Origin: Spirochaetia bacterium
Lineage (GTDB): Bacteria; Spirochaetota; Spirochaetia; DSM-16054; Sediminispirochaetaceae
Direction of reading: 5' to 3'
DNA length: 64,000 nt
Assembly (NCBI GenBank): GCA_034520965.1
Contig: JAXHMY010000001.1
Coordinates: 32,001 to 96,000 of the forward strand
Shown: piece by piece, positions 1 through 64,000 of the stretch
How positions within the stretch are numbered: position 1 is the first letter of the stretch
How the letters are laid out: every line of letters begins with the position of its first letter
Program-made: the position numbers and the translations under genes
The notes under the pieces: generated by a model
What the model saw: only the letters and a program-made list of their open reading frames with translations
Database searches by the model: none
What the model was told of the DNA's origin: nothing

Positions 1-107
1 TAAGACAGATTATCCGGAAGTTCAAAAAGCTCGGAGGCTTCCTCAAAAGAGATTCCGTGTTTCTTGATGTTGTATTGATTTTTTAATGAGTCCCATTGAG
101 ACTCCAT
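1..107 (-). CDS. brnT: BrnT-family (DUF497) toxin, 5' part; runs off the window edge
   Basis: Manual translation MESQWDSLKNQYNIKKHGISFEEASELFELPDNL matches the BrnT N-terminal WDxxKNxxNxxKHGISF motif; TATAAT lies 5 nt before the ATG (leaderless-like). Not in the ORF track. Confidence 0.8.
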   Translation of the reverse strand, partial: MESQWDSLKNQYNIKKHGISFEEASELFELPDNLS

Positions 108-151
108 ATGTAATTATACGCTATTGGCGTTAATATCAACTCTTCATTGTT

Positions 152-277
152 CAGACTCACATCAATTTGCTGCAACGTATATGATCTATATGAAAATTCG
201 ACCGTTAATGACATTAAATTCTCATCGGGCGTATACCGGACCCTAGAGAGAAACACAGCGATAATCCAGCTGGACGT
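152..277 (+). repeat. att-like junction repeat, copy 1 (degenerate; TCACATC arm type)
   Basis: cagactcacatcaatttg..gtatatgatctatatga matches 30409-30460; the 3' end cagcgataatccagctggacgt matches 29938-29959 (tRNA T-arm/acceptor end). Confidence 0.75.
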
Positions 278-307
278 AAAAATGAGAAGAGGCCTTTAGG
301 CTGATTC

Positions 308-616
308 TCAGGGAAGGATTTTTTCTCCCTTCTGTACTACCATTTGTGAAAATCCGGAACGATCGTGTGCTGAATCTATGATTATTGGTTCTACCATGAG
401 TAAATCCAATGAGCGCCGCAACTTTTGTAATTGTTTTTCCAGCTGAAGGACATTCCGCGGTTCATGCTCCATTTCCAGGGCAATATCTATATCGCTAGTG
501 GATGTAGGATTCCCATATACCCACGAGCCGTATAGCCACGCCCTGGAGACCGGTAAGGAGTCTTGGGCTGCAGCAGCAAAATGTCTGGCTATCCGCAACA
601 CATCTGTTTTATCCAT
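308..616 (-). CDS. Minimal nucleotidyltransferase (MNT) antitoxin
   Basis: LYGS...SDID motif; start MDKT overlaps the end of the HEPN gene, as usual for this pair. Confidence 0.85.
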   Translation of the reverse strand: MDKTDVLRIARHFAAAAQDSLPVSRAWLYGSWVYGNPTSTSDIDIALEMEHEPRNVLQLEKQLQKLRRSLDLLMVEPIIIDSAHDRSGFSQMVVQKGEKILP

Positions 617-987
617 GATTGTACCTCTACCGTTTTTTCCAGTAATCTCCTGCAATAATCCTCTGTAAGTTCATCCATTATATACTGTTTGTCTCTAGGG
701 TAACGTGCTTCTATATTGAGAGGTTGCAACTCATCAAGAAGGTCGGCTAAATCTTCCGTAAGCGTATCTTTGAGACCTGAGGCTTCCGATAAACGCCACA
801 GATCGTGCGTGTAAGGAGCCTCTTTTGCTATTCTGGACACATAATAGGCTTTGAGAGCTTTTTCTACACTCTGGTGCGCCATGAATCCAACGTACAAATA
901 TCTTTTTGTGTCGAGCATCGCCTGAGCAGTTTCCAAGTCATAGTCGGAGAGTTCAAGCCAATACTGTTTCAATTCTCGAATATCCAT
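589..987 (-). CDS. HEPN domain protein (HEPN-MNT TA module)
   Basis: W..S.YDLETA, HQSVEKALKA, THDL and EARYP motifs of the HEPN family. Confidence 0.9.
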   Translation of the reverse strand: MDIRELKQYWLELSDYDLETAQAMLDTKRYLYVGFMAHQSVEKALKAYYVSRIAKEAPYTHDLWRLSEASGLKDTLTEDLADLLDELQPLNIEARYPRDKQYIMDELTEDYCRRLLEKTVEVQSWIKQMCCG

Positions 988-994
988 ACACCAA

Positions 995-1033
995 CATTAT
1001 AACAGCGAATCGGGTCGTTTGTCTCGATAGAAA
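995..1033 (-). promoter_or_regulatory. Repeated TA promoter module, copy 1
   Basis: Minus strand tcgagacaaacgacccgattcgcTGtTATAAT, 8 nt before the HEPN ATG; recurs at 8549, 20884, 29636 and 32821. Confidence 0.65.
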
Positions 1034-1084
1034 AACAATCCTTTGAGTCAGGTATCAAACCGGGAAAGAGCGGAGCAGAAATAC

Positions 1085-1329
1085 CTACGAAACCTTTTCC
1101 AAATCATGTAATACAAGTCCGGGATATTTTGCTATAAGCCTCAGAAGTGCTTTCGCAGGCCCATCAGGATTCCGTCTCCCCTATTCCCAGTTTTGGAGAG
1201 TGTTGATACTAATACCTATTCGTAAAGCAAATTGCTTCTGTGACAAACCCAGGTATTTTCGCAATGCTGCCAGATCACCGGTTTTCCACGCGCCCGATAT
1301 GAGTCGTAGACGCTGCTCTCGGGTAATAG
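1085..1329 (-). pseudogene. XRE/HTH antitoxin pseudogene (paralog of 32906-33196)
   Basis: Close nucleotide match to 32906-33150; 5'-truncated, with an in-frame TAG at 1181-1183 (WE*GRR). Confidence 0.85.
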
Positions 1330-1440
1330 GCAAAGCGCCAGCGATGCCCGTCTTCCCTGCGCTCGATCAAGCGGCCCAGCTTGTCGTAGTTGTAGGTGGT
1401 GGTGCGCCTGTCGACGTTGGTTACAGAAAAGGACGGGGCG
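1330..1440 (-). pseudogene. Orphan YD/RHS repeat fragment
   Basis: GC-rich patch translating TTTYNYDKLGRLIERREDGHRWRFAY, similar to EYGYDKLDRITERREAGYEWHYAY in the Rhs core. Confidence 0.7.
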
Positions 1441-1956
1441 CAATATAACAAATAAGACGAAAATTCCGTAAGTCTTAGAATCAACATCTTCTATCCCAGG
1501 AATTGTGATGATAATCTTATATTCTCTTTTCTTTTTTAATCTCAAAGAAAACAAATCCCAGTAAAGTGTATTGTCTTTATACCTTCCATATTGGAAGGGA
1601 AGATCATCGTATTCTGCAATCTGCTCTCCGGTCTGTATATCTTTAATAATGAAATTAAACTCTTTGGAAAATTCATCTGTAGTTGCAGAGGTAATTACTT
1701 TATCTTCATTATCGCTGTCTATTTCTGGAAAATGAAATGCAACTCTGTATCTGGAAGAAGACTTTCTGGGAATTAATGAATACTCATACTCCCGCTTATC
1801 GGTTTCAATTTCCATATCCTCTACTAAAGCAACAATCTCGTAATTGTACTCTTCCATCCATCTTTGCTCCACTTCCGATATTTCCTCAGTACCAAGACTC
1901 CACATAATTGTTATACTCCATAGAAAGTATATTGTCAAAATCATATTCTTTTTCAT
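1441..1956 (-). CDS. Putative Rhs immunity protein (signal peptide; natural stop apparently lost, reading runs on to 1216)
   Basis: AT-rich ORF directly after the Rhs C-terminus, with a GAGG RBS and MKKN plus a hydrophobic N-terminus; the 3' boundary is estimated from the GC shift. Confidence 0.55.
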
Positions 1957-1984
1957 TGTCAACCTCACGCTCCTATCAACGAGT

Positions 1985-4900
1985 TCATCTCAAAACTTCT
2001 TTATTCCAGCCAGGGGCCCAGCGTGATGGAGTAAAATCACTACCAGCTTCCCTTACCACACTACCAATTAGTGAATTACTATTACCACTTTCATCATTTA
2101 ACTCAGGTATTGCCTCGTATGGTACTGACCCATCATAAGAATCAGCGGCTTCCTCAAGATTTGACTTAAACTCTTCGGAGCTCATTCCCTCGGGGATAGG
2201 AAGTGTATCCCTAGTGGTTATCGATTCAGGTCTAGATTCCTCTGAACGTTCTAGAGTTCCCCATCCGAAGGATGACTTTTCACCTGTCCCTACTCTTCTA
2301 TTGGGAAATCCCTCTACAAGAACCCTTTCTCGATTTGTTTCAAAATTCTCCTCAACAATAGTCGTGTGGTGAGCGGCATTGAACGGATCAATTTTCGTAT
2401 AACCTACATAAAATTCATACTTATCTGTTTTGTTCTCACCGGATTCCGTCGCCATCAATCCCCACAGATCCACATAATTCACCGGGTCCCCGCCCACGTA
2501 GGCATACCAGTTCCAGCCGTCCTTGATCGGGTCCCGGCTCATGAATCGCCCGCTATCGGCATCATACCACCGCGCTCCATAGTAAGTCAGTCCCGTCGCT
2601 CCGTCTCGCTGCTTGCCGGTAAAGCCGACCGTGTTGTAGGGGCCAAAGACCCCGGCCATCGCCCATCCGTAGGCGTCCCAGGCGTAGCGGGCGATAGGCT
2701 CTCCGTGACGGTCGGTGATTGCCACCGGACTGCCGAGGCGGTCCGTGTGATAGTACATCAGCCCGCCCTTGGTATGCAGAAAGCCCTCCGGGCCCGGCTC
2801 CCTGCGGCCGTGGAAACCGTACATCTTCACCGCCACCAGGCGGCCGGCGGCGCGGAAATACTCCTTGTACAGCTCGAGCTCCCCCTGTGCGCTCTCATCG
2901 TACTCGGCCAGGATCTCCCGCTGGTTCCATATGTACACGCTGCGCTCTTCTGTAGGCGGAACCTCACCGTCGGCAGGCGTTTTCACCCGGCTCACTAAAC
3001 GCCCGAAGGCATCATACCCGTAGCTAACCGTTGAGCCATCCAAGAGCTCGGCCTCTACCAGTTCGCCTCGTCCGTTCCACTGGTACTCCGCGGTCCCCTC
3101 GGGAGCCGATTTCTCGGTCATCTCCCCGGTCCGGTTATACTCATAGCTCACCGCGCAGGCCTGTACCAATCGATTCAACCCGGAATACTGAAAGCTCTCG
3201 CTGACCTCATCTCGCCGCCTTTCGGTGATGTTCGCCGCCGCGTCATACTCCCAGCGTTCAGTAGACACGATATCGGGGAACACCGGCTGCTCATCCCAGG
3301 CCTCTCCGGACTCGGGCTTGTTCCACTGTCCCGGCGGCATCCCGCCGGGCTTTGTGGAGGCCGGCACTCCGGAGTAAATATCCTGGTAGCGCGCCGCGTG
3401 TCCCGGGGGAAACTGTCCGTCCTGCCATCCGCGGGTGTTCTCAATTAGCGTACGCGGGTAGCGCGCCTGCCGCAGCATTCCGGAGGGGTTATACGCATAG
3501 TGCCACTCGTACCCTGCCTCACGTCTCTCGGTAATCCTGTCCAGTTTATCATAGCCGTACTCCCGCGTGAATATCCGCCCCGCGGGGCTTTGCCAGCTGT
3601 AGCTGTCCATCGTCCCGGCGCTGTTCCAATTCCACTGCGCCGAGGTTCCGTTTCCGTACACCGCCGAGAGCCGGCGGCTCAGCCCGTCGTATGTGAAGTT
3701 CGCAGAAACATTCTCCGGGCCGTTGAAGGTGCTCACTCTTCCCATGTTATCACGCTCGTAGCGTAGACTCCGCCCCTCGGGGTCGATGATGCGGCTGATC
3801 TCACCCCGCTGGGTGTACTCATACTCCACTCGTTTTCCCGCCTCGACAAAATACACCGCCCGCACCCTGCCGGCCCGGTCATAGGAGAACCTTTCGCTCA
3901 TATCCGGGTCCCGGGCCTCTGTCATTCGCCCGGCCTCATCATAGAGAAACTCCACCCTCTCATCCGGGTACCGAACCTCTCTCACCAAGTCCGAGGCCTT
4001 ATACTCATAGGTGGTGCTGCCCCCGGCAATATCGGTCTTCTCTCTCAGCCGTCCCGCCCCGTCATAATCGTAATACGTTGTCCCCTCACTGTCAGTCATT
4101 TTAGTTATTAACCCGGATCCATCCCGTTCCCAGCTCACGGCCCGGCCCAAGGGATCATAGGCTTTCTTGATATACCCGCGTCTGTCATACTCGTACCTGA
4201 CAGACACATCCCCGGGCCCCCGCACTTTCTCAACGCGTCCGTTGGGGTCGTACTCATACCGGGTAATTCCATCCTCCGCGTCTATAATCTTTGTCAGTCG
4301 GCCCGCATCGTCATAACGGTAGGCGCTGCTTCTATCCCCCGGAGCGCGTCGCTCATGCAGCTGTCCGCTCTGGGTGTACTCCATTAAAATCTTCCCTCCC
4401 TCGGGGGGAATATACTCGACCGCGTCCCCGGCCTTATTGCGCGTCCACCTGTGTTTCGCCCCCGATGGGTCGATGTAGGTGGTAAGATACCCAAGCCGGT
4501 TGTACTCACGCTCATGCGAGCCACCGCGTGGGTCCCGGTAGAAAGTAAGCTGACCTAAAGCGTTGAACCGGTAGAAGTGCTCGGCCCCCGCCGCGTCAAT
4601 CACGGTCAGCTCATCATTGCTCGGGGCCCAATTATATATCACCGGATCCATACCGCTTCTCTCAACTCGTCTCTCACGACCCGCGGCGTCATAACTTATC
4701 TCGGTTATTCCCTTTCCAGGCACCTCTATGGAGCTCACATTTCCCCAGCTATCATAGCCGAGAACCGTCGCCTCACCGGCCCCGTTTATTATCGCTTGCG
4801 GTTACCCACTGGTTGTATCCCTCATACCGAGTCGTGCGGCCGGCCGGATCCTCCCGAAGAAGCAGGTTTCCGTGTGGATCGTAGGTCCATAACCAGGTTC

Positions 4901-6420
4901 CCCTTCCATCAAACATGCTCACCAGACGGTTATACTCGGCTTCCCATTCAAAGCGCTTCTCTACACCTAGCGGCTCAATCACTTTCGTGATGTTGCGCCG
5001 TTGGTCGTACTCATACCGCCACACACGACCGGTTGCGTCTCTTCGCATCGTATAATCATATGGGTTTTCAGGATCATTATATTCATAGCGCACGGGATCA
5101 CTTCCCGCGCGTCGTTCTTGCAGCATCCGGCCTTTCTCATCATATTCGTATGTCCATTCCGTCCCGCGCTCGTCAACAGCCGTTGTTACTCGGCGAGTAT
5201 CCGTAAAATTGTATGAGAAGCGATTGAACACTCTTCCATCGCCGAGTTCCACCCGGGTAACCCGCCCCTCGCTGTCGTGTTGAAACCGCACTTCTTTCCC
5301 AAGTGGATTTAAAAATGAGGAGATCCGCTCTTGCCCGTCGTAGAAATACTCACGGGTCTCACCCGCGGTTCCCACTACCCTTCGAAGGTTACCTGTCCCG
5401 TTATAGAAATATTGTACTCGCATATTCTCAGGGCCGCGCACCTGTGTCAGAAGGCCATTCTCATACACAAACCGATATTCCCGTCCTACCGCGTCCGTGA
5501 CTTTGTGTATGCTCCCGTCATCATTATAGGCGAAGGTCAACCCATTTCCGTTCGGATCCTTGATAGATAACAGGCGGCCTGCATCGGGACTTTGATCGGG
5601 AACCCCAGAACTGTGAGCCGCGGGAAGCACCCCCTCCTCTCGCCACTTCGCGTAGTATCCCTTGTACGTATATTCTACTCCCTCTTTTGTCCGCTCGGTA
5701 TACGTTCCATCAGCGTTCCGAATGAGGATGTTAGTGTTCCAATTCTGAGGCCGTGATGAATTTCGCTGAGGTCTTTGTCTATGAAGGGGTCTCCAGTCAT
5801 GGTCTCGCAACCGCTGTGGCTTCTGTGATATCAACGCTCTCATACACCCTGGGAAAAGCGGTCTGGTTTCGAACCATCATTGAGAAGTCCCAGTTCAGTA
5901 CTAATCGCCGCTCATATGAATGCCACCATTTCTTTCCTAAAGCCATGCCGGCGGCAAACGGGGTCGATATCGTTCGCTGCGAGTTGAAAATCTACTCCTG
6001 GCGAGGGAATACTCGGATCAGTGTACTTCAATACATACTCCCCTGTTTACGGGATTTTATTGGCATCATGCTTTGTCTCTACCACGCCCTCCGGCAAGCC
6101 GGAAAGACCAGTCACACTGTTGGTGAGGAGGTTGCCGCTGCCACTGGGCAGAGCTTTCTCAATTCCTCTGGGGTAGGTTGTTCCTCTTCCTCATCGTTAT
6201 TGTCATCATCATCATCGTCACCACTTCCTTCATCTTCATCAGAATCATCACCAGTATCAGGGTTATTATAGTCAGGATCATCCCCGTCAGGGATACCATC
6301 ATGATCTTGGTCGGGTGGTGTATACCCCCATGAATATAGATTTGAATTGTTGGTAAAAAAGAAAATGATACAAAGAATTAAAAATAGTGTTCCAAAAGTA
6401 TTACGTTTTCTGCTTAACAT
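1985..6420 (-). CDS. rhs: Rhs/YD-repeat polymorphic toxin with signal peptide and DUF6531-like domain; several frameshifts (ORF pieces 6112-6420, 4773-5843, 1985-4738)
   Basis: Many YD repeats; core end YYGARWYD..GRF..DP..YAYVGGDPVNYVDLWGL; frameshifted TGEYVLKYTD..LGKKWWHSY at about 5900-6050; AT-rich C-terminal domain from about 2460 down to 1985. Confidence 0.9.
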
Positions 6421-6425
6421 TTTTT

Positions 6426-7754
6426 TCACTCCTCCCCGATTAAATACGGTGTAACTACAACCCATAGGTTGGTCGTTTTATCTTTTGTCCTCAGATTTGT
6501 AAACGCTCGTCCGAGCACCGGTATATCCCCTAAAAAGGGAATCTTGTCTTTGTACTCAATCTTCCGCCTTTCAATCAGTCCTCCAATTACGATTGATCGT
6601 CCGCTCCGCGCCCGAATGGTTGTCTCGACCTCTCGCGTGCTTGTCGTTGGGTACCCCTCGCTGGTTGTTCCGGTAATCGAGGTAACCTCGGTGTGAATCT
6701 CCGTGGTAAGCTCATCCCCCTCTCCGCAGCGGGGAGTGATGGACAAGGAAATACCGGCAACGATATCCTGTTTCACCTTGTAGGTTTGGTCCCCGCTCGT
6801 CTCTCGAATGAACACCCAGGGAAAACGCTCTTCGGTCTTCACCTCCGCGGCACCCCATCCACGGTCGCCACCTTCAGCCTCGCTGGACCTGGGGCTGCCC
6901 CTCCTCACTGAGCATGCAGCGTCGACCTCGAATCTCGAGGGGCAACCTGTAAAATCGCTGGAACCAGACCCCAATCCCCTGATGGTGTCAGCCTCCTCTT
7001 TGAACACGGTTGAGACGGAGCTTCCCAGCGAAAGGCCTAAATGCTCGGCCGCGTTTACATTGATCTCCACAATACGCGCGGATATAAGCACCTGTCTTCC
7101 CGGGGTATCGACTCGATAAGCCTCGCCGCTTCTGAAAGATTCATGCTCGGCGGAGATAATAAGACGGTTCATACGCTCATCCACCTGGATCATGCGACTT
7201 CCGTAATCGATAAACCCGCATAATATCTCGGCCACCGCCTTCGCGTTGGCCCATTTGAGCTTTATGACCGCGAACCCCTCCTTGGGCAAAAGCTGTTCAT
7301 CTGTCTGCAAGACACTTTGCTCTGCTTCCTGCGAATCCCTAAATGTGATAACAAGCCGATCACCTTCAGGACTTATTGTGGCGGAAAAGAGATATTTCTC
7401 ATGTGCGTAAATCTCCACAACAATCGTTTTTGAATGAAAGGCGCGGACTGTTTCTCTGCGCACTAAAATATCTTTCACATACTCGCGTTCGGCGATCGAT
7501 GGCAGAAACATTCTAAGGTGGTTGAACTTGGCGCGCGGAAAACGAAGCTGCAGAATCGATTCGCTATAATGCCAGTCGGAGGTAAAATTAAAGAGATTCG
7601 TCCCGTCGATAATGACTTGGGGACCTGAAAAATGTATTTTCCTCAGATAGGTGTCGGGACCATTCTCTTGTATTTGAGCACCAAGAACGGCGGGAAAAAA
7701 TAAAAGCAACAGCACTACAGCCACTTGAACAAAGCCCGGCTTTCGCGCTGCCAT
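6426..7754 (-). CDS. Secretin (GspD/PilQ-like), with an apparent compensated internal frameshift
   Basis: C-terminal GISLSITPR..IVIGGLI..KIPFLGDIPVLG..F..VVVTPY; Secretin_N-like segment; KVATVDGVP reads in an alternate frame near 6850-6880. Confidence 0.85.
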   Translation of the reverse strand: MAARKPGFVQVAVVLLLLFFPAVLGAQIQENGPDTYLRKIHFSGPQVIIDGTNLFNFTSDWHYSESILQLRFPRAKFNHLRMFLPSIAEREYVKDILVRRETVRAFHSKTIVVEIYAHEKYLFSATISPEGDRLVITFRDSQEAEQSVLQTDEQLLPKEGFAVIKLKWANAKAVAEILCGFIDYGSRMIQVDERMNRLIISAEHESFRSGEAYRVDTPGRQVLISARIVEINVNAAEHLGLSLGSSVSTVFKEEADTIRGLGSGSSDFTGCPSRFEVDAACSVRRGSPRSSEAEGGDRGWGAAEVKTEERFPWVFIRETSGDQTYKVKQDIVAGISLSITPRCGEGDELTTEIHTEVTSITGTTSEGYPTTSTREVETTIRARSGRSIVIGGLIERRKIEYKDKIPFLGDIPVLGRAFTNLRTKDKTTNLWVVVTPYLIGEE

Positions 7755-8108
7755 GGGAAAAGAGGTTAAGAGTGACCGATAGCGCCAAATAGAAGAAAAA
7801 CACCACTCTGTTGAATATGGTTTAAATACACATTTTATAAAAAGCAAACCATAGTAGGATACAAGCGGTTTTGTGTCCCGTCAAGCTTTTTTTTTTCGAG
7901 ACAGACAGGGAGCGAGACAGACAGGGAGCACTGAATATTTCAGCTATTCAGATAGCGAGGATTGAAAAAAATACCTATACTGCTCCCAAAATTCTGGATA
8001 ATCACAAAGGAGATTGTTACCGTATTATTTGAGAAAATATTGCAAAACTATCTTTTCTATTGGGACTACGGGCTCATTAGAAAGAACAATCTCTTTGTTC
8101 TGAATAAA

Positions 8109-8267
8109 AAGTTACAACAAAGTTACAACACTTTGTCGCAAGGTATATGATTTATATGAAGAAATGACCCTTTTGGTATCTCAAAATTCTGTGCGTCCCA
8201 AATATGTCTAATATAGATGAAGAGGCGGCCTTCTAAGCCGTAGGTCGAAGGTTCGAATCCTCCTGGA
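8109..8267 (+). repeat. att-like junction repeat, copy 2 (GTTACA arm type) containing a tRNA-Arg(UCU) 3' half at 8225-8267
   Basis: aagttacaaca twice, gtatatgatttatatga, then gcggc-cttctaa-gccgt aggtc gaagg-ttcgaat-cctcc tgga; no D-arm or 5' acceptor strand. Confidence 0.85.
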
Positions 8268-8273
8268 TAAAAG

Positions 8274-8531
8274 TTACGCCGCATAATGAAGCACTTCTAC
8301 TTCAACCTTTCTCTTTACCGCCTCTTCAGCAAGTGCATAGATTCGAGGAATTGCTTCGCGCTTTATATCTTCCAACCGGTCCTCAAGAATGAGTGCGACA
8401 GCCTCTCGTAAACTCTCTTTTGCCTCTTCTATCGTTTCACCCTGCCCATTTGCTCCCGGCACCTCCGGACAAATTGCCCAATATCCACCTTCCTGTGCTT
8501 TTTCAATGATTGCCGTCAGCTCTCCCTTCAT
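8274..8531 (-). CDS. hicB: HicB-family antitoxin, probably chimeric at the C-terminus; no hicA
   Basis: GGYWAICPEVPGANGQGETIEEA motif; the DNA encoding its tail (..KRKVEVEVLHYAA) also occurs at 21149-21197 and 30582-30612. Confidence 0.8.
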   Translation of the reverse strand: MKGELTAIIEKAQEGGYWAICPEVPGANGQGETIEEAKESLREAVALILEDRLEDIKREAIPRIYALAEEAVKRKVEVEVLHYAA

Positions 8532-8548
8532 GTCTGTTCCTCCACTCC

Positions 8549-8586
8549 CAGTATAACATCGGATTTGGCCGTTTGTCTCGATTGAA
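8549..8586 (-). promoter_or_regulatory. Repeated TA promoter module, copy 2
   Basis: cgtttgtctcgattgaa core with a TGtTATACT -10 element on the minus strand, upstream of hicB. Confidence 0.6.
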
Positions 8587-8629
8587 CACCTGACTGCTTA
8601 ACAGCGTTAATATTTTCTGGTGGAATTCC

Positions 8630-8670
8630 CAGTCTCATCAAATTCACATCAATTTGTCGCAAAGTATATG
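8630..8670 (+). repeat. att-like junction repeat, copy 3 (arm only; tRNA part absent)
   Basis: cagtctcatcaaattcacatcaatttgtcgcaaagtatatg matches the copies at 152 and 30409. Confidence 0.7.
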
Positions 8671-8773
8671 TTATAATTGTTGAATTGTCCTTCTATTCCA
8701 CTTTCCACTTCTCAACTGCGGAAAATGGGCTTCAAGAAGTTTTGCGTTGAATATGAAATCCTCGTAGGGGCTC

Positions 8774-9199
8774 CTATTTGGGGGGCTGATCGGTATTGGG
8801 CAGGAGCTCGTGCATTCTCTCTATCATCCATCGGATGTAGTGTTTTACTCCTGTCGATTTTTCTGCGGGCATTACCTCATCCACTACATCATAGAATAGT
8901 TCGAATCGATTGAGTATAAACACAGGATTCACATTATCATGGGGCAAGCGTTTTAAGGCCCAGCTTAGTTGATCTTCGAGAATGCTCAGTTCCCCCACGG
9001 CCATGGCGGCATCCAGCATTTTAAAGGTAAAATCAAATCCCTCGGCAATGATCTGCCGTGCATTCTTCCCGTGATGCCGGATTTCTTCTTCCCGGAGCAA
9101 AGACCGTTCAACAGCCAATGTAATGATTTCCGCTTTCATCTCACGAAACACTTTCAGATCTTCCGGATCTATTTCTACCTCATGGCTTGATTCGTCCAT
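8774..9199 (-). CDS. Hypothetical all-helical protein, possibly globin-like, associated with the B12-binding gene
   Basis: Intact 141-aa ORF with RBS, co-oriented with and 13 nt downstream of the B12 gene; the fold is an inference. Confidence 0.6.
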   Translation of the reverse strand: MDESSHEVEIDPEDLKVFREMKAEIITLAVERSLLREEEIRHHGKNARQIIAEGFDFTFKMLDAAMAVGELSILEDQLSWALKRLPHDNVNPVFILNRFELFYDVVDEVMPAEKSTGVKHYIRWMIERMHELLPNTDQPPK

Positions 9200-9211
9200 T
9201 CGACTCTCCTT

Positions 9212-9886
9212 TTACGTGTTGGGAAAATAATCTCTGGCAAGTTGTATGCTCTCTTCGGCCGAAGAAGCATAACCGTCAGCCGCTGTTTTACGCCATATTT
9301 TTTCTGATGTGGAAAATGCCCGGCCTCCTACCACAATTTTTAATTTTTCGGGAGGAAAGCTTTCTCTGACTTCTGAGATAAGGTCCATCGCCATAGGTAA
9401 GTTGTACGCAATGGTAACGGAGACTCCGAGCAGAGACGCGTTGAGCTCATCGATGGTATGGATTATATCTGGTACCGGCGTATTGGCCCCGGTAAAAAAG
9501 GTGTCCCAGCCTTCAAACTCGAGGAAATCGGCAACCATGCGTGCGCCCACCTCGTGCAACTCTCCTGCCGCACAGGTAATAATCGCCTGTTTTCCACGGC
9601 TTTTCTTAAAGGGGAAGTGTGAGTATAGCTGAGATAGTACTACTTGGCTTGTTGCCGTGAAATAGTGTTCCTGAGCCACACTAACCTGTCCCGATTCCCA
9701 TAAATCTCCAATTTCATATTGACAGGGTTGAAACACCCGCAGATACATATCCTGGATACTCATTCCTTGTTCGAAAGCGTTCATTATCAATTTTGAGGCA
9801 TCATGCCGGTCGCCGGAGAGGACCGTCATGATATAGTCTTTCGCCAGATCACTTAACTTACCATTCAAAAAAGTGATTTGTTTCAT
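9212..9886 (-). CDS. Stand-alone cobalamin-binding protein, CarH-type (B12-binding_2 plus B12-binding domains)
   Basis: W-x9-EH (WESGQVSVAQEH), ELHEVG and VVGG motifs. Confidence 0.88.
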   Translation of the reverse strand: MKQITFLNGKLSDLAKDYIMTVLSGDRHDASKLIMNAFEQGMSIQDMYLRVFQPCQYEIGDLWESGQVSVAQEHYFTATSQVVLSQLYSHFPFKKSRGKQAIITCAAGELHEVGARMVADFLEFEGWDTFFTGANTPVPDIIHTIDELNASLLGVSVTIAYNLPMAMDLISEVRESFPPEKLKIVVGGRAFSTSEKIWRKTAADGYASSAEESIQLARDYFPNT

Positions 9887-11042
9887 TGTACCTCCTGTGC
9901 AAGCGGCAGCGAGATCGTACAGTGGTTCCCTGTTGCGGCTTGCTTATCAATTCAATCGAACCGCCGTGACTCTTTACAATTCCGTATGATGCGGATAGGC
10001 CGAGGCCCCGTCCTAGAAATTTAGTTGAAAAGAATGGTTCAAAGGCTCTGGATAAGGTATGCTCATCCATACCGACTCCGTTGTCGGACATGGATATCAA
10101 AATTGCTTCATTAGTTAACTCTGTATCTATTTTCACAAAGCCGCCACCGTCAAGTGCCTCGACGCAGTTTGTAAAAAGGAAGCGAAACAGGTCAAGAATC
10201 TGCTCCTTATCTCCTTGCATGTCGGCTGCTTCACGGGAAGGATTAAAATCTATTTTAATATCACTGTTTAATCTTTTTCGTTCCACCTCAATTAATTGAT
10301 GCAGCAGATCATTGACGTTCAAGTCGGTATAGCTGCTGTGCTGTCCCTGAATAAAATAGAGTAACTTATCCACAAGCCCGATAATTTTGCCACCTTCGCG
10401 GTTTATAGTTGAAAAATACGAGCTTAAGGCCTCGTTCTTCCCGCCTTTTTTTCAATAATGGCAAGGTAGCCTCAACGGCACCGTCATAATGTTGTCATCA
10501 TGATCGGCTATGCCGGATACGATTGTTTCGGCAGTTTCCTGTTTACCTGCATTGACCAGGTATGAATACATCTCCTTCCGTTCTGTTGTGTCCCGCTGAT
10601 AACACGCAATCCTCTCGAGATTATTTTCTGTATCGGTAAGGGGATAAAAGGTAAACTCATACCAATGTCCGTTCACGTGTTCTTCACAACTAGTTGAAAC
10701 ACACTCTTGCGTGGCTTTGTGAAACACCGCAGATATTGATTCCTGAAGAGTTGCCGGCAGTACCTCGATATAGTTCATGCCGATCAGTGCATCATACTCC
10801 CTGTCCACGAAGCCGGCGAAGCCCATATTCGAATCGAGTATGGTTTTATCACTTTGTATCAAGACAATGATATCTTCAGTTGCATTCAGTAGGGTTCGCA
10901 GGTTTTTCTCCGCGATGTAGCGGCGTTCGATCTCTTCTTTAAGATGATAATTCTTCTTATTTAAATCACGGGACATATTTGTGAGCTGATTGTTTAATTC
11001 GCTAATTTTATTGAGCATGTCCTTTGAATGGTAGTTGTCCAT
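9858..11042 (-). pseudogene. PAS histidine kinase, split by frameshifts
   Basis: Coiled coil, PAS and degenerate H-box GIADHDDN in 10452-11042; HATPase DNGVGM..FFSTK..GLGLS in 9858-10373. Confidence 0.8.
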
Positions 11043-11069
11043 TTCTATCTGTACTCTCCACCTTGTAAT

Positions 11070-13935
11070 TTATAACAGTGAACGAATATCTCTGCTCAAC
11101 TCATCCATATCGTAGGGTTTTTTCACCACTTTATCTGCTCCCGCCTTGTACAAGCGCTCGTCGATAGCCGTATCGGTATATCCGGTCATGGCGATGATCG
11201 GGATAGACGGGTAGCACTCCTTGATTTTCAAGATGAGTGCTTTGCCGTTCATATCCGGAAGTCCGATATCGGTAATAATCAGATCGACTTTCTCCGCTTC
11301 CTGCTCTAAGATTTTCAGCGACCCTTCGCCGTTTTCTGCCGAAAGAGTCTGATACCCATTCTCAGTCAACGCTGCATCGAGCATGGTGAGAATGGGCGCC
11401 TCATCGTCGATTATCAGAATGGTTTCCCCCTGGCCGGATTCGTAATCTTCCTGTGCCTCGTAGATCTTTGATGTCTCCTCAGCCGCCGGTAATCCCACGA
11501 TAAAAGTAGTTCCCTGTTCGAGGCTGCTGTCTATGTCTATCCATCCCTTGTGCAGTTGAAGTATCTTATATACTACAAACAGACCCAAACCGGTGCCCTT
11601 CGTCGAATCCTTGGTGGTAAAAAAGGGGTCGAAGGCGCGACTTTTCGTGTGCTCATCCATCCCGGTCCCCTCGTCGATTACCTCTATACACCAATACGAT
11701 TCGACGCCCCCCTCAGTAGTATTGTGCACACGGAGCTCCTGGCTTGTCGGCCGCCGCACTTCCAGGTAGATATCCCCTCCCTCCGGCATGGCGTCGGCCG
11801 CATTTATCGAGAGGGTAATCAAGACTTGCTGCAGCTGGCTCGGATCTGCATATACGCCCTGTTCATCCCCCACCTCTCCAATGTGCACATGCACATGCTG
11901 CGGCAGGGTGTGCTGAGCGAAATCCTTGAACTCTGACAGAAAGGAAAATAGTGCAACAGCTTTGGTCTCGGGTTGGGAGGAGCGGGTAAAGGACAACATA
12001 CGGCCAGTGACGGCATTTCCACGTTTGACACTTCCCCGTATTGCAGCTATCAGCTTCTGATTAGCTTCATCGTTGGTTCTCTTCTCTAAAACTTGAGAAG
12101 CTCCGCTTATCGCCATAAGAACGTTGTTAAAGTCATGGGCTATACCGCCGGCGAGTTGTCCCAGGGCCTCCAGCTTTTGCGCTTCGATCAACTGCTGCTC
12201 CATAAGTTCACGGTCCGTTACATCACGGATGACCTTGATAATACCCAACACATTGCCCTTAGTATCCCGTAGATAGGACAACAAGGTTTCTCCTTTAAAG
12301 GTCGCGCCGCTCTTCTTACGATATCTCAGGAGAATCTTCCGTTCCGACTCTTCCGTATACTCTTTGAGCTTATATCCCACTTTCTCGCGCTCTTCGCTAT
12401 CGTGGTAGATACAGCTGCTGCTCCTGCCCATTAGTTCATCGTAGGAGTATTCGAACAATCCGGCGAAGGCAGAATTGTAGTCGATAATCCTCCTCTCCAG
12501 GTCGGTAATGAGGATGGCATCCCACACACTGTTGAAGAGGCTCGCGTAGCGGATTTCCAATTCCTTGCGCGCAGTAATATCCCAGGCCACGGTGGTCACT
12601 CCAATTACCTCGTCATTGTCGTTCCGCATGGCTTTGGCCTTCACGTCGTAGATAATTTCTCCGGTCGAAGTGCTGAAGGCTATCTCGGAGGAGACTTCCC
12701 CCCCGGATTCAACAATTTTCCACTTCAAAAGCATGAGCTCCTGCGCCCCCTCGAGACTCGAAATCTCAGTATCTCGCTTGCCGAGCACAGTCTCTTTTTG
12801 AAAATCCGGATGAGTATTGTAGATCCAGGTATAGCGGAGATCCCTGTCGCAGGTGGCCACTATAACCGAAGCCCCGGAAAGGGCCATACGGAACCGTTCT
12901 TCGCTCTGCTCCCTGAGTTTCTCGGCATGGTAGAGCTGCAGGTAGTGGTTTTTAGCCCGCCTCTGCCACAACCCCGCAATAGTTGCGGTTATTGCAACAA
13001 GTAAGGCGCCGACAAGTCCGACAAAGCCGTACAGTATCGAGCGCAGCGGAGCGTACAGTTCCGCCGTATCCATCTTCACCACCAGAAACCAGGGGCTGTC
13101 GGGGACAGACCGGAGAACCGCCACTACCTCCTTCCCCCGATAATCTTTTCCCTCTACCACTCCCTCACGGCCCCCCGCCGCCAGAGCCGATGGCATACCA
13201 GTCTGTGCTAAGGGCAGCCGCAGCTCTAAAGGGGCTTCCTCCATAAAGCGGACCTTGCTCAAGAAGAGCACATCCTCCCCATCTGTGCGCAGTAGAAGGG
13301 TTTCCGCAGTCTCTCTCTCCACCGGCCAACTCTGTATTAGGGGATAGAGGAAGCGATACGGATCGAATCTGCAAGACGAGCACCGCCAGCTCCTCGGTAA
13401 ATTCTTTATCTGCATAGATCGGTGCAAGCACCGAGAGTAATATGGCACCGTCCCCTTCGGCGCGATGGAAATCGATGAACCGTGCAGCATTCTGCTTTAG
13501 AGCGTCTGCAATGTTGGTTTTCAGATGCGTCCAAGGGACCGTCTCCGAGTACCCCACAATCGGGTTCCCATGTCTATCGAATAACCCTATGCCGGAATAA
13601 CCGTAGGCCTCTCTCACCCTGAACAACCACGAACGGAGAGCATATAGCTGCTCACGGTCCTTCGGATCTTCGTAGTATCTCTGCAGTGCCGCAATGAATA
13701 ACTCATTACGAAAGAACACCTCTGCATCACCGGCTCTCTCTTTTCGCCACTGCACTAGTTCATCTACCTTCAAATTTGCAATGGATCTGAGATCATTTTC
13801 AACTGCCAGCCGATATTCATCGGCATAGTTTCGAAAGGAAAAGAAAATCGCAAAAGTAATACCCGCACAGACAACTAGTGCCAACAGGATTAGCGCATAC
13901 GGGACAGGAGGTCTCTTTTGGCCCTCGCTTTTCAT
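11070..13935 (-). CDS. Membrane hybrid histidine kinase (extracytoplasmic sensor, 2 PAS, HisKA, HATPase, REC); one frameshift near 13365
   Basis: The two ORFs join as LVLQI/DPYRFLYP; GGIAHDFNN, GTGLGL and a receiver domain. Confidence 0.85.
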
Positions 13936-13940
13936 GGTTT

Positions 13941-16146
13941 TCAGTTTTCCCTCAATCCGAGGAGCTTTCTCACTTCGTAGATAAGCTCATCGGGGTCGAC
14001 GGGTTTCTGAAAGCGCTTCCATTGATTCGTAAGCCCCTCCAGAGTATCGGTTTCGCTGTAACCGGAGAGAAAGATCATCTTGAGAGCGGGTGATTCCGCG
14101 ATGATCTTTTTTGCGAGTTCGATGCCGCTTCCCCCGGCATGATAACGTCGGTGATAAGGAGGTCTATTTCACTTTTTCTCTCTTGGTAGTATTCCCACGC
14201 CCGCCTGCCTTCCGCCGCTTCAAGTACGGTGTAGCCTCTCTCTCGAAGGGTCAGGGAAAGGGACTCTCGCACCATCTCTTCGTCCTCTACCAATAGAATC
14301 GTCTCATCCCCGGAGAGGCTCCACGGAGCCCCCTCGAGCTCCATGGCTTCGGGCTCCCTTCCCTCGGCCGCAGGAAAATAGAGGGAAAACTCCGTACCCT
14401 TTCCCTTCTCACTTGTACAGAAAATATACCCATTCAGTTGTTTCATCGTCCCGTAAATGGTAGCCAGCCCCAATCCGGTTCCTTCTCCAATCTTCTTTGT
14501 GGTGTAGAAAGGCTCGAACATATGGGCAATCGTCTCTTCATCTATGCCTTCGCCGGTATCCCGTACCCGCAGCAGCACATAGGTACCGGAGGCGATGATG
14601 CGGGTATCCCGGTTCTTCTTTTGAGAGGCTTCACTGAACTCCGCCGTCTCGACTATATACTCCAGATTACCTCCGTCCGGCATCACATCGCGGGCATTCG
14701 TGGCAAGGTTTATGATCATCTGGTGGAGCTGGTTAATATCCGCCAGGATGAAGGGAACGCTATGGTCGAGAACCATGGACACAGTGATGTGCTCGCCGAT
14801 AAGACGCTCGAGCATCTTTCCCGAGGCCTCGAGTACGGTGTTGATGTCCACGTTCACGATATCGAGATCCTGTTTTCTGCTGTAGGCGAGCAGCTGATGG
14901 GTCAGATCCGCCGCTCTCTTGACCGCCTTTTCGATTTCCATGAGGTGACCATACTCCGCCGCTTCAGGATCCGTCTTCTTTCGAACTATCTGGGAGAAGC
15001 CCTTTATGACCATAAGCATGTTGTTGAAGTCGTGGGCGATACCTCCGGCGAGTCTTCCAACCGCTTCCAGCTTCTGGGTAAGCCGCAGTTGCTCTTCCAG
15101 CTTCTTCCTTGCAGTTACATCGGCCATGGCAGCCACCACCCCCCGCAGCACCCCGTCACTGTTATACAACGGAGCAGCGGAGAGGCTTCCAAAGAAAAGT
15201 TCGCCGTTTTTCTTTTTCCGCTCCACCTCAATGTCAAACAGCTTTTCCCCCGACAGGACTCTGCTGAACAGGGTCCGGTGTTCTTGCTTCCTTTCCTCGG
15301 GGATAGTGGGTAAGGTGTTCCCCAGTACTTCCTCCGCCTTCCACCCGAAGACCCTCTCGCAGGATTCGTTCCACACAATGATCCTGTCCTCGACATCTAA
15401 TCCGTGAATGGCCACCGGCGAGGTGGAGATGAGGACGCGCTGAAACTCCTCGCTGCTCTTTAAGGCGTTTTCGGTCTCTTTTCTCTCGGTTATATCGCGA
15501 ATGAGGCCGACGAACCCGTTCACAGTTCCCCCTTCGTCCTTGAGGTAGTATATCCCCGTCTCTCCGGGAAAAATCTCCCCGCTCTTCTTGCGGTAGTTTA
15601 CCGTATAGGGATACGGCCGGTGCTCATTGTAGTTCTCCTTTATGTCCCTCTCTATCTCCGCGAACTGTTCTTGGTTTTCATTTACATAGGAGACATGCCG
15701 GCCCCGGATCTCCTCAAGGGTATAGCCGAATATCGTGGAAAAGGCGGTATTACAGTCGATGATGCGCCTTTCCGTATCGGCCACCAGGATTGCATCGCGT
15801 ATCGAATCGAAGAGGATTCTATAGCGCGCTTCACTCCGGGTGAGCGCCAGCTCCGCCTGCTTGCGTTCCGTAATATCCCGGGCCACCGCAAACACCGCTT
15901 CTCTCTCTTCGAAATGAGCCAATCTCGCATGCACCTCCGTCGGAATCACCTTCCCGGTTTGGCTTACATGCTCGGTCTCGAAGGTGTGTGTACCCAACCT
16001 GCTAAGCTCTTCAACCCGTTCCGCTATCTTTGCTGCATGTACGGGACTATCTATTTTGGCTAAAGGTTGCCCGATCAGCTCCTCCCTCGAGTATCCAAGC
16101 CGTTCATGGGCAGTCCGATTTACCTCGATAATTTCGCCGTCAAGAG
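13941..16146 (-). pseudogene. 3' part of a multi-PAS hybrid histidine kinase interrupted by IS110; frameshift in the receiver domain near 14125
   Basis: The frame stays open upstream of ORF 14075-15997 up to the IS boundary (SLDGEIIEVN); GGIAHDFNN motif and REC domain. Confidence 0.85.
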
Positions 16147-16199
16147 AGGAGGAATGATAAAAAGGTCTTCATAAGCTTTGTGGATTGATATACTGTCGC

Positions 16200-16375
16200 A
16201 AACTTCAGTTGAGCAGCAGGCTAGCTGTTCGGCGTTTTTCTTGGTCTACGAGACCGTCAGAGGAGAGATGAAAGAGCCGTAACCAGCAAAAGAGCGTTCA
16301 ATGGTCTACGAGACCGAATAAGGAGAATGGAATCAATTCACCGAACCGGAGCTGTTTTGAACAAACAGCGAGAGA
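16200..16375 (+). ncRNA. Putative IS110 bridge/seek RNA in the left non-coding end (boundaries approximate)
   Basis: Two identical tggtctacgagaccg hairpins (16242, 16302), followed by target-like and donor-junction-like sequence respectively. Confidence 0.6.
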
Positions 16376-16379
16376 AGCG

Positions 16380-17523
16380 ATGAAGATGAGTATTGGAGTG
16401 GATCTGCACAGAGCCAATTCACTGTCTGTTTTCTGGCGGAAAACCAGAAAGCAGTGGAAACGGGAGTGTCTGCGACAAAAGAAATCGGATATGAAGAGTT
16501 CCTCAGTAAATGTAGCGAGTACGTAGAGGCAGGGTATGAGGTGCATGCGGCGGTTGTGATCAACCGGTAACGCCCGTTATTTTCAAGCGCAACCGGGCTG
16601 CTAATACCCGGAGTTGAAGATGACGGTGGTAAACACCTTGAAGTTCAAGGTGGTGGACAGAGTCGGTCAAGAAGACGGACAAGCACGATGCGCGCAACAC
16701 TTGCGGAGTTTTTGGAGAAGGATATGCTTCCTGAATCGAGGCTGTGCAGTCAAACGAGTGAGGAGTATCCGAAGAGTATTGAAAACGAGGTCGATCAGCG
16801 GTCGAAAGCGTTCGGTTGAGAATAAAGAACCCAGTTCCGGCGGTCTGCTGCTCGGCTATCGGAATCGAGACGAAGAGAGGACAGCTGCAGAGTGAAGAAG
16901 AGAGGCAGCGCATCCTTTCCGGTCTCGTGGACCATGAGGTTTACGGAAGCGCTGCCGAAGCGGTCGAGACCGCTCTTCGATACTTTCGACCCAGGTTCAT
17001 GCCGCAGGGTCGGAGGAAGGCTGAGAGAAGGTGCTTGAGAGCATGGTTGCTGAGGACAAAGATGTAGAGTCGTTGCAGACGATTCCCGGAGTTGGGTTGA
17101 TAACTGCTGCTACACTGGGGGTTTTTATTGATGATATTGACCGTTATGAGAGCCCGAAGAAGTTCGCTGCTCATATGGGCCTGGCACCGTGGGTACAGAA
17201 CTCGAACGGGATGATCCCGTCGCGGGCATATTAACCGAACGGGGACCGAAGGAGAGTGAGAACGGCAATGGTGCAATGCGTATTGGGAATGGTCAGAAAT
17301 AAAAGAACGACCCGGCGGGTACGGACTTGTGACCCGCTATGATGCCTATGAAGAAACACAAAGGTAGCGGGAAGAGCATAATGGCTCCGGCGCGGAAATT
17401 GAGTACGGTTATCTGCATGATGCTAAAAAACAGAGAGTCCTTCAGAATCCACTAAGGATGGAGCACTCTCAAAAGTATTTGAAAATGCAGGCGGCAGCAT
17501 GTGATGCCGCAAAGGCCGGATAG
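16380..17523 (+). pseudogene. IS110 transposase with multiple frameshifts
   Basis: Fragments MKMSIGVDLH, DKH-DA, LQTIPGVGLITAA and FAAHMGLAPWVQNS fall in different frames. Confidence 0.9.
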
Positions 17524-17577
17524 CCCGGTTGACGTATGAGCTTTATTGGAAAGCTTGTGATTGACTTTTTATAGGAG

Positions 17578-18169
17578 ATGAAGATTGCATCGCCTATATG
17601 GTTAAAGAGAGTCTCGAACTTCTCCCTCTGTTCAACTACTAAACGCTCTCTTCGGCGCTCCCTACGCAAGTCGTTAAGCGTGAGGCAGAGCAACGAGACC
17701 CCCTGATATGCCAAGGGAGTAATCGACACGGCAACCGGCACTTCTAGATCCTGCCTGCAGAGTAGATACAACTCTGGTATGATCGCTTTTCCTTCGACAG
17801 ACATCGTCGAAGAAAGACTCGCAGGCCTCCTTCGACCTCTCAGCCACATAGTCAGTAAAATTCGAACCTAGCAATTCGCCCTTTCGGCGGCCGAGCAGTT
17901 CGGCATAGCTCGCGTTGCAGTAGCTGATGAATGCCGTTGCCGTCGGTAACAATCGCCCCCTCGGGCATCTCCTCGATGAATATGCTCGATATGTAGATCA
18001 TTTCGGGAAGTGTAGTGGGGGTGGCCTTTCAGGAGGAGGAGGAGGAAACTATCGCATCAATTTCTCCTTTGAACGACGCTTCCAGAGCGGCCTCGGCCTG
18101 TTCGGCCCGCAGGCGAAGGCGCTCGTTCTCGCTGAGGAGTTCCTCTCTGTTCTTTACGTTCTTCTTCAT
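17578..18169 (-). pseudogene. 5' part of the IS110-interrupted PAS kinase (frameshifted)
   Basis: ATG overlaps the kaiB stop (TGATG); MKKNVKNREELLSENERLRLRAEQAEAALEASFKGEIDAIV followed by PAS segments. Confidence 0.8.
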
Positions 18170-18468
18170 CACTCTACCTCATCATCGAGCCCCAGCGCGG
18201 CCCTCACCTTAACCCCGTCGGACAAGTCGCCCACAACCCGCCTCTGCGGTTCGGGATGTACTTTTATGAGCGTGGGAACCGCTATAACCTGATCTTGCTT
18301 TATCCTCTCGGGGGCTTCCTGTATGTCGACCACCTCGAGGTCGTATTCCTGAATGTGTTCGCAGACCTTCCGCAAATTTTTAGCCGCTTTCCGAGAGTTC
18401 GGTGTGTTCCCCATTATGTAGAGCACGATTCTGAGCCTTTCGTCTTCGCTTCTCTTCTTTTTAGGCAT
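18169..18468 (-). CDS. kaiB: Circadian clock protein KaiB homolog
   Basis: LYIMGNTPNSRKA..L..VVDI..P..VIAVPTLIK..P.P.RRVVGDLSD. Confidence 0.92.
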   Translation of the reverse strand: MPKKKRSEDERLRIVLYIMGNTPNSRKAAKNLRKVCEHIQEYDLEVVDIQEAPERIKQDQVIAVPTLIKVHPEPQRRVVGDLSDGVKVRAALGLDDEVE

Positions 18469-19876
18469 GGGAGTCCTCGCCTTCCTCCCTGATGGAGATG
18501 CCTCCGTCATGGAGGATGAAGGCGCGTCTCTCTTCGCAGTGTTTCATCCCCCTCGACTTGACAATCTCGATGAGAGCGGTTCGTTCAAGCCGCCGCTGCG
18601 CCTCTTGGAAAGAGTGATCCAGGTATCCATGAGGGAGGAAATGCCGATCTGAGTCTCCATGGGATCCTCGGAGCCGCTGTTGAGGTGTGTCATGAGGGTA
18701 GTAATGTGGCGCTCTTTCAAAAAATCCATGAATCGGGTCAGCATGGATTTTACTTCCCGAATCGAGCCGACGCTGATGAGATTCGTTATAGGGTCGATAA
18801 CCACCGCGGCAGGCTCGATTTTCTCCACCATCGATATCATCGCGTGGAGCTTGTGCTCCAAGCCGGTCATCGTCGGCCGCTTCGGCCTTGAGGCTGAGAA
18901 GACCTCTATCCAGCCACTCCTGGAGCTCGATTCCGATTGAAGCCATGTTGCGAAGAATCTGTTGGGGTGACTCCTCGAAGGCAAAGTAGAGGCAGCTCTC
19001 GCCGGCGGCACAGACCGAGGCGGCAAAGCAGGCGGCCATGCTCGTCTTCCCGCAACCGGCCTGCCCGGAAATCAACACAGTCGAATCCCTGTAGAAGCCG
19101 TTCTTCCCGCTGAGCATCTCATCGAGATCCGGGATTCCGCTGGACACCAGCTCTGAGGAGACCGAATAATCCAGCCCCAAGGAGGTGATCGGTATAATTG
19201 AGACACCCTCTTCACCGATCAGGAAGGGATATTCGTTGGTACCGTGGGCCGAACCGCGGTACTTTATGATGCGCAGTCTTCTGGTGCTCGACTGCTCCTC
19301 GATTCTGTGATCGATGGAAATGACACAGTCGGTAATGTACTCCTCCAGGCCCCATCTGGTGAGGCTGTGCTCTCCCGCCTCTCCGGTTATGACGGTCGTG
19401 ATCTCACGCTCCTTGAACCAGGTAAAGAGCCGACGCAGTTCGTGACGCATGAAGTTCTTGTCGGGAAAGGCCTGGAAGAGCGATTCGACGGTATCCAATA
19501 CCACCCGCCGCCCCTTCACCCTCGATAGGGCAGCCTCTATCCGCAAAAAGAGGGCATCGAGGGTAAACTCACCTGCCTGGGCCTGTCCGGCGGGACCTGC
19601 ATCGATGTATTCGATGTAGAGTTTTCCCTTCTGTACGAGTTCGGGGATCATCCCATGCAGCGAGGAGAAGTCCTGTATGATATCCTGCTCGCTCTGCTCG
19701 AATGAGAAGAGCAGTCCGGGCTCATCCAGCTCCAGCGCCCCCTGTATGAGGTATTCCATCGACAAGGTTGATTTCCCGCATCCCGGTCCGCCGCACACGA
19801 GGGTTGGTCGGCCATACGGCAGACCTCCTTTAGTGACCTCATCCAATCCCTCTATTCCCGTCCGTGACTTTTTCAT
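18461..19876 (-). CDS. kaiC: Double-domain KaiC (KaiC2-like); two compensating frameshifts in the CII domain
   Basis: Two Walker A motifs (GGPGCGKS, GQAGCGKT), KYRGS and KSRG; RPTMTGLE..GISSLMDTW reads in the alternate ORF 18544-19026. Confidence 0.92.
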   Translation of the reverse strand: MKKSRTGIEGLDEVTKGGLPYGRPTLVCGGPGCGKSTLSMEYLIQGALELDEPGLLFSFEQSEQDIIQDFSSLHGMIPELVQKGKLYIEYIDAGPAGQAQAGEFTLDALFLRIEAALSRVKGRRVVLDTVESLFQAFPDKNFMRHELRRLFTWFKEREITTVITGEAGEHSLTRWGLEEYITDCVISIDHRIEEQSSTRRLRIIKYRGSAHGTNEYPFLIGEEGVSIIPITSLGLDYSVSSELVSSGIPDLDEMLSGKNGFYRDSTVLISGQAGCGKTSMAACFAASVCAAGESCLYFAFEESPQQILRNMASIGIELQEWLDRGLLSLKAEAADDDRLGAQAPRDDIDGGENRACRGGYRPYNESHQRRLDSGSKIHADPIHGFFERAPHYYPHDTPQQRLRGSHGDSDRHFLPHGYLDHSFQEAQRRLERTALIEIVKSRGMKHCEERRAFILHDGGISIREEGEDSHA

Positions 19877-19978
19877 TTTGACCTCTTACTTTTAAATATA
19901 GGTTTTTGCCAATCTTTTTTCTATTATTTCTGCTGTTTTTCGCTATTTTTTTCGGTAGTACATTTACTTCAGGCGCTT

Positions 19979-20452
19979 TCAAAATGATAATTTTGAAAGA
20001 ACCTTACGATGACGGTTAATGAATGTCTCGAAAAAGTAGAAGAGACCATCGCCGCGCCCCCCCCCGAAATAGTTCTTGAAGAAATCCGAGAACGCCTCGC
20101 CACCGTAGATATTCTGCCAGTCCCCGCCGGTTCCACTGTAGTAGTAACTCTGTTCTCCCCTTCGGGAAGCTCCACCGTCGGCGTACTTGGACCTGTCAAA
20201 ACCCTGTGGTCCATCGGTATCCTGGTATCGCTGCCAGTTGGAACCGAGTTCATCATATTTCTTCCGATTCTCATCGTCGGACAACACCTCGTGAGCTTCG
20301 CTGATTTCCGCAAATTTCAGGGTCGTTTCTTTGTCGTTTGGTTTCACATCGGGGTGGTATTTGCGCGCCAGTTTCCTGTAAGCCTTTTTTATCTCGTCCT
20401 TCGATGCTTTTTTATCGTCTCCGAGTATCTGGTAGTAGTCTTTGTATTCCAT
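19979..20452 (-). pseudogene. DnaJ/CbpA-like protein truncated after the J domain and G/F-rich linker
   Basis: MEYKDYY..YHPD..FSDFF; the C-terminal domain is missing. Confidence 0.8.
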
Positions 20453-20578
20453 CGTACGCAAAAATCCTCGTCTAAAGTTACGCAGGAGGCAGGCTATCCG
20501 TCAATCTACGCGCTGTCCTGGATCAGACAACCTCCTCAATTCCCAAGTGATTATTGCGAATATTATCATGTACTCAGC

Positions 20579-20710
20579 AATTCTAAATTTGGAAGTCTTC
20601 CGACTTCCAAATTTAGAATTTGCTTCATTTTCTTAGCAAAAATTGGTAGATCAATACAGTTGGAGGCATTCTCAGTTTGGATAGTGCATTGCACTATCCA
20701 AACTGAGAAT
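20579..20710. repeat. Pair of related long perfect palindromes
   Basis: 19-bp stem with ttcc loop (20579-20620) and 21-bp arms around a single base (20668-20710). Confidence 0.85.
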
Positions 20711-20768
20711 TGCTGTCATGTACTGTCAATAGTTGACACGTCTGAGTATGGCGAGTTACACTTATAAC

Positions 20769-20876
20769 AGATACGTACAAATATCTTTTCGTGTCGAGGT
20801 CGAGCATCGCCTGAGCAGTCTCCAGATCATAGTCGGAGAGTTCAAGCCAATACTGTTTCAATTCCTGAACATCCAT
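20769..20876 (-). pseudogene. HEPN gene 5' fragment (paralog of 589-987)
   Basis: MDVQELKQYWLELSDYDLETAQAMLDLDTKRYLYV; near-identical DNA with a 6-bp duplication. Confidence 0.85.
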
Positions 20877-20883
20877 ACACCAA

Positions 20884-20921
20884 CATTATAACAGCGGACT
20901 GGGTCGTTTGTCTCGATTGAA
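20884..20921 (-). promoter_or_regulatory. Repeated TA promoter module, copy 3
   Basis: cattataacagcggactgggtcgtttgtctcgattgaa. Confidence 0.65.
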
Positions 20922-20962
20922 AGCCTGATTGCCACTCACAATAGCAAATACTCGTCCTTCCC

Positions 20963-21138
20963 AGTTACACCAAAGTTACCACACTTTGACATGAAGCATA
21001 TGATTAATCTGAATACAGCCCCTCCTTAAAGGTCGAAACTATTGCGATACAAGACTAATATGTCCGAATAGATGAAAAGGCGGCCTGAAGCGAAGTCGAC
21101 ACGATGTCTACGAGCGAGAGGCGAATCCTCCTAGACGT
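20963..21138 (+). repeat. att-like junction repeat, copy 4 (degenerate tRNA part)
   Basis: agttacaccaaagttaccacactttg..ctaatatgtc..ggcggcct..cgaatcctcctagacgt. Confidence 0.75.
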
Positions 21139-21501
21139 ACAAATTATGCTGTATAATGAAGCACTTCTACTTCAACCTTTCTCTTTACCGCCTCTTAAAA
21201 TCATCTTCCCAGATCAGAGAGGATCGGGCTCATATAATGGTCCTTCATTTGAGCTGGCGCAGCAGCTACTACCAGGAACTCGATTACGGCTTCTGGCGCA
21301 CAGATGTGTATCAGGGGCTACATCGACAGGAGCGATAGGAAGAACGGGGAACCGCTTTTTTTATCCAGTTAGATTTTCCCTCAGGAAGCCTGCTTTTTAT
21401 CCACCATCCTGCCGGTCACATATAGCCACATGGGAAAAACTAAAAAAAATAAGTTTACCTACTTGAATATTATCATATTTGATAATATTATCTAAATAGA
21501 T

Positions 21502-22092
21502 ATGAAACAGAAGATGAATGTACAAAAACGTGCGAAGCTTGTGATCCACCCGGTGAGACTTCGCATCATCACCCTTCTTACCGGCAGGGAGCTGACCAGC
21601 CTGGAGCTGGCAGAGCGGCTTCCAGAGGTAGCCCAGGCAACCCTCTACCGGCACATCAAACAGCTGGAAGAGGGAGGCATCATCCGGATCACCGAAACCC
21701 ACCAGGTGAGGGGAACGGTGGAGAAGGTCTACACCGCAGGAGCCGGTGAGAAGAGCCATTTTTCAGCCAAGGAGATCCGGCAGCTTTCCACAGAGGAGCA
21801 CACCGCCCTCTTTGCCTCCTTTATTGCCGGACTCTATGAGCAATTTCTCTCCCTTACCGGAAAGGCGGAAGCCAGGCCGGAACTGTTTGAGATGATGGGT
21901 TACGGGAACATACCTGTTCGGATGCGTCCTGCGGACCTGCACCAATTTCAGCAGGAGTTTGGCGAACTGCTGCAACGATATATGGAAAAAGCGACGGATG
22001 AACCTGCGGGTTCAAAAGATTCATCAAAGGCCGTTGATTTTACATTTACCACAATACTATTTCCGGAGGCAGACCATGACTCTCAATCTTAA
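21502..22092 (+). CDS. ArsR-like winged-HTH regulator
   Basis: HPVRLRII..ATLYRHIKQLEEGG..VRGTVEKVY. Confidence 0.85.
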   Translation: MKQKMNVQKRAKLVIHPVRLRIITLLTGRELTSLELAERLPEVAQATLYRHIKQLEEGGIIRITETHQVRGTVEKVYTAGAGEKSHFSAKEIRQLSTEEHTALFASFIAGLYEQFLSLTGKAEARPELFEMMGYGNIPVRMRPADLHQFQQEFGELLQRYMEKATDEPAGSKDSSKAVDFTFTTILFPEADHDSQS

Positions 22093-22825
22093 TCTTTCTC
22101 ACTTTTTCCTGCTCCTTTTCATGGGATCAATTGGTGCGGTGGCCATCATGCCCTATGCGATGGCGATGCAGAGCACCGTGGAGTTTACTCCCGCCTTGAT
22201 TCTTATCTCGATTCTGCAGGGGATAATTCTCTCGGCAATCGCCATCTTTGTCGGTATGCTCGCTTCCCGCTCCCTGGGCCTTAGCATCTGGTCAGAACCG
22301 AATCGCTTTCCTGCAGCCATCCTTCTCGGTGTCTGTGCGGGAGTGCTGGTGCTGCTGCTGGAACTCTTTATCTTTCTTCCCAATCTTCCGGAGGCCCTTA
22401 CTGCTGTGGGGAGAACGGGACATATCGCTCCATGGAAGGGTCTGCTGGCTGGGTTCTACGGCGGAATCAACGAAGAGCTGATGATGCGATTCTTCATGCT
22501 CTCGGGACTCCTCTGGATTGTCACCCGGTTCTGGCACAGCCCGGAGGGAGGTGCGGTGACCGCCGCATTCTGGATCATCAATATTTTTATCGGGACCGTC
22601 TTTGGACTGGGGCACCTGCCGGCAATAAAGGCTGTAACGGATGTTACCCCCTTCCTCATAATCCGATCCATAGTCTTGAACCTGGGCCCGGGAGTGGTTT
22701 TCGGTTGGATTTTCTGGAAGTGGGGACTCAGTGCCGCCATGGTAAGCCACTTTTCGGCGGACATGGTGCTGCATGTGATCAATCCCTGGCTTACCAGGGT
22801 GCTTGGTCTGGGGGGTGGTGCTTAA
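22076..22825 (+). CDS. CPBP (CAAX/Abi) intramembrane metalloprotease
   Basis: EELMMR, FGLGH and HxxxD motifs; multiple TM helices. Confidence 0.88.
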   Translation: MTLNLNLSHFFLLLFMGSIGAVAIMPYAMAMQSTVEFTPALILISILQGIILSAIAIFVGMLASRSLGLSIWSEPNRFPAAILLGVCAGVLVLLLELFIFLPNLPEALTAVGRTGHIAPWKGLLAGFYGGINEELMMRFFMLSGLLWIVTRFWHSPEGGAVTAAFWIINIFIGTVFGLGHLPAIKAVTDVTPFLIIRSIVLNLGPGVVFGWIFWKWGLSAAMVSHFSADMVLHVINPWLTRVLGLGGGA

Positions 22826-22933
22826 TATTCCCAGGGAGATGGATACAGTCCCTTCGAGCAGGATGAAAAGATTCTGCTCAAAGGGACTCGTGAATCAAGC
22901 AGGAAATCAAGGATTTTCAATTTCCGAATGCCT

Positions 22934-23340
22934 TTAACGCCAAAACTTTCCAGTATCATAACATCGCCAATACTGTTTCGTGCGACCACATCTTTCAAAA
23001 AAACCGTGTGGTATACTCGTATTGCCGATTGAACGGTTTTGTTGAAAGTAGAAGAAGGATACACCGTAGCAGATAACTGCACAGGCTAATGCATAGTAAA
23101 GAATTGGTTCCGGGATGAGTATGGGAATATTCTCTGAAGCTCCGGTAAAGTACATCACAATTCGAATAACAGCCGTAGCAACAGACATTACCAATACACC
23201 CAGGAACATAATAAAGCTATAGTTCCCGTCTAACAGTATCGCTTCGGAATTTGAATAATAATGAGTAAACCAGGCAATTACTGCCATAAAGATATTAGCC
23301 GCAGCTCCAATTAATAAAGCGCGATTTTCCCTGTTATTTC
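22934..23340 (-). pseudogene. Cation-efflux (CDF) transporter fragment, joined to a possible AAA-ATPase fragment
   Basis: SNSEAILLDGNYS CDF N-terminal motif; VYHTVFLKDVVARN reads in an overlapping frame. Confidence 0.5.
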
Positions 23341-23487
23341 ACATGTATGATCTCTCCTGTTAAGATGGCAAGTCGAACTATTCTGCTGCAGATTAGTCTA
23401 ACCGGCCTGATTTTTTAGAAACTTTTTAGTTTTGGTATTATTGCTTACCATCCTGATCTCCTTATTTTAACAGCCGACCCTGCCGGA

Positions 23488-24252
23488 TCAAAACCGCATC
23501 TCCGCCAGCCAGGAAGTCAGCTCTTCCTCGCGGTTCTTGAGCTTGTCGCTGGCTTCATTGTATTCCCCGGGCAGATATTCCCCCGCAATCCTGCCGTCCA
23601 GGATAAAGAGCACCCGCCCTGCTCTTGCGGCCACTTTGACATCGTGGGTCACCAGCAGGATGGTTACGCCGCTACGGTGGATCTGGGCCAGGAGGTCCAT
23701 AATCTCGTTGGCGGAGGTGGAGTTCAATGCGCCCGTCGGCTCGTCGCCGAAGATGATGTTCGGGTCGCCCATCAGGGCCCGGCAGATGCCCACCCGCTGG
23801 AGCTGCCCGCCCGAGGCCTGGATGATGGAACGCTCCTCCAGCCCGGCGATGCCGGTTTTTTCCATCAGCGTCCTGGCTTTGGCGACCAGCTGAGCGCCAT
23901 TCTTGCGGCCGTCGCGCATGGAGGGCAAAATGATGTTGTCGAGAATATTCAGGTTTTTGAGCAGCGTCGGCTGCTGGAATACAAAGCCCATATTCCTGCG
24001 GCGCAGGTCGGCCAGTTGATTTTCTTTTAGCACCGACAAATCGGTGCCGTCAAAGGTGACGGTTCCGCTGTCGATGCTGTCCATGCCGCTCAAGGCATAC
24101 AGCAGCGTTGATTTCCCCGAACCCGAAGGACCCATCACAGCGACAAATTCGCCCTGGTGAATCTCTACCGAGATACTGTCGAGGACTTTCTGCTTTTCCG
24201 CGGCCAGACCGAAAGACTTGGTAATTTTTTTGCTGCTAATGAGCTCTTGCAT
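23488..24252 (-). CDS. ABC transporter ATP-binding protein (LolD/MacB type)
   Basis: GPSGSGKS, SGGQ, DEPTGAL and VTHD motifs. Confidence 0.93.
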   Translation of the reverse strand: MQELISSKKITKSFGLAAEKQKVLDSISVEIHQGEFVAVMGPSGSGKSTLLYALSGMDSIDSGTVTFDGTDLSVLKENQLADLRRRNMGFVFQQPTLLKNLNILDNIILPSMRDGRKNGAQLVAKARTLMEKTGIAGLEERSIIQASGGQLQRVGICRALMGDPNIIFGDEPTGALNSTSANEIMDLLAQIHRSGVTILLVTHDVKVAARAGRVLFILDGRIAGEYLPGEYNEASDKLKNREEELTSWLAEMRF

Positions 24253-24255
24253 CCT

Positions 24256-26574
24256 TTACTCCTTGATATTGTCAGAAATGGTAATGTACCCCGCATCCAG
24301 GGTCCCGAAGATTGTTGCGGCCAGGGCCGCCCCTGCCATCAGCAGCGGGCTGAGCAGGCAGGCAAAGCCCGAGTTGACGATGAATGTAAAGGAGGCCGCC
24401 CCAAAGGAGCCAATCACCATCCCCGCAAGGACCTCACCTATAGTATTAGCCAGCACCGTGCCAAGCAGGATGCCAATGATCAGAACGAAAACCGAACGAG
24501 CCACATACTGCGCCTTGATGTCCCTGTTCGTAAAACCGAAGGCCTTCATCACCGCAATCGCATATCTGTCTTTGGCGACCAGCATACGCATGAACAACAG
24601 GGTGATCAGTGCGGTAAGGATCAGCGCAACGGCAACGGCCGCAGAAGCTGCCTTTCCGATGGCGTCGATGGTCCCGCCAAAGGTCTGGCGGACAAATTCA
24701 TCAATGTCCGAGACCTTGGCAAAAGCGAACCTGCCCGAATACCTGGCAGTTGTTTCAACCACCTGCGCCGGATCTGCAAGCCCGGCGGTGATAATGCTCC
24801 ACATGATATCTGCCGAGTCGCCTGCGAACACTGCTTTGGCGGATTTGCCGCCGTGGGTCACATCGGAATAGGTGCCGCAGACCGTGAGCATTCTCTTACG
24901 CCCATCAATAATCAGGGTGATGACATCCCCCACCCTTGTGTCCATTTCCCTGGCGTTCATCATCGAAAGGGCGATTTCGCTCTCCGCCGCTGGGGCACGT
25001 CCCTTAATATAGGTTAGGGGAAAGACCGAATGGTCGCCCAGTTCAACCTTGAGATTTTCCTCCGAGCCGTCAGCCAGTTGCAGGCGGAACGTTTTTGTGG
25101 TCAGCACGACAAACCTGGAGATGGAAGCATCATCCGCCATCGCCGCGGCTATCTCCGCTGTTTTTTCGGCAATGCGGTCGGTCTGCTGGATGTCAACTCG
25201 CAGGTCGCTCTTCCCGACACCCATGTAGGTGATGAAGCTTTTTGAGGCGATGGTGTTGTGCAAATTCTGCGGGACGATGATGATGAACGTAGCCAGCGTC
25301 AGCACCGCCAGCATGGTGGCGTACAGACTTTTTCGTGCAAGCACATCTTTGACGCCAAGGAAGACATTCGTGCCGAGCAGTCTGTTCACACTCAGGCGAA
25401 AGCGCCGCCCCCCTCCCGATTTTTCCTGTGAAATCCCGAACCGGACTGCTTCCGCCGGAGATATTTTGCGAAACCGTCCCAGTACACCGTTCACATAGAA
25501 GCTGATTGTCAGAAACACCAGCAAGACGCTGATAATCCCCAACAGCGGAGCCAGGGCGGTGTTGGAGCTTTCGCCCATGTAGAGCCGTATATTGGCAAGC
25601 AGGGCGTCCCGGAAAAGAAAAGATAGCCCATAGCCCAGCAGGCTGCCCACCGCTGCGATGGCAACATATCTGGTCAAATAGATTTTTTTGATGTCCGAAA
25701 CGCGAAGGCCGATGGCTTTCATTACGCCGATTTCACGGTAGTCGTCTTCAATTTTTGCCAGCAGGGTGAAGCGGATACACAGGAAGGCAATGGCAAGCAC
25801 CAGGGCGCTGACCAGGAGAATAACCGCTATCATCAGCCCGTCGGAGATGGCATTCATCATTCTGAACAGCGGATAGGTGATGGTCGGACCGTTGGCTTCG
25901 AGCCCCGCGGCGCTGTAGGCTGTCCCGAAGGCACTCAGCCTGTCCAGGTCATGCAGCCGGAACTGGATCAGGTATTCCACCCTGCCGGACTGCCTGAGGG
26001 CGGCAAAGTCCTTGTGACTGACCAGAAAGCGCTTGGAGGAGGCGAGCATGGGCTGCATCTGCGAATCCCGGAGAGGTCCTGCAATGGTGAGGATCTTCCC
26101 TGCTACCGTCACGGTGTCGCCGACTCCGGCGGTGCCATCCTGCAAGTAGACGATGGGAAGATAGATTTCCCCATCTGCGACCGTGATACGGTTACCATCG
26201 AGGTCCATCAGGAAATCGAATTTTTCACTCTGAACCACCAGCCCGTTATCCTGGATACTGCCTGCCAGGGAGCCGTCGGCAAATTCAAACTGCGCGCCCT
26301 CCACGTTGAGAAATTCAATCACCTGGAAATCGGCCACATCCTCATTGTGGTCTGCAAAAGCCGCCAGCCGCACCAGGTCCACTTCGCCGGCGTGCATCTG
26401 CATGAAATGGGGCGTTTTTCCCTGGGTCATCATGGTATCAATCGCACCCCCCAGGTTGACCACCAGGATGGCCGCCAGGGCAACCAGCATGGCTGCCGCG
26501 GCAACAAACATCATCGTTACCAGGGTAATCGCCTTGCTCTTCAAAATATCGTTACGGAGCAGTCGATAATACAT
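24256..26574 (-). CDS. FtsX-like ABC transporter permease
   Basis: Two REIGVMKAIG-type repeats with TM clusters. Confidence 0.9.
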   Translation of the reverse strand: MYYRLLRNDILKSKAITLVTMMFVAAAAMLVALAAILVVNLGGAIDTMMTQGKTPHFMQMHAGEVDLVRLAAFADHNEDVADFQVIEFLNVEGAQFEFADGSLAGSIQDNGLVVQSEKFDFLMDLDGNRITVADGEIYLPIVYLQDGTAGVGDTVTVAGKILTIAGPLRDSQMQPMLASSKRFLVSHKDFAALRQSGRVEYLIQFRLHDLDRLSAFGTAYSAAGLEANGPTITYPLFRMMNAISDGLMIAVILLVSALVLAIAFLCIRFTLLAKIEDDYREIGVMKAIGLRVSDIKKIYLTRYVAIAAVGSLLGYGLSFLFRDALLANIRLYMGESSNTALAPLLGIISVLLVFLTISFYVNGVLGRFRKISPAEAVRFGISQEKSGGGRRFRLSVNRLLGTNVFLGVKDVLARKSLYATMLAVLTLATFIIIVPQNLHNTIASKSFITYMGVGKSDLRVDIQQTDRIAEKTAEIAAAMADDASISRFVVLTTKTFRLQLADGSEENLKVELGDHSVFPLTYIKGRAPAAESEIALSMMNAREMDTRVGDVITLIIDGRKRMLTVCGTYSDVTHGGKSAKAVFAGDSADIMWSIITAGLADPAQVVETTARYSGRFAFAKVSDIDEFVRQTFGGTIDAIGKAASAAVAVALILTALITLLFMRMLVAKDRYAIAVMKAFGFTNRDIKAQYVARSVFVLIIGILLGTVLANTIGEVLAGMVIGSFGAASFTFIVNSGFACLLSPLLMAGAALAATIFGTLDAGYITISDNIKE

Positions 26575-26577
26575 GGC

Positions 26578-26817
26578 TCACTCCCCGGTATCCGGTTCAG
26601 GATCTATCTGCTGGAACAGCGTCAGTTGCAGTCCCAGATCGCATATCCGTCTGAGAATGCCGTCCGATGCGGCCTGGTCAAGAATGGAGCCGCGCAGTAT
26701 GGTTTGGCCATCGGGGCTGTATTCTACATTAAAATCTTCAAACCAGATCAATGCATTCTGACCCAGGTGACCTTTTACACGGATTTCGTAATATTTGCCG
26801 GTTTCTTGTGTTTTCAT
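26578..26817 (-). CDS. Small conserved hypothetical protein
   Basis: YEIRVKGHL..DQAA..G.L..I.DLGL motif, often seen next to MalT-like regulators. Confidence 0.7.
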   Translation of the reverse strand: MKTQETGKYYEIRVKGHLGQNALIWFEDFNVEYSPDGQTILRGSILDQAASDGILRRICDLGLQLTLFQQIDPEPDTGE

Positions 26818-26927
26818 GGCATGAGTCTATGCCATGGGCAGTCATTATAGAAACACACCTTGGTGGGATTTTTAGAAAACATGGGGTAACACTTTAGTGT
26901 CAGGCGGCTTTGCGGGGTGCCGGGGAA

Positions 26928-29210
26928 TCAAATCAGGCCCAGTCTGCCTGCTTCCAAAATTGCCTGAGATCGGCGGATTACCCCCAGTTTGCCGTAGAGG
27001 TTATTGTTATGGCGTTTAACCGTGTTAAGAGCGATGAAGAGTTCATCGGCAATTTCCTGGTTCGATTTGCCTGCGCACATTAAACGCAACACATCGAGTT
27101 CGCGCTCACTTAACGGTTCGATTAATGGCTGGAACGACGGCTGCGCCGGCAAGGCTTTGCTGTTTAATAATTCCCGGTTCCGGGCAATTGCGTCATTCAG
27201 GAACCGGTTATTGATCGACAGGGCAATCTGTTCTGCTTTGCCCATCTCAGCATGCACCTGATCTGGTTTCCCCTGCAGGTGATGCAGACGCGCCGCAACA
27301 AGATAGCCCTGGGCCAGATAGTATGTGTGGCCGCTTTTTATGGCTGTTTCCAGGCCTTGATCGAGAAGTGTTTCTGCTTCTTCCCATGATTTTTTGGTGT
27401 ACAGAACATCCGCCAGGGCGAGTTTAATCAGACAAAAAGCAGGATAATTGGCATAAGCTGATTGTTCTGTCAGGGATAACTCGTGACGGCAGATCGCCTC
27501 GGCCTCTTCCATACGCCCTCTCGCAAGACAGATTCCTGCCCATTCCATCGTCGCGTGGGCGAGGGCCAAAATATTGCCACATCTGCGTGCGTGGGGACTG
27601 ACCCTGCTCAGGTAATCTGCTGCCCGATCCGGATCACCGGCCGCCACACAGGCATAGCCCAACTGTGAATAGCAGGCGGTGTAGCCCATATCGGCATACA
27701 AGGGACCGAGGGTTTCACCCAGCTCCGCGATTGCCGGCAAAAGTTGTTCAATCTCCCTGCTCGCCTCTGCAACATCTCCCCGATGACGCATGACAATGGC
27801 TTGCAACAAAACCACCTGATGCACAATTATGTTATACTCGGGATGATCCACCGGTAACTTCCCCTCTGTGACCATCTGTTCGAAGGCCTGCCTGATATCG
27901 TCGAGGTATAAAGCAATACGTTCATAATCACCTCGTATAAAGAGGGTCCAGCAATATGCCACCCCTAATGGCGGAGATTGACGAATTACATCGGCGGGTA
28001 TGGATTCGAGCCATTGCACCGCGGTGCCCACACGTCCTGTATGATAGACGCGCCGCCAGTTATCGGTCACAAGTCGGCTGACATACGTGTAATCGGGAAT
28101 AGCGAAGGCATGATACAGGGCATCTTCGGGATGATGATTATCCTGAAACCATTCCGCAGCGCGCCTGTGCAGAACCGGCACATCTTCGCCCCTGGTGCGT
28201 TTCAGATGGCTTTTAAGAAATTCCGCAAAAAGGTGATGATAGCGAAACCAGTAGTGCTCTTCATCCAGGGGTATCACAAAAAGATTGCGGCGGCGTAAAT
28301 CCTCCAGGACTGCCGCGCCCTTCGTTGACTCTGTTAGCGCATCGCACAAGGGTGGAGACATTCGCTGGAGTATGGAGGTTTCAAGCAGGAAATTCTGCAG
28401 TTCCTCCGGCTGGTGACACAGGACCTCTTCTACCAGATATTCCAGCACAAAATGCCGGCTGCCGGCGAAATCCTGAATAAACCCATGGGTGTCGGCAAGG
28501 CCCTGCATTGAAAGCGCGGCCAGTTTTAATCCGGCAATCCAGCCCTCAGTGCGTGTTTCGAGTGCCTTTACATCATCCTCCGTCAGCTCCAGGTTCATCA
28601 GATCATTCAGAAAGGACGAGGCGTCATCAAAATCGAACCGCAGATCAGAAACGCGCACTTCCGTCAGCTGCCCGCGCATCCGTAAACGGCCAAGCGGCAG
28701 AGGAGGGTCATTACGCGAAGCAATAACAATATGAAGGGATGGAGGAATATGCTCAAGCAGAAAGTTCATCCCTTCATGAATATCCGCATTGGAAAGCACA
28801 TGATAATCATCCAGCACGATAATAAGCCGTTGTTCACTTGCGGCCAGCTCATTAACCAGGACAGTGAGAAATAACTCGGTATCAAAATCCTGGGCCGACT
28901 CCGATAATTGCAGCACCGGCCGGCCCCACTGATTCGACACCTCCTGAAGGGCGCTTACAAAGTACCTCCAGAAACGAATCGGATTATTGTCGCGGTTGTC
29001 CAGGGAAAGCCAGGCCACCTGGTCCTGATGGGCTGTAATCCATTCGACAAGAAAAGTGGATTTGCCATACCCGGCGGGAGCGGAAACAAGGGTCAGGGCC
29101 TTTCCCGCCTTCAAACCTGCAGTCAATCGATCAAGAAGATGGGGACGATGAACGATATTGGCTGGAAGAGAAGGGATAAACAGTTTGGTCAGCAGGATAG
29201 AAGAGTCCAT
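26928..29210 (-). CDS. MalT/LuxR-family (LAL) transcriptional regulator
   Basis: APAGYGKS, VLDDYH, TEGW, FRYHHLF and a C-terminal LuxR HTH. Confidence 0.92.
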   Translation of the reverse strand: MDSSILLTKLFIPSLPANIVHRPHLLDRLTAGLKAGKALTLVSAPAGYGKSTFLVEWITAHQDQVAWLSLDNRDNNPIRFWRYFVSALQEVSNQWGRPVLQLSESAQDFDTELFLTVLVNELAASEQRLIIVLDDYHVLSNADIHEGMNFLLEHIPPSLHIVIASRNDPPLPLGRLRMRGQLTEVRVSDLRFDFDDASSFLNDLMNLELTEDDVKALETRTEGWIAGLKLAALSMQGLADTHGFIQDFAGSRHFVLEYLVEEVLCHQPEELQNFLLETSILQRMSPPLCDALTESTKGAAVLEDLRRRNLFVIPLDEEHYWFRYHHLFAEFLKSHLKRTRGEDVPVLHRRAAEWFQDNHHPEDALYHAFAIPDYTYVSRLVTDNWRRVYHTGRVGTAVQWLESIPADVIRQSPPLGVAYCWTLFIRGDYERIALYLDDIRQAFEQMVTEGKLPVDHPEYNIIVHQVVLLQAIVMRHRGDVAEASREIEQLLPAIAELGETLGPLYADMGYTACYSQLGYACVAAGDPDRAADYLSRVSPHARRCGNILALAHATMEWAGICLARGRMEEAEAICRHELSLTEQSAYANYPAFCLIKLALADVLYTKKSWEEAETLLDQGLETAIKSGHTYYLAQGYLVAARLHHLQGKPDQVHAEMGKAEQIALSINNRFLNDAIARNRELLNSKALPAQPSFQPLIEPLSERELDVLRLMCAGKSNQEIADELFIALNTVKRHNNNLYGKLGVIRRSQAILEAGRLGLI

Positions 29211-29279
29211 TTTAAATCCACCTTACCACAAAAAGGCTGGACGGGACAGATTTTTCTGGCTGGCAGTGTTTTTATTTAC

Positions 29280-29480
29280 AGGTACCTGCAGGAACTCTGC
29301 AGAGAACTCATTTTCTTGAGGATGACATCATTTTTCATGCAATTTCCTCTGAAGCAGCTGCAGTCTGATCCGGTTGATCTGAGGAGCAAGGTCAGTCTGG
29401 TAATCCATCATTTCAATAGCCTTATTGCCGGGGAACCGCTTCGGTAAAACCGGTATTCGGATTCATCCAGAGAAAATGAG
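29280..29480 (-). pseudogene. Possible MNT 3' end plus DUF86/HepT 5' end remnant
   Basis: Fragments MMDYQTDLAPQINRIR and an overlapping MKNDVILKKMSSL; recognised by eye only. Confidence 0.4.
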
Positions 29481-29618
29481 TGCAACCGCTTCTCGTAAGC
29501 TCTCTTTTGCCTCTTCAATCGTCTCTCCCTGACCGTTTGCACCGGGAACCTCCGGACAAATTGCCCAGAAACCGCCCTCCGGAGCTTTCTCAATAATTGC
29601 CGTGAGCTCACCCTTCAT
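29463..29618 (-). pseudogene. hicB: Truncated HicB (paralog of 8274-8531)
   Basis: MKGELTAIIEKAPEGGFWAICPEVPGANGQGETIEEAKESLREAVALI, after which similarity is lost. Confidence 0.8.
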
Positions 29619-29635
29619 ATTTCTTCCCCCACTAT

Positions 29636-29673
29636 CATTATAACAGTGAATTAGCTCGCTTGTCTCGATTGAA
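29636..29673 (-). promoter_or_regulatory. Repeated TA promoter module, copy 4
   Basis: cattataacagtgaattagctcgcttgtctcgattgaa. Confidence 0.65.
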
Positions 29674-29723
29674 AACATCATTACGACATAGCAGAAAGCA
29701 CTAACAGGCACTCACACTGCACC

Positions 29724-29959
29724 AAGTTACAACAAAGTTACACCACTTTGTCGAAAAGTATATGATCTATATGATAAATCATCCCTTTTCCTAACCCAAT
29801 TCTGCATTATACACGACTAATATGTCCAATATAATAAAAAAAGCCTTCGAAGCCGTAGGTCGTCCGTTCGAGTCGGCGAGCGGCAGCGAGGGAAGGCGAA
29901 ACAGCTGCGTACCGGAGGACCTAAGGTCCGAGGGACGCAGCGATAATCCTGCTGGACGT
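29724..29959 (+). repeat. att-like junction repeat, copy 5; tRNA-Arg 3' half with a cttcgaa loop and an insertion of about 75 nt in the T-loop
   Basis: aagttacaacaaagttacacc..gtatatgatctatatga..gccttcgaagccgtaggtcgtccgttcga[insert]atcctgctggacgt. Confidence 0.85.
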
Positions 29960-29988
29960 CATAACATCCTAAATGGTATATTAGACAT

Positions 29989-30131
29989 ATGCCTTCGGTA
30001 AAAGGGATATCGGGACCATATCGATTCTCTTAAGCACGAATCATGGATTTTCTCCTCACGAGCTTAACAAAATACGTAATTTAATTCGAAAAAACGAGAA
30101 GAAAATAGCGGAGGCTTGGCGTGAGCACTGA
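29989..30131 (+). pseudogene. DUF4160 toxin gene with an internal deletion
   Basis: MPSVKGISGPYRF is joined out of frame to NHGFSPHELNKIRNLI..EAWREH*; the central HVHV region is missing. Confidence 0.8.
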
Positions 30132-30387
30132 GAATAATGTAGAGGCAAGAATAAAAAAAGCACGTATCACTGAGGACGAAATTATCGCCCATCTTGTAGA
30201 TGGCCGCACCATAAGTGTGCCCCTCACTTGGTCGTGGAGACTATCAGAAGCTACCGAAACACAGAGAAACAACTATGAGCTGATCGGTGACGGATTAGGG
30301 ATTCATTGGCCGGATGTAGACGAGGATATAAGCGCACGGGGAATGTTAATGGGCACTCCTGCAAAGCCCCCAAAGCAGAAGGTATAA
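30121..30387 (+). CDS. DUF2442 antitoxin
   Basis: L.DGRTISVPL.W..RL..A...R..YELIGDG.GIHWPDVDEDIS. Confidence 0.9.
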   Translation: MSTENNVEARIKKARITEDEIIAHLVDGRTISVPLTWSWRLSEATETQRNNYELIGDGLGIHWPDVDEDISARGMLMGTPAKPPKQKV

Positions 30388-30408
30388 TTCCGCATTCTCA
30401 ATACGATC

Positions 30409-30573
30409 CAGACTCACATCGAGTTCACATCAATTTGTCAGGGCGTATATGAACTATATGAGGAATAACCTCTTTCCTAAACAAATTCTCTGTTATACAT
30501 GCCTAATATGTCTAATATAGTTAAAACATGGCCTTCTAAGCCGTAGGTCGCCCGTTCGAGTCAGGCTGGACGT
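30409..30573 (+). repeat. att-like junction repeat, copy 6, with tRNA-Arg(UCU) 3' half at 30528-30573
   Basis: tcacatc twice at 11-bp spacing, gtatatgaactatatga, then atggc-cttctaa-gccgt aggtc gcccg-ttcgagt-caggc tggacgt. Confidence 0.85.
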
Positions 30574-30715
30574 AGAAATTCCACGCCGCATAATGCAGCA
30601 CTTCCACTTCTAACAGCAATTCGCAAAAGGGAACCTGTGGAAAGCGTGATCTTTCCCGGTTTCGTGTGGGACTGCGGCAAGGCATAGAGCGCCGGGAAAA
30701 CCAGTCAACCGACGT

Positions 30716-30826
30716 AAGGCATTGACTCGTTACCTCATCATACGCATGGTTCAGTTCCGTGGCGGTGGTTAGTCGTTACACGTGCCGGATTGTCCGGTTT
30801 GCTTACATTAGCTTTGCTTGGCGCAC
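30716..30826 (-). mobile_element. Probable group II intron 5' fragment
   Basis: Minus strand begins GTGCGCC, followed by domain-I-like ccgg..tccgg and aactgaaccatgcg..gaggtaacga; no RT and no domain V. Confidence 0.5.
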
Positions 30827-30845
30827 TCATATGGTAAGTCTCTAC

Positions 30846-31052
30846 CTATTTTTGCAGCTTAAGCAATTCCTCAGACAGGGAATCTATAGTATCACCTTTT
30901 AGCAGATTCTCCCTTTCTTTTGTGTAATCGCCGTAACCACGGCTGTATTGTTGCAGAAACTCTATTGCTACATCGGGACCCAATTCTCTGTTCAAAATCT
31001 GAAGACCAACCATCCTAATTTTTTCCGGGCTCATGCCTTGTGTATTTATCAT
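30846..31052 (-). CDS. Small putative antitoxin paired with the PIN toxin
   Basis: 68 aa, L..ELGP..A..FL..Y..GYGDYTKER; overlaps the PIN stop codon. Confidence 0.7.
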   Translation of the reverse strand: MINTQGMSPEKIRMVGLQILNRELGPDVAIEFLQQYSRGYGDYTKERENLLKGDTIDSLSEELLKLQK

Positions 31053-31495
31053 TCAATTACCTCCTGAAGCCATGTGACGGGGTTTTCAACTCTGACTCGC
31101 AGCTTGTCTACATTTGCTTTGCTCTTCTTCATCAGCTTATCATCGACGGTTAGAAAAGCATCTACTTTTGCCTTTTCCGCACAGACAAGATGCAGGGCAT
31201 CCATAGCTTTAAAGCCAAGGGACTCAAGAACTCTTGCCCGTTCAATTTCCTTTTCTGTTGCGAATATCTTCTCTGAAAGTTCTGCCATAAAAGCAATGAC
31301 GCTGTCTCTTTTTTCAATGTCCGTAGTTCTGTTGATTTCAAGATCAAGAACGCTGCTCCCAATCCAGATAACATCACCAAGCCTTATATGCTTCAAGATA
31401 TATCTTACAGCCTCTGACTCAAGGTGAATGCGTTCCTGCTCCTGATCGTCGAAGGGTCTGTTTAAACAGCATACATCCAGATAAACTCTTTTCAT
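31049..31495 (-). CDS. vapC: PIN-domain (VapC-like) toxin
   Basis: VYLDVCCLNRPFDD..DALHL..FLTVDD. Confidence 0.9.
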   Translation of the reverse strand: MKRVYLDVCCLNRPFDDQEQERIHLESEAVRYILKHIRLGDVIWIGSSVLDLEINRTTDIEKRDSVIAFMAELSEKIFATEKEIERARVLESLGFKAMDALHLVCAEKAKVDAFLTVDDKLMKKSKANVDKLRVRVENPVTWLQEVIE

Positions 31496-31689
31496 AGGGT
31501 GACCCTATTTTACTGTAGCACCCCTTGTTCGTCTACCTTCTCTATGTGAGTGTTTTCTATTAATACACAGTTTGGCCATTTCCTGTCAATCGAGCCTGCT
31601 TCGGGGCTTCTACAGATCCTGGACCTCACCGGACGAGATCAACCGGGAGTGGTTTTTTTGAGAACAGCTTTTAGGGGACCTGGGTACAG

Positions 31690-31795
31690 ATCGTTCTTCC
31701 TTCTCGGGGACTTCAAAGAGTTCTTGAAGTTATTGAACGAAGCTGATGCCCAGTATCTCCTGATTGGCGGTTATGCGGTGGGCTATTACGCCAAT
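31690..31795 (+). pseudogene. Nucleotidyltransferase N-terminal fragment
   Basis: DFKEFLKLLNEADAQYLLIGGYAVGYY. Confidence 0.6.
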
Positions 31796-31914
31796 TCGTA
31801 TTGAAGTTCTTACTGAAAATAGATGGTGTAGATTTTTCCGAATGCTACAAAATAGCCAGGGCTTTTTTCAGAATCAACAGCAGTAAAATGAGTGCCGAGA
31901 ATGCTGAATAAAAA

Positions 31915-32196
31915 TTAAGAGGATGATTTTCTGAAGTCACGATAAAAGTTTTCATGCGTTCCAAGGGCCAACAAAGTCAAGGTAATGGTTTGCTCTTCAT
32001 AGTTGTAGGCAAGAAGAGTTAACTGCTTAACCATTTTGAATTTATACACAAGAACATCTGAAAGCTCACCGGTTTTAGCCTGACCACTATCGGGATCTTT
32101 TATAATGGCCTTTATCGCCTTATCAAGTTCTGCTTTTTGATTGGCATGCAGTCTTTTATACACCTTTTTAAATGATGGTTTTTGTAAAACGCGCAT
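31915..32196 (-). CDS. RelE/ParE-family toxin
   Basis: F.K.YKRL..G..KTGELS.V.VYKF..LGTHENFYRD. Confidence 0.88.
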   Translation of the reverse strand: MRVLQKPSFKKVYKRLHANQKAELDKAIKAIIKDPDSGQAKTGELSDVLVYKFKMVKQLTLLAYNYEEQTITLTLLALGTHENFYRDFRKSSS

Positions 32197-32199
32197 GGT

Positions 32200-32412
32200 T
32201 TACTCTTGTGAAAAATTGAACGGCTCGGACTCTTCCTGCTGGGATAGAAGAATCTGCTGGATAAAGCTGTAGGGCAGATCCGGGTTTTCTTCTGCAATTT
32301 TGCCGATACGTGACCAGTATTCAATTTGTTTGGGAATTGAACGACTATAAACTGCGGCATAACGTTTCGCCTCGTTAATTAAATCGTCTGAAAGTTTAAT
32401 TGTCATAGACAC
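32200..32412 (-). CDS. ParD-like antitoxin
   Basis: IKLSDDL..A..RSIPKQIEYW.RIGKIAEENPDLP; GTG start after AGGAGG. Confidence 0.88.
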   Translation of the reverse strand: MSMTIKLSDDLINEAKRYAAVYSRSIPKQIEYWSRIGKIAEENPDLPYSFIQQILLSQQEESEPFNFSQE

Positions 32413-32496
32413 GAACTTATCCTCCTTCATTAAGTCTATGGTAATATTATAGGTAATAAGAGGTAAAAATACAACTTTATCATGCAAAAAGCTTCG

Positions 32497-32805
32497 CTAA
32501 AAACGGGGGCTAAGCCCCCGACCGACAATTTCTACCTGCTCATCGATCAGGGAGAAAACCGAATCACGAAACAATGTGTTCGGCGGAATCTGTTTCTTGA
32601 TGAAAATATGGGAGAGGCCGTGCACCTGAGACCAGACAAGCAGGGCCAAAGCCTCGGCGGGTTGCTGACTGACGATTGTCCCCCCCTTCAAGGCCCCGTT
32701 GAAATACACCCCTTATCTGGGAAAGGCATCCAGATCCTCCGGACAGATTGCCCAGTAACCGCCTTCCGGAGCTTTCTCACTAATTGCCGTAAGCTCACCT
32801 TTCAT
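32497..32805 (-). pseudogene. hicB 5' fragment (32737-32805) joined to a TetR-like C-terminal fragment
   Basis: MKGELTAISEKAPEGGYWAICPE then unrelated sequence containing VWSQVHGL; promoter module copy 5 at 32821-32856. Confidence 0.65.
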
Positions 32806-32905
32806 GATTTTCATCCACCCATAGTATAGTATTGGGTCGTTTTGCTCGATTGGAAAACAATACTTTGAGTGAGGCCGCAAATCGGGTAAAAGCTGAACAT
32901 CACAC

Positions 32906-33196
32906 CTATGAAACCTGCTCCAGATCATGTAAAAGAAGCCTGGGATATTTTGCTATAAGCCTAAAAGGTGCTTTCGCAGGCCCATCAGGATGTCGTCTCC
33001 CCTGTTCCCAGTTTTGGAGAGTGTTGATACTAATACCTATTCGCAGGGCAAATTGTTTCTGGGAGAAGCCCAGGTATTTTCTCAATGTTGCGAGGTCACC
33101 GGTTTTCCACTCTCCCGATATGAGTCGCAGACGCTGCTCCCTGGTAATAGCACGTTCAAAATCCTTCGACGTCAATTCCTGAATTTCATCAGTCAT
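32906..33196 (-). CDS. XRE/HTH antitoxin, preceded by a brnT remnant (33210-33239)
   Basis: SQKQFA..IGISINTLQNWEQGRR.PDGPA; the upstream 30 nt match positions 6-35 within brnT. Confidence 0.85.
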   Translation of the reverse strand: MTDEIQELTSKDFERAITREQRLRLISGEWKTGDLATLRKYLGFSQKQFALRIGISINTLQNWEQGRRHPDGPAKAPFRLIAKYPRLLLHDLEQVS

Positions 33197-33263
33197 ATAA
33201 TTCCAAAATCAGATTATACGGAAGTTTAAAAAGCTTGGATAGACAATGCTAAAAGGACAACAG

Positions 33264-33460
33264 CTACTTCCTATAAAAAATCGGAGTGAACAGGATCAGG
33301 ACAGTGTATATTTCCAGCCGGCCCAAGATCATAACGGCCGCGAGCCATAGCTTCACATAGTTCGGAAAAAAGGCGAAGTTAGAAGTCGGGCCTACCCCAC
33401 CGAAGCCGGGGCCGATATTTCCGATACATGATAGGGAGGCTGTCAGTGCAGTGGTAAAGA
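33264..33460 (-). pseudogene. trkH: TrkH potassium uptake protein 3' fragment
   Basis: SCIGNIGPGFG..MILGRLEIYT. Confidence 0.8.
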
Positions 33461-33589
33461 CGCCGCGCGGATAGACGAGGGTGCACAATTGTTTGGCAGC
33501 GGTTTTTATCATCACCGAAATTGGGGTCGGTTACCGGCTGTTGGATGAGTAACTGGGTTCGGCAGTCTGGAATACATTCTCCTCATTGA

Positions 33590-35137
33590 TCAAAAAATCA
33601 AAGTCTCGATTTCGTTGGAACCCTCACAGGATAGAGCTTTGGAAAGAAGAGCCTTTTCTCGCTCAACTGATGAGTGGCGGATCGACTCTTTTATTAACGG
33701 CACTGCCTGTGGATACATATTTACCTCATCCGGCTCCATGGCCAATAAAAAACGAAGGTACTCCGGATGACTCACAGCCTCTCCGCATATATTCACAGCA
33801 GTACCAGCTCTGCGACAGGTCTGTACCGCCTGTTGAACCGCAATCAATACGGAAGGCTCAACGGGACTATACAGAGCAGAGACCTTCGGGTTGTTGCGAT
33901 CTGCAGCAAGAATGTATTGAGTAAAATCATTTATCCCGATGGTGACGAAATCAATATATTGTAACAACTTTGGAAGAATGAATAGTGCGGAGGGGACTTC
34001 GAGCATAATACCTATCGGTAAACCGGGGTCGTATGATTCACCCCGTTTTTTCAGGGTATTCTTTTCTTCATTTAGAATACTCAAGACCGACTTGATTTCA
34101 TTCACCGTCGTAACAAGGGGGATCAACAGCTTAACCGGCCCGTGTACGGAGCTTTTCAGAATGGCTCTGATCTGAGCCCGAAAGCTGTGTTCGAACCTAA
34201 GAGCAAGGCGAATTGCCCTTTGGCCGAGATAAGGGTTGGAATCTTTCTGCTGTGTACCGAAAAATGAGTGTTTATCACCCCCTGCATCAAATGTTCTTAT
34301 GGTAACCGGTTTCCCCTTCAACAACTCAACTATTTCGGTGTATCTACTTGTCTGTTCTTCCTCTCCAGGAAATTCCCTATCGCCGGAGAAGGTATATTCG
34401 GTTCTCAAGAGTCCTATATGATCGGCACCATACGAATACGCGAGCTTGGTGTCCGACAGGGAGCCCGCGCTTGCACCGACACGAACACTTTTGTTATCCA
34501 AGGTGACGACCTCTTCATTTTTTTCTCTAATAGTTTTTGGAAAACAAAACTCTTTTTGTCCTTGAGTCGCGTATACTGAGAGCGTGAGTCCTGGGTAGGA
34601 TAAACGAGAACGAGCCCTGCGGTCCCGTCAATAATAAGATCATCTCCATCCGCAATGGCCTTCGGTGCTTCAACGCCATTTACAACCATCGGGATTTTCA
34701 GTATTCAGAAGGTGCTGTAATATTCTCCGGCCTATATTTCTAATATCTTTCTTCCGTTCTCTGAGATATGCATCTTCCAGTGAATTAAAATGGGCTATAT
34801 ACTCATCCACCACGCTCTTAAGGGAGAATTCTGCAGAATATCCGTCGCCTGCATACGCGAGTATTTTATCGGTAAAACTCTTATCTAGAAGAAACAACAG
34901 CTGAATCTTGAGAATTGCGTGCTCCTGATCACTGAGTTCGGTCTTTCCTCTGAGGAAACCTTCTATTTCCTTTTCGGCTGCTGCAATCGCTGTTTCTATT
35001 CTGCGGACCTCTTTCTCCACATCGGAGATTTCTCGTTTCTGTATGTGTTCAAAATCCGTGCTTCTGGAAAATAGAAAGGCCGTCCCCTCACCGATACCAT
35101 GGGAAGCAGGGGCTCCGAAAAATCTTTTTTCATTCAT
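33590..35137 (-). pseudogene. ptsI: PTS enzyme I, frameshifted and internally deleted
   Basis: N-terminal GAPASHGIG..YLRER; C-terminal GLLRTE, NPYLGQRAIR, GIMLEVP and ICGE; the phospho-His TSH segment is absent. Confidence 0.85.
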
Positions 35138-35780
35138 AAGGGAATCTTATCGTAAAAACCGGATACGGGCTTCTCTTTATATCCAACTGACCCTGTAGTT
35201 GGCCTGCCAGAGTCGAGACAAGCTGCAACCCAAGGGTTTTCGGATTTTCTGTGTCTATGTGCTGGGGAAACGGATTGCCGGTATTCTCGATTATAAGATC
35301 ATAGTAGTGATCTCGGCGCCTGTGTAATCGTACGGTAAACCATGATTCGGTCTCTTCGTTGAAGCCGTGTTGGAGTGCGTTGATCGCCATCTCATTGACA
35401 ATGAGTCCTATGGGAATAGCTTTCCGAACCTTGAGGCTTACGTAGTCAATATCGATCTCTCTCCATACTTCGTTCTCGGTGTACGCCGAGAAGATAGTAG
35501 TAAGGAGGTCTTCTATGTACTCCTTTATCCTCACGTAACCGGCGCCGTCCACTCTGTGTATCTTCTCGTGTACCTGTCTCATCGCATCGATACGAAGCTG
35601 TAGATCGGATAGATCGATCTCATCCCCAACCGATTTATTTTTAAGGCTGATAAGGGAAGAAATCATGGTGAGGTCGTTTTTCATCCTGTGTCTGAGTTCT
35701 TCTAGAAGAATTTCTTTTTCTTCGAGTTGTTGCTCAAGTGCAACCGTCCGATCCTGGGCTTGGTCGACTACAATCTTCAT
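35130..35780 (-). CDS. HisKA_2-type histidine kinase without a sensor domain
   Basis: ELRHRMKNDL, GLIVNE..NALQHG and TLGLQLV motifs. Confidence 0.82.
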   Translation of the reverse strand: MKIVVDQAQDRTVALEQQLEEKEILLEELRHRMKNDLTMISSLISLKNKSVGDEIDLSDLQLRIDAMRQVHEKIHRVDGAGYVRIKEYIEDLLTTIFSAYTENEVWREIDIDYVSLKVRKAIPIGLIVNEMAINALQHGFNEETESWFTVRLHRRRDHYYDLIIENTGNPFPQHIDTENPKTLGLQLVSTLAGQLQGQLDIKRSPYPVFTIRFPYE

Positions 35781-35977
35781 TTAGCTTTCCCTCCTTGTTC
35801 CGCTGCATTGTTTTCAAAAATGCCCCGGGCAATCTGCAGTATCGACTTAGTGTTACTGTCTTGGAGGCTACCCGGAACCTACAAATCAAATCCCATGCAT
35901 TTATTAATATTTATACAGGAGTAAGATTACAGGAAGGTTTCAATAATGTTACACCTGCGACATTTTACAGATCGGCT

Positions 35978-36859
35978 CTACTGCGACATCTCCCGGGTCA
36001 ACCAGAAACCGGAGGCCAACAAGAGCCCGCCTCCATATAGCATACTCGCAGCCGGAACCTCGCCGAAAATCAGGTAGCCGAGAAAAGCGGCGACGATCGG
36101 GGAGACGATAATGTCTACGAGGGAATAGACATTCGCATTGATCCTTTTCAAGACAAGGGAAATGCCGAAATAGGCAAAACCGGTTGATATTACACCCAGG
36201 GCAAATGCCCACAGGGCTACGGGCAGGGACAGGCCGAGTGCGGGGTAAAAGACCATAGCGGTTACCTTTCCGGGTCCGAAAATCAACAGGGCCGGTGAGA
36301 GAATAACGGCTCCCACCAGCATCGACCAGGCAATATCGTTGTCGGTCTCGGTTTTGCCCTCATGCCGCATGTAGGTAACCATTGCCGCATATATTGCCCC
36401 GTCACCAAGAGCAATCAGATTACCGAGCAGGGTATCTCCCTTCAAGGGCTTGGCGAGAATGATACCGGTAATGGCAACGGAAAAGATAAATATGTAACTC
36501 CACTTCGCCTTTTCCCCCAGAAACACCGCCGAAAAGATGAAAGTAAAAAAGGGAGCAACACTCCAGAAGATCACTACATTGGCGATAGGGGCCAAGGTCA
36601 TGGCAAGGTTGAACACACTGATCTGCGTGGCGATGAGGATGCCGATAAGTATGGTGTCTTTCAGGTTATCCCGCGGAAACTCAGGTCTGTCCTTTGCAAA
36701 CAGGGGCAAGGCAATCATAAGAAAGATTGTGGAAAAGGCGAGCGCGTAGAAATTGAGCGTATAAATCGGAATCAGTCCATCGGTTAGCTTAACAAACACA
36801 CCGATAGTTGCTTCCGAGAGCGTGATCATGAACAAGAGCAAAATTGTTTTTATTTTCAT
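35978..36859 (-). CDS. DMT/EamA transporter
   Basis: About 10 TM helices with two FLGE/IFGE repeats. Confidence 0.88.
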   Translation of the reverse strand: MKIKTILLLFMITLSEATIGVFVKLTDGLIPIYTLNFYALAFSTIFLMIALPLFAKDRPEFPRDNLKDTILIGILIATQISVFNLAMTLAPIANVVIFWSVAPFFTFIFSAVFLGEKAKWSYIFIFSVAITGIILAKPLKGDTLLGNLIALGDGAIYAAMVTYMRHEGKTETDNDIAWSMLVGAVILSPALLIFGPGKVTAMVFYPALGLSLPVALWAFALGVISTGFAYFGISLVLKRINANVYSLVDIIVSPIVAAFLGYLIFGEVPAASMLYGGGLLLASGFWLTREMSQ

Positions 36860-36881
36860 ATCTTCACCTCAAATGTTAATT

Positions 36882-39122
36882 TTAATCTCGACTATTCCCG
36901 TGGTGATACGCCGCCAAAATCTTCGTATAAATGTTGGCAACATTTTCGGCGAAGCTTTCAATTGAGTAACTGCGGGCGTATTCTTGTGCCTGTGAGGCGA
37001 GCTTGTGGCGTAAGGGCTCGTCTTCCAACAACAGCTTAACGTGGTGTGTCCACTTCTGCAAATCCGCCGGAGTTTTGTAACCGTTCACTTCGTTTTGTAC
37101 TACATCTTCGATCCCGCTGGACCGTACGGCGACTACCGGCATATGCGCCGCCATAGCCTCAAGCACCACCATACCCTGCGTCTCCGACCTTGAGGCAAAC
37201 AGAAACATATCTCCCAGCTGATAGAACTCAACCATTTTCTCAGGAGCCACCGATCCAAGCAGATACACTACTTCGGCCAAGCCAAGCGCTTGTATGCGCC
37301 GCTGCAATCTCTCCCGTTCCAAACCATCGCCGATAATAAGGCACTTGAAGGGGACTTTGCTATATTCCTTCAGACGGCCTACTCCCTCTATCAGAAAATC
37401 AATGTTCTTTTCTTTACTCAAGCGGGACACGCTGATCAAGATTGTTTCCGACTCGATTGAATACTGTGCACGCAGTTCGTGAAGGTTCACTTTATTCTGA
37501 AAGCGCGCATACTCTATTCCGGTCGGCTGTATATAGATATCGCTGCTTACGCCGATTAGCCGTAAGTACTCTTCAGCGGATTGAGTCGGTACAATTACCC
37601 CGTGGCAGCGATTGGCATATCTTCTTACTATGCTGTGCGCAATAAGGTTCCGGAAAATCGGTCCGGGTAAAGGCACAAAGTGGGAGTAGTGTTCCAGTCG
37701 GGTATGGTAGGTATACACTAAGGGCACCTTCAAACGCCGGGCCTGCAGCAAGGCCGCCTTACCCATCCAGAACGGATGATGGCTATGGATCAGGTCGGGT
37801 CCAAATCTGCGTACGGCCCGACCTATGCGTGGAGAGAAAATATTGGTCATCCGGAACTCACGGTTTTTGCCCCAAGGCAGGAGAGTCGGTATTCGTTCGA
37901 CGTTTTTCTCCTCGGGATCCTTGTTCGGGTAATCCGGTGCCGCAATCAAAACTGAATGCGAACTATTCAGCAATCCGCGTCTCAGTCGATCGATTGATAT
38001 GGGAACCCCGCCTATGAACGGTAAATAGTTATTCGTGAGCATGGCAATTTTCAACCGCCGCCCCTTAAAGGGAGTCGGATCGACATCATAGTTCGGGTAA
38101 TAATCATGCTCGACGAATACCGTGGTATACAGTTTTATGGCCAGGGCAATCAGTATCAGGAGTATCAAAATGAAGTTGAACCAGCCCACATAAAACAGCG
38201 AGTGGATGAAAAACCATAATCGTTCGAGGGTTTCCCTTACCTCATTGCGACCGATGTCGAGCTGCTCCTTTGAGATGCTGATTCCCTTGTTATCAACCTG
38301 AACTTCGGCAAAATGATAGTTGCTCTCCTCTCGGTTCAAAACTAAGCCCCCCGCCCCGCCTGTAACCACATAATGGATTCCATCTTTGACCTGATGGCTG
38401 TAAATCGGAAGATGGGCGGAAAAAACGGCATTTACGCCATAACTGGCGAACAACTCGAGTAGAGCATCTCTGAACCGTGGGTCCTTCACATATATTGTCT
38501 CGCCTCGCAGAGCGCTCTCTATCTTGCGCTCGAGCTTCGCCACCGGATAGCTTATGAATACAAAGCGGTGGTCCGGACGCGGGTCTTGAAGCTGCCGCTC
38601 CAGCCAGTGGAGCTGAAAAGTGAATGCATCCGGATCGGTTCCATCCAAAAAAATAAACTGAGCAGGTCCGGCAATAAATGAATAAAAGTATGGGCCGAAA
38701 TGCTCGTAGAAGTGGTAAGGGCCGAAGGTGCTGCTCTCATGCTCGCCGACCGTGAGAAGGTAAGGTATGGATAGGTGGTTGAGGCTGCGATAGATCGCCT
38801 GATACTTATATTCACCACCGCCGCTGACTGCATTACCGGCGGATATCAAGAACTCTGCATCTGATCTATTGATAATTGGAATCAGCTGACGTTCGAATAT
38901 TCCAATCGAGTTATTGATATTCCCCACAACCCCGAATTTGAAACTACTACTCTCCGAGAGTTCGCTTTTTATTTGTTCAATCTGTTCTGCATGCACACCG
39001 GAAAAATCGTTTTCAATAAAGGCGACATATATGCGATAACCGGTTAATACAATAATCGCACAGAGAGTCGAATAAAACACTATTTTCAATCTGCCCGGGG
39101 TGAGCACCTTACGTGCTTTCAT
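36882..39122 (-). CDS. Metallophosphoesterase-like domain fused to a GT4 glycosyltransferase
   Basis: N-terminal GNAV..GEHE..FSAH..YVVTGGAG, a TM segment, then YTYHT, SRLSKEKN and ETQGMVVLEAM. Confidence 0.88.
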   Translation of the reverse strand: MKARKVLTPGRLKIVFYSTLCAIIVLTGYRIYVAFIENDFSGVHAEQIEQIKSELSESSSFKFGVVGNINNSIGIFERQLIPIINRSDAEFLISAGNAVSGGGEYKYQAIYRSLNHLSIPYLLTVGEHESSTFGPYHFYEHFGPYFYSFIAGPAQFIFLDGTDPDAFTFQLHWLERQLQDPRPDHRFVFISYPVAKLERKIESALRGETIYVKDPRFRDALLELFASYGVNAVFSAHLPIYSHQVKDGIHYVVTGGAGGLVLNREESNYHFAEVQVDNKGISISKEQLDIGRNEVRETLERLWFFIHSLFYVGWFNFILILLILIALAIKLYTTVFVEHDYYPNYDVDPTPFKGRRLKIAMLTNNYLPFIGGVPISIDRLRRGLLNSSHSVLIAAPDYPNKDPEEKNVERIPTLLPWGKNREFRMTNIFSPRIGRAVRRFGPDLIHSHHPFWMGKAALLQARRLKVPLVYTYHTRLEHYSHFVPLPGPIFRNLIAHSIVRRYANRCHGVIVPTQSAEEYLRLIGVSSDIYIQPTGIEYARFQNKVNLHELRAQYSIESETILISVSRLSKEKNIDFLIEGVGRLKEYSKVPFKCLIIGDGLERERLQRRIQALGLAEVVYLLGSVAPEKMVEFYQLGDMFLFASRSETQGMVVLEAMAAHMPVVAVRSSGIEDVVQNEVNGYKTPADLQKWTHHVKLLLEDEPLRHKLASQAQEYARSYSIESFAENVANIYTKILAAYHHGNSRD

Positions 39123-40182
39123 GACTTATCTCCCGATGCATAATAAATATTCCAATCCCCATGCCCAGATAAATTGTTACAGCCCGCCAGAGTACCGTAA
39201 CCAATACCAGATGTCCGGCAGTCAGAATATCAGAGAACAAATAGCCGAACACCCCCTCGGCAATCCCGGACGCACCCGGTGTCGGCGAAAAATACATCAC
39301 AAAGGTGGTAATCAATAACCTTCCAATTACCAGCCAGTACTGCAGATCATACCCTAAAGCGGCCGTAATGAGAGCTGGAAAAGAAAACAGACTAAGCAGG
39401 AATCCAGCAGTTGCAAGAATGGAGGCTAAAATATACCGAGGTTTTCCTTTTAAGAAGGTTCGAAATCCTACAGCGAATCGATGCATTTCTCTCACTATGT
39501 TTCGTTTCCAGCGACTATAACGGCCCGGATTAAGCACGTGCAGCCAGCGGAGCATTAACAATGTACCTACCAGGATTTGTATTAAGACCTTGGTTCGCAG
39601 AATTAGCACCACAAAGAACCCGATATAAAGGGTAGCAAATACCGCCAAAGTACGAAAAACCGGTGTATAGCGGCTTATGGTCTGCGCATCAGTGAGTTTT
39701 AGCAACATAACCGGTCCGGCACTGAAAATAAACAGTACCGCCAGGACAGTTCTAATTGTGGTTGCCGTCATCGCGGTTCCCACCGGTACCCCCCGCCTCT
39801 GCAGATACCACACTTGCGCTACTCCACCGCCGGTAGCTAGAGGGGTCACATTAGAGACAAACAGATTTATGAATACCAACCGTATCATAGCACGCAGAGC
39901 AATCCGCTGATTAAGAGCCCGCAGCACGAACCACAATCTAAGTCCGTCGAGGCAATAATATATACTTAATAATCCGGCTGTAGAAATGAAAAACTGAACT
40001 GAAAAGAGGCGGGAGTCCCAGGTCACTTTGTCGGTAGGAACTTGGGAATATACTGCATAGAAGCCTAGGGAACTGAGAAAAATAAACAGAAGCGAAAACC
40101 GCAGTAAGCGTCCGGCACTCAGTGCGCTGCTTTTTGCCGGTTTACTCTTACCATCAGCGTTGTCAACAGATTTCTTTTTCAT
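39109..40182 (-). CDS. Lysylphosphatidylglycerol-synthase TM-domain (flippase-like) protein
   Basis: NVTPLATGG, PTPGASGIAE and LWR motifs. Confidence 0.85.
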   Translation of the reverse strand: MKKKSVDNADGKSKPAKSSALSAGRLLRFSLLFIFLSSLGFYAVYSQVPTDKVTWDSRLFSVQFFISTAGLLSIYYCLDGLRLWFVLRALNQRIALRAMIRLVFINLFVSNVTPLATGGGVAQVWYLQRRGVPVGTAMTATTIRTVLAVLFIFSAGPVMLLKLTDAQTISRYTPVFRTLAVFATLYIGFFVVLILRTKVLIQILVGTLLMLRWLHVLNPGRYSRWKRNIVREMHRFAVGFRTFLKGKPRYILASILATAGFLLSLFSFPALITAALGYDLQYWLVIGRLLITTFVMYFSPTPGASGIAEGVFGYLFSDILTAGHLVLVTVLWRAVTIYLGMGIGIFIMHREISHEST

Positions 40183-40210
40183 ATAATTCTAAGGCTATGG
40201 TAAAAATAGA

Positions 40211-40243
40211 AGAAAGGCAATATCGCCGTGATATTGCCTTTCT
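40211..40243. terminator. Hairpin downstream of the Do protease
   Basis: agaaaggcaatatc-gccgt-gatattgcctttct. Confidence 0.6.
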
Positions 40244-40305
40244 CTGGGTAACACAACTCCGGTCATGTACTGGGAGGTTTTCCCGGAGCGGTTGTTTTTA
40301 AAGAT

Positions 40306-41856
40306 TTATTTGTTGATTCCGACAAAATACTGGTTGCCTTCTCGAATAAATCCTATCTTAAATTCGTTGGTCGAGCTTGCGTTAACAGCTTTGTAGAAAT
40401 CTATTATTGAGGTAATTTTTTGGCCATTGATCTCTGTGATTACGTCATACGGGCGCAATCCGCCAATAAATGCCTTTGATTGTTTTTCTACATTTGCCAC
40501 CAGCACTCCCTCGGTAGAGGAGTTAAGGTTGAGCTCCTGTGTGGCCTGTTCGTTGAGCGGTACTACTATCATCCCCGGCCATAATTTGTTCTGCTGCTTC
40601 TGAATGGTCTCTGCATCGGCCCGTTCTCCGATTTCAACCGTAACAGAACGCTCTTCACCATAACGGAATAGGGTAAACTCAACCTGTTTTCCGGCCCGAA
40701 GCTGCCCGACAGCCCGAACAAGCTCTTCCCGGTTCTCAATTTTCCGGCCGTCCACTTCGGTAATGAAATCGCCCGGCATTAGGCCGCCCTTTGCAGCCGG
40801 TGAATCCAAATACACATTGTGGACAAAGGCACCTTTCTGAGTCGGCAGGTTCATCTTTTCGGCCAGGCTTTCGGTCATTCCGGCAATCGAAACGCCCAGC
40901 CAGCCGTACTCGACCTTACCGGTACTAATCAGCTGTTCTATAGTCTGTTTGGCGGTATTAATTGGAACAGCGAAACCGAGCCCTACGCTGCCGCCTGAAG
41001 GTGCGGCTATCCACGTGTTTATGCCGATCACCTCGCCCTGCATATTCACTAAGGCACCGCCGGAGTTGCCCCGATTGATAGCTGCATCAGTTTGAATGAA
41101 TTCGCTAATATTATTGGCAGGTCCGGAACGACCCTTGGCACTCACAATACCGGCCGTCACACTGGAAACAAATCCGAAGGGGCTGCCGACCGCCAGGACC
41201 CAGTTTCCAACCTTCACTCTGTCGCTGTTTCCGAGCTGCGCAACCGGGAGGCTGTCTTCGGTTTGAACTTTTACCAAAGCGAGGTCTTTTCGGGGGTCTT
41301 TACCGACAATAGTGGCCTTATACTGTTTTCCTGAAGTCAGTATTACGTTTATCTCATCCGCCTTACCGACTACATGATTATTCGTAAGAACGTAGTAGTT
41401 GTTACTACGCTTTTCTACTATCACCCCCGATCCGAGGCCGCGGCGCTTGAACTCCCTCTGCTGATCCTCGTTCGACTGATTATCCCCTGATTGTCCTTCC
41501 GGCATCATGAAATTCCAGGGGAATCCCAGTTGTTGCGGAACCTGCTGTTCTACAACGTCAATTACCCTTAACTCAACCACCGAAGGCAGAGCTTTTTCTG
41601 CTACTTCATTGAATGAGTTTGGAACACTTGCACTGCCGGAAACCTGCGGTGCCGGCTGGCTGCTTTGTTCGGTTGTCTGCCCCCCGGTTCCACTGCTTCC
41701 TTCACTACTTCCCTGTGCATGTGCAGCTTCGCCTACACCAGCAGAGCCGATATTACTAAATGCAAAGAACGAGAGTACAAAACCGATCAGTATCCCGACT
41801 AAGACAAGATTAAATAAAAAGAACCTTTTTGAATAAAATAGTTTTTTCGTGTTCAT
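40306..41856 (-). CDS. htrA: Do/DegP-family serine protease with two PDZ domains
   Basis: GSGV, TNNHVV, DLA and QTDAAINRGNSGG motifs. Confidence 0.95.
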   Translation of the reverse strand: MNTKKLFYSKRFFLFNLVLVGILIGFVLSFFAFSNIGSAGVGEAAHAQGSSEGSSGTGGQTTEQSSQPAPQVSGSASVPNSFNEVAEKALPSVVELRVIDVVEQQVPQQLGFPWNFMMPEGQSGDNQSNEDQQREFKRRGLGSGVIVEKRSNNYYVLTNNHVVGKADEINVILTSGKQYKATIVGKDPRKDLALVKVQTEDSLPVAQLGNSDRVKVGNWVLAVGSPFGFVSSVTAGIVSAKGRSGPANNISEFIQTDAAINRGNSGGALVNMQGEVIGINTWIAAPSGGSVGLGFAVPINTAKQTIEQLISTGKVEYGWLGVSIAGMTESLAEKMNLPTQKGAFVHNVYLDSPAAKGGLMPGDFITEVDGRKIENREELVRAVGQLRAGKQVEFTLFRYGEERSVTVEIGERADAETIQKQQNKLWPGMIVVPLNEQATQELNLNSSTEGVLVANVEKQSKAFIGGLRPYDVITEINGQKITSIIDFYKAVNASSTNEFKIGFIREGNQYFVGINK

Positions 41857-41902
41857 AACAATCTCCTTCTCCTTACTACAGCCCAAATATAGTGGTTGCG
41901 AG

Positions 41903-41940
41903 ATTTCAGGAGGATTGCATAGAGATTACAAGTGTGTAAT
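41903..41940 (-). promoter_or_regulatory. Putative response-regulator operator upstream of htrA
   Basis: atttca/attgca/attaca at an 11-bp period plus ATTACA-N4-TGTAAT; related sites at 35926, 44767, 46344 and 49565. Confidence 0.7.
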
Positions 41941-41945
41941 CTTTT

Positions 41946-43358
41946 TTAACTAACTATCTGCTCTGCCGGTAAAGAGAAGGTGAATTCAGCCCCCTTGGTT
42001 GAACGGTTTTTTACTGAGACTGAACCGTTGTGCGCGTCCGCAACAGCTTTGACAATTGTTAACCCGAGACCATAGCCGGCACTTTTTTCTGTCCGTGGCA
42101 AACGATAACGCGGTGCCCAGATATCATCGATTTCATTTTCACTGATGCCGGGGCCTTGATCTCTGATAATAAGATGAACCATCTCACTCGTGGAGGTTAC
42201 TTCTAATTCAACTGAGGTTCCTTGACCGGTATATTTCACCGCATTATCAAGTAAATTTCCGATAGCCTGTTGTAGTCGGGACGGGTCTGCACGAATAATC
42301 AGCTTATCGGGGCATTTCAGATACAGTTCAACCGATTTTTCTTCGGCTACATACTGATAAACTTCAACCGCTTCCCGGCATATGGCGATCAAATCAAACT
42401 CCCGGGCATCGATTTTTACTATACCCGATTCCGCTTCAGCTGCATCAAGAATCAGACGCAACAGAGAATTTATTGTCTCGCCCTCATTCACAATAGTGCG
42501 CAATGTAGCACGCATCTCCTCCGGGTCATCCTGCTGCTGCAGAGCCACCTCTGCTCTGGTTCTAATTCGCGTCATCGGTGTCCTGAGGTCGTGCGCAACA
42601 TTCTCGAGTGTTCCCTTTAAATTAGTAATAAGGGTATTCAATTTTGAGAACATTTTATTGATAAGTCGAACTAACTCGTCAAATTCTTTCGAGTTCCGTT
42701 TGACGGGAATCTGTTGATCATAATTTCCTGTGTGAATGACTTTTTGAACGGCATTGACTACACTTGAAATTGGTTTAAGCATTGAAGAGGAGAGAATCCA
42801 TACCAACAGCAGTACCAAAATGGTGAAAGGAATCATTACAGTAAGAAAGATGCTTATGCTGGAAGCGATCACGTGTTCGCGCATTTTGTTGCTCGAACCG
42901 ACCTGCAGTATATAATCACCGGAAAGCCTGTGAGTTACAATTTCAATGGCGTAGTCTATATTTGGCTGCCGCAACACTATGAATTGATCAGGGTTCTGTA
43001 CGCTTCGATCATCCAATCCTGCAAAATTGAACCCCAACCAGCTCTTGGGGATAGAGGAAAATATAGTTGAGTTACTCTCACGATCGCTCACACGTATAAA
43101 ATAGGGTCGATCAAAATGCATTGTATTATCTATCTCAACCGCTTTAATAACCGCTTCTAGTCCTCCGTATTCATATTCCAACCGCAGTTCCGCCGCTTTA
43201 TCCGCAATTTCGGAGCGGTTCGATTCCTTGAGCGATTCAAACGTAAATACCAGGGTGAGAATGAGGGGGATAGTTGTTGAAAGCAGGAACATAATTCCGA
43301 AGACAAAGGTAAACTTAGTCCGGATCGAAAGACTGTTTTTTGTCGTCCCTGACAACAT
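41946..43358 (-). CDS. HAMP-domain sensor histidine kinase
   Basis: Two TM helices, VAHDLRTP, NLLDNAVKY and GYGLGL. Confidence 0.92.
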   Translation of the reverse strand: MLSGTTKNSLSIRTKFTFVFGIMFLLSTTIPLILTLVFTFESLKESNRSEIADKAAELRLEYEYGGLEAVIKAVEIDNTMHFDRPYFIRVSDRESNSTIFSSIPKSWLGFNFAGLDDRSVQNPDQFIVLRQPNIDYAIEIVTHRLSGDYILQVGSSNKMREHVIASSISIFLTVMIPFTILVLLLVWILSSSMLKPISSVVNAVQKVIHTGNYDQQIPVKRNSKEFDELVRLINKMFSKLNTLITNLKGTLENVAHDLRTPMTRIRTRAEVALQQQDDPEEMRATLRTIVNEGETINSLLRLILDAAEAESGIVKIDAREFDLIAICREAVEVYQYVAEEKSVELYLKCPDKLIIRADPSRLQQAIGNLLDNAVKYTGQGTSVELEVTSTSEMVHLIIRDQGPGISENEIDDIWAPRYRLPRTEKSAGYGLGLTIVKAVADAHNGSVSVKNRSTKGAEFTFSLPAEQIVS

Positions 43359-44013
43359 ATCCGACTCCCCTGACCGTATGGATTAGTTTTTGTTCGTACG
43401 GATCATCAATCTTCTTCCGCAATCTATGAATCAGCACATCCAATACATTGGTCTGCGGATCAAAATAAAAATCCCAGATGTGTTCAAGAATCATCGCCTT
43501 CGGCATAACCTGCCCCTTATTCTCCACAAGGTACTCCAGTAAGGCGTACTCTCTGGGACGCAGCTCAATACTGTCCTGCCCTCTGTGTACTTGGCGCCGC
43601 TTTCGATTTAATACAAGGTTTCCCACAGTCAGTCTGTCATCCATTCCGATATTCTTAGATCTTCTGAGCAGTGCGTCGATCCGTGCCACTAACTCAGTAA
43701 AGGAAAATGGCTTGGTTAAGTAATCGTCCGCTCCTAGTTGCAGTCCATTTACCCGTTCGTTCACCTCTCGTTTGGCACTCAAAATGATAATCGGGAGCTT
43801 ATTCCCGTTGGTCCGTATCTGTTCGATGAGCTGCTCACCGGACATCTCGGGCAGCATAAGATCGATAATTGCAAGATCATAAGAGGAAATGCGCAGTGCA
43901 GACAAAGCTTCCTCCGCATTGCCCATGGAATCGACTGCATACCCGACCTGTTTCAAACCTTTACTCAGGTAGTCGCTTATGCCTTTATCATCTTCTACAA
44001 TCAATATCCGCAT
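43315..44013 (-). CDS. OmpR-family response regulator (CusR/CopR-like)
   Basis: MRILIVEDD, GADDYLTKPF, FDPQTNVLDV and TVRGVGY. Confidence 0.93.
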   Translation of the reverse strand: MRILIVEDDKGISDYLSKGLKQVGYAVDSMGNAEEALSALRISSYDLAIIDLMLPEMSGEQLIEQIRTNGNKLPIIILSAKREVNERVNGLQLGADDYLTKPFSFTELVARIDALLRRSKNIGMDDRLTVGNLVLNRKRRQVHRGQDSIELRPREYALLEYLVENKGQVMPKAMILEHIWDFYFDPQTNVLDVLIHRLRKKIDDPYEQKLIHTVRGVGYVVRDDKKQSFDPD

Positions 44014-44062
44014 ATATCTATAATACCTGTAAGAATGAGCTTTGTCCAATAAACAGAAAAAA

Positions 44063-44116
44063 GGCTCCGAGCACTTTAGTCATTGAACCATTTCCAATAT
44101 CGATTTGCTCGGAGCC
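44063..44116. terminator. Inverted repeat between the hypothetical gene and the response regulator
   Basis: ggctccgagca..tgctcggagcc flanked by A-runs. Confidence 0.45.
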
Positions 44117-44126
44117 AAAATACTGA

Positions 44127-44723
44127 CTATAGGCTTTTATTATAACCTTTTCCGTAATAGGTGGCTGAAGAGTCGTCGGCCTCTATCTTTACTGATGAGA
44201 TAAGCTCAGTATAGTTTTCATTCCATTCAGTCAAGTTATCTGGAATCTCGTTTTTATTCAGACCGATAAACAGGTAAGTAGGCTCTTCCGGAGTAATCTC
44301 TTCTACACTCACAATCGAATTAGTCGGATTTTCTCCCGCTTCTATTGTTACTTCATTATCCCATCCGCTGGCGGTAACCAGAATTTTGTCAGCCGGAACC
44401 GTATTATTCATGGTAATATCAACATCGGTAGCAGTTCCGGAACTCGTATTTTTTATGATAAATGTAGCCCATACAAATTTATCAGTATTCAGTTTTTCAG
44501 TATCCGCGTTGTCTATTGAGTCAAACGCATCTGCCAGCCGTTCCGGGCCGCCAAGTACAAATGACATCTGATAATCGGGTGTATTTATGTGCTGCTCATT
44601 TTCCTGAGCCAAACCCTTCGCTTTATTTGCTGTGCTGATTGCCCATATAAACAGTAAAAACACAACCAGCCCCAGTACAAACCGTTTAGCCTTTACCTTC
44701 CAATCTTTTTCTTGCTCACTCAT
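44127..44723 (-). CDS. Hypothetical membrane-anchored protein
   Basis: 198 aa with a single N-terminal TM helix and an AGGAGG RBS. Confidence 0.75.
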   Translation of the reverse strand: MSEQEKDWKVKAKRFVLGLVVFLLFIWAISTANKAKGLAQENEQHINTPDYQMSFVLGGPERLADAFDSIDNADTEKLNTDKFVWATFIIKNTSSGTATDVDITMNNTVPADKILVTASGWDNEVTIEAGENPTNSIVSVEEITPEEPTYLFIGLNKNEIPDNLTEWNENYTELISSVKIEADDSSATYYGKGYNKSL

Positions 44724-44789
44724 ATTTTCCTCCTAAGCATTGTTACTGTCATTATACGAACCTGGAATTACAGAACAATTACATTCAAC

Positions 44790-46118
44790 TTACATCTGTG
44801 TCATTTTTTCTTGATGAGTAAAAAACATAATAAAAGTTGAGGAGGCCGGAGCTGCCGCAACCTTGTTACGTGTAATGAGCTCATCGGGAATATAAGTCAG
44901 TTGCAAGCCATGATTCTCTCTACGATACAAAAAGCTCACTTCATGCGTACGGTCGGCGTAAGGAAACATCATAGAGAAGGCGCCGGTATAATCTTTTTTT
45001 AGCTGCCCAGACAAAAAGATATTGAAGTTTACCTGTCCATTCTTCTTACTTCCCGCAGGCACCACGCTGGAAGGAACTCTGGCCCGGCCTGTCCATTTAA
45101 TTACGAAATTCTCATCAAACATGAGTTTTCCGTAATAAGAGCTCCGGTACTCTTTTCCGTAAGATAAAAATTGCGCATATCTTTTCTCTCTTCTTTCTTT
45201 TTCCTGCTCGATAGTCTCCTCAACACTCCGGTCCAGCTTTACATACTTCTCCCGAAAAAGGGTTCCCCGATATTCATATTCCACTCTCAATTCATCTTCA
45301 TCTAATACTGCAACAACCAAATCGCCACTCGAAAAGCTTAGTTTATTCGGTGGTAAAGTGTTCGATTCTTCGGTTGAAAAAATTAATGAAGATTTGCTGG
45401 TAGTAATTTTTATTTGTTGTTTTTCTTCATTTGGAAACAGACCGATTTGAGGATCGAACCGTTCTAAGTCGATACTATGCTGCCGGATCATTTCTTGCAT
45501 ATACTCGGGGCGCCACGGCCCAGAAAATAAGTTCTCTTTTAGTTGGGTGTACAGAGACGACGAAGCAACCGAAGATAATTCCTCCTGTTCAGATCTCAAC
45601 CGCAAGTATTTTCCATAACTGTAGCCCTCGTAGCCGTCGGAAGTGACAACTCGGTACCATATTCCCTTAAAAGGCTCGGAGGTATCATCGATCTTTATTT
45701 TATTGACTACTTTCACCTCGCTGCCCTTGCGGAGTCGGTAGACAGAATCACCTTTTATTCCGGCCTTATCCCGTACACGCAATCCATTCACCATAACGAG
45801 AGCAAAAGAATCCAGGTAAGGAGTATATGTTTTGATAAACTCCCGCGCTTTTTTCCTTGATTTGAACTTAGCAATTATTCCCTTTTTCACTGTATACTGC
45901 ACATCATCCTGCAGAGTCGATATATTGTAAGTGTGGTCAAAGCTGTTCTGCTGGTGGATTTCAACTAAGGTACCGGGCTTCAAAGATAGTGAGGTTCCGC
46001 CCCACAGCACAACCCCGTAGCCGATTCGTGATAGGGCTCCACAGGAGCTAAACAGAAACAATATTAGTACGATCGTGAGAGTAGCTCGGGCGCCGCCTTT
46101 ATTAATCATTCTCCACAA
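44790..46118 (-). CDS. SH3-domain lipoprotein
   Basis: FSSC lipobox; GLRVR..VYRLRKG..WY.V.T.DG.EGY.YG SH3 signature. Confidence 0.8.
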   Translation of the reverse strand: MWRMINKGGARATLTIVLILFLFSSCGALSRIGYGVVLWGGTSLSLKPGTLVEIHQQNSFDHTYNISTLQDDVQYTVKKGIIAKFKSRKKAREFIKTYTPYLDSFALVMVNGLRVRDKAGIKGDSVYRLRKGSEVKVVNKIKIDDTSEPFKGIWYRVVTSDGYEGYSYGKYLRLRSEQEELSSVASSSLYTQLKENLFSGPWRPEYMQEMIRQHSIDLERFDPQIGLFPNEEKQQIKITTSKSSLIFSTEESNTLPPNKLSFSSGDLVVAVLDEDELRVEYEYRGTLFREKYVKLDRSVEETIEQEKERREKRYAQFLSYGKEYRSSYYGKLMFDENFVIKWTGRARVPSSVVPAGSKKNGQVNFNIFLSGQLKKDYTGAFSMMFPYADRTHEVSFLYRRENHGLQLTYIPDELITRNKVAAAPASSTFIMFFTHQEKMTQM

Positions 46119-46135
46119 AATACCACTCCTGAATT

Positions 46136-46294
46136 TTAATTATAGAGTTCCGGATTATCCGTTCCGAGCTCCACCCCGCCGAAACAGATTCGCAAGCTGA
46201 TTTCCTGCAACTCGTGGTCCAAAGTTGCATCCACATATTCGGCATATGAATTGTTGGTTTCCGTTTGCACTAGATTCTTAGCCTGCAGCCACAT
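46136..46294 (-). CDS. Unannotated 52-aa small protein
   Basis: AGGAGG RBS; MWLQAKNLVQTETNNSYAEYVDATLDHELQEISLRICFGGVELGTDNPELYN; lies between the operator/promoter and the SH3 gene. Confidence 0.6.
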   Translation of the reverse strand: MWLQAKNLVQTETNNSYAEYVDATLDHELQEISLRICFGGVELGTDNPELYN

Positions 46295-46343
46295 AATAAC
46301 CACCCTCCTGCTACAACGTCATGAATCATAGTACCAGCTAAAT

Positions 46344-46381
46344 ACTGCAGCTCTCTTACCGTAACATTACATTCGTGTAAT
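46344..46381 (-). promoter_or_regulatory. Putative response-regulator operator
   Basis: actgca/cttacc/attaca at an 11-bp period plus ATTACA-ttcg-TGTAAT. Confidence 0.7.
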
Positions 46382-46454
46382 TTTTAGTCACAAAAAAAAG
46401 CTTGATACGAATCCTCGACTCATATCAAGCATCTGTTTTATTAACCGGTCAGGC

Positions 46455-47402
46455 TTAAGCTCGTATTTCCATTCGTTGGAAGCGAACATAAGCAAGGGTA
46501 AAAATGAGTATAAGCCCGGCCGCCATACCGGTAAAATGCGGCCAAATAAGCAGGAGACTCTGGGCGAACGGCAGAGGGGTTCCCATTACCGCACCCTGCA
46601 GTTGGGTAAATACCACCGGTCCGAGTGTACGAGTAGATGGGTTCAGAATAGCTAAGGTAGCTTCACCATACAGAGTATTGGGCGATAACCGGGCTAATCC
46701 CTGTTGGATATGAGCCAGTGTGAGCGGGTGCACACTCCCCTTCATTCCCTGCACTATCAAACCGCTTATCATCGGCCAAAATACGGTGAACAACAGCCAT
46801 AAAGCAATTGCAACCAGCGCCGAGGTTGCCGGCTGGCGAAAAAGAACCGAAAAAAGCATCGCCAGAATAAACCATATTCCGCCGTACAGCACGGTGGTAA
46901 GATAAAACACAATTGCACGCGCAACTTGCTCGCCCGAAGGGGGTACTCCCAGAAACAGAATTGCACTTCCAATTACCAGCAGCCATAAGGCCAGCAATAC
47001 GATTGCCAGAGCAGCCACCGCCCCCAAAACCTTGCCGAACAGTAGAGCATCTCGATAAATCGGCTGCGATAAGATGCGCCCCAGCGTGCGGTTCTGAAAC
47101 TCTCGGTTGACAACATCGAACCCTAGGGCTATTCCTACCAAAGGTACGAAAAAACCGAGAAATGAGGAAAACGAAGGGACAGGATCTTTAGCTACCGTAA
47201 ATAAACTCAGAAGTAAAAAAGGGTCTTCACCAACGGCGCTGCGGAGGGTTTGAGCCGCGTTGTATACACTCGCCATGGCGGTTAGGAGTATCAGCCCGAT
47301 CAGAATTAACATTTTTACACTGCCGGTATAATCCTGCAACTCTTTGACGAACACGACCTTAAGACCGGTCAGAGCCGATCCTTCACGCTGATGTATCTGC
47401 AT
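46455..47402 (-). CDS. ABC-2 type permease
   Basis: LGFD.VN.E...TL..ILSQPI.R..GK motif; TM helices. Confidence 0.88.
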   Translation of the reverse strand: MQIHQREGSALTGLKVVFVKELQDYTGSVKMLILIGLILLTAMASVYNAAQTLRSAVGEDPFLLLSLFTVAKDPVPSFSSFLGFFVPLVGIALGFDVVNREFQNRTLGRILSQPIYRDALLFGKVLGAVAALAIVLLALWLLVIGSAILFLGVPPSGEQVARAIVFYLTTVLYGGIWFILAMLFSVLFRQPATSALVAIALWLLFTVFWPMISGLIVQGMKGSVHPLTLAHIQQGLARLSPNTLYGEATLAILNPSTRTLGPVVFTQLQGAVMGTPLPFAQSLLLIWPHFTGMAAGLILIFTLAYVRFQRMEIRA

Positions 47403-48339
47403 TGGCCGCCTCCTTAAAATAAGTCTTGTATATGCTGTCAAGGCTGTGCTGCTGCATCGATAATTCGAACAATTGCCCGCCCGATGCAGTAATCGCCGCC
47501 GCAAGCGGAGCCCTTACATCGGATTCACACTCTATCCGGTAGGTCCAGTCCTCCGCCTGCTCAACTGACTGTACCCCTTCGATTCCACTCAGTATGTCCC
47601 TAAGACCTGAGCCTGCGGCAATTACACTGACTGTATATTGACCTCCGATTATCTGCCGGGATAATTCGTCCACCGAGCCGCTGATCAGCATCTTACCGTT
47701 TGAAAACAGTCCTACCCGATCACATACCGCTTGAACCTGGTTCAGAAGGTGTGAGGACAACAGAATTGTCAAATTCTCATCCCGATTCAGTGTAGAAATC
47801 AATTCAAGGAATTCGGCAGCCGACTCGGGATCGAGCCCCTGTGTCGGTTCGTCCAGAATGGCAATTTCCGGCTGTTTGACCAACACTTCTGCCAAACCCA
47901 GCCTGCGGCGCATGCCATGCGAATAGGTGCGGACCTTTTCGTGCATGCTCTTCGTCAACCGCATCTTTTCTAGGCTCTCTTGCATGCGACGGGTCCGTTC
48001 TTCGGCAGAGAAGTCCATGAAACGGGCAGTATAATCTATATTCTCATAACCCGATAATTCGTCGTAGAAACCGACTGTATCGGGCATATAGCCCACTTTT
48101 CGTTTAATCTCTAACGGAGAGCGCAGCGGATCCAGGCCGAGGATAGAGGCTCTGCCTCCGCTCGGCTCGGTAAGACCGAGCAACATAAGGATCGTGGTGG
48201 TCTTTCCGGAACCGTTCGGGCCCAGTACGCCGAACACTTCGCCTCGTTTGATGTTCAATGACAAGGAGTCCACCGCCAGCTTGCCGTTCGGATACTGCTT
48301 ACTCAGTTCAGTTATCTCAATAACATTTTCCGCATCCAT
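47383..48339 (-). CDS. ABC transporter ATP-binding protein
   Basis: GPNGSGKT, YSHGM, LDEPT and SSH motifs. Confidence 0.92.
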   Translation of the reverse strand: MDAENVIEITELSKQYPNGKLAVDSLSLNIKRGEVFGVLGPNGSGKTTTILMLLGLTEPSGGRASILGLDPLRSPLEIKRKVGYMPDTVGFYDELSGYENIDYTARFMDFSAEERTRRMQESLEKMRLTKSMHEKVRTYSHGMRRRLGLAEVLVKQPEIAILDEPTQGLDPESAAEFLELISTLNRDENLTILLSSHLLNQVQAVCDRVGLFSNGKMLISGSVDELSRQIIGGQYTVSVIAAGSGLRDILSGIEGVQSVEQAEDWTYRIECESDVRAPLAAAITASGGQLFELSMQQHSLDSIYKTYFKEAANADTSA

Positions 48340-48358
48340 ATCAACCTCCACTGGAGAT

Positions 48359-49504
48359 CTACCGGCGCCCGAAGCGTCGGACTGCAAATACCAGCACCAC
48401 AGCTGCCGCGGCTATAATCAGTATTGCGACAATGCCCCATAAACTCGATGTCCGCACGGTAATTCTGAATTTCTCCGAAGTATTTCCCATATCGGAACGG
48501 GCGCCAAAGGTTACATTGTAATCACCGGTGATAGCTTCGGAGGAAGGAGTAACAGTGGCTTTCACTTCTTCCGTCTTACCAGCCGGCAGCGAATCAATTT
48601 TCTGAGGTGAAAACTCTACATTCCAATTCCGCGGACTGCTCGAATTCATTGAAATGTTTTTGGCCTCAGCCGTACCGGAATTTTCCAGAGTGAGCGTAAA
48701 GGTCTTCTCCCGTCCGGCTACTGCGGAACCGCTCAACCTTCCTCCGGGGCCGGCCAGCGCAAGTTCCGGCTGTCCTTCGATGTCCATGGTGAGAACCGTG
48801 CTGGCACTAGTACCGGAGGACTTAGCCGCTACTTCTACTTTGTAGGTGCCTTGCGAGACCCCCTGCGGAGGGTCCACGTTTACTTTGACTTCCTTACTGG
48901 CACCGGCATCTACGGGAAGAGTGGAAATCTCTTTGTTTCCATATCCCTGCTTAAAGGTAACCTGAAAACCTTGAGGAGCCTGGGCATCCAGATTCACCAG
49001 TACTTCCGAGGCGCTGTTGTTCTGAAGAGAGACATTGTAAGTAAAATCCGAGTCGGGAGTACCGCGCACCGACGGCAGCTCAGGATCCAGCGAAAGCTTC
49101 TGCGGTAGATTCTCACCGGTTTTCACCGTAAGCGGCAGGGAGAAGGTATCCTCACTGCCCTGGGCTCGTACCACAATAGAGTATGCACCGGCTGATAGAT
49201 CCTCAGGCGGATCAACCCACAGCTGCACATTCGCGGCTTGATCAGTTTCGGCAAACACAGCTTCAACCACGCCGCCCCCGCCGACGAACACATGCTCCCA
49301 TCCATTCGGCACACTGGTTACCGATAGATTCACTCGCTGCGGTGAAAGTCCGTAATTGCGCACCTTAAGATCAAAGGTAATCATGCCGGTTTCAGAGGTA
49401 TAAATAGAGGGGAAATCAGTCGATACCGACAAGCCGGTATAAGCCATTAGCGGCATTGCTCCAAACACCAAAATGCACAGAATCGCAACTACCTGTTTTT
49501 TCAT
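48359..49504 (-). CDS. NEW3 (NPCBM-associated) Ig-like repeat protein
   Basis: Signal peptide, three beta-sandwich repeats and a C-terminal TM ending FGRR. Confidence 0.82.
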   Translation of the reverse strand: MKKQVVAILCILVFGAMPLMAYTGLSVSTDFPSIYTSETGMITFDLKVRNYGLSPQRVNLSVTSVPNGWEHVFVGGGGVVEAVFAETDQAANVQLWVDPPEDLSAGAYSIVVRAQGSEDTFSLPLTVKTGENLPQKLSLDPELPSVRGTPDSDFTYNVSLQNNSASEVLVNLDAQAPQGFQVTFKQGYGNKEISTLPVDAGASKEVKVNVDPPQGVSQGTYKVEVAAKSSGTSASTVLTMDIEGQPELALAGPGGRLSGSAVAGREKTFTLTLENSGTAEAKNISMNSSSPRNWNVEFSPQKIDSLPAGKTEEVKATVTPSSEAITGDYNVTFGARSDMGNTSEKFRITVRTSSLWGIVAILIIAAAAVVLVFAVRRFGRR

Positions 49505-49564
49505 TTTTTTCTCCTTTCCATGTACGTCTTAACTCTTTTATTTCCATATTTTGACAGGAGAAAA

Positions 49565-49602
49565 CTTACCAAAAGATTTCACGAATATTACAATTTTGTA
49601 AG
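49565..49602 (-). promoter_or_regulatory. Putative response-regulator operator
   Basis: cttacc/atttca/attaca at an 11-bp period plus ATTACA-attt-TGTAAG. Confidence 0.7.
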
Positions 49603-49667
49603 GTTGTTTGGCCTGCCTGTAGCTATTCCTCTATGTGTAGAAAAAAATGTAGTGGGTCGCTTCAGAC

Positions 49668-50093
49668 TCAATATTTGCCGAAAGGAGCGGTAAAACCGAG
49701 GGCATACGCACAGCGGTTCATACCGGTATCGAAACTGAAGAGGAGCACGGTCTGTCCCGAACTTGTATCCGCATACACGAGGGCGGATGCGAGATGCAGC
49801 GCATCGAGTGTTTTTACGTGTACGGGAAAAGCCCCCATAGCACGCCGCTTTACCGCGGAGGAGAGAGCAAGCAGAGAAATTCCGGACAAAACTGCATTCA
49901 ATCTCGTATTCGCCTGGATAAAGCCCTCGTCGTCAATTTCTCCGTCGATGCGGTACCGATGGATTACCCGCCTCGATTCGATTTCGAGTAATTCACTCGA
50001 TATAATGCGCTCGCACGCCAGAACGTGCTTGATAGAAGAGTCGCCGAGTAATATATGGCGGAGGAGTACGGAGGTATCCACATAAGCTACCAT
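49668..50093 (-). CDS. vapC: PIN-domain VapC toxin
   Basis: AYVDTSV..E..TLDALHLASA..SFD. Confidence 0.9.
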   Translation of the reverse strand: MVAYVDTSVLLRHILLGDSSIKHVLACERIISSELLEIESRRVIHRYRIDGEIDDEGFIQANTRLNAVLSGISLLALSSAVKRRAMGAFPVHVKTLDALHLASALVYADTSSGQTVLLFSFDTGMNRCAYALGFTAPFGKY

Positions 50094-50329
50094 CGGTCCG
50101 ACCGCTCCTCCTCCATTTTATCAAGGAGATCGACAGTAGTGAGGGGTTCCAGTTCCTTGTACGAATAGGACTTCTGCACCTCTCGTACAAAGAGCGGTTC
50201 TTCCTCGTAGGGACCGAGTATCGCAACAGGGTGTCTATGATCGAGGACGATAATGCGGGAGCCCTTCTTTACCTCTTTTAGTTCTGCGCTCAAATGAGCT
50301 TTTAGTTTGGAAACAGAAATAGTCTTCAT
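50087..50329 (-). CDS. Phd/YefM-family antitoxin
   Basis: ISVSKLKAHLS..L..V..G..I.V.D...PVA. Confidence 0.88.
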   Translation of the reverse strand: MKTISVSKLKAHLSAELKEVKKGSRIIVLDHRHPVAILGPYEEEPLFVREVQKSYSYKELEPLTTVDLLDKMEEERSDRW

Positions 50330-50477
50330 ATGACTAGTATATGACTATAAAAAGTGATAAGTCAATATTCAATTAAGATTTTATTCGATTAGTGGTAAGC
50401 TACTTTTTCGTTATAGACGATTACAAAGAGTCGAATATTCGGGTTTTGGAACCAAAAGAGTTGTCATATAAGGAAGG

Positions 50478-50680
50478 TCAACACTTTATCGGACAATTTT
50501 TAAGCGACATTCGATAGCTGGTTCCTCTCCCATTTCTTAGGTACTCAAGAGGTCTCACATAACCCAATCGTTTCTGTGCGCGTTGCCGATTATAAAACAT
50601 CTCGAGATATTCATAGACCGCCTGTCGTGCTTCTTCACGAGTTGCATAATACCGCCAGTGGATAATTTCCTTCTTAGAAG
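50478..50680 (-). mobile_element. IS3-family transposase 3' remnant
   Basis: KKE....Y.TREEA...YEYLE.FYN.QR....LGY..P. Confidence 0.8.
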
Positions 50681-50823
50681 GTGATAACCTTACGATCTTC
50701 CTTGAGATAATTGCTGAGCGGCTCGCCCATGAGTTTAACATCGATGCCCAGATCTTTCAGTTTCTCCACCACCCCAGTTGCAATTTGACACTATAAAGGG
50801 CGGCAACTATCCTTCACAGCACT

Positions 50824-52242
50824 ATGGATGAAAAAATACTCAAGGATGCATGGAAAGTTCTCGACGAGTCGATCGTCGAATACCGGGGAAAACCCATTGG
50901 AACTCTGGCGGCACGGGATCCGACCAGTGAATCGCTCAACTATAACCAAGTTTTTACGCGCGATTTTGTCGTTTCGGCAATTGCCTATCTTCTCGAAGGA
51001 AAAAGCCGAATTGTTCGAAACTTCCTGCTTCAGACCATGGAATTGCAGAGCCGAGAAAAACATTTCGACTGTTTTCGCGCGGCCCGCGGGCTTATGCCGG
51101 CGAGTTTCGAGGTACGGAACATCGAAGGCGAAGAGACGATAGTACCGGATTTCGGTGAAAAAGCAATCGCAAAGGTAGCTCCGGTTGACGCGCCCTTCTG
51201 GTGGATCTACCTGCTAAGGCTTTACGTAAAAGCAACCGGAGAACAACTGCATAAGAACAAAGATGTACAGCACAGCCTAAGACTAATCCTCGAACTGGCG
51301 CTTTCGCCGCGTTTCGACATGTTTCCCACACTGCTGGTTCCCGACGGCTCGTTCATGATAGATCGTCGCATGGGTGTCTACGGCCACCCCCTCGACATAC
51401 AGGCGCTCTTCTACACCGCTTTGCGCGCCTCTTATGAGCTGCTCGAAGATACCGAGGAGAACGCCCCCTATATTCACGGGACAAGAGAGCGTCTCGGACA
51501 TCTGACCTACCACATTCGCTATTATTACTGGCTGGACCTCGGAAATCTTAATAAACTCTACCGGTCCAAGGTGGAGCAGTACGGAGAAGCCACGCTCAAC
51601 AGGTTTAACATCTATCCCGACACGATACCCGAATGGCTTCAGCAGTATATTCCGTCTGATGGTGGGTACTTTATCGGGAATATCGGTCCGGCACGAATGG
51701 ATTTTCGCTTTTTCACTGCGGGTAACCTCATGGCGATTCTCGCTTCCCTGGCCGATAAAGGGCAGGCCAAAGCGGTAACAGCACTCTTACATCACAACAG
51801 TGAAACATTGATAGGCGATATGCCGATCAAAGTGTGCTACCCCGCCCTCGAAGGTGAGCGGTGGAGTACACTGACGGGAAAGGATCCGAAGAATACGGCA
51901 TGGTCATATCAAAACGCCGGCGGTTGGCCCTTCCTGCTCTGGCTCCTGACTGCCGCCGCAGTAAAGACGGGTCAAAAGGATCTCGCTAAAAGAGCGATAG
52001 AGACTGCTGAGCATAGAATATCCGGCGACAAATGGCCCGAGTACTATGACGGTCCTTTCAACCGGCTTATAGGCAAGGAATCGAAGCTCTATCAGACATG
52101 GTCGGCCGCCGGATACATCATCGCGACCCAGTTGCTAAAGAAACCCGAGCTGATCGACATCATAGGGTTCGAAGAGAGCAAAGACATTATTGCCTGCAGC
52201 ACTCGCATAGCCCGGGATTTTAAAAAGGAGGACCAAAAATGA
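50824..52242 (+). CDS. Alkaline/neutral invertase (GH100)
   Basis: LNYNQVFTRDF, GLMPASF, VAPVD, MIDRRMGVYGHP, WPEYYDG and YQTWS. Confidence 0.95.
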   Translation: MDEKILKDAWKVLDESIVEYRGKPIGTLAARDPTSESLNYNQVFTRDFVVSAIAYLLEGKSRIVRNFLLQTMELQSREKHFDCFRAARGLMPASFEVRNIEGEETIVPDFGEKAIAKVAPVDAPFWWIYLLRLYVKATGEQLHKNKDVQHSLRLILELALSPRFDMFPTLLVPDGSFMIDRRMGVYGHPLDIQALFYTALRASYELLEDTEENAPYIHGTRERLGHLTYHIRYYYWLDLGNLNKLYRSKVEQYGEATLNRFNIYPDTIPEWLQQYIPSDGGYFIGNIGPARMDFRFFTAGNLMAILASLADKGQAKAVTALLHHNSETLIGDMPIKVCYPALEGERWSTLTGKDPKNTAWSYQNAGGWPFLLWLLTAAAVKTGQKDLAKRAIETAEHRISGDKWPEYYDGPFNRLIGKESKLYQTWSAAGYIIATQLLKKPELIDIIGFEESKDIIACSTRIARDFKKEDQK

Positions 52243-53048
52243 GTGGCTTGAAGGGTAAAAACGTTCTTATAACCGGCGGCACATCCGGTATTGGCCAGGC
52301 TATTGCTGTCCGCTTTGCAGAGATGGGAGCCAATGTGGCAATAAACTACCGCAAGCGCCCTGAGGATGCCGCCGAAACGGTAAAACAGGTAGAGGCCTGC
52401 AGAAACAAAGTACAGCAGTTCGGAGTAACAAATGTATTAGTTCAGGGAGATGTTTCGAAAGAGGATGAGGTCGTTTCCATGTTCACAGAGACAATCGAAA
52501 AACTCGGTGGGGTCGATATACTTATCAACAATGCCGGTATTCAGAAATCGGGCGAATCACACCAGGTAGCTGTTGATGAGGTAGAGGCCGTGCTCGCCGT
52601 CAACTTGAAGGGAGCATTTACCTGTGCCCAGCAGGCACTCCGGCACTTCATAGATGCCAATAAGTCAGGGGTAATTACCAACATATCGAGCGTCCATCAG
52701 ATCATCCCCAAACCGCGCTTTATCGGCTATTCCATGAGTAAGGGTGGTATGCAGAATATGACTCGCACCTTAGCCCTCGAGTATGCCGGACGGGGAATAC
52801 GAGTAAATGCGGTAGCCCCTGGCGCTACAATCACCCCGATAAACCGCGAGTGGGCCGATGACCCCGAAAAGCGTGCCGAGGTAGAGCAACACATTCCGTT
52901 AGGCAGGCCAGCAGAGGCCGATGAGGTTGCGGGAATAGCCGTTTTCCTCTCCTCCGATGAGGCCGCTTACATGACCGGCCAGACCCTTTTCGTCGACGGA
53001 GGATTGACCCTCTATCCAGATTTCCGCACGGCCTGGTCTTCAGAATAG
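52239..53048 (+). CDS. Glucose 1-dehydrogenase-like SDR
   Basis: TGGTSGIG, NNAG, SSVHQIIP, YSMSK and VDGGLTLYP. Confidence 0.88.
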   Translation: MSGLKGKNVLITGGTSGIGQAIAVRFAEMGANVAINYRKRPEDAAETVKQVEACRNKVQQFGVTNVLVQGDVSKEDEVVSMFTETIEKLGGVDILINNAGIQKSGESHQVAVDEVEAVLAVNLKGAFTCAQQALRHFIDANKSGVITNISSVHQIIPKPRFIGYSMSKGGMQNMTRTLALEYAGRGIRVNAVAPGATITPINREWADDPEKRAEVEQHIPLGRPAEADEVAGIAVFLSSDEAAYMTGQTLFVDGGLTLYPDFRTAWSSE

Positions 53049-53179
53049 CGAGATGTTTGGAAATATAGCCGATTCTACACGAAGCTTGATTTGAGTTCAG
53101 GTACCTATTCAGGTGCACATACAGATACATGCTGAAATATTGTTCTGTGTAGTGCTTGTTTTTCATTTCTATATTATGG

Positions 53180-53465
53180 ATGAGGGTCTGCGCAGTCATC
53201 GCCGGTGGATGCGCTTCCGGCACACTTATGCGGGTTGGCGAAGGATTCATGATGCAGTGGCTTTCCATCATTTTTTTCATCATCGGTTCGGTAATTGGAG
53301 TGGCCATTTATCCTCTCTGGAAGCCTCTGTTGCAGTCCGGTTCGGCAGTGTACCTACCCCGGGTTCTGGGAGGTTGGTTGCCGGCATTGATTCTGCAGTT
53401 CGCCCTGCTGCTGGGCTTATACATCCTGGCAGACTGGTGGAAAACAAAAAAGCCTCAGAAGGCTA
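53180..53465 (+). pseudogene. YeeE/YedE transporter fragment
   Basis: VIAGGCASGTLMRVGEG. Confidence 0.75.
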
Positions 53466-53631
53466 ATAGGCACAAACCAATAACAAACAGTAACAACAGC
53501 GACGGGATGCACCATTCCGTCGCTGTTTGCAGTTGTGAAATATCCGCTTTCTTCATTACAAGGCAATCGTCTCAATACTACAGTACCTTTGCGTAGCAAT
53601 GCAGTTATATTGTCAATAGATTTTTCCATCG

Positions 53632-53727
53632 TTTCAGACTCAATATGTACCGAAAAAAGCGGTTCATACCGGTATCGAAACTGAAGATGAGCACGTTCCG
53701 CCCCGGACTTGTATCTGCATACACGAG
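53632..53727 (-). pseudogene. vapC 3' fragment (paralog of 49671-49790)
   Basis: Close DNA match, with a deletion between agcggt direct repeats. Confidence 0.75.
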
Positions 53728-53887
53728 AAGTTCTATTTTCATACCAACGGTTCACATAGACCCGCAGCAACCACTTTCACTCTCAAAAATGTATAGGTCC
53801 TTAACTGACTGCGTGTTGTTCGAATCATTACAGCACAGCACCAGCTGGGAAGGAGTATAAAGGACCTTTAGTGAAAGATCGCTTCTG

Positions 53888-54313
53888 CTACTGAAATGAG
53901 AGCAGTTTTTCAGATTCAGGGTCGTAATAATTCATGAAGTCGCTGGAGAAGTTAATCCATACCTTCTCGTCCATCTTGAGTGAGGAGAAACCGTTCACGA
54001 GCACCGTGAAGTCGACACCCTGACTTTGTGCCTTAATGATCGTCTCGGACCCTGCCGGCAGGACCGAGTAGACACTCGCCTCTAACCAGCCTTCTGCATG
54101 CTCATGCGAAAGAAAGGTTTTACCGTCTATGATGGTTTTTCCCTCATCCGCATCCTCGAGTCCCGCGATCACTCTCAGAGTGGTAGACTTTCCACAACCC
54201 GACGGCCCGAGGAGAGTCAGAAACTCTCCCTCCGCCAGACTGAAATCAACATTTCGTACAGCGGGAACCCCGCTGTACGATTTTTTTATTCTTTCAACTA
54301 CGATTTTAGACAA
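53888..54313 (-). pseudogene. MalK-like ABC ATPase with a large in-frame deletion
   Basis: GPSGCGKS is joined directly to a TOBE-like C-terminus; no signature or Walker B motif. Confidence 0.8.
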
Positions 54314-54637
54314 AGTTGTTCCTCAAACATTCTAGTTCGAAGTCTCGCGTGTCCAAAAAGCTAACACTCTCGGACCCTCATTCCACATAATATTGAAAGG
54401 AGGAGGATTAGTAAAAATTCCTTCCAATATTTTCCAGTGCTTTTTTATTCACGGTTTTCTGGTACCACTAAACGGTACTACAGTCAATATGAAAATTGAG
54501 CCCTATCGTTGTCGTCGGCGGTTATAGCTCCGGCGGATTTGCTGATTAGCCTAAAGCACATACCTCGTTTTAAGCCTGTACAAAGACGCGTATACTCATA
54601 TCCGCAGCACACCTGCGGATAAATCAACTATCTCCGC

Positions 54638-55504
54638 ATGAGCTTTGCAGATATGACGTCTTATTACGATCTACTCAGGGCGGAGACCTTTCTGAAACTC
54701 TCGATGCGGCCTCAAGCATTGAGGGAAGAGCTGGAGGAAGTCGTTTCCCGTCGAGCCTTGAGAGGGCCGGTCATTATTGATGAAGTTCACTCTATAATAG
54801 AGGATTTGCAGCTTCAATTCATCCTCACCGGCTCGAGTGCAAGAAAAATCAAACGGCGAGGAACCAACCTCCTTGGGGGACGGGCATGGACAAGAAGACT
54901 TCATCCCCTTTGCTCAGCCGAAATCGGTGACTACAATGTGCAGAGAATATTTCACTATGGTTCCATTCCGGTGATGTATGATTCGGAATACCCGGAGGAA
55001 GATTTAAAAGCCTATTGTGGAACCTACCTGCAGCAGGAAATTGCGGAAGAGGGGGCGGCGGAAAAATTGATGCTTTCAGCCGTTTTCTCAGGACCGCCGC
55101 CCTCTACAACGGAGAGCAGGTAAACTATGAAGCCTGGGCATCCGATGCGGCAGTTCCGGCCCGCACCATCAGAGAGTATTTTTCCGTATTGGAGGATACC
55201 CTCCTTGGGGAAATGCTGAATCCCTGGACCCGCGGGAAAAAACGAAAAGCCGTCAGTGCGGGCAAGTTTTTTTTCTTCGACCTTGGGGTACGCAATTATT
55301 GGTGATGATACGGCAATTGAGGTAAAGGCGTCGTCAAACCCCTCGGAGCGGCATATAAAAAACCTCCTGGAGCTGAAAAACGAAGGGCAATTCAGGCATC
55401 TCCTGCTGGTCTGTTCCGTCGATACTCCAAGAAAGCTCAAGGAAGTGGAGATCTTGCCTCTGAAGGTCTTTCTTCAGCGCCTCTGGGAGGGGGAATACTC
55501 CTAG
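54638..55504 (+). pseudogene. AAA ATPase with DUF4143-like C-terminus, fragmented
   Basis: IIDEV, LTGSSARK, LGGRA, KFFFFDLG and AIEVK spread over three frames; Walker A missing. Confidence 0.8.
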
Positions 55505-55687
55505 ACCGCCGGTTTTTCCTCATGATTTTGCGCGTCAAGGGCCATGGGAACAGGCCTAATTGGGTTTCTACGTTTGGACATCAAAGAGATCATCACGTAC
55601 ATTTCGAGCTGCAACGAGTAAGTTCTTGACCCGGTAACGAGTGCAGCGTATAATTATAGTCATCTTGACTATAATTTTGGAGTTTGC

Positions 55688-55963
55688 ATGACAGATATAT
55701 TTGTTTCTATAGCGGAATTCAAGGCGAAACTCTCCCAATATCTTTCGAGAGGAAAGGAAACTGGACACCGGATCATTGTTACAAAGAGAAGACAGCCGAT
55801 TGCTTCCGTTATTCCCTATGGCGAAACGAACGGAAAAATAACGCCAATGGAAGGCCTTGCATCAATTGCCGGTCGGTGGTCATCCCTGGAGGATATTTCC
55901 CCCTTTATTGACGAGGCAATCGAGACACGAAAAGACGAGGGATATCGTGAAATACCTTTTTGA
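55688..55963 (+). CDS. Phd/YefM-family antitoxin
   Basis: SIAEFKAKLS..IIVTKR.QPIA. Confidence 0.85.
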   Translation: MTDIFVSIAEFKAKLSQYLSRGKETGHRIIVTKRRQPIASVIPYGETNGKITPMEGLASIAGRWSSLEDISPFIDEAIETRKDEGYREIPF

Positions 55964-56357
55964 CACCGATACGGTAACCACCCTCCTGAAACCGAACCCG
56001 CCTTCATATCTTTTGGAAAGGATGCACACAGTCGAAGCTCACGAACAACATGTTTCCACCATCACGGTTCTCGAAATAAGTTATGGAGCCTACAGGAGTT
56101 CCAGTCCACAAAAATATTTGGACTTCCTGGAAACAGAAATACTTCCGCGGGTACAGATGCTCTCATTCGACGATACAGCAGCCTATATGGCTGGACGCAT
56201 TCGGGCTGAACGGGAGTCTCTCGGCAAACCAATAGCCCCACTGGATCTGCAAATTGCCGCCATAGCCTGGGCAAACGGCTGCACGCTCGTAACCGGGAAC
56301 ACTCGTCATTTCGAATCCATACCGCAAATAGAGGTACAAAACTGGATACGCCTGTAG
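55947..56357 (+). CDS. vapC: VapC PIN toxin
   Basis: YLFDTD..E..DLQIAAIA..LVTGNTRHF. Confidence 0.92.
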   Translation: MKYLFDTDTVTTLLKPNPPSYLLERMHTVEAHEQHVSTITVLEISYGAYRSSSPQKYLDFLETEILPRVQMLSFDDTAAYMAGRIRAERESLGKPIAPLDLQIAAIAWANGCTLVTGNTRHFESIPQIEVQNWIRL

Positions 56358-56815
56358 CTATGTCCTGGCACAGGAGCCCGGAGGCGAAGGACTAATGCGT
56401 CCTCCTCAGGGAAGGGAGAGTTCGTGACAGCCGACTTCCTGGTCACCAGTTATTTGAGACATTTCCCGGATGAATCCCTCATTATTACACCGAGAGTTTT
56501 TACAGAGAGGGAATTGGGCCTGTGATGGAGAACTAATGTCTCTATGCACTGTAGTGTCCGTTCGTCGGTGAACAGTCGGTATAGACTGTACTATCTGTTA
56601 CAATGTATTCCCAAAAAAAATGTGAATTCTTCCTATTGCTTTAGGGAAAAGCCTTCTGTTAATCTTACTATTGCGTGCAGCATGGAGCAATTGGATTTTT
56701 TTCTGTTATAGATTTAATTTTATTATAAGAAAAAAATAGAGCTTCTTGATGTGTGACTATTTTTCAATACGGCTAGGTTTTGATGACAATGACAGACGCA
56801 ACAGAAGAGGGCATC

Positions 56816-58573
56816 ATGCGGAAGAGCATACTACTACTGTCCTCTGTCTTTATGATCTTACTCCCTTCCGTCCTCTACGGCCAAACAGAAGCCCTTGAAA
56901 GACTGGAAGACGAGCCCCCTGAGCATGAAAGCATTACCATCGTGTACACTTCCGATCTCCAGCAGCGACTTATCGAAAGCATCGAGGGAGACTTCGGCCT
57001 CGTAGAACTCTCTGCAGCGGTCAAATATGCCCGGCAGCAGTACAACCTCATCCTCCTCGATGCCGGAGGATCGAGGAAGTCTGACACACGGTCGGCAATG
57101 GAAGTACAGAGGTATGACGAGGGTCGCCAACTCTATGCAAAGATTCTCGATGAAACGGGCTATGACGCGCAGATACCAGGCAGCGCAGAATTTGCCTGGG
57201 GAATCCATTCTCTGCGTGAGCTCGACCAATCGACCTCGTTTCCCATACTTTGTGCAAATATAGAAACAGAGATAGATTCTTCCGAAGTCGATGAGCCCGA
57301 AGGCACAGCCTCAGGTGCAAGCAATCCTTTCGAAGGATATCAGGTATTCACATTCGAAGGGATCAAGGTGGGAGTATTCGGTATCACCTCACCGAAATCG
57401 ATAGGGCTACTCGAGGGAGAACATGCAACACCCACTTTCCACATAACCGATCCGATTGCCGCGGCAGAGCAGGCTTTGGCTAAGCTCAAAGCTGCAGGTG
57501 CAGAAGTAATAATCGCTGTTACACATATTGGATTGTTCGATCTGTATGAACGAGGGTATTTTGACAATGAGGATATTAAACGGGCCGAACAGCGGCTATC
57601 AGGCCGCGTAGACCTCATCATAGACGGCGGCAACAGCTCCCGTGAGAACCCCGATGTGTACCAACTTGGAAAGACGGTAATTGCTCGCACCGGCGGGGCC
57701 AGTTCCATAGGGGATGCCGAGATCTCTGTTAAGAATAGAGAGGTGACGGGTATCGACATCCGCATGATCGACAAGAAGACTATCGAAGAGGCTGGGTTCG
57801 AGCCTATGCCGGAAGTTGTGTCGCTGATCGATCGTCTCTCGGTGGCGATGGATACCAAGACGCAGACGAAGACGGCGGAAAAGCCAGAAGAGGAGCCTGC
57901 CGAGCAGATTGAACCTAAAAAAGAGCAGGAGCCTCAGGAGGTGGAGAAGGACTCCTCTGAAGAGCTTGATCCCGCATCTCCTCCCGAAGAGGAAAAAGGG
58001 CAGGAAGGAAGTGAGGCTCAGAGCAGGGATAGGGAAGTAGACGAAACTGACGAGGAAGGCTTCGTTATGCCGCAGCTCGAGTTATTTTTTATACCCGGAC
58101 TCACCCTTTACAGCGGTGCCACCGGCTACGGATTAACCATTGGGGCTATGAGCGATCTGGAAGAGCTCTTCGGTCTTTCCTCTCCAGCTGGGAATGTGAT
58201 GCTGGGCCTACTCCTCCGTTATGACGGTTTGAGTATGTCCGCAGAAAATCTGAACCTCAACTCACTCGGGCCGGCACTTATCGCCGGCTACATCTTAGAT
58301 CCTTCAGCTTACCTGGCCGAGATTACCTTTCTCGAAGGCATGCGGGTTATGCCACGGCTCACTCTTGGAGGAATGAGCCTGGACGTCTCGAAAGATGGGC
58401 GCAGCGCCCACTCGGGATTCAGTGCATACCTCGCACCTGGCGTGCTTATAGATAAAAAACTACCCTTCGAGATCGACCTGCGAGCGGGGCTGTCGGCCGA
58501 ATATAACATTACTTTTGGGAACACCGTGTGGAGAAGCTTCCACACGGGAGCCTTCGTGTCCTGGACTTATTAG
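56816..58573 (+). CDS. Secreted protein: degenerate 5'-nucleotidase-like metallophosphatase domain, acidic linker and putative beta-barrel
   Basis: Signal peptide; YTSD, LDAG, EFAWG, PILCAN and VDLIIDG; C-terminus FVSWTY. Confidence 0.7.
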   Translation: MRKSILLLSSVFMILLPSVLYGQTEALERLEDEPPEHESITIVYTSDLQQRLIESIEGDFGLVELSAAVKYARQQYNLILLDAGGSRKSDTRSAMEVQRYDEGRQLYAKILDETGYDAQIPGSAEFAWGIHSLRELDQSTSFPILCANIETEIDSSEVDEPEGTASGASNPFEGYQVFTFEGIKVGVFGITSPKSIGLLEGEHATPTFHITDPIAAAEQALAKLKAAGAEVIIAVTHIGLFDLYERGYFDNEDIKRAEQRLSGRVDLIIDGGNSSRENPDVYQLGKTVIARTGGASSIGDAEISVKNREVTGIDIRMIDKKTIEEAGFEPMPEVVSLIDRLSVAMDTKTQTKTAEKPEEEPAEQIEPKKEQEPQEVEKDSSEELDPASPPEEEKGQEGSEAQSRDREVDETDEEGFVMPQLELFFIPGLTLYSGATGYGLTIGAMSDLEELFGLSSPAGNVMLGLLLRYDGLSMSAENLNLNSLGPALIAGYILDPSAYLAEITFLEGMRVMPRLTLGGMSLDVSKDGRSAHSGFSAYLAPGVLIDKKLPFEIDLRAGLSAEYNITFGNTVWRSFHTGAFVSWTY

Positions 58574-58608
58574 GTCTGTTCGAAGGTTAAAATCGGGAGG
58601 TTAATTTC

Positions 58609-61600
58609 ATGAATTCAAGATACATGCGGAACATACTCCGAATCGGATCGGTGGTAACTCTGACTCTGCTTGTGGCAGCGGCGCTTAGTTGTTCAAACCC
58701 ATTGTCGGAGTCAGAACAGATCAAGGAAGAGTTCCTCGAAGAGGACACCGCCGACATTACGATTGAATTCAGTGATGGCGAGAACGCCTCGGCGGTTACG
58801 AAGGACTTGCACCTCCCGAACAAGATAAATGGTACCTCCGTTACATGGTCCTCAAGCAACCCGAGCGTCATACAGAACAACGGCACAGTGCACCGACCGG
58901 CCTTCGATGCAGAAGATAAAACGGTCACACTCACAGCAATACTCGACTACGACGGAACCACGAAAACAAAGAGTTTTGAGGTGAGGGTGGAAAGATTATA
59001 TAAGGTCACTTATGAAACCTATCATTCTCAGATCAACGGGGATCTTCCAGTTCCGCAAGGTGCTGACTCGTACAACATCATTACGCTCAATGATGTAAGC
59101 AGTCTGATCAGCAGAGATGGGTTCAACTATGTTGGGTGGACAACTGTCCCAGAGTCCAGTAGCCCAGAATTCAATCCTGCCGAAGAAATTGTGTTGAGCG
59201 GAGACCTGACATTGTATCCATGCTGGTCAGAGGGTTCTTACAACGTGGTATATGACGGTAATGACGGAGAATATGTTGGTACGGCAACGGATGTGCCCGC
59301 TTCGTCGACTGAAGAATACAATTCTGAGATAACCGTTGCCTCGCAAGGCAGTATGGCGCGCCCCGGTTACACATTTGCAGGCTGGAATACTAAAGAAGAC
59401 GGCACCGGTGACCACTATGATCCTGAGGATTCTCAAGGCAATGCATTTACAATTCCGGCCCAAAACACCACACTGTATGCCCAGTGGACGCCCATTGAGT
59501 ACAGCATTGCCTACGAATTGAACGGGGGCTCCAATGTGGCGGGTAATCCTAACAGCTACACAATCGAGAATTTACCGATAATGCTGGAAGATGCGTCGAA
59601 AACAGACTTCCTTTTCGATGGCTGGGTCGATGGGGAAGATATTCCGACGAATAAAATCCCCATCGGATCGACTATGAATGTTGTTCTGAAGGCGCAATGG
59701 TCTCAAGAGTCAGTTACTTTTGAGAGTGTTGTACAAACAGGCGGAACGTCGGGTACAAGCAATTCGACAGGCTTGATACTAACCTTTGATGTAGATCCAG
59801 CCACATTGGTTGCAGATGATATTACGGTAACCGGAGCGAGCAAGGGAGCATTAACGGGAAGTGGAACCACTAGAAGCCTTGCTATTTCCGATATTGGCGT
59901 TGGAGATGGAGAAATGGTATCAGTTGCCATAACAAACCCATCGGGATACTTGGTTAGCGGCTCACCGAAGTCAGCGGTGGTATATAAAGATACAAGGGAA
60001 GCAGTTACTTTTGAGAGTGTCGTTCAAACAGGAGGAATTTCGGGAACAAAAGACTCAACAGCTTTAACACTAACCTTTGATGTTGACCCGACCACATTGG
60101 TAGCAAATAATATTACGGTAACCGGAGCGACTAATGTTGCATTAAGTGTAAACGGAACAACAAGAACGCTACTTATTTCTGGAATAACCGTGGCGAATGG
60201 TGAAATGGTTTCAGTGGCGATAGCAGACCCCTCAGGATACTCGATAAGCGGCTCACCGAGGTCAGCGGTGGTATATAAAGATACAAGAGAAGCAGTTACT
60301 TTTGAGAGTGCTGTTCAAATCGGGGGAACATCGGGTATAGTCGATACGACGGGGTTAGAGCTGTCTTTTGATGTAGATCCGTCCACATTAACGGCAGATG
60401 ATATTACGGTAAACGGAGCGACCAAGGGCGCATTATCCGACAATGGCGCGACACGAAGCCTTGCTATTTCTGATATTACTGTTGGAGATGGAGAAACAGT
60501 ATCGGTTGCGATAACAAACCCCTCGGGATACTCGATAAGTGGCTCACCGAAGTCAGCGGTGGTATATAAAGATACAAGAGAAGCAGTTACTTTTGAGAGT
60601 GCAGTTCAAATTGGGGGAACATCGGGTACAAGCGATACGACGGGGTTAGAGCTTTCTTTTGATGTAGATCCGGCCACATTGGCCGCAGATGATATTGTGG
60701 TAACCGGAGCAACCGAGGGTGGACTGACGGGAAGCGGAACGAATAGGAATCTTGCTATTTCTGATATTACTGTTGGAGATGGAGAAACAGTATCGGTTGC
60801 GATAACAAATCCTTCGGGATACGTGATAAACGGCTCACCGAGGTCAGCGGTGGTATACAAGGATACAAGAACCGCTGTTACTTTTGAGAATGCTGTTCAG
60901 ACAGGCGGAACGTCGGATATAAGCGATTCGACAGGTTTGACACTGAGCTTTAATATAGATCCGAGCACATTGGCCGCAGATAACATTACGGTAACAGGAG
61001 CGACCAAGGGTGCGCTGACGGGAAGCGGAACGACTAGAAACCTTGCTATTTCTGACATTACAGTTGCTAATGGAAAAACGGTAACGGTTGCCATAACAAA
61101 CCCATCGGGATACCTGATAAGTGGCTCTCCGCAGACAGCGGTGGTGTATAAAACTCCAATACCTGTCACTTTCCAAAGCGCCGTTCAGACAGGCGGAACG
61201 TCGGATATAAGCGATTCGACAGGTTTGACACTGAGCTTTAATATAGATCCGAGCACATTGGCCGCAGATAACATTACGGTAACAGGAGCGACCAGGGGTG
61301 CGCTGACGGGAAGCGGAACGACTAGAAACCTTGCTATTTCTGACATTACAGTTGCTAATGGAGAAACAGTATCAGTTGCCATAACAAACCCATTGGGATA
61401 CCTGATAAGTGGCTCTCCGCAGACAGCGGTGGTGTATAAAGCTCCAATACCTGTCACTTTCCAAAGCGCCGTTCAGACAGGCGGAACGTCGGATATAAGC
61501 GATTCGACAGGTTTGACACTGAGCTTTGATGCAGAACCGAGCACATTGGCCGCAGATAACATTACGGTAACAGGAGCGACCAAGGGTGCGCTGACGGGAA

Positions 61601-62803
61601 GCGGAACTACTTAGAAGCCTTGCTATCTCTGAGATCACAGTTGCTAATGAAGAAACGGTATCGGTTGAGATATCAGACCCAGAGGGATATTCGATAAGCG
61701 GCTCTCCGCAGACAGCGGTGGTGTATAAAGCTTCAATACCTGTCATATTTAATTGGGCAGGCCAAAGGAACGGATCATCTGGTACAGAAACAACAACAGC
61801 GTTACAGCTAAGTTTTAGTAGTGACCCAACCACGTTAACGGCAGATAACATTACGCTAACAGGAGCGTCCAAGGGTACACTGACGGGAAGCGGACTTTAT
61901 AGATATCTTACTATTTCTAACATTACAGTCGCTAATGGAGAGACGATATCGGTTGCGATATCAGATCCAGAGGGATACTCGATAAGCGGTTCACCACAGT
62001 CAGTGGAGGTCTACAAAGATACAAGAACCACTGTTACTTTTGAGGGTGCATATAAAAATAACGGTTCTTCTGGAACAGAACCAACAACAGAGTTATATCT
62101 AAGTTTTAGTAGTGACCCAACCACGTTAACGGCAGATAACATTACGGTAACCGGAGCGACCAAGGGTACACTGACGGGAAGCGGATATTCTAGATATCTT
62201 ACAATTTCGGACCTTACAGTTGCTAATGGAGAAACGGTATCAGTTGCCATAACAGACCCATCGGGATACTTGATAAGCGGCTCTCCGCAGACAGCGATGG
62301 TGTATAATGTAGTAATTGGCACGGAATACCAAGGTGGTAAAATTGCTTATGTTTTTCAACCGGGCGATCCGGGCTATGTAGCAGGTGAAACCCATGGAAT
62401 TATTGCATCATCATACGATATGACTGCTTCAGGAATCTATTACGATGGAATAGAGTGGTCCGAAAACCATATATCCACGGGAGCAACAGGGATTGCACTG
62501 GGTACAGGACAGTCAAATACAACAAAAATAGTAAACACCTCGGGAATAGGAAGCTATTCAGCGGCGAAACTTTGCGCTGATTATACAAATGATGGTTATT
62601 CTGACTGGTATTTGCCTTCATTAGATGAGCTTCAAAAACTTAATGCTAATGCGGATGAAATAGGTAACTTTACCTCTGAACGTTATTGGTCGTCGACAGA
62701 GTACGAAGATGTTCAGGCGTATCAAGTATCATTCAACTTTGGCGCTGATACTCCGTATCATAAGTCCTATCGTTTCCAGGTTCGAGCTGTGCGAAATTTT
62801 TAA
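58609..62803 (+). CDS. Large surface lipoprotein: Ig-like domain, InlB B-repeats, nine tandem repeats and C-terminal DUF1566/Lcl domain; one frameshift near 61610
   Basis: ALSC lipobox; VTWSSSNP; GYTFAGWNT..G.G..LYAQW; DWYLPS.DEL..YWSSTE..VRAVR.F. Confidence 0.85.
59713..62310 (+). repeat. Nine intragenic tandem repeats of 288-291 bp
   Basis: Units start at 59713, 60004, 60295, 60586, 60877, 61165, 61453, 61742 and 62033. Confidence 0.92.
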
Positions 62804-62813
62804 CAACTAATTA

Positions 62814-62861
62814 TTTTAACTATTGGGGGCTGTAAGGAAGATGGCCCCCTTAGTTAAAAAA
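62814..62861. terminator. Hairpin after the lipoprotein gene
   Basis: ttttaacta..gggggc..gccccc..tagttaaaa. Confidence 0.55.
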
Positions 62862-62967
62862 ATTGAAATAGTATTATTTTATCCCACATTCCTCACCACT
62901 AAATCTAAAAAATATGTTTCTTCAGAGGGTGTGGAGGTAATAATTAATCTTTAGCTGGTCGTTAATC

Positions 62968-63245
62968 TCGCGAAAGCCTACCAGGCCAAGCAAGTGAGAA
63001 AACTCATCCTGAAGTATAAATTGGAGATATAGAATGTACAAATACGAAATTATCCTCTACTGGAGTGAGGACGACAATTCATACATAGCGGAAGTCCCCA
63101 AATGCCTGGTTGTATGTCTGACGGCCAATCGTATAGGGAGGTGTTGAGTAACGCAGAAGTCATTATAGAAATGTGAATAGAGACTGCAAAATCTCTTGAT
63201 AGACCTATACCGGAACCGAAGAAAGATAAGTTGGAATACGCATAA
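62968..63245 (+). pseudogene. hicB: hicA 3' remnant plus hicB pseudogene (63034-63245)
   Basis: AKAYQAKQVRKLILKY*; then MYKYEIILYWSEDD..AEVP/MPGCMSDG..M*IETA..RPIPEP, with a frameshift and a stop. Confidence 0.8.
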
Positions 63246-63367
63246 AAGGTTTTGTAGTTAGCATAGCCTTTCGAAAATTCCCTAAATGGTAGGTTTCGTT
63301 TCCCGATGACTCGAATTTGAAGGAGATTTAGTAACAGCCCACTACTGCTTCATAAAAATAGCGGGAG

Positions 63368-63565
63368 ATGATGACCACCTACGGCTCATCGATACCTGTG
63401 TGGCTCGAGGCATTAAGCGGCAATGCCAACGACAAGGTCACCTTTCGCAAGAGCATCGGTAAGTACCGCCGGCAGTCCAAGTCAAAGGAACTTCCCTACT
63501 TCGTGGCCGACAGCGCCCTCTACACGAAAGAGAGCCTGAAAGAGCTCGAAGGAGTGAAGTGGGTC
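63368..63565 (+). mobile_element. IS1634-like transposase internal fragment
   Basis: IP.W.EALSGN..DK..F..YFVADSALYT. Confidence 0.7.
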
Positions 63566-63599
63566 ATCCTCCTCATATAAATTTGACAGTATCCCTTAC

Positions 63600-64000
63600 T
63601 TACTTCGTGCCTACATTTTTTATTATCCAATCAGAAGGTCTATTACCATCCTGTATTCCTTCAGCTAATTCGGGTTTTGTGGTGCTCATAGTACCAAGAT
63701 TTATGGCATCACTAAGCTCATTATTAGTCCATAACCCTTTATTTACCGCATTCGTGAGTACACCAAGAGGATTAGCATTTCTCCGATGACAGCCAATAAT
63801 TACTAGTATTATCATCTGTCGTAAAGGGTACAACTTCAATTACAGTACCATCATCCAATTTAATGAAAAGTAACCCATAGGAGTCACCCTCCCAATCAAA
63901 AGTGGTAGTTGATTTACAATCCCAAATATTATCATTTCCAAAACTATCTTGAGCTTTGGTAGTTGTATCCATTGTTCCTACTGTATTGTTAGAATGAACT
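63600..64000 (-). other. 3' end of an AT-rich unknown gene entering from the window edge (apparent frameshift)
   Basis: Overlapping ORFs 63772-63972 and 63600-63839; no family recognised. Confidence 0.35.

Follow-up and report, generated by a model that had tools for sequence, protein, structure and literature searches.

An array of tRNA-Arg(UCU)-derived attachment junctions and toxin-antitoxin genes in an uncultured spirochaete: a probable variant of stacked genomic islands

Accretion of CIMEs and microCIMEs at one target gene has been described for the ICESt3 family of Streptococcus (PMC7563491, PMC5704250). The published CIMEs, as portrayed there, retain both attL and attR and sit farthest from the target gene (PMC7563491). 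In Dehalococcoides, arrays of islands are reported downstream of a single RNA gene, ssrA (PMC3146451), and there is a precedent for a composite island stabilised by toxin-antitoxin (TA) genes (PMC8978831). Islander, according to its description, rejects candidates that lack an integrase or are shorter than 2 kb (PMC4383910), so that standard island finders would miss units of the kind considered here.

Positions 152 to 30,612 of the DNA analysed (the window, 64,000 nucleotides of contig C1) were viewed in a preliminary description as a candidate integron-like array of integrase-less, TA-bearing cassettes, inserted one after another at a tRNA gene. The array is not a true integron, and is probably instead an unusual variant of known stacked genomic islands. 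It is unusual in its missing left arm, its TA-only cargo and its placement next to the tRNA.

Junctions and units of the window

Six same-strand copies of a composite repeat, at positions 152, 8109, 8630, 20963, 29724 and 30409, were confirmed. Copies 8109, 20963, 29724 and 30409, which were included in building the nhmmer model, have E-values of 4e-35 to 5e-44, and copies 152 and 8630, which lay outside the model, 2e-6 and 5e-6. The repeat is the attR (arm repeats and the 3' half of tRNA-Arg(UCU)) of a family of spirochaete tyrosine integrases. From left to right, the features are the following.

C1:29.2-32.1 kb: int2-bearing element, with left-arm repeats, int2 and remnants of hicB, HTH and BrnT genes
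152..277 (+): junction 1, 5' part of a B-type arm (TTCACATCA) and ~15 nt of the tRNA acceptor strand
308..987 (-): TA pair, MNT (308-655) and HEPN (589-987), from Pfam
998..1030 (-): conserved promoter-like motif (minus strand, GAGACA..TATAAT) directed into the unit; a putative promoter
1985..7847 (-): cargo of unit 2, Rhs-repeat genes and a secretin
8109..8268 (+): junction 2, A-type arm with AAGTTACAACA x2, TATATGA x2 and AATATGTCTAATATA
8228-8268 (+): core of junction 2, tRNA-Arg(UCU) 3' half with one T-stem mismatch
8274..8531 (-): unit 3 (0.4 kb), a single gene, hicB antitoxin with a foreign C-terminal tail, without hicA
8630..8695 (+): junction 3, 5' half of a B-type arm; tRNA core absent
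8774..20461 (-): cargo of unit 4, B12-binding protein, PAS/histidine kinases, KaiB, KaiC, DnaJ domain
20760..20920 (-): 5' remnant of HEPN and the conserved promoter-like motif
20963..21138 (+): junction 4, A-type arm; a palindromic insert replaces the anticodon loop and T-arm; acceptor strand with one change
21502..29210 (unstranded): cargo of unit 5, ArsR-type HTH, CAAX protease, ABC transporter/FtsX, LuxR-TPR regulator
29412..29670 (-): hicB fused to a hicA remnant by deletion, with the promoter-like motif
29724..29960 (+): junction 5, A-type arm; core at 29843-29876 with a changed loop and a palindromic insert
29945-29960: second acceptor-strand piece of junction 5
29989..30387 (+): unit 6 (0.6 kb), DUF4160 with an internal deletion of ~88 nt, and DUF2442, whole
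30411..30573 (+): junction 6, B-type arm; tRNA-Arg(UCU) 3' half at 30531-30573
31915..33196 (-): distal TA cluster without arms, ParE/ParD, hicB-like, HTH antitoxin

Junction 1 is the right end of the int2-bearing element, which begins left of the window. Copies 8109, 29724 and 30409 had been singled out as the best preserved. Their composition stands (11-bp direct repeats, GTATATGAnnTATATGA, AATATGTCnAATATA and the anticodon-to-acceptor half of the tRNA), but all three carry T-stem mismatches, with 4/5, 3/5 and 4/5 pairs, respectively, and the loop of 29724 is altered. They are the only three of the six window copies with a scoreable core; the core of junction 6 shares 44 of 45 nt with the intact tRNA. 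The window cores and most of the window toxins are decaying, and MNT/HEPN is the sole junction-adjacent pair with both frames whole. The palindromic inserts have 0-4 further matches in the genome and belong to no Rfam family. Behind the cores at 8268, 21138 and 30573 lies a short gene tail other than the normal HicB end. ARAGORN detected no tRNA gene within the window; an Rfam tRNA match at 8198-8267 (32 bits) was rejected as a gene, as its acceptor stem and D-arm pair poorly, and is taken as core plus chance. A PF00589 search of the window gave no match.

A TA gene or remnant had been said to accompany every copy, which holds for six of six within 200 nt; genome-wide, this is the case for 8 of 13 copies against an island baseline of 9%, which overstates the association because the TA query set was drawn partly from these same genes. 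In most units the TA genes adjoin the core or the terminator, with no integrase scar. The 0.6-kb segment does contain the DUF4160/DUF2442 pair ascribed to it, though with DUF4160 shortened as listed, and the same unit recurs in G002, G003 and L046/L047. Ordinary cargo (Rhs, secretin, sensor kinases, KaiBC, ABC transporter) fills three of the five inter-copy segments, of 7.8-12.3 kb. The promoter-like motif, found also at ~8550, 20887 and 29639, is confined within this genome to this array, and stands before hicB, HEPN or, in G009, an OmpA gene. The distal cluster carries a third copy of the hicB-HTH module.

Intact tRNA, integrases and arms

The preliminary description looked to an intact tRNA-Arg(UCU) and a tyrosine integrase. 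Both exist: the tRNA (C8:30689-30764) and its cognate int1 lie on contig C8, and a second integrase gene, int2, lies 2.7 kb left of the window. The tRNA has the same orientation as the displaced fragments, and its identity with the cores begins at the anticodon stem. The locus shows two marks of a tRNA-targeting tyrosine-integrase island (Islander subsite A), an intact tRNA with a same-orientation 3' fragment and an adjacent tyrosine integrase with catalytic residues. From the sign of the GC skew and the matching arms we infer that C8 joins C1, two contigs not joined in the assembly.

Each integrase gene is preceded by the 11-bp repeat that its arms carry. Paired A-type repeats follow the intact tRNA, and then int1; B-type repeats follow the junction at C1:29058, and then int2, whose element closes with a B-type arm. 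Both genes match PF00589 and both are interrupted in this assembly, int2 by an internal deletion and an IS3-like insertion. The breaks in int1 may be assembly errors, since two nearby core genes are also frameshifted relative to G002. The int1 counterpart P0001 is whole (385 aa, 93%). The catalytic positions R-K-H-R-W-Y are conserved across 95 integrase homologues, 11 of which match PF24624 (Int_N), the N-terminal domain expected to bind arm-type sites, weakly. No excisionase was found near int1 with the G010 query, and the integrase query hit no viral contig and one genome contig.

Left-arm repeats lie behind 2 of the 25 cores or tRNAs examined, exactly the two that precede int; paired repeats are absent within 420 nt behind all 23 cores lacking int (309 nt being available at one locus). 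Matching repeats occur at both ends of the int2 element and of an element in G010, and of the int1 element as well if the C8-C1 join holds. The G010 element has another 11-bp repeat, which lies at +106/+117 behind the tRNA and recurs 124 nt before the attR core (-124) next to a degenerate second copy, so that such repeats are element-specific arms. A profile scan revealed that the repeat is not restricted to the window: the genome has 13 arm matches in four unidirectional clusters, with all seven C1 copies on the + strand. The UCU core type is also present on C9; other clusters have tRNA-Arg(CCU) and tRNA-Leu cores.

Six of the nine congeneric genomes carry the arm, as does one further family. 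In these relatives it forms the end of units of 0.6-2.9 kb that have no integrase, most of them TA-only and many immediately behind an intact tRNA (directly so in G002, G007, G107, L046 and apparently G003). Gene-less mini-units of ~175-230 bp also occur in this system. The family integrase is absent from the small units of the relatives, and no close integrase was found in the seven arm-bearing relatives of the family, which are MAGs 78-97% complete.

Explanations of the array

The array is probably a composite island that arose at tRNA-Arg(UCU) through tandem accretion and consists of CIME-like units in which TA survivors are enriched and which a helper could move in cis. By sequence, an element is laid out as tRNA core, terminator, left-arm 11-bp repeats, int, cargo, right arm and tRNA 3' half; stacked elements of this layout leave a single arm-plus-core junction per unit. 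A newcomer would cross over at the anticodon-loop region of the intact tRNA and displace older units outward. These would lose their left arm and int through deletion, while recombination between shared arms and promoters would trim and reshuffle them, and TA modules at unit ends would preferentially survive, giving TA-only units of 0.4-1.6 kb. A unit may require its right arm only: a helper element at the head could use its left end together with whichever downstream arm matches its type, excise with several units, reach a new host with them and afterwards leave by itself. Its departure would leave integrase-less units directly behind an intact tRNA.

A trans-acting integrase, as first proposed, is unneeded here, since the array has two cognate integrase genes at its head. 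An integrase-less TA unit of G002, collinear (75-81%) with the right-hand portion of the int2 element, points to decay and not to free cassettes entering singly; this is the one unit for which a deletion origin, and an integrase-bearing counterpart, has been found. Strain differences located at the core (L045 vs L046, L047 vs L048, L013 vs L046) also favour accretion, as do three T-stem variants, each fully paired, that occur among nine intact tRNA-Arg(UCU) genes and are found again in junction cores. That no more than one counterpart was found speaks against accretion, as do the units that, unlike CIMEs, abut the tRNA without a left arm. The lack of a close integrase in the arm-bearing relatives, the lack of an excisionase near int1, the inferred C8-C1 join and the UCU-type cores on C9 also count against it.

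It is rather unlikely, though the strongest alternative, that the small units are cassettes with one site each, which a trans-acting integrase of the family cuts out from between neighbouring cores and puts back at the intact tRNA. The right arm would then suffice, with the tRNA as attI and arm plus core as the single site of the cassette. Equally unlikely is the wider form, in which transient, arm-matched tyrosine integrases use no left arm and target both tRNA-Arg and tRNA-Leu. The single site at the unit end, the absent left arm, the TA genes set against core or terminator and the integrase scar missing from most units all agree with such cassettes. So does the repeated finding of TA-only units, at UCU, CCU and Leu(GAG) cores alike, in two families and with TA paralogues that are unrelated (DUF2442 paralogues are 22-41% identical over local alignments). 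Units adjoin intact tRNAs, and some strains have a unit that others lack, with the break in the core or beside it, a check that the preliminary description had proposed. In addition, arm motif columns are 83-95% identical between paired units, and spacer columns 31-57%. On the other hand, lambda excision is described as using the P arm as well as the P' arm (PMC4880445). G000, G002 and L046 share the order HicAB - DUF4160/2442, suggesting inheritance, and no two different tRNAs were found to carry one TA type at high identity. A 4.9-kb block common to two arrays is not bounded by cores, and the window cores and toxins are damaged. Four public runs, a weak test since contigs only were searched, gave no circle: among possible circles or skips at the cores, joints 29833-30530 and 29840-30530 bear letters of the C9 and C1:29058 paralogues, and a joint 20962-29736 in run X6, with a 44-nt side, is ambiguous.

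More improbable still is that the junctions are immobile relics, dead attR scars, the small units arising and varying solely through RecA-type or slippage deletions between repeats, with TA genes kept by addiction and no integrase acting any longer. Arms have indeed been exchanged at their 5' edge, away from the core: identical arm starts are attached to unrelated upstream DNA (w8109 vs L045; w152 vs L049), and one TA gene occurs with differing arms (HicB identical at 207/216 nt, arm spacer at 22/44). The promoter-like motif connects hicB or HEPN to an HTH gene or to the arm, TA clusters extend past the last arm, and both integrases of this assembly are interrupted, though the int1 breaks may not be real. 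Against relics, the T-stem is fully paired in 13 of 16 scoreable junction cores, a set in which several rows come from one strain group and from which damaged cores drop out. Full arms are also retained in relatives without a close integrase.

An assembly artefact or local segmental duplication is highly improbable, the loci of the relatives having largely refuted it, and misassembly was rejected: this assembly has frameshifted core genes and arrays break contigs in relatives, but the spacers of the copies differ strongly, further genomes and metagenome contigs contain this junction-DUF unit too, and a public contig (run X2, possibly the source sample) covers 29668-30038 with zero differences.

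Comparison with integrons and stacked islands

Parts of the integron-like proposal survive: the junctions are tRNA-derived att sites of a tyrosine integrase with arm-type repeats, and there is one site per unit at its distal end, as in integron cassettes. As in integrons and CALINs, the array is unidirectional with entry at a primary site, its content is TA-rich and units have their own promoter-like motif. The attC-like role does not hold in mechanism, the sites being double-stranded and of attR type. Membership among integrons was rejected, since the enzyme differs from IntI (with TIGR02249, whose cut-off is 265, P0001 reaches 44 bits), there is no attC hairpin and arms are exchanged away from the core. 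Folding gives about -0.09 to -0.10 kcal/mol per nt for two junctions, neither of which forms a long stem, and -0.23 for one attC-type repeat of the same genome, which has an end-to-end stem. Two separate attC-type arrays in this genome are wholly unlike these junctions, and an IntI-like gene (C3:80.0-81.0 kb; 185+174 bits in two frames) is unlinked.

The locus offers a natural test system for whether a right arm and a tRNA half suffice for a tyrosine integrase to move DNA, with its parts identified: P0001 as a whole cognate enzyme, matched arm types and 0.6-0.9-kb substrates. It also provides a route by which TA modules could accumulate at tRNA genes outside integrons. Were the cassette reading true, the system would amount to a phage-integrase counterpart of the integron that works on double-stranded sites, a second and mechanistically independent gene-cassette system beside real integrons in the same genomes.

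Among stacked islands, tandem accretion finds its nearest counterpart in CIMEs and microCIMEs, described as integrase-less units stacked by tyrosine-integrase elements and mobilised in cis by a helper. The units here likewise lack integrase and transfer genes and stand in tandem at the target gene, and sizes overlap (1.2-13 kb and gene-less units of 130-220 bp in the published cases). They differ in keeping core and right arm only, not attL and attR, and in being often TA-only, sub-kilobase and next to an intact tRNA; no conjugation module was identified here, and a single arm architecture serves four tRNA cores. The Tycheposon islands of Prochlorococcus (bioRxiv 10.1101/2020.12.28.424599) have replication or packaging modules not seen here, and their account describes neither a conserved arm nor TA-only units; as portrayed, they too are tRNA-seeded, with newcomers displacing older elements and leaving partial tRNAs and integrase fragments behind. 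In the reported ssrA arrays of Dehalococcoides, a serine recombinase, a site in the tmRNA T-loop, a 15-bp motif and rdhA cargo take the place of the tyrosine integrase, anticodon-loop site, ~120 bp arm and TA cargo found here. Both have many direct repeats downstream of an RNA gene with a conserved motif upstream of each, and the 15 Dehalococcoides islands without an integration module, proposed to be cis-mobilisable, are comparable to the units of this array.

The junction repeat in the window

In the genome under study (G000; 3.35 Mb in nine contigs, 86% complete), the window (C1:32001-96000) holds six copies of a composite repeat, all on the same strand, as the preliminary description had it. 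A full repeat, which we call a junction, measures about 165 bp: an arm made up of two 11-bp direct repeats, CTTTG, two TATATGA motifs, a variable spacer and AATATGTCnAATATA, followed by a core that runs from the anticodon stem to the acceptor strand of tRNA-Arg(UCU). The 11-bp repeat is either A-type (GTTACAACA) or B-type (TTCACATCA). The copies at 8109, 29724 and 30409, singled out earlier as the best preserved, do have cores, but these retain only four, three and four of the five T-stem pairs, respectively. Copy 152 is partially deleted, copy 8630 has no core, and copies 20963 and 29724 carry palindromic inserts. GC-rich palindromes of this kind (window 21086-21125 and 29873-29945; loci L003, L004, L010 and L013) either break the T-arm of junction cores, repeatedly, or make up gene-less mini-units of ~175-230 bp with a tRNA 3' piece at the end. 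The same short gene tail follows three cores (8274-8330, 21140-21196 and 30575-30612), in one case as a fusion to hicB; G000 and the loci searched yielded no complete gene that has it. Another palindromic repeat, of ~140 bp (20573-20715), is MITE/REP-like and dispersed in the genome (160 BLAST segments).

The claim that every copy adjoins a toxin-antitoxin (TA) gene was borne out, a TA gene or remnant lying within 200 nt of all six. Genome-wide this holds for 8 of 13 copies versus 9% of random island positions, a comparison that is partly circular. Junction-adjacent toxins in the window are mostly broken: hicA is absent or fused, DUF4160 has a deletion of ~88 nt, BrnT is interrupted, and MNT/HEPN is the only whole pair. 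Unrelated cargo of 7.8-12.3 kb fills three of the five inter-copy segments. A KaiC-KaiB pair lies among PAS sensor kinases within unit 4 (18169-19876), and large surface-protein genes with ~291-nt tandem repeats and Flg_new, Ig-like and Lcl_C domains occupy 58609-62803.

The tRNA gene and its integrases

The preliminary description had suggested looking to the left of the window for an intact tRNA-Arg(UCU) and a tyrosine integrase. An integrase is indeed there, but the single tRNA-Arg(UCU) found by ARAGORN is on a separate contig, C8; GC skew is compatible with a putative join of C8 to C1, the contig of the window.

Features at the tRNA gene and left of the window
C8: tRNA-Arg(UCU), terminator-like hairpin, two A-type repeats, tyrosine integrase int1
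C1:29058, 2.9 kb left of the window: seventh C1 junction, with A-type arm and perfect core, then a similar hairpin, three B-type repeats, integrase int2
Window 152: B-type arm, the right end of the int2 element

The int2 gene, which matches int1 at 93% identity over 585 nt, has an internal deletion and is interrupted by an IS3-like element. Compared with a whole 385-aa homologue (93% identity), int1 has one stop early in the gene and two frameshifts late in it; these may be assembly errors, since two core genes in the adjoining C8 region are likewise frameshifted relative to the genome G002. The nearest named homologues come from Spirochaetaceae MAGs. Of 25 cores or tRNAs checked, 2 are followed by paired left-arm repeats, and these are the ones that have an integrase. 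In genome G010, an element at the same tRNA carries an 11-bp repeat of another sequence, once behind the tRNA and again upstream of the attR core of the element, so the repeats behave as element-specific arm sites, to which the integrase presumably binds. Behind the attR of the 42-kb element of G010 (L012:13756-15400), another integrase-like gene begins, degenerate and with 11-bp repeats of its own, adjoining a probable transposase; this is a case, in a different genus, of accretion at this tRNA.

Related arrays and their breakpoints

The arrangement is not a single array: a sequence-only model of the arm matches G000 13 times, in four unidirectional clusters. It also matches six of nine other genomes of the genus, one of seven of other genera in the family and, at class level, two of 150 genomes apart from G000, one of which belongs to another family. 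Five more contigs came from a pattern scan of metagenomes. Cores are of Arg(UCU), Arg(CCU), Leu(GAG) and a second Leu type. None of the family's seven arm-bearing relatives, which are incomplete MAGs, yielded a close integrase; distant members of the integrase family occur elsewhere in the genomes of G002 and G003.

Small units bounded by two cores, or by the tRNA and a core
G002: tRNA, mini-unit, HicAB, HTH/BrnT, arm
G007: tRNA(CCU), MNT/HEPN, HicAB, arm, DUF4160/2442, partial arm
G001: HigBA unit
L046: tRNA, Big_2/DUF285 lipoprotein, arm, HicAB, arm, DUF4160/2442, arm
G000 C9: HicAB unit; OsmC/hemerythrin unit, twice
G107: tRNA(CCU), DUF4160/2442-bearing stretch, arm; also DUF4160/2442 between Leu(GAG) halves (genes named by tblastn to TA proteins of the other units)

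Past the last Leu-type junction of C9, at least five TA pairs (MazEF, two PIN pairs, HicAB and HigBA; C9:30300-37000) stand with no arms between them.

Some breakpoints lie at the core. The start of the lipoprotein unit is identical (121/121 nt) in L046, where the intact tRNA precedes it, and in L045, where an arm does. The place that this unit takes in L046 is occupied in G003 by HicA, preceded by a gene-less mini-unit. The MNT/HEPN pair stands after the tRNA in G007 but after a junction in G003. L047 and L048 share 99.7% identity across 392 nt that begin just ahead of the core, but differ in the arm and upstream DNA. Three T-stem variants, all paired, are seen among nine intact tRNA-Arg(UCU) genes (in 5, 3 and 1 of them); they recur in junctions, as expected if integration replaces the tRNA 3' half. 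The first unit of G002, for which the right part of the int2 element is a collinear match, is the only one with an identified integrase-bearing counterpart. No circles were found in four public runs, all in contig form.

Away from the core, arms (near-)identical over ~70 nt are attached to unrelated upstream DNA, near-identical TA genes bear different arms, and hicB, HEPN and OmpA units have a promoter-like motif in common. A 4.9-kb block, 98.6% identical at C9:24741-29623 and 268938-273817, has ends that are not at cores; it holds a UCU-type junction and the OsmC/hemerythrin genes, one copy standing in a Leu-type and one in an Arg(CCU)-type array, and one end abuts an insertion sequence. Because breakpoints fall both at and away from cores, both site-specific and homology-driven events have shaped the arrays. 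One public contig agrees with window 29668-30038, and the feature is real.

Origin of the arrays and comparison with known systems

The best supported explanation, and probably the right one, is tandem accretion with decay. Elements would accrete in tandem at the tRNA, in an order and with a crossover position that we infer, and then decay, presumably by deletion; TA modules, presumably retained through their own action, would be enriched as survivors; and a helper element would supply left arm and integrase, the units co-excising with it. The anatomy, arm matching and core breakpoints are read from the sequences themselves. Accretion of this kind would account for why right arms are conserved and left arms absent, for the replacement of tRNA halves and for the units without integrase that stand beside the tRNA. 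Free one-site cassettes moved in trans are an unlikely, though conceivable, alternative; immobile relics reshuffled by homology are improbable, and an artefact is barely credible.

The arrays lack both IntI and attC, features of integrons. The integrase family was ruled out as IntI (44 bits against a cut-off of 265), and neither of two junctions folded closes end to end, as the one attC-type repeat folded does. G000 has two separate attC-type arrays, both outside the window.

attC-type arrays of G000
C1:843-864 kb (region 843000-865500): TA-rich; a neighbouring 365-aa tyrosine recombinase reaches 89 bits, in its best stretch, against the IntI model
C3:60-78 kb (region 60000-81000): an IntI-like gene, divided between two frames, lies alongside

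No published description of such arrays was found in the literature searched, which covered few subscription journals; general precedents turned up, and closer examples may exist. Accretion of CIMEs (cis-mobilisable elements without integrase) and microCIMEs works alike, but CIMEs keep an attL arm that these units lack (PMC7563491, PMC5704250). The ssrA arrays of Dehalococcoides (PMC3146451) are similar, as are tycheposon islands (10.1101/2020.12.28.424599); further comparison papers are PMC8978831, PMC4880445 and PMC4383910. The value of the locus is that of a case with identified enzyme and arms.
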